A DNA stretch of 35,736 bases from a virus (lineage: Duplodnaviria > Caudoviricetes), in the IMG/VR virus record IMGVR_UViG_3300025610_000072, positions 1-35,736 of that record; one strand, written 5' to 3'. Positions 1 to 35,736 of this stretch are shown piece by piece (within the stretch, counting starts at the first letter, position 1; each line of letters starts with the position of its first letter). The translations under genes and the position numbers were made by a program. Under the pieces are notes generated by a model. The model worked only from the letters and a program-made list of their open reading frames with translations, made no database searches and was not told the origin of the DNA.

Positions 1-74
1 GGGTTGGGGTCAAGGTGTCGCTATTCATGGGGGCTTGCGACTTATGGGTGTGCGAGTTATGGGATGGGCTGGAA

Positions 75-306
75 TCTATAGACACGCTCACGCAAAGGCG
101 GGCGAGAGGGGTGGGGATTCTATAGACCCGCCCCCTGCGCCCCCGTCTATAGACCCGCCCCTATGCGAGTGTTGGGTTGAGGGTGGGGCATAGCACAGCG
201 CAGTATAGCGGTCTATAGAACGGGGCACTGCGACCCACCCACCCCATAGCACAGCCCCATAGCACCCCCTTAGAAGGAGCCATAGCACAGTGCTATCCCA
301 TAGCAC
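75..306. repeat. Non-coding GC-rich repeat region: 4x palindrome TCTATAGA (75, 119, 146, 212) and 5x CATAGCAC (189, 245, 258, 281, 299)
   Basis: Read directly from the sequence. TCTATAGACCCGCCCC is duplicated at 119 and 146, G-rich and C-rich tracts alternate, and composition differs from the rest of the window. Confidence 0.85.
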
Positions 307-383
307 TTCTTTTGGGCACGCATAGCGTTCCCAAAAAAAAATTACAGAATGGATTTTTTATACCAAAACCTCCTGTGCGTGCT

Positions 384-860
384 ATGACCAGCGCATTTAA
401 CAAAGCGTGGATTATTCTCAAAGAGCGTCCTTACAGGCGTGGTCGTATGCGAACAGGGACTCCCGATTACGCTCGTGTACCGCAGATGGATGAAGAGTCC
501 AGTTATGCAAACATTTCAATTCCTCGTGAATCACCTATCCACGGCTTAGAGCCATTCGGAGAAGATAGGCCGATGGGCACAAGCCTACCTATGCCGATGG
601 CAGATGATGTTCTTGAGCCAATCCGTCAACGCCAGCGTGAACAGGAACCATTCAACCCATTCACGGCAAAACCATCCCCACCACCAATGCGTGAAGAAAG
701 AGGCCCACCGATGGGAGGCACCGAAGGTATGTCTCGTGGCCCAATGCGTTCCCGCAAGCGAGGCGACCCTGCCCGAAATCCGAGATTTGTCCGACCGGGT
801 TTCCGCTCTACTGAAAGTATGCCTATGAGTGATAAATCGGTTGAAAACAGAATGCGATAA
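384..860 (+). CDS. Hypothetical Pro/Arg/Met-rich protein with N-terminal AFNKAWIILK tag
   Basis: ATG 384 is in frame with ORF 312-860 and lies about 25 nt after TTTTATA. It begins with the tag shared across the window. Confidence 0.7.
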   Translation: MTSAFNKAWIILKERPYRRGRMRTGTPDYARVPQMDEESSYANISIPRESPIHGLEPFGEDRPMGTSLPMPMADDVLEPIRQRQREQEPFNPFTAKPSPPPMREERGPPMGGTEGMSRGPMRSRKRGDPARNPRFVRPGFRSTESMPMSDKSVENRMR

Positions 861-898
861 CCGACAAGTTTAATTTCTGCACCGCACTCGGCCTGTAC

Positions 899-1054
899 AT
901 GCTGTTGCCTACACTCTTCATCCTCTCATTCATAGCGGGATTTGTCACAGTGTGGTTTGCCACACCCAACCCTAAAGATACTATGATTTACATTGAAGAT
1001 GAAGAAGCATTTCATCAAGCCTGCTTCAATGGTATGCGGAGGGGAATCCAGTGA
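899..1054 (+). CDS. Small (51 aa) single-pass membrane protein, not in the ORF track
   Basis: Translates as MLLPTLFILSFIAGFVTVWFATPNPKD...GIQ*. TTTAAT lies about 27 nt upstream and the stop overlaps the next start (GTGA). Confidence 0.6.
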   Translation: MLLPTLFILSFIAGFVTVWFATPNPKDTMIYIEDEEAFHQACFNGMRRGIQ

Positions 1055-1884
1055 AGGTAACCGTTTACGAGGTTGGTCCTCGTGACGGTTTACAAGCACT
1101 CAAACAACCCGTTGAAACCTCCACCAAAATAAAACTCATTGATGCGTTGTACAGTGCAGGCTTGAAAAACATTGAAGAAACGAGTTTCGCTCATCCAAAA
1201 CTTGTGCCACAAATGGCTGATGCTAACGAAGTATTTCGTAAGGGTAGCGTTCTCATCATGAACAAGCGTGGTTACGACCGTGCGGTAGCCGCTGGTGCTA
1301 CAAAATTCAGCATTGTGTTTTCACCCTGCGAAACTTTCAACATGAACAACATGGGGAAGACTCGCAGTGAAATTGTACTTATGTACAAGACATTTTTAGA
1401 CAAAGTACCCAAGAAAAATGTGCGAGTGTACATTAGCATGGCGTTTGGTTCGCCTTACAGCGGAATACCTAACATTTCAACACTTATTTCGTGTATTCGT
1501 GATGCGAAAATGTTTGGTCGCACTGTGGTGTTTGCTGACACTGTGGGTGCAGGCACTCGCAAAGAAGTACAACAATTAGCGGAACTTGCGAAAAACGAAC
1601 ATATGAAAGCCGCTTTACATCTTCACCACAGAGGAAATGAAGAACAAGCATTACAGTTGATTCGTGCAGGTTTGTTTAGCGGCATAAAAGAATTTGATTC
1701 AAGTATAGGTGGTCTTGGTGGCTGTCCATTTACCGAAAACAGCGGAGCAAACATCTCTACCGAGTCACTTGTGCGTCATTTAACCGCTTGGGGTTTTAAT
1801 TGCGGAGTAGATAAAGCGGGATTAACCAATGCCTCAAAAATTGCTGAGGAAATAAAACTTAATGAATTAAAGACTGTGATTTAA
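1051..1884 (+). CDS. hmgL: Hydroxymethylglutaryl-CoA lyase (DRE-TIM metallolyase family)
   Basis: YEVGPRDGLQ, SFAHPKLVPQMAD, FADTVG, HLH metal ligands and GGLGGCPF...GANISTE all match HMG-CoA lyase motifs. Confidence 0.9.
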   Translation: MKVTVYEVGPRDGLQALKQPVETSTKIKLIDALYSAGLKNIEETSFAHPKLVPQMADANEVFRKGSVLIMNKRGYDRAVAAGATKFSIVFSPCETFNMNNMGKTRSEIVLMYKTFLDKVPKKNVRVYISMAFGSPYSGIPNISTLISCIRDAKMFGRTVVFADTVGAGTRKEVQQLAELAKNEHMKAALHLHHRGNEEQALQLIRAGLFSGIKEFDSSIGGLGGCPFTENSGANISTESLVRHLTAWGFNCGVDKAGLTNASKIAEEIKLNELKTVI

Positions 1885-3319
1885 GCATACGCCAAGCAAT
1901 GTCTATTGGTTCACCTTTTCGCACCAAACTTTCATTTCCGTTTTCATCGGTTACAATAACATACAATCCCGAATCTAACATTTGTTTTGTATAATTTTCG
2001 TTTCGGTTGATTTTCTTGGGTTCTGCGCTTACGCCTGCATCACCATCGTCAGCCGGAGGGTTTGATTCTTGAAATTGACGATATTGCCTTGCGATAGGAC
2101 TACCTTCGGGATACATTTGCAAAGGGTTCATGTCGGCCATTGGATTTTGACCGGACACTCGTGCTTCTGCCTGTGTTTGGGTCATGGAACGGCCAAGTCC
2201 TTGTTGTTTCATTCTTTCAAAGTCAATTTGTTGTAGGAAATTACCAAAATGGCGACGGTTTGCTTCATTAGCAATAATTCGCCGGTTGCGTTCAATTTGC
2301 GATACTCCAACTGGCACATCTGCTTCATCGTAGTATGCTTGGCGGGCTTCATCATCAGCAATGTCGTAAAAATCATGTGAGTAGCGATTTACGGTATGGG
2401 TTGCTTTTATTGTTTTCCTGTTCCCCGCTTGTGTTGCCGCATCATTCGCAGTGACAAGAGAAAACTTTGGATGTTCGGAAGGCTCATCACGAGCATGTCC
2501 GGCGGCAAAAACAGGGTGATATTGCTCTACAATCCTACCCTTGTCGGTTTTAACCGTGCTTCTTATCGGTTCATCTGTACGAAGAAGAGGAAGCGCAATA
2601 CCGGGAAAGTTTTCGGGATGTGGAACACCTTTTTCATCATTACCACCCGGAATTGATTTTTGATTTCCTCGCTCAATCAATTCGGGATTACGATGAAGCA
2701 TCAAGTCCATGTACGCAAGTGCCAAATCTCGTGGAGTGAGTTTTTCAGCACCTTTTGGCATTTTTTGGTCGGGTTTGTACCTTTGACTGAAACGCATATC
2801 GTGATGTCCTAAATCGTGAATACTCACATGTTTTAGTTTCATTTTATTAGCGTGACTGATGATAAGTTCCTTGTCAAAAGCATCAAAGCCGGGAAGAAAC
2901 GACCACGCTTTGAGCAATCGCCACGACATGTCCATGGCCTCACCCGTAGCGATTTGTGAGCCAGCCTTGGCTTTGTCGGCCATTTGCTGACCACGCTCTT
3001 CCATGCGTTGCTGGCTGGCTTGTTGTGCTTGTGCGTAAGCGGCACCGGCATCAGCCGCTTTTTCACCACGAGATTTTACTTTATCAGTAAATGATTGCTG
3101 ATTGTTGGCTTCGGTGATGTTTTCACCACCAGTAAGTGCATCACCCACCTTACCGCCTGTTTTAGCACCCATAAATCCACCAACAATACCACCGAGGACT
3201 GTGCCAACGCCGGGAACAATGCTTCCAAGTGCCGCACCACGGGCGGCACCGCTGGCCGCACCACCTACAGTTCCAACAGCCTGTCCAATGTCTCCTTTGA
3301 CAAGGACACGCCTGCTCAT
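1859..3319 (-). CDS. Hypothetical protein with N-terminal glycine-zipper segment and two copies of the tag (GEAMDMSWRLLK, GEPIDIAWRMLK)
   Basis: 486-aa ORF starting MSRRVLVKG, with GAALGSIVPGVGTVLGGIVGG. Tags at 2909-2944 and 1880-1915. Confidence 0.8.
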   Translation of the reverse strand: MSRRVLVKGDIGQAVGTVGGAASGAARGAALGSIVPGVGTVLGGIVGGFMGAKTGGKVGDALTGGENITEANNQQSFTDKVKSRGEKAADAGAAYAQAQQASQQRMEERGQQMADKAKAGSQIATGEAMDMSWRLLKAWSFLPGFDAFDKELIISHANKMKLKHVSIHDLGHHDMRFSQRYKPDQKMPKGAEKLTPRDLALAYMDLMLHRNPELIERGNQKSIPGGNDEKGVPHPENFPGIALPLLRTDEPIRSTVKTDKGRIVEQYHPVFAAGHARDEPSEHPKFSLVTANDAATQAGNRKTIKATHTVNRYSHDFYDIADDEARQAYYDEADVPVGVSQIERNRRIIANEANRRHFGNFLQQIDFERMKQQGLGRSMTQTQAEARVSGQNPMADMNPLQMYPEGSPIARQYRQFQESNPPADDGDAGVSAEPKKINRNENYTKQMLDSGLYVIVTDENGNESLVRKGEPIDIAWRMLKSQSLIH

Positions 3320-3343
3320 GCTACACGCATGAGGCGGTATGTC

Positions 3344-3349
3344 TTTAAA
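3344..3349. promoter_or_regulatory. Putative bidirectional archaeal TATA box (TTTAAA)
   Basis: Palindromic hexamer centred about 25-27 nt from both divergent ATGs (3319 on -, 3371 on +). Confidence 0.6.
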
Positions 3350-3370
3350 TTATTTCATCATGGAACGAGC

Positions 3371-4669
3371 ATGGCGAGGGTGCTGATAAGCAAAGCAACT
3401 CTCGCTGATTTTGGTGTACCTCGCCAAGAAGTGGCTGTGCGCCAGCCTATGCCTACTGAACAGCAAATTAGTGATGCAGTGTTAGGGGATGAAAATATGG
3501 GGTTATTGTCACCCGAACAATATGGTATGCGAATGCCTTTACTTGAGCGTGAAAAATTTGAGGATAGCAACAAAAGAACATCCGAAAAACATTATCCCGG
3601 TGAAGCGGGGAAGAAATTTTTACAAGGTATGAATCTTGAAGGTGCACTGGCAAGCGGAATTGCAATGAGAGAATTTCCAGCAATAGGAATGCAAGACCAC
3701 CATGAGCAAATACCATTTTTGCGTGATTATTTTAGTAGGCAAACTACTTTGCCCGAACATGATTGGAGTTACCATACAGAAGGCCCGTATTACGATGAAG
3801 ATGGAAACATTTTGCCGGGTCAAGTACCTCCTGTAAATGCTGTTAAGTTAATGGCAGATAAAGACATTCAACATATAGGACAAGGGAGTGGTTTTGGGTT
3901 AAAACCACTTCCACATAGTCTTGTTAATGAAAAGTGGGAAAAAGAACAAATGCGACCGGGAGAAAGGTTTCCTGCTGAAAATATCGCTTTTGTTGGCCCG
4001 AATATAGAAAATGATATAGCCCGAAATGCCGCCGCTAATGTTTCTTCAAGAGATAGAAGGGGATATGTAGGAATAAGGGGTTTTGGTAGGCCAAGCGATA
4101 GAGCATTTGCAAGAGATGCAAGAAGAGAAGGTAGAGAAGCAGGATTTACATCTGCTATACCACCGGAACGCTTAGTAGGTGCCATGCCTGCATCAAAAGC
4201 CAGCACAGGGGGTAGGGATAAAGAACCGACACGAAATATGATGCCCGTATTAGTTCAAAATAAGTCTTTTGAGCAAAAACTAATGGAAGCGGTAGAAGAG
4301 GGACGAATCCCTGTAACGGAAGTACCGATTATAATGGCTAATCAAAGAAAAAGCCGTAAGTTATTTCCGAATGAAGAAGGGTGGAAATCGTTTGATGCAA
4401 GAGAAAAGGCAAAGAAAGATATGCGACCTTTTGTAGATGAAATAGACCATATGTTTGAGGGAAGCCTACCAGTTTCATGGAAAGATGCACATTTTGGTCT
4501 TGAAAATCCTATTTTGACAGATGCCGAAAAAGAAAATTACATGCGTCAAATAAAGGAACAAATGTATGATGACGAAATTGAAGACATTCATCAGTGGACA
4601 ACTATGGATGATTGGGCTAAAAGAAACCCAGTGCTTCATCCAAAACATAACAAGGTGAGATTTTCATGA
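3371..4669 (+). CDS. Hypothetical protein, probable start MARVLISKA
   Basis: In frame with ORF 3095-4669. ATG 3371 avoids overlap with the opposite gene and carries the shared N-terminal RVL..K tag. Confidence 0.75.
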   Translation: MARVLISKATLADFGVPRQEVAVRQPMPTEQQISDAVLGDENMGLLSPEQYGMRMPLLEREKFEDSNKRTSEKHYPGEAGKKFLQGMNLEGALASGIAMREFPAIGMQDHHEQIPFLRDYFSRQTTLPEHDWSYHTEGPYYDEDGNILPGQVPPVNAVKLMADKDIQHIGQGSGFGLKPLPHSLVNEKWEKEQMRPGERFPAENIAFVGPNIENDIARNAAANVSSRDRRGYVGIRGFGRPSDRAFARDARREGREAGFTSAIPPERLVGAMPASKASTGGRDKEPTRNMMPVLVQNKSFEQKLMEAVEEGRIPVTEVPIIMANQRKSRKLFPNEEGWKSFDAREKAKKDMRPFVDEIDHMFEGSLPVSWKDAHFGLENPILTDAEKENYMRQIKEQMYDDEIEDIHQWTTMDDWAKRNPVLHPKHNKVRFS

Positions 4670-7023
4670 AGCGTGTGTTGGTCAAGAAGGCTTTGCCTCG
4701 GCATTGGTCAAAGGATTTTGATACCACTGAGGACTTACGCAATGTGTTAAGACAGGCTCGTTTGATGTCTCTTGAGGATGCAAAAAACATTGAAAACATA
4801 CCACTAAGACCCGATGTAAGAGATTGGGAATTGAGTCATACTGCTCAAGGGATGAAGAGCATTATTCCGGGTATCCAAGGGGGTAAAATTACAGACCAAG
4901 GATATGTGGACGAAGGTGGAGCATTTACTTATCCGCCTCAATTACAATCGTTTTTACCTATGATAAACCCCGATGCAAGAATGAGTGTCACTATGCCCGA
5001 CATACCCGGCTCAATGGGTAAACCAAGTGGAAGGCCAAGTGTCTTAGTTGGTTCCTTTGAAAAGCCGGAGTTTCACGCTACTCAAAAAGAAGGGCGTGTA
5101 CAAACCGAAGGATTCATGCCGGGTGGTTTTGACCCCTCTCAAGCAGTTTTGCTGACAGAACCCTCTCGTGCTTTTGCAAGACAAGAGGTTCCAATGGCTA
5201 TACAAAACCTTGTAGGAGGAAAAATGAAAGATTATGCTCCCGGTACTTTTGGTTATGATGAACCTGTAGGAAGAGCGATGGAATCATTCAACATTTTACC
5301 ATATAGTACAGAAAATCCATTATCACAGTTTTCGGGGTGGGGTCAACCCCGAACTGTTGATGATGAGTTCCGACTAAGCGAACCAATGGACATCGCCTTC
5401 CAACTCCTCAAAGATGATAACATGGAGGAATACATGGAAGATGCGTTTGATTTAGGTTCCCCATTATTGTCTTATGATGAATTACATGGTAAGCAAAAGC
5501 AAATTGTTGATACTATTGCTGGTGCACCATCTTCTTACTGGAATGACCCCGAAAGCGGTGAGTTAGAAACTGAAAACTACAGCGGTATGTTTCAACAGGA
5601 TGAACACCACCTTTATCCCGATGAAGCGTTTGATGAATACCTCCGTTACATTCAACATTTCCATGACGCATCAGCAAAAATAAGTGCCATGCCACATGAA
5701 GAGCAAATGAAAATTATGTCTCATTATTCTAATCAACATATGTTACCTAATGAGGAGAAAGAAGAGCACCCACTCCATCCTGCAAAAGTAGCGTTGGATA
5801 AAATGGCGGAAGAGTATGAACATTGGAATGTAGAAGACCCTCATGGTGATTTTTACAACCGGTACAATGAGCCAAAGTCGTCACAGGGAGGAGCCTCAAG
5901 GATGGCCGGAGGATTTCACCGTAGCGAACCAATGGATATTGCTATGCGATTGCTAAAGCGTGACAAGATATATGACCCCAATGCTGAAAACAAAGGTCAA
6001 GAAGGAGTTGACTGGCATCCGGGTGAAGAAGGAGTTGATTGGGATTCAGCAGTTTCATCATCACTTCATCCGAGTCATGATTTAACACAAAGGCATCCTT
6101 TTGACTATGATATGCACGAGTACGACCATCATGCTCAAAAATTACTCAACCTTATGCGAAACCGTGATGTTGCACACCTTCAAAATAATGAAAATCCAAT
6201 GACCGAAGATGAGCAATTTGATTTAATGGATGCACAACAAAAATTACAGGCTTCTATTCCTAAAAATACACATTTTCCAAGTATTCAAAATGCCGTTGGA
6301 TATGATAAAGACGGAAACAAGATAAGCACATTTGGAGACGGAAGACCAAAGTTTAACGAAGGTTCTCCACGCTATCAAGAACTAATTGGTGATAGACCAA
6401 CAGTTCCTATTCACACAGAAGGTTCTTTTTACGGAGTTCCATTCAATGAGGAAACAGGCTTTACTCGTAGCGAACCAATGGACATCGCTATGCGGTTGTT
6501 GAAAAATGAACCTGCTGATTACGCAGACACTTATCAGCAAGTCCGAAACAACATTGGTGCCGATGGCGAATATATGACTGACGAAGAATTAAACGCTATT
6601 GACGAGCGTTATTCGGAATTGCACGATGATGAAAAACACCTTGAAGAGTATTATAACTTATTGGAGGCTATTGAACTTGAAAAGAAAAGACGAGCAGAAG
6701 GGTCATTTGATGGTATAGGCCACAACGAAGAAACAGGTTTTACTCGTAGTGAACCAATGAACATCGCCTTCCAACTGCTCAAGGAGCGTGTAAGCCCCGA
6801 AGCCAAGCGGCATAAGTTGGAGTACGACAAGAAGTACGAGTCCAGCCCGGAGCGGGTGAAGTATCGGGAGGAGTTGAACCGTGAACGCCGTCGCCGTGGT
6901 ATCTATGGAAGCCACGACCATAAGGACATTAGCCACACTAAGGGCGGCAAATTGACCCTTGAAGGCGAACATGAAAACAGGGCACGGCACTTCAAAGACA
7001 AGGGAACCCTTCGGGAGTTGTGA
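4666..7023 (+). CDS. Modular (polyprotein-like) protein with four SEPM[DN]IAxxLLK repeats and a C-terminal basic HNH-like module
   Basis: 785 aa with AGGTGA RBS. Repeats at 5377, 5923, 6469 and 6748. C-terminus contains YREELNRERRRRGIYG..HKDISH...EHENRAR. Confidence 0.8.
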   Translation: MKRVLVKKALPRHWSKDFDTTEDLRNVLRQARLMSLEDAKNIENIPLRPDVRDWELSHTAQGMKSIIPGIQGGKITDQGYVDEGGAFTYPPQLQSFLPMINPDARMSVTMPDIPGSMGKPSGRPSVLVGSFEKPEFHATQKEGRVQTEGFMPGGFDPSQAVLLTEPSRAFARQEVPMAIQNLVGGKMKDYAPGTFGYDEPVGRAMESFNILPYSTENPLSQFSGWGQPRTVDDEFRLSEPMDIAFQLLKDDNMEEYMEDAFDLGSPLLSYDELHGKQKQIVDTIAGAPSSYWNDPESGELETENYSGMFQQDEHHLYPDEAFDEYLRYIQHFHDASAKISAMPHEEQMKIMSHYSNQHMLPNEEKEEHPLHPAKVALDKMAEEYEHWNVEDPHGDFYNRYNEPKSSQGGASRMAGGFHRSEPMDIAMRLLKRDKIYDPNAENKGQEGVDWHPGEEGVDWDSAVSSSLHPSHDLTQRHPFDYDMHEYDHHAQKLLNLMRNRDVAHLQNNENPMTEDEQFDLMDAQQKLQASIPKNTHFPSIQNAVGYDKDGNKISTFGDGRPKFNEGSPRYQELIGDRPTVPIHTEGSFYGVPFNEETGFTRSEPMDIAMRLLKNEPADYADTYQQVRNNIGADGEYMTDEELNAIDERYSELHDDEKHLEEYYNLLEAIELEKKRRAEGSFDGIGHNEETGFTRSEPMNIAFQLLKERVSPEAKRHKLEYDKKYESSPERVKYREELNRERRRRGIYGSHDHKDISHTKGGKLTLEGEHENRARHFKDKGTLREL

Positions 7024-7031
7024 GTATTCAC

Positions 7032-7200
7032 TTACCTCACTTTCCTCAAACTTCACTTCACCAAAAATGAGGTAACTGAAATAGTCACTTTACTCATAGG
7101 TCTTACTCTCAATATAATAGTAGTATAGACTATAGTGAATAAATGAAGTAAACTTGGGGGGTCAAAAATAGTGAGTGAAGTTTTGAGGTAAGTGAGGAAA
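7032..7200. repeat. Imperfect ~30-nt inverted repeat (7032-7061 / 7171-7200) around an AT-rich core, with TTWCCTCA units
   Basis: TTACCTCA at 7032 and TTTCCTCA at 7041; reverse-complement copies at 7068, 7184 and 7193. The region is intergenic. Confidence 0.75.
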
Positions 7201-7236
7201 GCGAAATGCTTATATTGACCATCAAAGTGACCAAGC

Positions 7237-7809
7237 GTGAGGACAATGCAACAAAGCAGTAATACTTCGGAAGCCGAAATACGCCTAATGGGGCTTATTC
7301 TTGCCCAATCAGCACTTGTAGGATTAGCAATTGGTCTTTTTGATGCAGATATGTGGTTGAACACAGAAGACCCACTGGTAAATGGTTTCACATACGCCAT
7401 GGCCGCATTTTTTGTACAAGGAATCGCCTATTACTTTTTCAAAATGTTCTTTGAACAAAACATGCAAGAGCGTGTTCGTATTCAAAACATGGAGCGACAG
7501 CGACAGGGACGATACCGCAGTATGCAATATCAATTTGATAATCGTAGAGCGGAAATGGAACTTCGTATGCAAGAAGCACAACTTGAAACTGAATTGCGTT
7601 GGATGGAGCAAAATCCCGGTAAAATGCCTCCTTCTTGGGGTGTACCGGGTGGTTCTCCTTCCCTCGTTGAACAACATGAAAACAAACTTATCAGTAATCC
7701 CCCAAAACATAACGCAGAAATTAAAGCACCAGTGAATCTCGGTGTTAAGGAAGAAGAAGTCCCTTTGAAGAAAGATGGAACACCCGATAAGCGATACATG
7801 AAAGACTGA
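7237..7809 (+). CDS. Membrane protein (2 TM) with coiled coil and C-terminal KKDGTPDKRY motif
   Basis: Two hydrophobic stretches followed by a Q/E/R-rich helix. TTATAT lies about 25 nt upstream; the start could be ATG 7246. Confidence 0.8.
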   Translation: MRTMQQSSNTSEAEIRLMGLILAQSALVGLAIGLFDADMWLNTEDPLVNGFTYAMAAFFVQGIAYYFFKMFFEQNMQERVRIQNMERQRQGRYRSMQYQFDNRRAEMELRMQEAQLETELRWMEQNPGKMPPSWGVPGGSPSLVEQHENKLISNPPKHNAEIKAPVNLGVKEEEVPLKKDGTPDKRYMKD

Positions 7810-7820
7810 GTGGTGTTGTT

Positions 7821-8081
7821 TTGGGCCGTATATTCAAAACCCCTACGGACGATTCTACCGAGGCTACGCTTCGTGCAATGCACACGCAAAATACACTTGA
7901 CAACTATTACGAAAAAGGTGTAGGGTGGCTAAGAACAATTCTTTTTGTGAGTATAGCCATACTTGCTACCAGTTTTTGGGAATTAAATACAGGTGAATCA
8001 GCATGGGAAAATACAGTAGAATGGTTATGGGCAAAAACGCAAAACTTTGCAAATTGGCTTTGGGGGTTTGTAGATGGTTGA
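7821..8081 (+). CDS. Small Trp-rich membrane protein (1 TM)
   Basis: Contains WLRTILFVSIAILATSFW and is translationally coupled to the next gene. Confidence 0.7.
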   Translation: MGRIFKTPTDDSTEATLRAMHTQNTLDNYYEKGVGWLRTILFVSIAILATSFWELNTGESAWENTVEWLWAKTQNFANWLWGFVDG

Positions 8082-8790
8082 GCCAGCAGGTACAGCGGTT
8101 GTTGGTGCGATGGTGTGGGGAAAAGCGGTCATCAACGCATGGAGGCCACGCAAGGTCGGCATTTACGGCGCAGGATTAACAGGTAAAACCACACTTGACC
8201 GTTACATGACTACTCCGGGTGAAATGGAAGAAATACCCGAAGAAGACCGTACAACTCATTTTAAAATGCTTGGAAGGCATGTTTTACCTAAACCATCACG
8301 CAAACGAGTTTCATGGAAAGGGGAAAAGCGTGTAGTGTTTTCTGCTGATGTTGGCGGGCAGGAACGGTTTTGGAATTTGTGGATTGATGACATGGTGGCT
8401 CGTCAAGTAGAATGCGTTGTGTATATGTTTGATGACCGTGCTATCAAAGGAGGTGAAAAAGCCCTGCAACAGATTGCTGGCTTCAAGTACCTTGTAGATG
8501 CAGTTATCAACCGACAATACCGCTATCGCAATTTTAAAAGCCGATGGAAGGGTAAAAAATATGTTCCCAAACTCATTATGTTGGTAGCCAACAAAGCCGA
8601 CCGTTTCTTTGATGAGACCGCTGTTATGCTTTGGCAACAAGACCGTATCGGTGAACATAAAATCTTTGACGCATTCCGTGATGACCTTATTCGCCTGCAA
8701 AAAGCAGGTGTGCCCACTCGTCGTTCCTTTATGGCAACAAGAATTGGATGGAATGTAGAAGCAACAATGATTTCTCTTTTGAGTTCATGA
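8074..8790 (+). CDS. Small GTPase, Ras superfamily, Arf-like
   Basis: G1 GAGLTGKTT, G3 DVGGQERFWNLW, G4 LVANKAD and G5-like MAT. Confidence 0.85.
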   Translation: MVEPAGTAVVGAMVWGKAVINAWRPRKVGIYGAGLTGKTTLDRYMTTPGEMEEIPEEDRTTHFKMLGRHVLPKPSRKRVSWKGEKRVVFSADVGGQERFWNLWIDDMVARQVECVVYMFDDRAIKGGEKALQQIAGFKYLVDAVINRQYRYRNFKSRWKGKKYVPKLIMLVANKADRFFDETAVMLWQQDRIGEHKIFDAFRDDLIRLQKAGVPTRRSFMATRIGWNVEATMISLLSS

Positions 8791-8799
8791 GGTGAGAAA

Positions 8800-8970
8800 G
8801 TGACAAAAACAACAGTAGCATCAGTAGGAAAAACAAGCAACAGTGTAAGGACTGTTATCCCGATGTGGATTGCGGAACTTATGGATTTAGATAAAGGTAC
8901 AAAACTTAAATGGAAACTTGTACGAACAGAAAATGGATATATTGCACAAATAGAAGGTGAAACAAAATGA
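8800..8970 (+). CDS. AbrB/MazE/SpoVT-type DNA-binding protein (56 aa, not in the ORF track)
   Basis: GTG start after GAGGTGA. SNSVRTVIPMWIAELMDLDKGTKLKWKL fits the swapped-hairpin pattern. Confidence 0.75.
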   Translation: MTKTTVASVGKTSNSVRTVIPMWIAELMDLDKGTKLKWKLVRTENGYIAQIEGETK

Positions 8971-9899
8971 TAAACTTTACACGACAACAGCCGCAACAAC
9001 GACTTGGAGATGCTAATGAGGCTCACTTGTATGCACTTGCACAACAAGGAAATGGAGGGCTATCTCACGCCGCTTTGATGGAACAAGCAACAGCGCAACA
9101 ACAAATGCAAAATGTAGCGCAACAAAATAATTTACAAGTTCCAAAAGTAAACTTTTATCCTTCTCGCCACCCCGACCCTCACAAGGCTCGTCGTAAAGAC
9201 ATTAAGCAGGCATATAACTTGCTCATGCCTTCTAAAAGAAGCATTTTTAATCCCGTTAGAACTATTTTTGGTCGTAAATACAGATATGATAAACAAACGC
9301 ATGTTTGTGTGGTGGATGGGTGTGATTGTGCACTGCTCATACAATATGATAATCTTTATGCAAAAATTACTGACGAAGATACAGGAAAAAGTCTTTGGGA
9401 GGTATATTGGCAAAATCCAGTTACAGGGGAAGCAGAAGCGTTTATTGCAAAAGATAAAGTTACTAATGGTCGTAAAATGCGTGGCACTTACTGTCCCGAA
9501 CACCTTCATTTGTACCATTTGCTGTGCAAGTGGGAGGCTGAAGAAGACAAAGTGCGTGAAAACAATCCAAGCCGCCTTCGTGACCATGTGAAGCGTGGTG
9601 TAAGCGTGGTGACTGTTCCTGTGGCCAGCATTGCTAAGAAAGACCCAACGCCACCTATGCTTGAAAAATACGAACCTTTCTTTGATGAATTGATGCGAGA
9701 TTCAAAAAAGACAAACGGAATAAGTCTTGTACATTACAAAAATCCTATTTCACAGCGGAATGATGTCACAATGGTAATTTTTGACCTTCGTATATTTGAA
9801 CATGAATTGGCTATGATAAATCAACCAACGCAAGCATTTCAAAATATGATGGGTCATCAAAACCCTATTGAACAAGAAACACTTGGGGGTAACGAGTGA
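8967..9899 (+). CDS. Hypothetical protein, Gln-rich N-terminus, possible Zn site (CVVDGC...YCPEH)
   Basis: 310-aa ORF with GAAGGTGA RBS and ATGA overlap with the upstream gene. Confidence 0.8.
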   Translation: MINFTRQQPQQRLGDANEAHLYALAQQGNGGLSHAALMEQATAQQQMQNVAQQNNLQVPKVNFYPSRHPDPHKARRKDIKQAYNLLMPSKRSIFNPVRTIFGRKYRYDKQTHVCVVDGCDCALLIQYDNLYAKITDEDTGKSLWEVYWQNPVTGEAEAFIAKDKVTNGRKMRGTYCPEHLHLYHLLCKWEAEEDKVRENNPSRLRDHVKRGVSVVTVPVASIAKKDPTPPMLEKYEPFFDELMRDSKKTNGISLVHYKNPISQRNDVTMVIFDLRIFEHELAMINQPTQAFQNMMGHQNPIEQETLGGNE

Positions 9900-9900
9900 C

Positions 9901-10533
9901 ATGTTGGGACTTGGCGGAAATAATCAAGCACCGATGAATACCGGTGCTTTAAATTTGGGTGTACAAAATCAACAACCATCAATGCAACAAGGATGGGGTG
10001 CTTCTCAACAATCACCGTTTGGACAAGTTGCACAAAATCCATTTATGCAGGGTATGACAGGCGGTGCATCAGCACAGTGGGGTCAACAACCAATAGCCCC
10101 TCCAAGTGAAATAGAAATGCAAATTATGTTACTTCGTGGAATTGTACCTGTAGATAGGTTCATTGCCAGTCAACAAATGGCAACACTGATTCAAATGTTT
10201 AACAATCTTGTCAGTTTTAGTGTGCTTGAGGTCATGAAAAATGCCGTATTCGTAGAAGACGGAGATGGTAACCTCAAAATGGACATTACTCAATTACCAC
10301 CTCATCTACAAACAATGAGTGCAGAAAACATCAAAGCCGAATTTAACACACTACAAAGCAACGCACAGCAGAATATCACTGCGGCTGAAGGAGGGCAACA
10401 ACAAATCGCCTCTTTCTCTCAGCAAAATATGATGAGTGGTGCACTTTCAGCGGCATTGGCTGATGAAGGGATGATGGAAAAAATGGGTAGCGGCGTAGGT
10501 AGCGTTGCACGAGGACTAATGGGGATGAGATGA
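9901..10533 (+). CDS. Hypothetical Gln/Gly/Met-rich protein
   Basis: ATG 9901 is in frame with ORF 9868-10533 and follows the upstream stop directly. Confidence 0.75.
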   Translation: MLGLGGNNQAPMNTGALNLGVQNQQPSMQQGWGASQQSPFGQVAQNPFMQGMTGGASAQWGQQPIAPPSEIEMQIMLLRGIVPVDRFIASQQMATLIQMFNNLVSFSVLEVMKNAVFVEDGDGNLKMDITQLPPHLQTMSAENIKAEFNTLQSNAQQNITAAEGGQQQIASFSQQNMMSGALSAALADEGMMEKMGSGVGSVARGLMGMR

Positions 10534-10781
10534 TGGAAAAAGGAACACAAATGCTTAGCCAGTCTTTTGCGGCTACAACTCTTGAGGTATTGAATCCGAA
10601 TCGCAGTGTTATTGTGGACATGATAATGGTGCAGATACTTGCCGCCATCATTACACTTTCGGCTCTCTTACTTCTCAAAGGAAATAGCCTTGGCTCACAA
10701 AACGCTTCTTACATTCTTGTTGCGTTGTTTGGAAGCGTGTTGTTTTTGAGTGCAGTTTACTCACGAATCACGAGAGGCTGA
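10530..10781 (+). CDS. Small 2-TM membrane protein
   Basis: Two long hydrophobic helices and an ATGA overlap. Confidence 0.75.
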   Translation: MMEKGTQMLSQSFAATTLEVLNPNRSVIVDMIMVQILAAIITLSALLLLKGNSLGSQNASYILVALFGSVLFLSAVYSRITRG

Positions 10782-11033
10782 CGGCCACTTATTTATCGGG
10801 CATTCCGAACTTAGCAAAGCAATTTTTGTTTTGATAAAACATCCACATTGAGTGCAACGATTTTCCTTTCTAAAAGGACATGAGTGACATATACGCCTTC
10901 GCTCATCTTTCAAAATTTCGGGAGCGTGCCTACCCATAGTCACATCCTTAACTGCGTTAGTAAGGCTACGAATAGTCGCTATATCCAACGGTACCTTTGC
11001 TATTCTTGGTCGCCTTCGCAAACTTCCCACCAT
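10761..11033 (-). CDS. Small Cys-rich protein (DUF6171-like)
   Basis: RRRICHSCP...RCTQCGCFIKTK......CPINKW pattern. The family name is from recall. Confidence 0.7.
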   Translation of the reverse strand: MVGSLRRRPRIAKVPLDIATIRSLTNAVKDVTMGRHAPEILKDERRRICHSCPFRKENRCTQCGCFIKTKIALLSSECPINKWPSASRDS

Positions 11034-11053
11034 GTTTGTTTAATTCGGAATTG

Positions 11054-11061
11054 TTTTTAAG
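11054..11061. promoter_or_regulatory. Putative bidirectional TATA box (TTTTTAAG)
   Basis: About 24 nt from both divergent ATGs (11033 on -, 11082 on +). Confidence 0.5.
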
Positions 11062-11081
11062 TTGTGCTTCTTAACAGCGTC

Positions 11082-11756
11082 ATGGCGGGGGAGCGGGTAA
11101 CCAAGCGTTCTTGCTCGTTTTGTATTTCGGAAGACCGTGATTCCTTGGAAGAACAAATGCTTCAAGGATTCATATCAGCCCGTCAACTGGACAAGGATAT
11201 GGGTTGGCGTACCAATACTGCTGACCGTCATTATCGCAATCATATGGGGGAATATCATATGGCTTCTAACACCAGTTGCGCTTTGTGCACTACACCAGTT
11301 CGTAGCGATTATGAGCGTGCTTACTTTGAGGATGGAAGTGTGAGTGAACAAATCGCTCAAGAACTTGGTATATCGGAAGACAATGTGTATCATCACATGA
11401 AACATCACTTCCAACCACTTGTACAGAAATCAGCGGCTATTGAAGTGGCTTTGGTGGCGGGGCAAGAAATCAATCTTCTTCGCTCAAATGCTGAGAAATT
11501 AAATCATAAACTCAGTGAACTACTTGATGAGGGTACAGTACACGAAGACGGATTTGTACGAGATGCGGTAAGTTTGCACAAGGAAGTGCGTGAAACCGTC
11601 AAAGACCTTCTCCGTTTCCAAGACCAGTGGGGGGCGCAAAGCGATGGTCAACAGGTCAATCAAACATTCAACATTCTGCAAGTGGAATTAGGTAAGGAAA
11701 GCCCCGAAACTTGGATGAGGATTAAGAAGCAACTTCAAGAAAATGCGGGGGTCTAA
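11082..11756 (+). CDS. Tandem CxxC...HTH...HxxxH protein; candidate terminase small subunit or DNA-binding protein
   Basis: CSFC...HYRNH and CALC...IAQELGISEDNVYHHMKHH, then a coiled coil. It heads the operon leading to the terminase. Confidence 0.55.
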   Translation: MAGERVTKRSCSFCISEDRDSLEEQMLQGFISARQLDKDMGWRTNTADRHYRNHMGEYHMASNTSCALCTTPVRSDYERAYFEDGSVSEQIAQELGISEDNVYHHMKHHFQPLVQKSAAIEVALVAGQEINLLRSNAEKLNHKLSELLDEGTVHEDGFVRDAVSLHKEVRETVKDLLRFQDQWGAQSDGQQVNQTFNILQVELGKESPETWMRIKKQLQENAGV

Positions 11757-11758
11757 TC

Positions 11759-13030
11759 ATGCCTATGGGTCGTGGTTCCGATACTCGCATGTATGGTCCT
11801 CGTAGTGAGTCGGACAAAATGTATTCCTCAGCAAATGAGGATGAAACAAAATACAATCCTGCCGACCCCGAATACAACGAGCAAAAGCGTGAAGAAAAGA
11901 AGCGCAAAATTGAGGAAAAGAAGGCCAAGCGTGCAAAAATTAAGCACATCAAAATCAGTGCTAAGGAAGGGCTAAGTGGAGAAGAATCTCCTACACCTCT
12001 TGATGACGGTAACAAGCGTGATGATGAGCGTGAGTTGAGCCTTCAAGGTGGCCCTGCTGGAAGTCGGGGTACACTTCTTGACCTCGCTACTGGGGCAAAG
12101 AGTGGAACAGGCTCAGCCATGAGTCCCGGCCTTCCAATCGCTATGAGCGAGCCAATGAAGGATGCTTGGAGTACGCTACTTAAGCGTGAAACCCCACGGT
12201 CAATTTCGGGGCGACGGCGGCGTGAGGCACGCCAACAGTTTCGTCCATCCACTGGTCAATTCAAAACACCACCCGGTGGTATGAGCGGTGGGGCTGGTGC
12301 TACGATGCGCCGTTTCAAAGCACAGATGCGTGGTATCAAAAGTGGTAAAAAAACAGGGCTGATGAAGCCTCACCTGTCGGTTGAGATGAGCCACCGTGGT
12401 ATTCAAACCAAGCAACCGCTATCCAAAGACCCGCAAAAGTACACGCAGTATAAAGGACAATCTGAGGCTCGCAAAATCTTAGGTGGCGCACGCACTACAT
12501 TCTCACCACACGCACGATACGGTGCCCGCTCCAACTATGCTGGTCCTACAGGTGGAGGACGACTTAGTGGTTTAATGGCTGGTCAAAGTGGACAAATGGC
12601 CCGTCCTGCTCTTCGTCGTATGCGCCGACCTCGTATGCCTCGTATGCCTCGTATGAGCGCACCACGACCACCTACTCCGCCTATGATGCCACAAATGCAA
12701 TCCAGTGTACCCAGTATGCCTGCCCCGTCATCTACAATGATGATGAGTGAAGAGCGATACCGTAGTGAAATTCTCAAAGCACGCAACAGCCTTCATCGTA
12801 TTGAGTTGCTTAATCTCATGCGACGGCTTATTCAAGCCAAAGAGCGTGAAGCCAAAATTAAGAAAAATTTAACGGCCACTGATGCCGCAGATTTACCCGG
12901 ACATCCTGTGGGAGTTAAGCCGAGTGATGATGAAGACCCCGATGGACCTACAGAAAATCTTGAAACAGATGCTAAAACATTTGGACTTGACCCCGCAGGG
13001 GCAATCATAGGTCGTGGTGGTAGCAGATGA
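11759..13030 (+). CDS. Basic low-complexity protein with internal SEPMKDAWSTLLK tag
   Basis: 423 aa. The tag at 12146-12184 is followed by a strongly Arg/Lys-rich segment. Confidence 0.8.
   Translation: MPMGRGSDTRMYGPRSESDKMYSSANEDETKYNPADPEYNEQKREEKKRKIEEKKAKRAKIKHIKISAKEGLSGEESPTPLDDGNKRDDERELSLQGGPAGSRGTLLDLATGAKSGTGSAMSPGLPIAMSEPMKDAWSTLLKRETPRSISGRRRREARQQFRPSTGQFKTPPGGMSGGAGATMRRFKAQMRGIKSGKKTGLMKPHLSVEMSHRGIQTKQPLSKDPQKYTQYKGQSEARKILGGARTTFSPHARYGARSNYAGPTGGGRLSGLMAGQSGQMARPALRRMRRPRMPRMPRMSAPRPPTPPMMPQMQSSVPSMPAPSSTMMMSEERYRSEILKARNSLHRIELLNLMRRLIQAKEREAKIKKNLTATDAADLPGHPVGVKPSDDEDPDGPTENLETDAKTFGLDPAGAIIGRGGSR
12629..12655 (+). repeat. Tandem repeat (CCTCGTATG)x3 encoding PRM
   Basis: Read directly from the sequence. 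Confidence 0.9.
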
Positions 13031-14979
13031 TTCGTGTTGGCCGTCCTCTCAAGAAGGCATGGAGCCTTGTAGGGCACGGGCCAGCAGGGGCGCAGATTTT
13101 CCGCAACCCACCACCACAGGCTTTCCGCCCCGAAGGAGAGGATGACCTCCCTGCACACGCTCACGATGGTGTAGGCAACCTTCTTCCCGGCCAGTGGGTG
13201 GAGGGTGTTCATGGTCAAAAAACATATCAAACAGATTATGGTGGTTTTCACCACCCTATTGATGCGGTAGCACACAAACTTGGTGATTTCCTCCGTGCAA
13301 GAGGATTTAACATTCCGCCCTCCGAAGTCATTAACGCCGCCATCAATGAGTTCAATGACACGCATTCGCACGGCGATGCACACGAATTGGGAGACTTTGA
13401 CTCTCCCGAATGGCGCAAAATTAGGGCTTCGGATATGCCCGGAGGGGATATAACACGAAAGCGTAACACTATGCCTACTCGTACTCAAGGTGGTACCAAA
13501 ATCACCATGCTTACCAACAGAAATCAAAACGAAACCCCTGTTGGAAAATTCGTTGAAGGTGGCTACATTCCGTTTCACCGTAATATAACTCACCAATTGG
13601 AAGACATGGGTATTCCATCACAAGAAATACGACAAGGATTAAAGATTCTTGACTATCCTTGGTTACAACCTCATCATCTTGTACCGAATAGATACCTTGT
13701 GTCACATCAAAAGCAACACGGTGCTGATATTGACGAGGCTATGATGGGGCGTGCCCCCGAAGGATATTTTGGTGACACAGAGGCTGTTCACACATGGGAA
13801 GTTTTGCATCACCTCCCCGATGCTTTCTTTTACCCCAATGTAAAAGAAAACTTGCAAAAGAAAGGTAAGCAACCCACAGGGTTGTACAATGCCGCTCATT
13901 CCATGATTGACAAAGCCTTGCAACAGGGGATTGAACATATTCCCAATGTCAATGTCACCATCAACACCAACACACTTGGTAGTCCACAAATGATTAACCG
14001 ACCGCTCCACGAAATACTTCAAACGCCCGATTTGCGAGAGGCTTTGGTCAAAGACATGGCACATGTGCCCGCTATGATGTTCCTGTTTGGTCGTAGTGGA
14101 CAAGGTGACTTCAAGCGATTGTACGACCACATGATGGAAAAGTATGGTGCATCCGAAGACATGCTTTCAGCGAGTGAGCAAGCCAAGTACCTTTCAGCGG
14201 GTGCAAAAGGTGGAAAGGGAATGCACGAATCAGCCAAGCGTATGTTTGCTCTTGCTCGTGCTTCGGGTGAAGGAAGTGAAGAAGGTCGTAGCCGATTTGG
14301 TGAGCATCCTATTTCTGCTGACGAATTACAAGCAATGGGTATGTATCACAGTGACAATCTTATGAATCAAGTGGACAGGTTTCGTGGTGTTCTTGAGGCA
14401 TTGGCCGACCATCAAGCCAGTGCACAGGGGCATCAAGTCAAGCGAGGTATTGGTGACATCCCTACCACCGCCCGTCCGGGTATGTCCATTGGTGGCTATC
14501 CCGAATTAAATGCTGAAACGGGGGAATACTCTATGCCTCCTCTTGACCCTCACATGGATGCGTATTTCCATCAAGTTCATGATTTTGCACCAACGGAGGC
14601 GTTTGACCCCTCCCTTACACAGTCGCCCGAATCGCAGGTTCTTTCTTCACCTGTTCCACCCGCACCATCTCCGGCGGGCACTTCTCCGGCTCCAAGTTCG
14701 GTTCGGGCGGCACCTTCCTACCCTCACACTGCAAGACAGCAGTTCCAGCAGATGCGACCACAAGTAGGACAACTTGACCCCGTGCAGTTCCGACAACTGC
14801 TTGAACAATCGGGCCGTCGCAGACCTATGCCGATGAGTGGTGCCCCTCTCTCACCCTACGAGGAAAGAATGCAAGGTGCCCTTGCAGACCCTCAACAACA
14901 ATTCTTGAGTGATTATTTCAAATCAAGCGATTCTGTAATGGATGAAGTAATGCGTATAGTCAAAGGTGGACGACGATGA
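13027..14979 (+). CDS. Hypothetical His-rich protein, probably virion-associated
   Basis: 650 aa with ATGA overlaps at both ends. C-terminal SSDSVMDEVMRIVK is a weak tag copy. Confidence 0.8.
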   Translation: MIRVGRPLKKAWSLVGHGPAGAQIFRNPPPQAFRPEGEDDLPAHAHDGVGNLLPGQWVEGVHGQKTYQTDYGGFHHPIDAVAHKLGDFLRARGFNIPPSEVINAAINEFNDTHSHGDAHELGDFDSPEWRKIRASDMPGGDITRKRNTMPTRTQGGTKITMLTNRNQNETPVGKFVEGGYIPFHRNITHQLEDMGIPSQEIRQGLKILDYPWLQPHHLVPNRYLVSHQKQHGADIDEAMMGRAPEGYFGDTEAVHTWEVLHHLPDAFFYPNVKENLQKKGKQPTGLYNAAHSMIDKALQQGIEHIPNVNVTINTNTLGSPQMINRPLHEILQTPDLREALVKDMAHVPAMMFLFGRSGQGDFKRLYDHMMEKYGASEDMLSASEQAKYLSAGAKGGKGMHESAKRMFALARASGEGSEEGRSRFGEHPISADELQAMGMYHSDNLMNQVDRFRGVLEALADHQASAQGHQVKRGIGDIPTTARPGMSIGGYPELNAETGEYSMPPLDPHMDAYFHQVHDFAPTEAFDPSLTQSPESQVLSSPVPPAPSPAGTSPAPSSVRAAPSYPHTARQQFQQMRPQVGQLDPVQFRQLLEQSGRRRPMPMSGAPLSPYEERMQGALADPQQQFLSDYFKSSDSVMDEVMRIVKGGRR

Positions 14980-15971
14980 GCAAGAAAGTATTGATTCGCA
15001 AGCAAATGGGTGGTGTCACTCAACAGGTAATGGTTGACCAATCAAAACCCCGAACAGATGCAAGAAGCGATTTAGCCACTCTTCGTGGCGGTGCTTACGG
15101 TCTTAATCCCGATACCGGAAGACAAGGTTTCATTCCCGGCGCACAACTTCCCGGTGCCGCACCTACAAGAATGCAAAGATTGGGTGCAGGTGCTAACCTT
15201 GCTGGTCGTGGACTCGCCGCCGCTTTGACGGGTCTTCAAACAGCATATGGCCTACAGGGAGGCAATGTTGGTGCGTTAGGTTCTGTGAAAGACCAATACC
15301 GTGCAAATGTTGGTGGCTTAACTGGTGGTAGTCCTTCCGAGGCTCAACAAGGACAAAATATGGCCATGGACGAGTTAGCCCGACAAAATGCTGAAGCGGC
15401 TAAAAACGCTATGATGCAACAGGTGAATCCAGCACCTACTAATCAAAGTGGCCCTACAGGAACCCCACTACCGGGTCAAACACAAAGTACACCACTTGGT
15501 CAACTACCACCAGCGGGCATACCACCAGCACCTCCCGTTCCTGCGGCACCAGCGGCACAACAAACAACATCAGTTGACCCAGTGCCTCCAATGGCGCAAG
15601 CATTGGGCGCATTACCGGGTATCGGAGTGCAACCAACTGGGCCAGCACAACCAGTACAACCACTTCCAAACCCACAGGGATTCAATACGGCAGAAAGTGT
15701 ACCTGTGCAATCCACTCTTCCTCAAGGTCAATCGCCTCAACCCGAAGAAGTTGTTCCTCAAGGGCAACCTTACGCTGGATACCCAGTGAGTATGATGAAC
15801 AATAACAGACCACTCAATCAACAAGATTACTTTAAATTTCTACAAGGACAACAAAATAAATCATTCGTACAAGCGATATATGATGAAATGGGAGATGCGC
15901 TATACAAAACCGACCCTCATGTAGCCGGTTTGATTATTTCCCGTATATACATGGATAAATTCGTAAGGTGA
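14976..15971 (+). CDS. Hypothetical Pro/Gln/Gly-rich protein with MSKKVLIRK N-terminal tag
   Basis: 331 aa, coupled to both neighbours. Confidence 0.8.
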   Translation: MSKKVLIRKQMGGVTQQVMVDQSKPRTDARSDLATLRGGAYGLNPDTGRQGFIPGAQLPGAAPTRMQRLGAGANLAGRGLAAALTGLQTAYGLQGGNVGALGSVKDQYRANVGGLTGGSPSEAQQGQNMAMDELARQNAEAAKNAMMQQVNPAPTNQSGPTGTPLPGQTQSTPLGQLPPAGIPPAPPVPAAPAAQQTTSVDPVPPMAQALGALPGIGVQPTGPAQPVQPLPNPQGFNTAESVPVQSTLPQGQSPQPEEVVPQGQPYAGYPVSMMNNNRPLNQQDYFKFLQGQQNKSFVQAIYDEMGDALYKTDPHVAGLIISRIYMDKFVR

Positions 15972-15975
15972 TACC

Positions 15976-17466
15976 ATGAGCGACATGGATGAGTTTATTC
16001 ACGACATGGACAGAAAGATGTCTGCAAAGTCGTTTGAATACTTCTTCACCGAAATTTTGGGCTTTGATTACTCCGGCCACCACAAGTCGTGGGATGAAGG
16101 ACTGGCTGAAAACCGATATTACTGCGTGAAAGCGAGTCGTGACCACGGTAAGTCTGTATTCTTCATGTCATACGCTCTATGGCTCGCTACTTTCAACCCC
16201 GGAAACCACATCATGATTTTTTCTCACTCTCTTGAACAGACGCTTGAACACATGCGATTTATCCGTCAAAACATTGAGAACACACCTTCAATTCGCTATC
16301 TTATCCCCGAAGGCCGTCCGTGGCGAAAAACCTACTTTGAGTTCAGTAACGGTAGCCGTATCATGGCTAAGTCGGTTGGTGGTGGTACTCGTGGTTTCCA
16401 CCCGAATGTTGTACTGTGTGACGATATTTTGTGGGGTACGACGGGTACTGAACTACAGCGTGCCGCAGACTGGTTCTACGGTGTTCTGCTCCCTGTTCTT
16501 CACCACACGGGTCGCCTTATGATGGTGGGTACACCGTTTTCGTACAATGACTTGTACTCTCAGTTGGAGCAGACTGAAACATTCCAAGTGGAAACATATC
16601 CCGCTATCAACAAAGAAGGCGAAGCCTTATGGCCGGAGCGATGGGATTTGGAGTCCCTTGACCAACGACGACTTACTATGCCTGCAATTCAATTTTCCCG
16701 TGAGTACCTTTGTGAGCCAATTCACGATGTAGCCAGTATGTTTCCTAATGACATACTGGAAAAGGCACGCAACAAAGACCTCGTTCTTCTTGACCGTGCT
16801 GATACTGAATACGATGCAGAAGGCGAACCAGCAGGAGTTTTCGGGCAACACTTTATTGGATGGGACACTGCTATTGCTTCGGATAAAAACGCTGACTTTA
16901 CCGCCATGACTGTTATGCGTATGATACCAAATGAAAATGTAAAGCAAATCGTCGGCATTGTTCACGAGCGTGGTATGTCGGGACTGGCGCAGAAGAATCA
17001 AATCATGATGCTCAACAACCGCTTCCAGCCCGACCTCATTGAGTTGGAAGGCAACAACTTCCAGCGTATGTTCCAAGCCGAACTGCTTGAGATGCGCCAA
17101 GACATTCCAATCAAGACTTTCATGACGACACGCACACGCAAAGAAAGCCTGTTCATGTCCCTCTTAATGGCTTTTGAGCAAGGGCAAATTCAAACTCCAT
17201 ACGGCGACAAGCGAAGCCGTGAGTTTACCCACAAGTTAGAAACTGAACTCAACCGCTTCGGTATGCAAAAGAATGGTCGCTTGGAAAGCGTGGGTACGCA
17301 CGACGACTTGGCCATGTCGCTGGCTTTGGCTAATTGGGCTACGAAGGAGTTCAAAGGCTCAGTTGTCCTGCTTGACGATGTGCTACCGGGCTTTGATGAG
17401 TGGATTCGTGGTAAACCACATCGCTCACGAGACAACAATCCTGCTGATGGGTGGATGATACCTTGA
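15976..17466 (+). CDS. terL: Terminase large subunit
   Basis: Walker A ASRDHGKS, Walker B VVLCDD, GTP coupling motif, and nuclease motifs IGWD, ELEGN and HDDLAMSLALA. Confidence 0.95.
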   Translation: MSDMDEFIHDMDRKMSAKSFEYFFTEILGFDYSGHHKSWDEGLAENRYYCVKASRDHGKSVFFMSYALWLATFNPGNHIMIFSHSLEQTLEHMRFIRQNIENTPSIRYLIPEGRPWRKTYFEFSNGSRIMAKSVGGGTRGFHPNVVLCDDILWGTTGTELQRAADWFYGVLLPVLHHTGRLMMVGTPFSYNDLYSQLEQTETFQVETYPAINKEGEALWPERWDLESLDQRRLTMPAIQFSREYLCEPIHDVASMFPNDILEKARNKDLVLLDRADTEYDAEGEPAGVFGQHFIGWDTAIASDKNADFTAMTVMRMIPNENVKQIVGIVHERGMSGLAQKNQIMMLNNRFQPDLIELEGNNFQRMFQAELLEMRQDIPIKTFMTTRTRKESLFMSLLMAFEQGQIQTPYGDKRSREFTHKLETELNRFGMQKNGRLESVGTHDDLAMSLALANWATKEFKGSVVLLDDVLPGFDEWIRGKPHRSRDNNPADGWMIP

Positions 17467-17494
17467 TGTATCCTTTTAATGACTGGGGTTTTTG

Positions 17495-17944
17495 ATGATG
17501 AAAAAAGCAATTGAAGAAGCGTGGAACTTTTTGAAAGCAAATCCATTTATGCGAGATAGAGAGGGTAAGACTATACCCCCTTCTGCGGCACTATACGCAA
17601 TCATGGGTCAAAAGATTATGCAAGAAGCAAGAAATCCCCCCGAAAGAGGAAACATGGGAAGAAGGGCATTGGAAGAAATGGCTCGTAATCAAGTCAATCA
17701 ACGAATGAAAACACCTTCAATGGCCGTGAATACTTACAAAAAACCCTATCCACCTCATTTTGTACCGCATCATGAAGGAAAACCGTATTATCCACCAGCG
17801 CAACAAGGTGATGAAAGGTTTCTGTACGGCGATGAAGAAGAAAAAGCACGCTTTTCAAATGTTCATGCTAACGAACAAGAATACAATTTGTTGAATGATT
17901 ATGACTACTACGAACCTTATATGCAAAGGCTTGAACAACGGTGA
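17495..17944 (+). CDS. Hypothetical protein with N-terminal AIEEAWNFLK tag
   Basis: About 149 aa with the tag at the N-terminus. Confidence 0.7.
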   Translation: MMKKAIEEAWNFLKANPFMRDREGKTIPPSAALYAIMGQKIMQEARNPPERGNMGRRALEEMARNQVNQRMKTPSMAVNTYKKPYPPHFVPHHEGKPYYPPAQQGDERFLYGDEEEKARFSNVHANEQEYNLLNDYDYYEPYMQRLEQR

Positions 17945-18141
17945 GTAAAATGAACAATTGTGAATGTGGTCATTGCGTTGGAATGGGAACTGCTTGGGAT
18001 GCTCTTGAAAAAAAATTGTGTCCCGAAGGAAAAGCCGCCGCTAAAAAGAAGTTCAAGGTGTATCCGTCTGCATATGCTAATGGTTGGGCTGTTCAATACT
18101 GCCGAGGTAAATTCCGAGGAAAGAAGGGGAAGAAAAAATGA
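17941..18141 (+). CDS. Small basic protein (KKKFKVYPSAYANGW; resembles the N-half of DUF5872-like viral proteins)
   Basis: Coupled overlaps at both ends, with tag-like MGTAWDALEKK. Confidence 0.7.
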   Translation: MSKMNNCECGHCVGMGTAWDALEKKLCPEGKAAAKKKFKVYPSAYANGWAVQYCRGKFRGKKGKKK

Positions 18142-18341
18142 TGGACTTTGATTATGTCATGGCTTTTCTTAAAGCAAAGCGTGATGCTCCTAACTACCGT
18201 GAGGCCACGGACAAGGAGATGAAGGCAAAGAAAAACTGTGGTACATGCAAAGCATGGGATTCAAAAACAGGGTACTGCAAGTGGTATGATTTTACCTGTA
18301 AGGCAGACCACATTTGTGATGCGTGGGTGAGGAAAGAATGA
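18138..18341 (+). CDS. Small HiPIP-like Cys-motif protein
   Basis: Y...NCGTC..W.....C...........C.AW resembles high-potential Fe-S protein Cys spacing. Confidence 0.6.
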   Translation: MMDFDYVMAFLKAKRDAPNYREATDKEMKAKKNCGTCKAWDSKTGYCKWYDFTCKADHICDAWVRKE

Positions 18342-18853
18342 CACCGATGGATGAAGCATGGCTTGTTCTCAAGTACGAGGGCGGATTTTTCACTCAACCA
18401 CCTGCCATGGAAATGGATGAAGAAAAAATTGCTAATTATGAAAAGGTGAGAGATGAGGGTGGCGATTATCCAGCCTTTTTTGGTGATGAGTATTCCAATG
18501 CCCTGTATCAGCAAGAAGAAATAGCCGCTCTCAACGAGGCAATACGCCAAGAATTACGACGACAAATGGATGCAAAAAGTGAATTCCACTTCTGGGAATT
18601 TGATAGTGGTTTTATGCCCGATGCAAGCCCCATGATGGCAATGCGCCAACACTATTTCCCCAAGGCCGGAAAGCCGATGGTGCCGACAGGTGCCAAAGGG
18701 ACTTTTGTGATGCGGCCTTACAGGGGTCCGGACGATTACAAGCCTGCCCTCCCTATTCGTGCCCCAGTGATTCGCTCAAGGTGGGACCCCGAATATAAAC
18801 TCAATATGAAAAACCGCTTTGACCCAGACGGGGGTAAGTTTATTGGAGAATGA
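18338..18853 (+). CDS. Hypothetical protein with N-terminal PMDEAWLVLK tag
   Basis: ATG 18338 overlaps the upstream stop (ATGA) and is in frame with ORF 18323-18853. Confidence 0.75.
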   Translation: MTPMDEAWLVLKYEGGFFTQPPAMEMDEEKIANYEKVRDEGGDYPAFFGDEYSNALYQQEEIAALNEAIRQELRRQMDAKSEFHFWEFDSGFMPDASPMMAMRQHYFPKAGKPMVPTGAKGTFVMRPYRGPDDYKPALPIRAPVIRSRWDPEYKLNMKNRFDPDGGKFIGE

Positions 18854-19346
18854 ACGCTGTACCTGCCACGATGTTCTCATCGTAAAGAATTTGAACCGAT
18901 GGTTCAAGGAAAAGTGGGTGGATGTATCTCGTAAGGATAAGGACGGCAAGCACCCACCGTGTGGCCGTAGTAAAGCCAATAAATCAAGCAAGGGCTACCC
19001 CAAGTGTCGCCCCAGTGTCAAAGTAAGTGACAAGACTCCAAAGACCAGTGGCTCTATGTCGTCGGGTCAAAAGCAAGCCGCTACTAAACGCAAGCGTGCA
19101 AAAAAGCAGGGCGTTGGTGGCAAACCAACGGTGGTGAAAGCAATGAAAGATAACAAGAAAGATATGAAAGGCAAAAAAGGAATGGTCATGGTGATTGCGG
19201 TCACGGCTAAACCGAAAGGTAAGGACAAAGTGGGTGTAAAGAAAATGCAAAAGTTTGCAGGGCAAATGGAGCAATGCCACACTTGCGGCAATATGTTTCC
19301 CAATTACCGTATGTTGAGTCAACATCAACAACAAATGCGTCATTGA
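18843..19346 (+). CDS. Lys-rich protein (LNRWFKEKWVD...PCGRS...YPKCRP; DUF5872-like C-half) with C-terminal C2H2-like finger
   Basis: In frame with ORF 18819-19346; the start (TTG 18843) is uncertain. CHTC...H....H at the C-terminus. Confidence 0.7.
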   Translation: MENERCTCHDVLIVKNLNRWFKEKWVDVSRKDKDGKHPPCGRSKANKSSKGYPKCRPSVKVSDKTPKTSGSMSSGQKQAATKRKRAKKQGVGGKPTVVKAMKDNKKDMKGKKGMVMVIAVTAKPKGKDKVGVKKMQKFAGQMEQCHTCGNMFPNYRMLSQHQQQMRH

Positions 19347-19387
19347 TGTAAGAAAGATTAAAACCAAAGGTCAATTGAGTGGTCATT

Positions 19388-20683
19388 ATGTGGGGGAGTA
19401 TGTTAATCGGGGATGAATATGATTCACCCCTGCAAGTTGAGGATGAGTTTTCAAACACAGTTTTGAAGAATCTTGCTCAACATCCCTTTTTTCAACCACA
19501 AGATGTGCCATTAAATACTTTAAATATAGTCAAAGAAGATAAAGACGCAGTAAGCCTTTTTCCAAAAAACGGAGATGGGTGGTTTGAGAGTAAATATGGT
19601 ACAGATGCTAATACAATTATTCGGATGTGTCGCAAAATGCGAAGACATGATAAGGTGTTTAAATCCGAATACGATAACATCATCAAAGATATACGCCAAG
19701 TAAAAGCAATGGAAGTTGACGCTACCATTAAATCTCTTACATGGGCGGTTGGAATGGAAGATGTAATTCGCAACATAGGGCTTAGTGACCGTTCTTTGAA
19801 AGCACTTCGTAAGTTTGGTGAATTAAGAGGAACAAGTTTGCAAAAAGCATGTCAACAATACCTCAAAGCCATGACTGTATTACAACATCTTAATGAAAAA
19901 ATGGATTGGGACACTGATGACCAGCAAAATTGGGTTGATGCTAACAGCATGAAAAAAGATGCTCAAAAAATGTGGCGCAATACATTGCATCAAATTGATA
20001 ACTTGAAGAAGACCGATGTTGCCGCTTTGGAATACGCATCAAATCTTCTTGGAAAAGAAGGGGCACTTGGTAGTCGTGAAATTGTACGACGAGGGTATGG
20101 AGTTCTTAACAAATCCATGACACCTGCAAAAATGAGTTCTCTTCTCAAAATGTACGGTGAAGAGGTTGATGTTTACCGAGGAAGTAGCAATAGTACATAT
20201 GTAAAACAAGGCACAAATGGTTTCATTATCAAAGATATGTGGGCGTACACCGCTGGTTTTGTAGATGCTGACGGTAGCATTTTCATTTCCGAGCGAGGTG
20301 ACCCCCGTGTGACTATTGTAGCCAGTGGAGATAACGGCAAAGCGCATTGCGAAGAGTTGCAGAAAATGATTGGTTGTGGTCGCCTTGTGTCCGACCAAAA
20401 ATTGGCTAAAAACACCATTAAACCAGTTCATCGGTTGATATTTTCTTCTAAGCAAGATATTCATGAAATTCTTAAAGGGGTCTTACCACATCTTAAACTC
20501 AAATCGTTACAAGCAAAGGCCGTTTTAAATTATATTCAAGAAAAGGACAGTATGAGAAAAACGCAACTTTACCAACTGGTAACATACAATAATTGGAAAG
20601 ACCATAAAAGTAAAGCCACTTCTCTCTTGAACAAGTGGGGCGTTGATTTAGACACTATTGGTGGATATGCGGAGGGACTATGA
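19388..20683 (+). CDS. Protein with C-terminal LAGLIDADG endonuclease-like domain
   Basis: WAYTAGFVDADGSIFIS near 20246 and ILKGVLPHLKLKSLQA. The long N-terminal helical region is unassigned. Confidence 0.8.
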   Translation: MWGSMLIGDEYDSPLQVEDEFSNTVLKNLAQHPFFQPQDVPLNTLNIVKEDKDAVSLFPKNGDGWFESKYGTDANTIIRMCRKMRRHDKVFKSEYDNIIKDIRQVKAMEVDATIKSLTWAVGMEDVIRNIGLSDRSLKALRKFGELRGTSLQKACQQYLKAMTVLQHLNEKMDWDTDDQQNWVDANSMKKDAQKMWRNTLHQIDNLKKTDVAALEYASNLLGKEGALGSREIVRRGYGVLNKSMTPAKMSSLLKMYGEEVDVYRGSSNSTYVKQGTNGFIIKDMWAYTAGFVDADGSIFISERGDPRVTIVASGDNGKAHCEELQKMIGCGRLVSDQKLAKNTIKPVHRLIFSSKQDIHEILKGVLPHLKLKSLQAKAVLNYIQEKDSMRKTQLYQLVTYNNWKDHKSKATSLLNKWGVDLDTIGGYAEGL

Positions 20684-22443
20684 TGGCTGAAGAACAAGGA
20701 AGAATATCTCGTTTTTTATCTGCGTTAGGAGGGCCATTCCGTCGTAAAGAATCCCCAACACCAACCATGCCACTTTGGACAAGTGGAATCCAAGAACCTG
20801 TGATGGCTCAAGGAATTACAATTCCAGCACTTTACGCAGTGAGTAATGAATCACTTATTCTTCGTACAGTTCTTGCGAAACTACGCCAAGAAATGTTTCG
20901 TCGTGGTTATTATTGGGAAAAGAAATTTGCACGCAAGTGTACTGTATGTGATGAAGAATATCAAAGCGAAGTAGATGCCTGTGCAGAATGTGGGGGTGAG
21001 GTTCGTAAACCCGACAATGACGAACTGACATACTCAAAATGGCTTCTTAAACAAGAAAATAGCATGGAGCAATCTTTCATTCATGTGCTTAATGAAATAG
21101 AAAGTGACCTCAATGTTGTAGATGACGCTTTCATGATTCTTGTTAAGGAGTATTTTATTGACCCCGAATCAAAAGAAGTCGTCTTTTACAGGGTAAAAGA
21201 AATAATTCGTGGTGACCCCATATTCATGCGTATTGTCGCTGACAAGCGTGGTGTTCGTGGTGGACGCTTCAAGATATGTCTTATTCATCGTGATGAAGTC
21301 AAAACACACGCTGAAGATGACACATGTGAACACTGTGGTGCCGAACTGCATGATGTACATTATGTAAACATGGCTGGTAGTGGTAAAACGCAATACTTTG
21401 CTGAGGGAGAGGTTCTTCATGTAAGTAAATACAAACCCTCAAAGTTGTACGGTCGCTCACCTGTAAATACAATGTGGCGACAAGCCATGACTTTGACAGC
21501 GATGGATAATTACATTTACACTGCATATCAAAAGCGAAGGATGCCGAAAGGAATTGTATCAGTCACTACAGATAATTTAGAATCAATGAAGTCTTTTTGG
21601 AAGGCCGTTGATGAGAAAATGGAGCGTGACCCACACTACATTCCAAAAGTTGGCATTGAATCGGCTACAGGTCGTGGTGGTGTAAATTGGATTAAATTCA
21701 TGGACACTTTAGAAGAGATGCAATATATTGCAGTTCGTGATGAAATTCGTAATCGTATGGCCGCTTACTACGGAGTATCGTCTGTATTCATGATTGATAG
21801 TGGTAAGTCGGGTGGATTAAACAATGAGGGTATGCAAATACTTGTTACCAACCGTGCAGTTGAATTTGGACAAAAGGTGTACACTGAGGTTTTGTTTCCA
21901 CGCCTTCTCAAACAACTCAGTGTGAATGATTGGAAATTAACACTGTACCCTAACGAGGAAGAAGATGAAATTACTCGTTTGCGTCGTGACTCCGAAGAAC
22001 TCAATGTAGCACAACGGATGGCTCAACTTGGCTTTATGCCCGAACTCATTGAGGATACTGCTAACCGTGATATTCGGTTTACTTACAAGCGACCCGAACC
22101 TCAACCACCGCAACAAGGTGCACCTCCGGGCGGTATGCCTCCGGGCGGTATGCCTCCGGGCGGTATGCCTCCGGGCGGTATGCCTCCGGGTATGCCTATG
22201 GGGATGCCTCCCGGTGGAGGGCCACAAATGCCTCCACAGTTGGCTCAACAGATTATGCCTCCACCTCAACCCGGCGGTCAAGGCGTAGGACTCCGTAATC
22301 GTGGTCCTGCGGCACCTCAGCGAAGAGGAAGCATGGGTAGCGGTGCGCCGTTTACAAATGTTCAACAGCGTGGGCCGCAACCGTCCATGCAACAAAACAT
22401 AAGCAATGCACTTTTGGACGCAAGACGGCCTCGTGGTCAATAA
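20680..22443 (+). CDS. Portal protein with Zn-ribbon-like insertions and Pro/Gly/Met-rich tail
   Basis: EVLH...LYGRSPV, RMPKGIV and IRNRMAAYYGVS are HK97-type portal motifs. It lies between terminase and protease. Confidence 0.88.
   Translation: MMAEEQGRISRFLSALGGPFRRKESPTPTMPLWTSGIQEPVMAQGITIPALYAVSNESLILRTVLAKLRQEMFRRGYYWEKKFARKCTVCDEEYQSEVDACAECGGEVRKPDNDELTYSKWLLKQENSMEQSFIHVLNEIESDLNVVDDAFMILVKEYFIDPESKEVVFYRVKEIIRGDPIFMRIVADKRGVRGGRFKICLIHRDEVKTHAEDDTCEHCGAELHDVHYVNMAGSGKTQYFAEGEVLHVSKYKPSKLYGRSPVNTMWRQAMTLTAMDNYIYTAYQKRRMPKGIVSVTTDNLESMKSFWKAVDEKMERDPHYIPKVGIESATGRGGVNWIKFMDTLEEMQYIAVRDEIRNRMAAYYGVSSVFMIDSGKSGGLNNEGMQILVTNRAVEFGQKVYTEVLFPRLLKQLSVNDWKLTLYPNEEEDEITRLRRDSEELNVAQRMAQLGFMPELIEDTANRDIRFTYKRPEPQPPQQGAPPGGMPPGGMPPGGMPPGGMPPGMPMGMPPGGGPQMPPQLAQQIMPPPQPGGQGVGLRNRGPAAPQRRGSMGSGAPFTNVQQRGPQPSMQQNISNALLDARRPRGQ
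22123..22194 (+). repeat. Tandem repeat (CCTCCGGGCGGTATG)x4 plus partial copy, encoding PPGGM
   Basis: Read directly from the sequence. Confidence 0.95.
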
Positions 22444-22490
22444 CCTTCTTAAACACAAGTGTCATGAGAGAAACATAGCAGGGATTAAAC

Positions 22491-22841
22491 ATGGACTTAT
22501 TGAAAATGCACCCAATGGCCCGAAAAATGGAACAAGCGCAAAAAGCATTCATCAGTGCTTTGGAAACTGGTGATGGTAATTTAGCAAAGCAACATTTGAC
22601 AGAAGTACAAAAATTAAGTGATTTCCTTGCTGATGATTTGAGTGGAGAAATTGCCAAGTCGGATGTTGTTACACCTCAAGGACCACGAGATATTTTTGCA
22701 GGTGGAGTTCCAGTCGTTAAGATGGAACGCAAAAAACAAGCAAACCCCATTATTGAAGGCCAACGACTCGGCTTTATGTCATCTTCACAACACAACACCA
22801 ACTACAAACGCAGTGCTGGAAGTTACGGTCGTAAAGTTTGA
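22491..22841 (+). CDS. Hypothetical head-region protein
   Basis: 116-aa ORF with an EIAK|S site. Confidence 0.75.
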   Translation: MDLLKMHPMARKMEQAQKAFISALETGDGNLAKQHLTEVQKLSDFLADDLSGEIAKSDVVTPQGPRDIFAGGVPVVKMERKKQANPIIEGQRLGFMSSSQHNTNYKRSAGSYGRKV

Positions 22842-22850
22842 GGTGTTACT

Positions 22851-23195
22851 ATGACCGAAGAAACTTCAAATGCTGAACAATTGATTGGTGTTCTCATCAA
22901 TAAAATGGAGTCTATGGACTCAAATTTAATGCTTTTGAAGGCTGAAAATGATGCTTTGAAGCGTCTTGTCAACAACCCTCAACGACTTCTCCGTAAAATG
23001 GGTCTTGTGTCAGTAAACACACCATTTACCGAAGATTTGCTTAATGACCCATTTCGTGGAGATATGGAACTTGAAAGTGGTACAATCTTAAAAAGTCAAC
23101 CAAAAGTTGGCTCAATGAGTAATGAGGATATTCACAGTATGTCGTGGGAAGAAATTCACGAAATTGCACAAAACGCAAAGGGGGCTACACAATGA
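22851..23195 (+). CDS. Coiled-coil protein sharing its C-terminal motif with the protease/scaffold; putative auxiliary scaffold
   Basis: GAGGTG RBS. The last ~30 aa align without gaps to the C-terminus of ORF 29547-30917. Confidence 0.75.
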   Translation: MTEETSNAEQLIGVLINKMESMDSNLMLLKAENDALKRLVNNPQRLLRKMGLVSVNTPFTEDLLNDPFRGDMELESGTILKSQPKVGSMSNEDIHSMSWEEIHEIAQNAKGATQ

Positions 23196-23785
23196 AACCA
23201 AGACCAGTTAGCAATGAATACATTTCAAAAGCCATTGAATTAGAACAGCGACTTGAAGCATTGGAAATTTCCAAAGCAAAGTGTGACTGTAAAGAAGGTG
23301 AATGTGACTGTAAAGACTGTCCTAAGTGCGGTTCAAAGATGAACAAGATGGGTGGCTGTATGAAGATGGGTTGCGGTGGTAAAATGGAGAAAGCCGAGCC
23401 GGGATTCACAGCAGAAAAAATCTCCAATGTTAATCCTTCATTCCATGCTGAATCGGGTGGACAAACCAAGAGTGGTTACTTTACTACAAACGGAAAAACC
23501 ATTGAAACCGAAGATGCTCCTAAGAATAAAAAGGCTAAAGAAACAACCAATATGCAACAACTTGGTTCTCGTATGAACCCTCACGAGGGTAGCGGTGTTG
23601 AGCGAGAGGACACGGCTGGCGACTCCAAGCCTTTGAAGAAGGCTAATCGCAAAACAGCCATGCGTGAAGAAGGGGGGCCAATGATTTGCGGTCTTTGTGG
23701 AGGTACTGAGCGTAGCGGTTGTCAATTACCCCAACACGGTGGTATGGATTTGTTTGCTTGCCCGGATTTTAGGCCGCTCCGTTGA
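23192..23785 (+). CDS. Cys-rich (metallothionein-like segment) hypothetical protein
   Basis: ATG 23192 overlaps the upstream stop. Contains CDCKEGECDCKDCPKC..C...C and C-terminal CGLC..C..C. Confidence 0.75.
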   Translation: MKPRPVSNEYISKAIELEQRLEALEISKAKCDCKEGECDCKDCPKCGSKMNKMGGCMKMGCGGKMEKAEPGFTAEKISNVNPSFHAESGGQTKSGYFTTNGKTIETEDAPKNKKAKETTNMQQLGSRMNPHEGSGVEREDTAGDSKPLKKANRKTAMREEGGPMICGLCGGTERSGCQLPQHGGMDLFACPDFRPLR

Positions 23786-23798
23786 GGGCGGTGATAGC

Positions 23799-26700
23799 GT
23801 GAACGACCACTTCTATGTATGCGGTAATGAACTACTGAAATCATTGAATGACGGTCTTGACCTTCGCACAGCGGCGGCTGAATACATTCTCGCTTTTGAG
23901 AATCTTGACCATACTCCTTCCGAGCCGTTGTATAAATCATTGAAAAATACTGCTGATATAATTCTCAAAGACGAAGAGGATGCGGCTACGAAAGTAGATG
24001 ATGATACTTACGAGTATCCCGAAGGAGAAGGTTATCTTTTTGCACAAACTCATACTCACGGTGAGCCTACAAACCATGTATGGAAAGATGGATTACAAAC
24101 ATCAGTAAATCCAAAATTTGCTCATGCAATGTGGCCTTACTACCAACCACCCAGTGGCAAGCATCCATACCAACGCCACCACTTTCCTTTTCATGAAATC
24201 AATTATCCCCTTCTTCGCACCAACGCTGTTACAGGTGACCCTCATTATGTTCGTATGCTTCGTGCTTGGGCACTTGCTGGTCATGGTAAAAGAGAAAAAG
24301 AAATGGAAAAGAAATTCTTTGACAAACTTGGTAAAAAACACCCTATGGTTGCAGGTTATCAAAAAGAAAAAAGTGGTAAGAAAGTAAACATTATTGGTGA
24401 TACACGACCTTCGGGTACACTTCACCACCATCAATATGATTTGTATGACCGTGATTACTTTCGCTGGTTAAAGAATAACTCCAACCGTCAAGAAGAGTTG
24501 TTAGCAACAGGAATGTCCAACGAAGAAATGAAAGAGCAATTGCGTCAAGAACACTTTGAAGACCGAGCGGCTATGTGGGAAAACAACGATACTACACTGA
24601 GTGACTCTTACGAAGAACATCCAAATCGTCTTGGTCATCTTGGTTATATGCTCGGTCTTGAATGGCTAAGTCCCGAAGAGCGTTCAGCCGTAATGCAACA
24701 CATAAATGAGAAAGGTCTTGATGACCATGAACTGATTACTCTCCCCAATGGGGAAAAGATACCATCTGCTCGTATCAAATATAACGCTCTCATGCGTATG
24801 ACTCCCGAAATGAATTGGGCTATTCGCCCAATGACACACATGGGCCGAAACGCTCACTACCATCAAGAAGACAATGATAATGATTACACTAAGGGAGAAG
24901 AAGGTATGTTCTTACAACAAGGGCTTGGTACTCTTGCCCACGAACCGTTGGAAGAATTTGACGGTGTTTCTATTGCTTCTCATATTCTTAGTCGCATAAA
25001 AGAAAATTACGGTACTGAAAAGCGTATGCGGTATCTCCCTCGTCTTAACATTCACAAAGAACCAATGAAGGAACTTCAATATGATGAATTACTTGATGCG
25101 TCAAGAAGTCATTTCAAGGGTAAACAAAATTTAGAAAAGGTAAGGATGAGTAAAGATGACCTTCTTTATTTGGCTGGTTATGACCCAAAGACACGGGAAT
25201 TGATGAGCGAGCATCCTATTCATGGTAAACTGGATGAACCCATTGTAGATGCTGGAATGATTGACTACATTGAGGCTGTCGCTAAAATGCGGTCTTCACT
25301 TCATCGTCAAATAAAAGACATTCGCAATCATCGTGCATTCTTTACTTCACCCTTTGGCCCACACCCCGATGAAGAAAAGCCCGAATACTGGGAAACAAGT
25401 GCTGATAATGATTTTACTTACGGTCCGGGTCATTTTTGGAGTACACCGTTTCAAAGTACAGGTGGAGCAGGAATGTCTTACGCCACATACATGGAGATGC
25501 TTCATGCGACACACGCTCAAGAAGATGGTTCAACACCGTTTATTGAAAGCAAGGATGATACAGGTGAAAACTTCTTTGAGCCAAATATGATGAATAAAAC
25601 TCTCGCTAATCACTTCATGCCGTTGAGGTCAAAAATCATAGGTCAATACCAAGAAAAAATGAAAAAGGTGAACACAAAAGAAAAACAATTTGTATCTGCT
25701 GGAAAGGGTTTTGTTTACCGAAATGAGGCTGAAACTCTTCAAGAAATGCTTTCACCATTCGGTGTTTCAAAGAAACATCCTCATCGTGAAGGCACTACAA
25801 ACAAAAACAACATCACTGAACACAAGTCTTCACTCAATCCTCAGTACGAATACGCTATACGACACATGACGAAAAATGAGCGAGATAGCAAATTTGGTAC
25901 CCACCTTCAACCCCTTCAATTCCCACATACTGTAATTCCTAATTATCACATTGGCGGCAAAACTGGTTATGGTGCGGCACCTTCCGATAGTAACCTTCAC
26001 CGTAACGCCCAACTTGCTCATTTTGTAGAAACATTAGGAGGTCGTATGTATCACCCTCACACCCCCGCTAAAAAATCCATGCAAAAGCCAAGCGATTTCA
26101 TACGAGGGGATGAATCAACCAGCGGTGGTATGTCTCGTGATGAGTTTACAGACTTTATGAGATGGGGAAGCGGTACAGGGTTTTCTTTCAAGTCACTCAA
26201 AAATAAAGTTCTCAATAACAAAGATATGAACCATACGATGACTGCTATCACTCAAGCGTCAAAAATACTGGGTACACAAGACCCGAAGGAGATTCTTGAA
26301 TACCTTACTCACGGTGACCACGAAGAACTAAACCGTGCGTTGTTGGGTCGTGAAATCGGAGAATTTGATACCAATAAATTCAATATCGGGATAGACAGTA
26401 TGAAAGCCAGTATGAATACTGAGATTCAAAACAAGAAAAAGAATCAAAAAAGTAAAACCACAATGACCACTGATGAAAAAGATGTGGTGTCACGCTTTTT
26501 ACAATTTGGTGGTATGATGCCCGCTTCTCAAGAAGAAAGCGAGTTGAATACCAATCTTGAAATGATGAATCAGCAATTGATAGATACGCCAGTTGAGCAA
26601 CGAGGCGAACTGATGCAACAAATTCGTGACACAACTGAACAACTTGAGCGTGTACAACAAAAAATGAACAAAAAGAAGCAATCTTCTCATTGGGAAAAAG

Positions 26701-29507
26701 ATGCCAATCGTACACATACAATTTTCAGCGGCCATCGTAAAACAATTGCCGAGGTAGCACGAGATGTTATACTACCAAAATATCTTGAGCATGACCCAAA
26801 TGCCTTTGACCCAAATGACCCGAAAACATTCCTTGCAAATCATCACCAACTTATGCGTGACGCTCAACGCTACATCGCATCTGTGCCTCATTCAGTACAT
26901 GGTATAACAACGACTAATTATGGCATAGATGATGCAGTAAAACCAACAAAACCTTCACAAAATCCATTACACGCTACGGTAGGTAAGCATTTATCCACAG
27001 ATGGAAAAATGATTGATGGTAACATGAGCGTGGATGAAGTGCTTAAAATTCTCAATATAGAAAAGACCCCTGTTGCTAAAGAAAAAGCACGAGAACTCAT
27101 TAACGCTTCTAATGAAGCCAATACACCTTTGTTCGCATCAACTATCAAAGACATTTTACTTAGCGGAAAAATTCCAAACATAGATGCTATCAATCTTAAT
27201 CAATTTACAGATGAAGAAATCATGAGTAAGCCCGAAGAAGAATTAACAGATGAAGAACGCTTCTTTCGCCATGCACGAGAAAATGGTTATCATAAAGCCA
27301 TGAATCACTTTCAACAACAAACCGATAACAAGCAATGGAAAGGGCACCACTCTCACGCTATACCTCGCTATTTGGCTATGAAACTCAACCCACAACAATT
27401 TGATTTTTCTATGACAGCGGCAGGCGTAGGAGCAATAAGTGGAGATATACACAATGCAAAAGGATTCAACAGTAAATCATTGGCTCGCACAACGAACACA
27501 ACGAAAAACCATCTTGATACCATCGTTCACTTTGACCCTCGTGTTATGGATGATGAAGAAGGTATTTTTACTCCCGGTGAAGACTTTTCGGAAACAGCAG
27601 GATTTGGACAACGACCTGTAGGTGCGGCCACGCCTGCTAATACTGCTTTGACTGACCACTTTGACAGTGGTGCATGGCATCACGGATATGAATTGACACC
27701 AACGGTTGGTGCTGAGTTTGATGCTGAGGGGAATATATTCGCAGGCTCAAATGTTAGTACAGGATTGTATCACAGTGTACCTCAAGAACTTACTGAAATG
27801 GTGCATGGAAAGGAAATAGCAAATCAAGTGTACGCAAACGCCCCACCGCCAAGAAACCCTTCCAACGCTCACCAAAGTATGAATCTTGAATCGGCTGACA
27901 CAGCGAGTGACAATATGTACACCATAGCGGCCAGTGAGATGACTGAACTTATCACATCACTTCTTGACCCCGATATTATGCTTACAAAGAGTGATGATGC
28001 AAAATGGAGTCCACCTGTTCGTCCTATGCACCGTATCTTTGAGATGAGTGACTTAGAACATTTGCGTGGTTTCAGCGGTTCATGGGTAGTAAGTAAGTGG
28101 TACGATGGAAAGCGTCTTGTTATTGTAAACAAAGATGGGGAAATTACAGCGTATGACGAAGGTGGTAGAAAGAAAGGTCTTCGTAAAACCACGAAAGAGG
28201 CTCTTGAAAAGATGAACGATAAGAATTACACGCTTGACGCTATACTTGGTGAAGAGGAATTACATATCATTGATATTATCAATTACGATGATAACAATGT
28301 GGCTGAGATGCAGATGTTTGAGCGATTAAAGATATTGCGCTCACAGTTTGATAGTCAAGAACATGTTATCGTTCCCGGCCCACATGATACTCGCATGACG
28401 GATGATGAAGGATTGGAAGAGGCTGTAAAGAATCTTAAAGAAGACCACGATAACATTCTCCTTCGTGATAACAAATCAACATACATGCGTGGAGAACGCC
28501 GCCATCCTAAGTGGGTGTTATATCGTGATTCTCGTGATTTCAACTTCATAGTTCTTGACCGAAGAGGCAAAGGCCCATACACATACCAACTTGGTGCTGG
28601 CCCCATTCTTGAAATAGAAGGACTTGGAAACCGAGCAGTAGAGCATAAAGGAGAACATTACATGGATGTAGGTACTGCACACAATCAAAAGAAGGTCTTC
28701 AAGGTTGGAGATGTTGTTCGTGCATCTATTACAGGTATCTCAAAGAAGAACCGTAAGAATCGCCCTGTGTACAATGTACAGTTCAAAGAATTGGAAGGGG
28801 AGGGCGAAGGAGAAGGTGCGGCAAGTACAGAATCTCTTGACCTCATGACTAAATCATTTCCTCCTATTCTTATTCCGCACGATATTGAAATCTCGGACTC
28901 ACAAATTCAAATCGTGTTGAAGGGAATTGACACAGTAGTGTATGAAATGGAAGAATTGAACGATACATGGGTACTACATTCTCCTACAAGCACAATGGGT
29001 GCTTTAACAAAAACTGATTACCCAGTAATTCTTTCCGAAAGCCTATTCCCGTTTTGGTCGTCTGTTGCTCCTTTGTTAGTAAAGGGGTACTTGAGGAAGG
29101 CTACAGAAGTGGATATGCCAAAGAAACCTACAGATGAGCAAATGGAAGAGGGAAGTGCGGGTATTCTTGAAGAAGATGATGAGGAGCGATTACTCAAACC
29201 TAATAATACCAAGAAGGCGTTAGAAATTATTTCACGAGCATTGGATAAAATTTCCAAAGAAAAGATGACTTGGACAGGTCCGAAGGGATTGGGTATAGAT
29301 GTAGGTACACCGCAAGAATCACCTCGTGGCCCCACACAACTTCGCAATGAGTCCACACTCCCCGATTTTGACGGTGAAAAGAAAATTACCGATGAAACAA
29401 AAGAGAAGAAAAAAGAAAGACTGAATCACATTCAAGTGCAAACTGACGAGGGTGAAAATTTGTCTATAGACTACGATAATGACCAGCCTTTGTTATCTCG
29501 CTCTTAA
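23799..29507 (+). CDS. Giant (~1900 aa) protein with C-terminal ATP-dependent DNA ligase-like domain (degenerate motifs)
   Basis: GTG 23799 follows GGCGGTGA. SKWYDGKR, TLDAIL, HIIDII, NILLRD, YMRGERRHPKW and an OB-like tail occur in the ligase motif order. Confidence 0.8.
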   Translation: MNDHFYVCGNELLKSLNDGLDLRTAAAEYILAFENLDHTPSEPLYKSLKNTADIILKDEEDAATKVDDDTYEYPEGEGYLFAQTHTHGEPTNHVWKDGLQTSVNPKFAHAMWPYYQPPSGKHPYQRHHFPFHEINYPLLRTNAVTGDPHYVRMLRAWALAGHGKREKEMEKKFFDKLGKKHPMVAGYQKEKSGKKVNIIGDTRPSGTLHHHQYDLYDRDYFRWLKNNSNRQEELLATGMSNEEMKEQLRQEHFEDRAAMWENNDTTLSDSYEEHPNRLGHLGYMLGLEWLSPEERSAVMQHINEKGLDDHELITLPNGEKIPSARIKYNALMRMTPEMNWAIRPMTHMGRNAHYHQEDNDNDYTKGEEGMFLQQGLGTLAHEPLEEFDGVSIASHILSRIKENYGTEKRMRYLPRLNIHKEPMKELQYDELLDASRSHFKGKQNLEKVRMSKDDLLYLAGYDPKTRELMSEHPIHGKLDEPIVDAGMIDYIEAVAKMRSSLHRQIKDIRNHRAFFTSPFGPHPDEEKPEYWETSADNDFTYGPGHFWSTPFQSTGGAGMSYATYMEMLHATHAQEDGSTPFIESKDDTGENFFEPNMMNKTLANHFMPLRSKIIGQYQEKMKKVNTKEKQFVSAGKGFVYRNEAETLQEMLSPFGVSKKHPHREGTTNKNNITEHKSSLNPQYEYAIRHMTKNERDSKFGTHLQPLQFPHTVIPNYHIGGKTGYGAAPSDSNLHRNAQLAHFVETLGGRMYHPHTPAKKSMQKPSDFIRGDESTSGGMSRDEFTDFMRWGSGTGFSFKSLKNKVLNNKDMNHTMTAITQASKILGTQDPKEILEYLTHGDHEELNRALLGREIGEFDTNKFNIGIDSMKASMNTEIQNKKKNQKSKTTMTTDEKDVVSRFLQFGGMMPASQEESELNTNLEMMNQQLIDTPVEQRGELMQQIRDTTEQLERVQQKMNKKKQSSHWEKDANRTHTIFSGHRKTIAEVARDVILPKYLEHDPNAFDPNDPKTFLANHHQLMRDAQRYIASVPHSVHGITTTNYGIDDAVKPTKPSQNPLHATVGKHLSTDGKMIDGNMSVDEVLKILNIEKTPVAKEKARELINASNEANTPLFASTIKDILLSGKIPNIDAINLNQFTDEEIMSKPEEELTDEERFFRHARENGYHKAMNHFQQQTDNKQWKGHHSHAIPRYLAMKLNPQQFDFSMTAAGVGAISGDIHNAKGFNSKSLARTTNTTKNHLDTIVHFDPRVMDDEEGIFTPGEDFSETAGFGQRPVGAATPANTALTDHFDSGAWHHGYELTPTVGAEFDAEGNIFAGSNVSTGLYHSVPQELTEMVHGKEIANQVYANAPPPRNPSNAHQSMNLESADTASDNMYTIAASEMTELITSLLDPDIMLTKSDDAKWSPPVRPMHRIFEMSDLEHLRGFSGSWVVSKWYDGKRLVIVNKDGEITAYDEGGRKKGLRKTTKEALEKMNDKNYTLDAILGEEELHIIDIINYDDNNVAEMQMFERLKILRSQFDSQEHVIVPGPHDTRMTDDEGLEEAVKNLKEDHDNILLRDNKSTYMRGERRHPKWVLYRDSRDFNFIVLDRRGKGPYTYQLGAGPILEIEGLGNRAVEHKGEHYMDVGTAHNQKKVFKVGDVVRASITGISKKNRKNRPVYNVQFKELEGEGEGEGAASTESLDLMTKSFPPILIPHDIEISDSQIQIVLKGIDTVVYEMEELNDTWVLHSPTSTMGALTKTDYPVILSESLFPFWSSVAPLLVKGYLRKATEVDMPKKPTDEQMEEGSAGILEEDDEERLLKPNNTKKALEIISRALDKISKEKMTWTGPKGLGIDVGTPQESPRGPTQLRNESTLPDFDGEKKITDETKEKKKERLNHIQVQTDEGENLSIDYDNDQPLLSRS

Positions 29508-29514
29508 CGAGCAG

Positions 29515-29520
29515 TATAAA
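29515..29520 (+). promoter_or_regulatory. Putative TATA box (TATAAA) for the protease/capsid operon
   Basis: About 27 nt upstream of ATG 29547, which has no RBS, consistent with a leaderless transcript. Confidence 0.6.
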
Positions 29521-29546
29521 TACCATAACAGTAAGTCCTTGATTCA

Positions 29547-30917
29547 ATGCTCGCAGTTCAACGACCCAATGACGGTATCACTCTTCTCAAGAGTGGTAAC
29601 GATTTGGTTGTTGCTGGTTACGCATCGGTTGAACTTGTTGACAAGCAAGGCGACCTTATTACTCGTGGTGCTTTGAGTGATGCCTTTGATGGCTTCATGA
29701 AGAGCGACAAATACCGAAATGTGCAACTGGCTCACTCCAACATTCAAGTTGGGGAAGTAATTGACAGTTACATAGATTCTAACGGACGAATGTGGAAATC
29801 CGAATGTGATGACACAGGAATGTTCGTTGTAGTACAACTCCGCAATGATATAGAGAAGGCTCGTGAAGTAGCCGCTGAAATCCGCAAGGGCAACCTTCGT
29901 GGGTTTTCTATTGGAGGACAAGCATTCAAGCGAGTGCGAAAGTCCGACATGGAAAAAGGCGACTACCAAGAGATTTCAAAAATGGAGTTGCATGAGGTGA
30001 CGATTTGTGAAAAGGGTATCAACCCCGAAGCGCAATTCCGAATTTTGAAGGAGGATACCACTATGACAGACGAAAACAGTGATTTGACAGGAATTATGTC
30101 ACGCCTTGAAGCCCGATTGGATGCTATGGAAAAGGGAGAACTACCTCCTGCTCTTAAAGAATCTATGAAAGACAGCAAGGCTGATGAAGAAAAGAAGCCC
30201 GAAAAAGAAGAAGGTGACGAAATGAAAGATGAAAAGAAAGAAAACCCCTTTGCAAAGGGAGAATACAGCGATGTTATTTCCTCTGAGTATCTATCTTGGA
30301 TGGAAAGCACTCTCAAGTCGGCTGGTGTTGATACACTCGCCGCTCGTGACCACTTTGACGCTCTTGAAAAAGCACAACTTGGTGGCTTTGATAACCCCGA
30401 TGCCGTGGACGGTGCTGACTACTTCGGTGGTCAAGTCCGTGGTCGTGGACAAGAAGGAGGTTCACCATCTACTGGTGCAATCAACGCAATCACAGCATCC
30501 GGTGGAAAAACCCCATCCGGTGCTCTCGGACCAGCCCAATTGTCTAAGGGTTACCTCAACGCTGAAAATGTGAGTGAGGCTGACCTTGAAGCCGCTTACG
30601 AAGTGTACAAAGCCGCCGCATCGGAACAAACTTTCCGAAACGACCTTGAAGGACACTTTGCAAACCGTTTCCAACAAGAAATGCAACTTGCAAAGTCCGA
30701 GGCTGAAAAAGCCGCTTTTGATGCACGAGCACCTCTTACGGAAATCGTGAAGTCCATTGAGCAACTTTCGGAGCGTATTGACAATCTTGGTGCTGGAACT
30801 TCTTCCACTATCCAAAAGTCAGTGTCCACTATTGATGTCCCTTCCACGCAAGACCTTGCCAACATGGGTTGGGATGAGGTACACTCGCTTGCACAGCGAA
30901 CCTTGCGAGGGGCTTAA
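29547..30917 (+). CDS. Prohead maturation protease (HK97-type) fused to scaffold domain
   Basis: VAGYAS...DKQGD, catalytic-type His (LAHSN), GFSIGG Ser and LHEVT...NPEA, then an acidic coiled-coil C-half. Directly upstream of the capsid gene. Confidence 0.92.
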   Translation: MLAVQRPNDGITLLKSGNDLVVAGYASVELVDKQGDLITRGALSDAFDGFMKSDKYRNVQLAHSNIQVGEVIDSYIDSNGRMWKSECDDTGMFVVVQLRNDIEKAREVAAEIRKGNLRGFSIGGQAFKRVRKSDMEKGDYQEISKMELHEVTICEKGINPEAQFRILKEDTTMTDENSDLTGIMSRLEARLDAMEKGELPPALKESMKDSKADEEKKPEKEEGDEMKDEKKENPFAKGEYSDVISSEYLSWMESTLKSAGVDTLAARDHFDALEKAQLGGFDNPDAVDGADYFGGQVRGRGQEGGSPSTGAINAITASGGKTPSGALGPAQLSKGYLNAENVSEADLEAAYEVYKAAASEQTFRNDLEGHFANRFQQEMQLAKSEAEKAAFDARAPLTEIVKSIEQLSERIDNLGAGTSSTIQKSVSTIDVPSTQDLANMGWDEVHSLAQRTLRGA

Positions 30918-30932
30918 AATTAAAAAAGAAAT

Positions 30933-30939
30933 GAGGTGA
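30933..30939 (+). promoter_or_regulatory. Archaeal-type ribosome-binding site GAGGTGA
   Basis: 6 nt before the capsid ATG. The same motif precedes the starts at 8800, 33237 and 33452. Confidence 0.75.
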
Positions 30940-30945
30940 ATTATT

Positions 30946-32046
30946 ATGGCACGAGATTACATTAGAAACATTACTGATATGGAACGATACTACTATGGCG
31001 CAGGAAACGCTATGGGTTACTCCTACTCCGGTAGCGAGTTGCTCAAGGCTGATGCACCTATGCTATCAACCACTGCTGGTACATACCAAGCAATCTACGG
31101 ACGCAAAGTTTGGAGTCAGTTGAACCAAGAGTTCAACGCCTTCTCTATTCTACCAAAGCGACCATGGGAGCGCAGTGGATGGCGAGTTATCACCGAGCGT
31201 CCTTCCTTCTCTGTTGGTGGCGGTGTTGCAGAAAACGCAACTCTTCCCGACACCACCAAACCTACCTTCCAACACATTGCCGCAAAGCCAAAGACTGTTG
31301 TTCACACCTTTGACATGAGCGAAACCGCAATGTTCCTTTCCGACAAAGATGACGGACTTGGCGACATTCGTGCAATCCTTAAGGAAGAAATGGGTAAGCA
31401 CCACGCAGAACACATCAACAAGATGCTCACTGTTGACAAGGCTACTGTTGCCGGAAACGACTTTGAATCCCTTGACCGTGTTACTACTGGGGCTTCCGCA
31501 GGTTCCGCAGAAGACATGTACTCCATTGACCGAAGTGCAAACTCTTGGTCACTTGCAGAACATGATGAAAACGGCGGTACTGACCGAAACCTTTCACTTG
31601 ACCATTTGGACACTTTGTTCCAAAAGACATGGACTCGTGGTGGAAACCCAAAGGTCATCCTCACTGGATACGACACTTTGATGCGTCTTCAACAACTTCT
31701 ACAATCCCAACAACGATTTATGGAAGAGAAGCGTGTTACCCCTACCTACAACGGTGTTAAGGGTGTTCCCGGTCTTGAAGCAGGATTCATTGTTGCAACA
31801 TACAATGGTGTCCCAATCATCCCATCTAAGGATGTGCAACCCGACACCTTGAGCCGTATGTATTTCCTTGACACTGATTACTTGTACTTTAGTACAGCAA
31901 TTCCAACCCAATACTTTGAGAGCGGTATTGAAACTGGCGACCCATTCGCCATCAACCGCCTCGGACAAGAAGGAATGTATCGTACTATGGGTGAACTATG
32001 GACGACTTTCTTCGGCGGTCACGGCTCTATCCGTGACCTCAAGTGA
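30946..32046 (+). CDS. Major capsid protein (HK97 fold)
   Basis: Position after the protease, 366 aa, GGVAEN, YNGVPIIPS and MYFLDTDYL, with a strong RBS. Confidence 0.92.
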   Translation: MARDYIRNITDMERYYYGAGNAMGYSYSGSELLKADAPMLSTTAGTYQAIYGRKVWSQLNQEFNAFSILPKRPWERSGWRVITERPSFSVGGGVAENATLPDTTKPTFQHIAAKPKTVVHTFDMSETAMFLSDKDDGLGDIRAILKEEMGKHHAEHINKMLTVDKATVAGNDFESLDRVTTGASAGSAEDMYSIDRSANSWSLAEHDENGGTDRNLSLDHLDTLFQKTWTRGGNPKVILTGYDTLMRLQQLLQSQQRFMEEKRVTPTYNGVKGVPGLEAGFIVATYNGVPIIPSKDVQPDTLSRMYFLDTDYLYFSTAIPTQYFESGIETGDPFAINRLGQEGMYRTMGELWTTFFGGHGSIRDLK

Positions 32047-32081
32047 GGGTTGTGAAGCAAAACAATATGGATGTGTAAAAT

Positions 32082-32546
32082 ATGGCAACAGAAACAAAGA
32101 CAGAAAAAGGCTTGACTATCTCATTTGATGATGCAGATTTTTCAACAGGAACCGTATCGGTTCTTTTGGACTTAGACATGCGAACAGGAACCCCCGTTGA
32201 TGAAACGGGTTGGTTGGACGGTAACGCTGGTGGTGCATACCCCGGTACCCTTACTGGTTTCACCGCACAGAACACTGACGGAAACGCAGTGGGCAGTATG
32301 CGAATGGTGACCATTGGGTTTACCTTGGCAGATGCCGCTGAGCAAGTGCTGGTTCTCACCGCAGGTGCATCAAAAATTGTCGGTGTTATCGGCACCACTT
32401 TTGCAGTGGCTGACAAGACCCTATCCGCTACTTTCACCAACACGGGATTGGCCCCTGCCGCAAAAACTGGCGGTGCTGACCCATCAATTGTCCTTCACGG
32501 TGAAGCAGGCGGCGCAGGAACGGTAACTGTAGTGATGCTTAACTGA
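32082..32546 (+). CDS. Putative virion structural (decoration-like) protein
   Basis: Thr/Gly/Ala-rich beta-type composition, immediately after the capsid gene. Confidence 0.55.
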   Translation: MATETKTEKGLTISFDDADFSTGTVSVLLDLDMRTGTPVDETGWLDGNAGGAYPGTLTGFTAQNTDGNAVGSMRMVTIGFTLADAAEQVLVLTAGASKIVGVIGTTFAVADKTLSATFTNTGLAPAAKTGGADPSIVLHGEAGGAGTVTVVMLN

Positions 32547-32557
32547 GTGTGATTTAG

Positions 32558-32884
32558 ATGCCCAAAGTGACTTTTACTGGTCCTTTCTATGAAAGGCGGC
32601 GAAGAGATTCTCCGACTCCATGGATTCGTGGACAAGTGAATGAAGTCACACAAGAGTGGCTGAACGAGTGGCGACATACGCTACCCGCAAAGCACTTCAA
32701 AATTGAAGAGGATGAAGGAGTCACCGTTGATGGTGACAATGACGGCATCCCCGACAACGGTTGGTCACGAAAGGACATCCTTAAGTGGTTGACTGACAAC
32801 GGAGTTAGCAAGGGTAGCGGTTATCTAACAAAAACCGCCGCTCTCGCTCTTGTAAAGGGGCATCTAAACACAACAAATGAATAA
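32558..32884 (+). CDS. Hypothetical protein with C-terminal HeH/Rho-N-like helix pair
   Basis: WSRKDILKWLTDNGV....TKTAALALV; such proteins are commonly found after capsid genes. Confidence 0.6.
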   Translation: MPKVTFTGPFYERRRRDSPTPWIRGQVNEVTQEWLNEWRHTLPAKHFKIEEDEGVTVDGDNDGIPDNGWSRKDILKWLTDNGVSKGSGYLTKTAALALVKGHLNTTNE

Positions 32885-32895
32885 GGTGAAAAATT

Positions 32896-33225
32896 ATGGC
32901 AGTAACAATTGACCCACGACCAACCGTTTTCGGTGACAGAATGATTATAACAGGCACTTATGCCGCTGGTGATAACTCTATTGATTTGAGTTCTTTCCTT
33001 TCGGAAATTGATTTCGCAGGTGCAAACTCAAGCGGTGTTATCGCAGGACGAGCAATTACCGACACTGGTGCATCACCACCACTTCAAAATGTACACTTTG
33101 GAGTAGATGTTCGTATTGACGGTACAACCATTCGTTTGGCGGCTGGTCTGCAAGACCCCGGTGATGTCGCAAACACAACACCCGCACAGGCTGGAACATT
33201 CATCGCAATTGGTCGTCGCTCTTGA
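32896..33225 (+). CDS. Putative virion structural protein
   Basis: AAGGTGA RBS, small beta-rich composition, located in the head module. Confidence 0.6.
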   Translation: MAVTIDPRPTVFGDRMIITGTYAAGDNSIDLSSFLSEIDFAGANSSGVIAGRAITDTGASPPLQNVHFGVDVRIDGTTIRLAAGLQDPGDVANTTPAQAGTFIAIGRRS

Positions 33226-33236
33226 GGTGACGACTT

Positions 33237-33440
33237 ATGGCGGCACTAACCAAGATTGGCGTAAAAGTGCTCGGTCCTTTCTCCCCGAAGGAGTTTAGTG
33301 ACACGGCAACTTTGCAAGGAACCATTCAAGCGGCTATCCAAGCAATTGCTGATGCGAGTAGTACCAGTTCTGTAATTGACAGCGAGTTAGTTCCTGTTCT
33401 TGGGAATTATTTTGTTATGGTAACCTATCAACTCGCATGA
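33237..33440 (+). CDS. Small hypothetical protein
   Basis: GAGGTGA RBS; fills the gap in the operon. Confidence 0.7.
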   Translation: MAALTKIGVKVLGPFSPKEFSDTATLQGTIQAAIQAIADASSTSSVIDSELVPVLGNYFVMVTYQLA

Positions 33441-33451
33441 GGTGAGTTGGT

Positions 33452-33751
33452 ATGGGTTTTGATGTTAGAAGCATTGATTTGAGCGACATTGTTCGTGCTG
33501 GCAAGCAAGACCGCAAGGCTGATTATCAGTACGGTGGTGATGTGGTTTCAAAGCCCGAAAAGCCACTTGAAGGTGTTACTCGTTCCCAACGAAACCGCAA
33601 TCAAGAAATAGGTGACATCCTTAACATTGGTTCGGGCACTCGTTGTACGCACTGCGGATTCCTTCATTTCATGTGGAGGGCAACCTGTGGTGCTTGTGAA
33701 AAGCCTATGGAATACAACTTAGGAAAGCGTGACGAAAAGAAGAGGTTATGA
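33452..33751 (+). CDS. Zinc-ribbon protein
   Basis: CTHC...CGAC with a GAGGTGA RBS. Confidence 0.75.
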   Translation: MGFDVRSIDLSDIVRAGKQDRKADYQYGGDVVSKPEKPLEGVTRSQRNRNQEIGDILNIGSGTRCTHCGFLHFMWRATCGACEKPMEYNLGKRDEKKRL

Positions 33752-35049
33752 ATATGAAAGTTCTAATTAAAGCAATGCGACCACACCGACAAAAAGTTCT
33801 TACAGAAGATGGCGAAGAAATGCGCCTTCAACAGTGGGCTAACAAAGCGGCCAGTTCTGCACTTCGTGGTGCAGGTGAGGTTGCGAGCGGAGAACAATTT
33901 ACTCAAGCCCGTGACGCTCTCATGCGTGAGGCTGTAGCCAATCCCGATGAGCATGGACTCAAGTTCATGGGCGAGCGTGTGCCCTTTGAAGGTCAAACCT
34001 TGGAAGAGTCGCTGAGCGAACCCGATGTAGAGGGCGAGCGAGCAATAATTGACAATCAGTTCAATCAAGACCCTATGAACGACCCCGACTTCAAAGAAGA
34101 CATGACTGAGGATGAATCATTTGAGTTGGCTGAAAAACTTGACCGTAAAATGCCTAACATCTTTGATGGGCAGGGCAAACTTCGCCAAACGCTTCCGCAA
34201 GGCGGTAAAATGAATGAAAACGACATGCACGATGAAGCACTGGCTGATTGGGAAGCCCGTCAAAGCGACATTGACTTTTCTCGTGAGCAAGGACATACCG
34301 AAGGATTTGAAGGTAAGCCGTATCATGATATGGAACAAGAAGAGTTGGATGCTGACAAAAAGCGTTTTTATGGTATGTACCCTCATTTGAAACCTCAAGA
34401 AGAAGGTGGTTTTGACCCCGATGCTGAGGCTGAACACCTCCGTCGCATCATGAACTCTCGTGATGTTGCTATGCGTGATGCTTTAAGTCTATTGAAAAAT
34501 CTGCAATTTCCTGCTGATGCTGGTAATAGACGGGAGTTCCAACGAATGCCGGGTGAAAAACACGGCCCTAATGACAAGTTTTTCCGATATGGTGAAAATC
34601 CGTATGTACCAAAAGGACACGGTGAGAAACCAATGAGGGCAGAAAGACCGCATCCCTACAGTCAATTGGGGGCTAATGTAATGGAGGATTACCAACTCAT
34701 GCAAGAAGAACCCGAAGACAACCAACTTCTTACCCCCGATGAATTAGCATTTGCTCAATCCATTGCTGAAAATGACGGGCAAATGCCTCCTGCGGCAAGA
34801 ATGCCAGCACCTACACTACGACAAGGAATGAATCAGTATAATCCACCCATTAAGACCTCCCGCCAAGTTCCTATGCGTGATGCTTGGAGCGTGTTAAAAA
34901 ATGATTTTTTTAATCCACCGGAAGTTCCGTGTGCTAAATGTGGAAGGCCGACTGAACCAATGATGTATTACGGTTCTAATCAAATGGGGCCACAGCACAA
35001 CACGCTTTGCGAAAAATGTGAAGACATCCCAATGATGGAAGACCAGTGA
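33748..35049 (+). CDS. Modular acidic protein with N-terminal KVLIK tag, two internal tags and C-terminal Zn finger
   Basis: SRDVAMRDALSLLK (34456-34497), SRQVPMRDAWSVLK (34858-34899) and CAKC...CEKC. Confidence 0.8.
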   Translation: MNMKVLIKAMRPHRQKVLTEDGEEMRLQQWANKAASSALRGAGEVASGEQFTQARDALMREAVANPDEHGLKFMGERVPFEGQTLEESLSEPDVEGERAIIDNQFNQDPMNDPDFKEDMTEDESFELAEKLDRKMPNIFDGQGKLRQTLPQGGKMNENDMHDEALADWEARQSDIDFSREQGHTEGFEGKPYHDMEQEELDADKKRFYGMYPHLKPQEEGGFDPDAEAEHLRRIMNSRDVAMRDALSLLKNLQFPADAGNRREFQRMPGEKHGPNDKFFRYGENPYVPKGHGEKPMRAERPHPYSQLGANVMEDYQLMQEEPEDNQLLTPDELAFAQSIAENDGQMPPAARMPAPTLRQGMNQYNPPIKTSRQVPMRDAWSVLKNDFFNPPEVPCAKCGRPTEPMMYYGSNQMGPQHNTLCEKCEDIPMMEDQ

Positions 35050-35062
35050 GGGAGGGTAATGT

Positions 35063-35736
35063 ATGCCAGTAGTGTTCAGTCCCGGTGAGCCGGAAACCCG
35101 GCCTCTTGACCCCACTGCTGTTGTGTACTGCACCGCCCAACAAGTTGCTGACTTACTGGATATTGGCCCTCAAGAGGCTATCCTCATGAGTGCTGACGCT
35201 GACACGGACGCTGTGTATATCACAGGCAACGAGTATCGTCAAGTAGGCTTTAGCGTAGGCGACAAAATCCGTGTGTACAGCGATGCTGACCCACTGGGTG
35301 AAGAAGAGTTGACCATCACCGCCATCGGTAAAGGGACGGGTGGCAAGTCGGGGCATGTCAAAATCACCTTTAGCGGAGCAACGCTGACAGCATCGGACTA
35401 TGAAGTGGCTGACAACGGGTATGTACAGAACAAAGCCTCGTTTACCAACGGGCGTGTTCGTGGTATGACCAAAGCAAAGGTGGAGCATGTAATTCTCAAA
35501 ATGCAAGACCGCATTGACAACATGACCCGCAACGCATGGCGACCGTATTTGGTAGCCGCTGAGTACATCAACTTTGACACTTACAAGCCATATCGCCGCC
35601 GTTACTATACGGATTATGTCGGTACAAGCCCTCTTTTGTTCCGAAATGTGCAACAAATGTTACGCATTGAACTGTGGCAAGGTGACGATTATCGTGAAAT
35701 TGGTGCCGCTGAATGTCGTATCAAACTCAATGATGT
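35063..35736 (+). CDS. Putative head-tail adaptor/neck protein (3'-truncated, not in the ORF track)
   Basis: The frame stays open from MPVVFSPGEPE to the window end. YCTAQQVADLL and QDRIDNMTRNAWR resemble adaptor motifs; GGAGGG RBS upstream. Confidence 0.7.
   Translation, partial: MPVVFSPGEPETRPLDPTAVVYCTAQQVADLLDIGPQEAILMSADADTDAVYITGNEYRQVGFSVGDKIRVYSDADPLGEEELTITAIGKGTGGKSGHVKITFSGATLTASDYEVADNGYVQNKASFTNGRVRGMTKAKVEHVILKMQDRIDNMTRNAWRPYLVAAEYINFDTYKPYRRRYYTDYVGTSPLLFRNVQQMLRIELWQGDDYREIGAAECRIKLND

Follow-up and report, generated by a model that had tools for sequence, protein, structure and literature searches.

The window analysed here, the whole stretch of 35,736 nucleotides, corresponds to a magrovirus virion module, with an HVTV-1-like capsid and a ligase among the head genes. 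It encodes a halovirus-like capsid protein (36% to the HVTV-1 capsid protein) together with portal, protease and terminase, and ORF 23697-29507 within the structural module gives a PF01068 match to ATP-dependent ligase (E 3e-5, narrowly missing the curated cut-off). A halovirus-like capsid gene set and an ATP-dependent ligase inside the structural module are described for magroviruses of groups A/B (PMC5434244). Magrovirus hosts, presumably Poseidoniales going by the literature, are abundant, uncultured ocean archaea, and most magrovirus genes are without annotation. The window carries repeated copies of a short peptide, here called the tag, and of a beta-type leader, as listed below.

390..422, +, N-terminal tag SAFNKAWIILK (ORF 384-860)
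1880..1912, -, C-terminal tag EPIDIAWRMLK, with 6 residues after it (ORF 1859-3319)
2909..2941, -, internal tag EAMDMSWRLLK (ORF 1859-3319)
3296..3319, -, beta-type leader MSRRVLVK (ORF 1859-3319)
3371..3394, +, beta-type leader MARVLISK, at which ORF 3095-4669 probably begins
4666..7023, +, five-module polyprotein with beta-type leader MKRVLVKK, four internal tags and a phrog_6437 module last
5380..5412, +, internal tag EPMDIAFQLLK, a predicted helix (polyprotein ORF 4666-7023)
5926..5958, +, internal tag EPMDIAMRLLK (same polyprotein)
6472..6504, +, internal tag EPMDIAMRLLK (same polyprotein)
6751..6783, +, internal tag EPMNIAFQLLK, preceding the phrog_6437 module
12149..12184, +, tag longer by one residue, EPMKDAWSTLLK (conserved ORF 11759-13030)
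14932..14964, +, weak C-terminal copy SVMDEVMRIVK (ORF 13027-14979)
14976..15002, +, beta-type leader MSKKVLIRK (ORF 14976-15971)
15976..17466, +, terminase large subunit
17504..17536, +, N-terminal tag KAIEEAWNFLK (ORF 17495-17944)
17980..18012, +, variant tag GMGTAWDALEK, immediately 5' of a phrog_27331 module (KLCP...)
18141..18173, +, weak N-terminal copy MDFDYVMAFLK (ORF 18138-18341)
18341..18373, +, N-terminal tag TPMDEAWLVLK (ORF 18338-18853)
18873..18887, +, beta-type site VLIVK, immediately before a DUF5872 module
20680..22443, +, portal protein
29547..30050, +, S78 prohead protease domain (His63, Ser121), flanked by ITLLK and FRILK
30051..30917, +, fused scaffold with conserved Phi-x-K/[SAG] sites
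30579..30611, +, mid-scaffold helix ADLEAAYEVYK, tag-like in one register
30946..32046, +, major capsid protein, leader end ELLK/AD at residue 34
33748..35049, +, three-module protein with beta-type leader MNMKVLIK and two internal tags
34465..34497, +, internal tag VAMRDALSLLK (ORF 33748-35049)
34867..34899, +, internal tag VPMRDAWSVLK (ORF 33748-35049)

The tag comprises 11 residues and ends in Lys, with the consensus [ESTN][PA][MF][DE]xA[WF]x[LVI]LK. All 12 strong copies named in the initial annotation are present and lie within long ORFs, at the positions it gave, except for the two in ORF 33748-35049, which had been placed 9 nt upstream of their real starts at 34465 and 34867. Its count of about ten unrelated proteins is reached only when weak copies are included: the strong copies fall in 7 ORFs (four in ORF 4666-7023 and two apiece in ORFs 1859-3319(-) and 33748-35049), and 3 weak copies fall in 3 further ORFs. 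The latter (VMDEVMRIVK, MGTAWDALEKK and FDYVMAFLK) are real, though low-scoring, with values on the refined profile of 9.8 for 14932-14964, less than 3 for 17980-18012 and 5.8 for 18141-18173. Among homologues of ORF 11759-13030, 64 of 70 have a window scoring above 8 on the tag profile. By regular expression, 9 tags were observed in the window, compared with a mean of 0.58 and a maximum of 4 in 2000 shuffles, and in a leave-one-out profile 8 of 8 distinct seeds scored 10-29, with shuffles giving 0.39 windows above 10 each. Codons at the tag positions are mixed with only a mild bias, so that conservation is chiefly at the protein level, as had been claimed, and DNA-level homogenisation among tags was looked for and not seen. 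The helix that the annotation had proposed was also predicted by AlphaFold, which, from a 60-row tag alignment, placed it exactly over PMDIAFQLLK (mean pLDDT 86, residues 11-20).

On a family-wide scale, the tag profile gave 526 matches over 161 loci, compared with 5 in shuffles, and 340 distinct 11-mers. A total of 711 tags are carried by 583 distinct proteins, at 12-17 copies per genome, and the modules that follow them form about 266 clusters, mostly orphans. The annotation had expected hits in related viruses to be confined to late or virion genes; in three complete relatives, scanned with a profile trained without their own loci, tags were indeed found in 33 of 164 genes on the late side and in 0 of 198 on the early side, late being defined by position and not by timing. 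These relatives also encode a thermosome. In HVTV-1 (last 50 kb) and vir519, which have related capsids, the tag system is absent, with one stray match only.

What the annotation had missed is that over half of the tags lie inside shuffled polyproteins as joints between modules and some are C-terminal: the 626 distinct contexts comprise 248 N-terminal, 319 internal and 53 C-terminal tags and 6 at contig edges. It had also missed the second short leader, the beta-type VL[IV]xK, which is interchangeable with the helical tag, each substituting for the other ahead of the same module. Further, homology breaks coincide with tags (490 of 968 alignment ends compared with 139 expected); a masking artefact was ruled out by a random-mask control, which gave 0.3 times the expected value. 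The modules themselves are rarely recognisable, with matches for only 10 of 150 in Pfam (150 of 240 representatives submitted), 9 of 138 in PHROGs and 0 of 25 in PADLOC. Some resemble soluble enzymes (HD, SLOG and a weak SAM-lyase match), and, in bacterial phages, homologues of the HD module carry enzyme and not virion-protein annotations. A PIP-like motif lies behind 44 of the 711 tags.

The prohead protease matches PF04586 above the cut-off, with His63 and Ser121 invariant in 138 of 138 aligned domains. Its fold is a barrel of the assemblin/gp21 type, with matches to herpes protease and gp21, and carries the catalytic His and Ser that mark a Peptidase S78 prohead protease; a PDB sequence search with it gave 0 matches. 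The domain ends in F-x-Phi-Phi-K (K in 116 of 138), 7 of the 12 conserved scaffold lysines have the form Phi-x-K/[SAG], compared with 167 of 2145 early-gene lysines (p about 1e-5), and the capsid leader ELLK/AD aligns with GMSK/AD of HVTV-1. Lys specificity is a property of the HK97 and T5 prohead proteases; our literature search found no paper stating it for a related protease. Pro directly after the tag Lys occurs in none of 369 distinct tags (background 4.3%). Ala, Ser or Gly follows the Lys in only 140 of these 369, compared with 9 of 12 conserved scaffold sites, and a second Phi-x-K/[SGA] lies just upstream of only 39 of 343 internal or C-terminal tags. The enrichment seen at scaffold lysines is absent from lysines behind the domain in distant protease homologues (9.5% versus 8%), and the tag profile found just 5 windows above 9 and 2 above 13 in 150 distant protease-scaffold proteins. 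Scored with the tag profile, the mid-scaffold helix ranks within the top 0.5% of background, and 344 tags can be aligned with it in one register, Lys on Lys, although this likeness was spotted post hoc and the helix scores about 0 against a threshold of 13. The idea that the tag copies the scaffold C-terminal tail (M[SG]W[DE][ED][VI]H) was unsupported for this variant of the tag, as the tail scores a mean of -18, equalled by 35% of early-gene peptides.

Comparison across virus families shows that the residue before the shared small modules is Met in podovirus-like phages, Glu in T4-like viruses and Lys in magroviruses. In T4-like viruses, DUF6321 is preceded by Phi-x-E in 41 of 56 distinct contexts (background 9.8%) and by Phi-x-K in 2, whereas in magroviruses Phi-x-K/[AGS] precedes it in 26 of 27 contexts. 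Likewise, K stands two residues ahead of the core in 30 of 30 magrovirus contexts of DUF5872 and 42 of 42 of phrog_27331. In the podovirus-seeded set, the module begins at most 14 residues from the ORF start (DUF5872, 7 of 12; phrog_27331, 7 of 10). T4 gp21 cuts at L/I-x-E (PMC9026906). All three modules (DUF6321, DUF5872-like and phrog_27331-like) occur in the S-SM1 T4-GC119 protein (SSM1_115, 495 aa), which PMC3037559 Table S8 gives as found in purified virions on the basis of 13 peptides. The table specifies neither the part detected nor its location inside the head, and Syn9 also encodes T4-GC119, yet the protein is undetected there.

No paper on the magrovirus tag was found in the literature, but several known systems resemble it. 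Like the T4 capsid targeting sequence (CTS; on internal proteins IPI-III and Alt, removed by gp21), it is a short peptide common to otherwise unrelated proteins, which in T4 are divergent and fast-changing (PMC9026906, PMC3012670, PMC5694885), and it is carried by virion-module genes that are late by position. In both, the upstream part is conserved beyond the cut motif (a predicted one in the tag), the end is Phi-x-P1 and the same virus encodes an assemblin-fold prohead protease. However, the tag, known here from sequence alone, has no sequence likeness to the CTS; it ends in Phi-L-K with Lys and not in the Glu of the gp21 motif, occurs in an archaeal virus in many copies before very diverse modules, has an interchangeable second leader and, given its internal and C-terminal copies, is not an N-terminal propeptide removed whole. 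The tag is not a member of the T4 CTS family.

T4-GC119 polyproteins of T4-like cyanophages share with those of magroviruses not only the three modules but also their arrangement, strung near the terminase, with very variable length and a predicted cognate protease motif before modules; they differ in having Phi-x-E sites and in lacking a long tag conserved to the same degree (6 of 74 proteins have an [FY]S[ND]WR linker). In the relevant sections of PMC3037559, T4-GC119 is termed a structural or hypothetical protein, without description as processed. In jumbo phages, the prohead protease processes many inner-head proteins, cutting at a short motif (SPN3US gp245, AxE), and the divergent SPN3US gp53 and gp54 have identical N-termini; the propeptides of these phages' ejection proteins differ from the tag in being long, N-terminal and Glu-specific, and shuffled polyproteins are not reported in the portions of PMC5694885 and PMC10052503 that describe them. 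A short peptide, the N-terminal capsid-localisation signal of P1 DarB, suffices for loading cargo into the head, although the account in PMC9024508 gives no consensus among Dar proteins and no attached cut motif. Considering the shared modules behind Lys or Glu motifs, the S-SM1 virion listing and the conserved Phi-x-Lys sites, the tag therefore likely works, by analogy, as the T4 CTS does, though Lys-ended and often internal.

We consider it probable that the tag is a two-part signal in late genes, a predicted docking helix followed by an S78 prohead protease cut at Phi-L-K. The tag likely marks modules for head loading and protease cutting, since some of these modules are found in T4-like viruses too, placed there after a cut motif of the glutamate type. 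Through its helix, the tag would attach the protein to the protease-scaffold core of the head under assembly, the protease would cut the final Phi-L-K, and the small modules set free would likely stay in the head and may leave with the DNA at ejection. A cut after Lys would leave internal and C-terminal tags (319 + 53 of 626 contexts) attached to the upstream module. At the level of sequence comparison, family-wide conservation, late-side confinement, module exchange at the tag and the residue swap before modules are established; cleavage after the tag Lys is strongly suggested and packaging of tagged modules moderately so, whereas binding of the tag to scaffold or protease and ejection and action of modules in the host are weakly suggested. 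With respect to the annotation's reading of a docking and cleavage signal, comparison gives good support to the virion-cargo link and the processing half, through late-side confinement, conserved Phi-x-K in protease, scaffold and capsid leader, and Phi-x-E before the same modules in T4-like phages; the targeting half may hold by analogy.

Either half alone could be argued for. A helix that mimics the scaffold helix might co-assemble with the core or other tags, its Lys binding and not being cut. Such docking would suit C-terminal and internal tags, the register match to the mid-scaffold helix and the 11 conserved positions, which exceed the needs of a Phi-x-K site, but we judge it unlikely: it leaves unexplained why Glu and Lys alternate before shared modules, why Pro is absent after Lys and why a non-helical VL[IV]xK site can substitute. 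Cleavage alone, with a high-affinity protease site splitting, activating or timing accessory late proteins that stay unpackaged in the cytoplasm, fits every cleavage-type observation and the soluble-enzyme-like modules. It is very unlikely, given that the T4 and SPN3US prohead proteases act within the prohead (PMC9026906, PMC5694885), that removing the N-terminal leaders (248 of 626 tags) would release merely a few residues and that a virion listing exists for the related polyprotein of S-SM1 (PMC3037559).

Alternatively, the tag's binding partner might have nothing to do with the head and be a chaperonin, a clamp, or membrane or secretion machinery, of host or viral origin, with late placement reflecting timing only. 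An amphipathic helix, the thermosome of relatives and the PIP-like motif would be in keeping with this reading; we regard it as highly improbable. The Glu/Lys/Met swap is unexplained by it, and a degenerate tag DNA pattern matched only 2 stretches in a prokaryote genome collection, both with magrovirus genes, so that this narrow search found no host model. The tag might, lastly, be a by-product of DNA cassette copying without protein function, as tag DNA repeats, the mild codon bias and contig joints at tags could indicate. This is largely refuted and retains hardly any likelihood: residues are fixed while synonymous codons are mixed, tags are always in frame, and 340 distinct peptides keep one helical face.

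If the helix of the two-part signal is a loading address, it would provide, for the head of an archaeal virus, a packaging signal that is portable and repeatable. As a sequence rule, the tag picks its 12-17 sites per genome and sets module boundaries; it yields several hundred candidate packaged effectors for anti-defence or host-takeover screening, and it predicts protease specificity and exact new N-termini, which are testable without host culture. The Glu/Lys/Met swap also points to a processed polyprotein in T4-like cyanophages that has so far escaped notice. More tentatively, the tag could possibly underlie an open-ended cargo platform, in which a scaffold-mimicking helix plus protease site is both loading address and DNA joint for adding, losing and exchanging modules; each virus would therefore inject into marine archaea its own set out of hundreds of orphan families, and unrelated ocean viruses would trade modules refitted to suit the protease of each (a Lys motif, a Glu motif or none). 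Such a shared cargo economy would make protease specificity and virion cargo readable from genomes alone.

New cargo is probably gained by copying of tag-coding DNA, followed by module insertion, loss or exchange there. RNA runs X17 and X18 match parts of 1800-7300 solely in the form of contigs, which have no bearing on timing. One contig of run X2 covers 1800-6780 without differences. Contig joints at tags were seen from 6496 to 6776 (279 nt skipped) and from 5412 to 6470 (replaced); their short sides are 21-34 nt, and their source may be related viruses.

The window, which is the entire 35,736-nt record, encodes a terminase, a portal, a 1936-aa ligase-domain protein, an S78 protease-scaffold fusion and a capsid protein, the last being 36% identical to the capsid protein of halovirus HVTV-1. 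A halovirus-like capsid and a ligase amid the head genes are given as hallmarks of magrovirus groups A/B in PMC5434244, and by both features the window virus appears to be of this type; Poseidoniales archaea, named as host in that literature, would be its presumed host.

Every copy of the Lys-ending tag listed in the initial annotation is present in the window sequence. Its spread over about 10 proteins held only in part: twelve strong copies exist but lie in only 7 ORFs, and three weak copies add 3 ORFs. A simple regular expression matched 9 times in the window versus 0.58 in shuffles, and a leave-one-out profile scored 10-29 in 8/8 seeds. Run over the window plus 160 further loci, each picked by its capsid or GTPase-like gene, the profile returned 526 matches versus 5 in shuffled proteins, with at least one tag in 122/161 loci. 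The consensus, [ESTN][PA][MF][DE]xA[WF]x[LVI]LK, is predicted to form a single helix. A DNA pattern of the tag matched 122 viral loci and 2 loci of a prokaryote genome collection; with the tag masked, 107 of these 124 loci, both "bacterial" contigs included, still matched magrovirus genes, and the remaining 17 are 336-1129 nt long. The two bacterial MAG contigs (L309 and L310), in which the tag stands together with the GTPase cassette of magroviruses, are probably misbinned virus DNA. Overall, the tag is real and family-wide. It is apparently undescribed: literature searches, with word searches in the openly available text of PMC5434244, PMC8651126, PMC11706807 and PMC12999244, found no such motif. 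Tags in window 5377-6781 lie 546, 546 and 279 nt apart; the two 171-aa modules there, for all their equal spacing, belong to different clusters.

The expected restriction of tags to the late, virion side was borne out in three complete relatives, which carry 14, 17 and 14 tag sites by a profile from whose training their own loci had been left out (the training set may still have included close relatives, and two sites of the third genome are in ORFs not picked by the gene caller). When the genomes were divided at strand switches into a PolB/SNF2 helicase/thermosome arc and a head/tail-gene arc, drawn after the matches were seen, 33/164 late-side and 0/198 early-side genes were tagged. Most tags are upstream of the terminase, and some follow capsid or tail genes.

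Among 626 distinct contexts, tags were N-terminal in 248, internal in 319, C-terminal in 53 and at a contig edge in 6. When 583 tagged proteins were split at their 711 tags, the post-tag modules (median 129 aa) fell into ∼266 clusters, a rough figure that truncated contigs raise and missed sites lower; most modules are orphans. Tags coincide with ends of homology at 3.5 times the expected rate, an excess not seen in a random-mask control, and 25 of the 98 multi-member clusters occur behind both N-terminal and internal tags. Proteins with the first or last module of the five-module ORF 4666-7023 show 41 distinct arrangements. This ORF is not an obvious misassembly because a single contig of sequencing run X2, possibly the source of the window, covers 1800-6780 unchanged. 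Five window ORFs begin with another, short leader, (R/K)VL(V/I)xK, which occurs in 5/156 late-side versus 0/187 early-side genes and substitutes for the helical tag ahead of the same modules. The few annotated cargo modules (L081:8278-8973, L103:1006-1404, L204:3034-4464 and L239:1816-2445, all in compared loci) comprise a DUF3293 with a weak SAM-lyase match, an HD phosphohydrolase and SLOG domains, which are candidates for counter-defence. The product of window 13027-14979 has a PIP-box-like QQFLSDYF at its C-terminus, and 44/711 tags have a motif of this kind, Q-x-[TSK]-[LI]-x-x-aromatic, behind them. In HVTV-1 (L179:11910-20698), a repeat that begins with Lys, K[YD][RK][VI]Y[VI], is common to head-region proteins 113, 115 and 116 and is perhaps that virus's own module marker.

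Three small basic modules (phrog_27331, DUF5872 and DUF6321) are common to magroviruses and bacterial phages. In P-SCSP2 and Eistla, T7-like phages of a kind not known to encode a prohead protease, each module has a gene of its own in the interval from scaffold to capsid, and the products begin with MAKLC, MSLRRWF and MPAKKY. Magrovirus phrog_27331 and DUF5872 start directly after the Lys of the tag or of VL[IV]xK, this Lys occupying the Met position of the stand-alone phage genes. T4-like cyanophages have all three in tandem near the terminase. There, DUF6321 is preceded by Phi-x-E in 41/56 contexts (background 9.8%) and by Phi-x-K in 2, whereas in magroviruses it is preceded by Phi-x-K↓[AGS] (arrow, joint) in 26/27 and by Phi-x-E↓[AGS] in 3, although window lengths differ between the sets and the module start is Lys-rich. 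Matches to gp13-18 confirm 74/84 T4-seeded loci, and capsid or scaffold matches only 16/86 podovirus-seeded loci, a few of which are clearly Glu-type polyproteins. The gp21 cut motif is L/I-x-E (PMC9026906). Since the shared modules follow Met, Glu or Lys according to the virus, the preceding residue tracks each virus's expected protease, and this is the strongest support for both cleavage and virion location. T4-GC119 proteins of T4-like cyanophages (L312:2229-3716, L313:2469-3752 and L314:1146-3695; 74 proteins of 92-962 aa, some ended by contig edges) resemble Glu-jointed polyproteins and are possibly an undescribed gp21 substrate. In the text copy of PMC3037559, Table S8 lists 13 peptides for SSM1_115 of S-SM1 (T4-GC119, 1488 nt) in its first proteomic column and "not detected" for T4-GC119 in its third, columns read via the main text as S-SM1 and Syn9 because their heads are absent from that copy.

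We consider it likely that tagged precursors associate with the protease-scaffold core, that maturation includes a cut behind the tag Lys and that small modules stay behind in the head; a tag in an internal or C-terminal position would, unlike in T4, remain on the upstream module. Among the steps proposed, cleavage has the most support, and ejection has the least. The S78 protease has the assemblin/gp21 fold with invariant His63 and Ser121, and its domain ends in F-x-Phi-Phi-K (Lys in 116/138), agreeing with the last five tag residues, although this strand also belongs to the fold. Phi-x-K↓[SAG] occurs at 7/12 conserved scaffold lysines versus 8% of early-gene lysines, the capsid leader end ELLK↓AD aligns with GMSK↓AD of HVTV-1, and Pro never directly follows the tag Lys in 369 distinct tags. 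HK97 and T5 proteases reportedly cut after Lys. Against cleavage count the looser residue after the tag Lys than at scaffold sites and the lack of Phi-x-K enrichment in distant scaffolds. A tag that only docks its bearers we hold unlikely.

A tag that is only a cleavage site is somewhat less probable still. A conserved mid-scaffold helix, D-Phi-E-x-A-Y-x-x-Y-K↓AA, is a candidate counterpart of the tag helix: it is in register with the tag within the top 0.5% of background, and 344 tags align to it in one register, but only 26% of tags score above the 95th percentile of background with the profile of that helix. The scaffold C-terminal tail gave no match to the tag. In the T4 capsid targeting sequence (CTS), which binds the core, the residues for targeting precede those for processing, which stand at the end (PMC9026906), and the tag appears to share this two-part layout. 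By analogy, the tag would be CTS-like in action; it is not classed as a CTS member because it departs from the CTS in two defining features, the CTS being solely N-terminal and ending in a Glu motif whereas the tag is often internal or C-terminal and ends in Lys. A motif for a host factor seems improbable, and a neutral repeat is very improbable.

Three small post-portal genes (22491-23785) have many conserved lysines, several as Phi-x-K↓[SA], and are candidate core proteins. The product of 22851-23195 has a C-terminal MSWEEIHEIA that repeats the scaffold tail MGWDEVHSLA, with 43 distinct versions among relatives, and is probably a second scaffold-like, capsid-binding protein. The 1936-aa protein (23697-29507) has its ligase domain C-terminally and 1300 highly variable N-terminal residues. 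The product of 19379-20683, directly upstream of the portal, carries a nuclease-like domain at its C-terminus (phrog_5046), in which a LAGLIDADG-like motif was recognized by eye. Gene 8074-8790, with 7237-8081 and 10530-10781, lies amid membrane-protein genes and has small Arf/Rab-like GTPase motifs (GLTGKTTL, DVGGQERF and NKAD); Pfam and PHROG gave no match, and 130 relatives were found. An HMG-CoA-lyase-like enzyme gene (1051-1884) lies within the tagged region and is also present in 3/3 complete relatives.

Follow-up and report, generated by a model that had tools for sequence, protein, structure and literature searches.

Unrelated modules exchanged at a repeated in-frame tag in the late genes of a magrovirus-type virus, with a possible role of the tag in head entry and cleavage

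The 785-aa ORF at 4666..7023 (+ strand) is a late-gene cassette array whose modules are exchanged at a short repeated tag. The tag is confined to the virion-gene arm, also forms a leader on other genes, and has a Lys motif in common with the capsid protein, the protease and a scaffold-like protein. The reading that we favour, with moderate confidence, is that the tag of this magrovirus array is at once an exchange point, a ticket for prohead entry and a protease-cut signal. Unrelated modules would be gained, lost, reordered and traded between viruses at the 36-nt in-frame tag, homology-driven crossing-over being the likely route; the tag peptide would direct the polyprotein into the prohead, where an HK97-type protease would cut behind the tag Lys and free each module. 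Some of the freed modules might then be ejected into the host as takeover or counter-defence factors, in the manner of T4 IPI and Alt. By this analogy, ejection of at least some modules is a tentative proposal, slightly less probable than its negation.

The window (the whole stretch of 35,736 nt that was analysed) represents the virion-gene arm of a virus of the magrovirus type with a likely archaeal host. It contains an HK97-type structural block, related to that of haloviruses, with inserted ligase and nuclease genes, and a magrovirus with such a block is described in the excerpted text of PMC5434244. The window is a fragment, 33% complete; all five relatives considered (major capsid protein 77-96% identical) have a genome of ~65-110 kb with PolB and a chaperonin. 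We infer that the host belongs to the Poseidoniales from the assignment of the magrovirus group in the literature. The host of the window virus is uncultured, and viruses of Poseidoniales have no cultured member.

The tag consists of 12 residues (36 nt in frame; consensus [GS]EPM[DN]IAxxLLK) and is predicted to be helical. The strict motif occurs eight times in the six frames of the window, compared with a mean of 0.34 (maximum 2) in 200 shuffles, and all eight copies lie on the + strand within long ORFs. Four tags, ending at aa 249, 431, 613 and 706, divide ORF 4666..7023 into segments of 249, 182, 182, 93 and 79 aa. The original observation that these segments are dissimilar was borne out: they belong to five different families. 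Read along the + strand, the ORF starts with a 'VLVK'-type leader (4666..4689), member of a second leader class that ends in hydrophobic-hydrophobic-Lys and can replace the helical tag ahead of module 5, and vice versa. Module 1, from a divergent family (4690..5376), is followed by tag 1 (SEPMDIAFQLLK; 5377..5412); module 2, acidic, with a predicted all-helical domain and a linker, and found in many other protein contexts (5413..5922), by tag 2 (SEPMDIAMRLLK; 5923..5958); module 3 (5959..6468) by tag 3 (6469..6504); and the acidic module 4 (6505..6747) by tag 4 (SEPMNIAFQLLK; 6748..6783). The ORF closes with module 5, a basic, HNH-like, fixed terminal module that belongs to PHROG 6437 (6784..7023).

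Tags 3 and 4 share an extension, NEETGFTR, as had been claimed, with 89% nucleotide identity over 45 nt (6444-6488 versus 6723-6767). The extension is not private to the ORF, however, as it recurs in other viruses. A shift towards G/C-ending codons after the last tag, also part of the earlier claim, was confirmed and starts at 6784: GC3 is 0.36, 0.36, 0.27, 0.37 and 0.68 in the five segments, and 54/79 codons of module 5 end in G or C versus 238/706 in the rest of the ORF (p=5e-9). Module 5 also exceeds the neighbouring GTPase gene in GC3 in 69 of 78 loci. Its high GC3 is partly a family trait and partly the mark of a recently shared allele; module 5 forms the fixed terminus of the array and is not a newly gained cassette.

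A single-sequence AlphaFold prediction of the whole ORF was uninformative (pLDDT 41). A fold of the entire ORF as one repeat-domain protein was not seen; module 2, whose family has 32 invariant columns, is predicted to fold as a compact domain of its own. Searches with the module 2 model gave no Foldseek match in PDB and BFVD at E<=0.001 and a best VIA-align Z of 4.7, which is not proof of a new fold. The module was absent from the results of the viral-contig scan, yet other searches recovered it. No module of ORF 4666..7023 has a function backed by a curated family match, and curated enzyme matches are almost lacking among the 144 module families. In the module 1 family (21 non-redundant sequences, ~20-30% identity), E140-G141 is invariant, and a Gln two residues before the invariant Glu and an N-terminal Arg are frequent. 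We take this, as a lead only, to be an ADP-ribosyltransferase-like pattern (R/H...S/T/Y...Q/E-x-E core). A comparison of the module 1 profile with scabin-like domains gave 0.8%, under the unrelated control, and the positive controls likewise failed; no match was found in Pfam, PHROGs, PDB, Atlas or phage records. For the HMM iterations of this module the tags were masked, as an unmasked profile drifted onto the tag. Module 5 keeps D48, H51, N65 and H69 invariant in 22 sequences (D-x-x-H...N...H core), and its nearest Atlas cluster with a family has HNH_3 in 40% of members (score 0.93). Module 5 had no direct Pfam match, and PDB sequence searches with this module, the major capsid protein and the protease returned nothing.

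Tags are found in other genes of the window as well. ORFs 1859..3319 (- strand) and 33748..35049 (+ strand) carry tag variants, as anticipated; the view that each ORF has a variant of its own failed, since module 2 moves between different genes. In the former ORF, with tags at ~2909-2944 and 1880-1915, the first two modules vary among relatives, while in the latter, with tags ending at 34497 and 34899, it is the terminal small Cys-rich modules that vary. A conserved gene with an internal tag (11759..13030, + strand; tag at 12146-12184) takes inserted modules in relatives. In the small ORF 18323..18853 (+ strand) the tag is an N-terminal leader, likewise in 384-860 and, more weakly, in 17492-17944. 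Many small genes of the late region begin with this tag; of 436 tags, 178 are located among the first 40 residues. Across five genomes, 49 of the 50 tag hits are located in the virion-gene arm.

When orthologous loci were aligned, module content varied with breakpoints at the tag, and collinear orthologues with fixed modules were not seen. None of the 13 relatives that carry module 1 has the module set of the window; they contain zero to four internal modules, and module 5 is terminal in 12. Module 4 also occurs in L114, P0002 and P0178 behind other modules, and in P0002 it precedes module 2 (94% and 97%, respectively), an order reversed with respect to the window. In L037, module 2 lies in a different gene. 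Module 3 is shared with a distant virus, L051, in which 484 of 486 nt (5959-6444) are identical while the flanks are ~71-78% identical; the left end of the match lies inside tag 2 and the right end inside tag 3. At least two neighbour contexts were found for 24 of 25 non-singleton internal families, 93 architectures exist among 143 ORFs, and tags are the site of 52 of 75 internal match ends (7.0 expected), although these counts overstate the number of events because the loci are not phylogenetically independent. Identity falls from 0.90 to 0.35 at the first codon past the tag Lys. Altogether, the breakpoints support the proposal that tag-coding DNA is a homology anchor for module gain, loss and shuffling. 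Not every fusion of modules involves a helical tag. A match in L115 was discarded as a chance coiled-coil match. Host mimicry was also rejected: a search of 185,579 prokaryote genomes with the strict tag gave just four stretches, two in magrovirus-like contigs within bacterial bins, one a tag-only match and one in a 19-codon frame.

The Lys at the end of the tag recurs in the head genes. The HK97-type prohead protease (29547..30917, + strand), of the S78/XkdF-like family and with a scaffold-like tail, is the predicted processing enzyme; its His/Ser/Glu residues are conserved (H63 and S121 invariant, E150 nearly so), and it bears conserved Lys sites at K15, K402 and K424. The major capsid protein (30946..32046, + strand) has a conserved ELLK/A at K34, a predicted maturation site, and a small scaffold-like ORF (22851..23195, + strand) whose C-terminus resembles that of the protease has an invariant K81. 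These Lys residues are conserved in 61/61 capsid proteins (K34), 68/68 and 67/68 proteases (K15 and K424) and 36/36 homologues of ORF 22851 (K81). HVTV-1 has Lys at equivalent positions in both capsid protein and protease, and distant proteases show the site in 95/145 cases versus 29% in the control. The capsid protein of HK97 is cut at K103/S104, according to the part of PMC10275583 consulted; literature searches turned up no experimental case of cleavage at Lys for haloviruses or Herelleviridae. The HFTV1 major capsid protein lacks residues 1-100. Before module 5, a hydrophobic-hydrophobic-Lys-type site is present in 78 of 80 loci (11% at random), in 39 as the helical tag and in 39 as another leader. 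The Lys site common to capsid protein and protease leads us to infer that modules are released as separate proteins. Cleavage after the tag Lys by the prohead protease is probable on these sequence grounds, and a role of the M..A[WFM]..L helix in head targeting is somewhat less so. A complex prediction for the protease domain and a 31-residue tag peptide scored 0.02, with no bearing either way.

An unlikely alternative, though the strongest, is that the tag is only a docking helix and that the polyprotein stays whole, anchored at several sites to a partner in the head or the host; the exchange of modules would still be real. The predicted helicity of the tag suits this idea, as do the varied residues past the tag Lys (n=436: A 114, E 71, S 41, R 37), the residues after the capsid and protease sites being mostly Ser, Ala or Gly and less varied. 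In addition, the virion RNA polymerase of N4 enters the particle unprocessed, as stated in the excerpts of PMC5512222. However, in 39 of the 80 loci the tag ahead of module 5 gives way to a non-helical leader that has only the Lys end in common with it, module homology starts at the residue after the Lys, and the predicted maturation sites bear the same Lys motif. Pro follows the tag Lys in 3 of 436 tags versus 7.1% after other Lys; a scarcity of Pro also fits a helix that simply runs on.

Slightly less probable still is that the pieces are packaged and cut but are core filler or DNA-condensing material, degraded or kept in the head, so that shuffling is tolerated drift and no arms race. The charge of the modules (2-4 strongly acidic, 5 basic) and the near absence of curated enzyme matches agree with this possibility, and T4 IPII and IPIII are dispensable (PMC9026906, in the portion used here). 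Difficult to reconcile with filler are the compact domain of module 2 and its invariant columns, the invariant Glu-Gly that module 1 keeps despite low identity, and near-identical transfer between distant viruses.

We also considered that internal tags are fossil gene starts at which the tag Met initiates nested proteins, with no proteolysis. This is improbable, even though many genes start with the tag as a leader and SD-like words precede 47/219 internal tag Mets, compared with 368/3328 other Mets and 33/113 tagged gene starts. The SD excess derives in part from Gly-Glu codons, the word is found at none of the four tags of ORF 4666..7023, and some tags have Ile or Phe instead of Met. Furthermore, restarts would leave a module joined to those downstream.

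As for the route of exchange, 162 of 165 tags are distinct in DNA, with variation at silent sites, and neither a tyrosine integrase nor a reverse transcriptase was matched in any of the five related genomes; homology-driven crossing-over is therefore likely. In all likelihood, co-infecting genomes cross over anywhere in the tag without a dedicated recombinase. Rad51-family proteins had no match in the five genomes; a RadA-like ATPase is reported from profile methods in the text seen of PMC5434244. Integron-like, site-specific recombination at tag DNA, with a viral or host recombinase that escaped recognition, is more improbable than internal initiation. Tag codons are biased, and an imperfect 5-bp inverted repeat surrounds 11 nt (3.50/5 pairs versus 2.37 in synonymous recodings), but the stem lacks covariation in tags that are nearly all distinct, hairpin z-scores range from -1.35 to 0.90, the two crossovers of L051 lie at opposite tag ends, and an integrase is matched in 0/5 genomes. 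Selection on tag DNA was rejected as the cause of the codon bias, which does not exceed the codon persistence seen in the genes for the major capsid protein and the protease and reflects common descent.

Assembly chimeras formed at the repeated tag can be dismissed for practical purposes: where several viruses are present together, assembled contigs do end at tags, and many IMG/VR contigs stop near the locus, but in four runs (X1, X7, X10 and X17, possibly the source samples) single contigs of flat depth run across the tags without a difference, a contig from the 2014 marine run X14 bridges tag 2, and the left junction of L051 has only ~9 nt in common with the window. In the joints listed for the runs, the short side is 20-57 letters long and mostly amounts to no more than a tag; viruses present together in a sample are the likely source of these joints. 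At the contig level, where rare variants are dropped, no clean deletion form of the array was found. RNA runs X18 and X19 cover parts of the array, which is not proof of transcription.

If the favoured reading of the array is correct, the hypervariable and mostly unannotated start of the late arm in abundant ocean archaeal viruses would be explained, and a rule would be available to divide such ORFs into real units. The modules would amount to a list of candidate proteins for takeover of Poseidoniales hosts and for counter-defence, their shuffling would be integron-like without an integrase, a coding signal serving as homology arm, and a cut at Lys would be invisible to trypsin-based proteomics. 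A fuller version is somewhat doubtful: a dual-code system in which one 36-nt sequence is exchange point, head-targeting signal and cut site, a captured gene thereby becomes at a single stroke in-frame, packaged, released and tradable, well over 100 module families are pooled across the virus group, and shuffled effectors, possibly including an ADP-ribosyltransferase-like module 1, enter marine archaea.

No description of a tagged cassette system was found in the literature. Integron cassette arrays are ordered, and their cassettes are gained, lost and reordered at DNA sites that recur along the array, by means of an integrase and attC-type hairpins. The array described here is likewise ordered and changes in the same ways at repeated DNA; unlike in integrons, its sites are in-frame coding sequence, variable at silent positions, with no conserved hairpin and no integrase match. 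Polyvalent proteins, in the portion of PMC5512222 available, are also large mosaics of disparate domains, some packaged and processed, but they are said to use embedded peptidases, whereas our proposal combines a recurring tag with a protease that is a separate protein. Their hallmark domains (MPTase, LPD, ART-PolyVal and others) gave no Pfam match at E<=0.01 in 144 family representatives, a search that could miss divergent ones. Maturation of the HK97 gp4 type (Peptidase_S78) shares the protease family and its His/Ser/Glu residues, and HVTV-1, the nearest cultured relative, shares the Lys positions. In contrast, a repeated cargo tag is not described for HK97 in the material seen, and the helical part of the tag was not found in 40 kb of HVTV-1 virion genes. 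The T4 capsid targeting sequence (CTS), found on the internal proteins IPI-III and with Alt and processed by gp21, is close in design: as far as PMC9026906 and PMC9958956 were accessible, both are short leaders on unrelated, variable small proteins, end in a predicted prohead-protease site and belong to a variable locus beside conserved head genes, and targeting and processing residues of the CTS are separable (PMC9026906). They differ in that there is no sequence likeness, the site is Lys here and Glu in T4, and the protease here is S78/XkdF-like. Furthermore, the tag of this archaeal virus, known from genes alone, is repeated inside ORFs to yield polyproteins, and its DNA is an exchange point. 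Hence, the magrovirus tag likely works in the manner of the T4 CTS, yet as a system of its own.

The 785-aa reading frame at 4666-7023 (+) was originally described as split by tags into dissimilar segments. Four copies of the 12-residue tag, ending at residues 249, 431, 613 and 706, indeed separate five mutually unrelated modules. The window contains 8 instances of the strict tag motif, compared with 0.34 in shuffled sequences. Against copy 1, the tag DNA copies are 66-77% alike over 47 nt; between copies 3 and 4, likeness reaches 89% over 45 nt. The use of more G/C-ending codons after the last tag was also borne out: GC3 is 238/706 codons up to the end of that tag and 54/79 in module 5. Because unbroken contigs of flat depth and zero differences span the tags (four runs, possibly the source samples), the arrangement is a real haplotype; tag 2 is bridged in a 2014 marine run. 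Most runs containing window 4500-7200 are labelled freshwater metagenome and one marine, which would not be expected of a marine archaeal virus; the former are possibly estuarine samples. Just 3' of the stop codon, an intergenic stretch starts with a 17-nt inverted repeat (88%; 7027-7080).

The frame is a cassette array with exchange at the coding tag. When related loci were compared, module content varied and the internal ends of nucleotide matches fell at tags, as had been anticipated, in 52/75 cases at ≥85% identity (7.0 expected), 26/37 at 92% (3.8 expected) and 129/238 at 75% (22.2 expected), the loci compared here and below being non-independent samples. None of the 13 relatives found with module 1 has the module set of the window; they carry 0-4 internal modules, and module 5 is terminal in 12. 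Four relatives whose module 1 is 97% identical differ in their other contents, and in relative P0002 the window order is reversed, with module 4 (94%) preceding module 2 (97%). In the distant virus L051, module 3 is identical to that of the window at 484 of 486 nt, while its flanks are 71-78% alike and its relative of module 1 is 38% identical. The left end of the match lies in the final codons of tag 2 and its right end within the initial half of tag 3; the tags of L051 itself are a variant longer by one residue. Module 2 recurs in 21 further proteins, and among its settings are a different gene and a position directly after an N-terminal tag.

Clustering of the modules of 148 ORFs with an internal tag (loci L001-L195 plus the window) yielded 378 modules, 144 families (89 singletons) and 93 architectures, with at least two neighbour contexts for 24 of the 25 non-singleton internal families. 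In pairs with only one flank in common, identity of 0.90 drops to 0.35 on reaching the first codon past the tag Lys, or to 0.28 at the codon preceding the tag; as pairs were classed by flank identity, only the sharpness of the drop is informative. A second cassette site is the internal tag of a conserved, otherwise fixed two-part gene (11759-13030), which takes about 17 inserted module families in relatives. In relatives P0173-P0176, module 1 has some 430 additional N-terminal residues; because P0175 begins like the upstream reading frame (window 3311-4669), its sequence suggests a fusion of that gene with 4666-7023.

The likeliest route for module movement would be short-homology crossing-over between co-infecting genomes. 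Other tag-carrying viruses co-occur in the same samples, as loose ends of contigs. No match to tyrosine integrase, reverse transcriptase or Rad51 was detected in five related genomes. Tags have preferred codons in common, yet their silent sites vary, and 162 of 165 tag DNA sequences are distinct. An imperfect, weak 5-bp inverted repeat around 11 nt (e.g. window 6469-6492) exceeds synonymous recodings; it shows no covariation, and tag DNA folds no better than shuffles. Module 5 can act as the right-hand homology arm, since its silent-site identity with the four closest relatives (0.84-0.90) exceeds that of the nearby GTPase gene (0.56-0.64); means over 78 loci are 0.49 and 0.46, respectively.

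The tag is also a leader, as 178 of 436 copies end inside the first 40 residues. Of 50 profile matches in five genomes, 49 lie in the virion-gene arm (arms were assigned by eye, and five of the matches are weak look-alikes); with each genome shuffled once, a single match arose in total. Among viral contigs the strict pattern has 118 matching stretches, and in prokaryote genomes 4, 2 of these being magrovirus-like contigs. The latter (L197, L198) were binned into Maricaulis and Parvibaculum MAGs, which also contain magrovirus-type capsid genes.

Concerning the cargo, module 1 belongs to a divergent family of 21 members with an invariant Glu-Gly and a possible likeness to ADP-ribosyltransferases. 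For module 2, the predicted structure is a helical domain (pLDDT 78, pTM 0.73), after which come a linker of low confidence and the helix of the tag. Module 5 matches PHROG 6437, with HNH-like invariant residues; in cyanophage S-CBS2 a relative of it stands alone and carries no tag. When representatives of the 144 families were compared with Pfam, cut-offs were passed only by DUF5872, DUF6321 and one zinc finger. Sub-threshold matches to SAM lyase/DUF3293, HD domain and GNAT (L002 9228-9923, L027 3914-4369, L053 5712-6086, L031 3165-3659) make these modules candidate counter-defence enzymes.

The window encodes terminase, portal, a 1936-aa ligase-domain protein, an S78 prohead protease and the major capsid protein, and PolB and chaperonin are present in 5/5 related records (86-108 kb; capsid proteins 77-96% identical). 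This gene content fits the magroviruses as described in PMC5434244, from which the host assignment is taken. The passages covered of PMC5434244, PMC11706807, PMC10160649 and PMC8651126 make no mention of a comparable tag or polyprotein. The ligase-bearing protein (23697-29507) ranges from about 1245 to 1978 aa across five relatives; the equivalent place in halovirus HVTV-1 holds large variable head-region genes, one annotated as zeta toxin. An HMG-CoA-lyase-like gene (PF00682; 1051-1884) sits among tagged genes, its position varying between relatives. Directly after module 5 lies a conserved block (7237-10781), present in 78/80 loci, which comprises a small-GTPase-like ORF (8074-8790) together with genes for membrane proteins.

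A hydrophobic-hydrophobic-Lys-type site precedes module 5 in 78 of 80 loci (11% at random), half of them in the helical tag and half in another leader; because both end in this manner, what they share is the Lys end. This Lys end is also conserved in the capsid protein (30946-32046; K34, 61/61), the protease (29547-30917; K15, 68/68; K424, 67/68) and ORF 22851-23195 (K81, 36/36). The latter, located after the portal, has a C-terminal W-[DE]-E-[IV]-H helix motif in common with the protease tail, which makes it a candidate separate scaffolding protein. The protease retains His63, Ser121 and Glu150, and its best cultured match by E-value, among the matches listed, is HVTV-1. There, a Lys is kept at the aligned site of the capsid protein as well as at both ends of the protease, and the helical tag was not found in 40 kb of virion genes. 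Among distant proteases, this kind of site lies immediately ahead of the protease domain in 95 of 145 (29% in controls). In 3 of 436 tags the Lys is followed by Pro, compared with 7.1% after other Lys residues, a scarcity expected of a cut site but also of a continuing helix.

Altogether, the tag is likely a packaging and cleavage signal resembling the capsid targeting sequence (CTS) of phage T4 and read by a predicted Lys-specific HK97-type protease. We propose that its targeting part would come first and its processing part at the end, on the model of the T4 CTS, where targeting residues lie at the start and processing residues at the end (PMC9026906). As for HK97, its capsid protein is cut at K103/S104 (PMC10275583), and a conserved Lys marks the predicted magrovirus sites.
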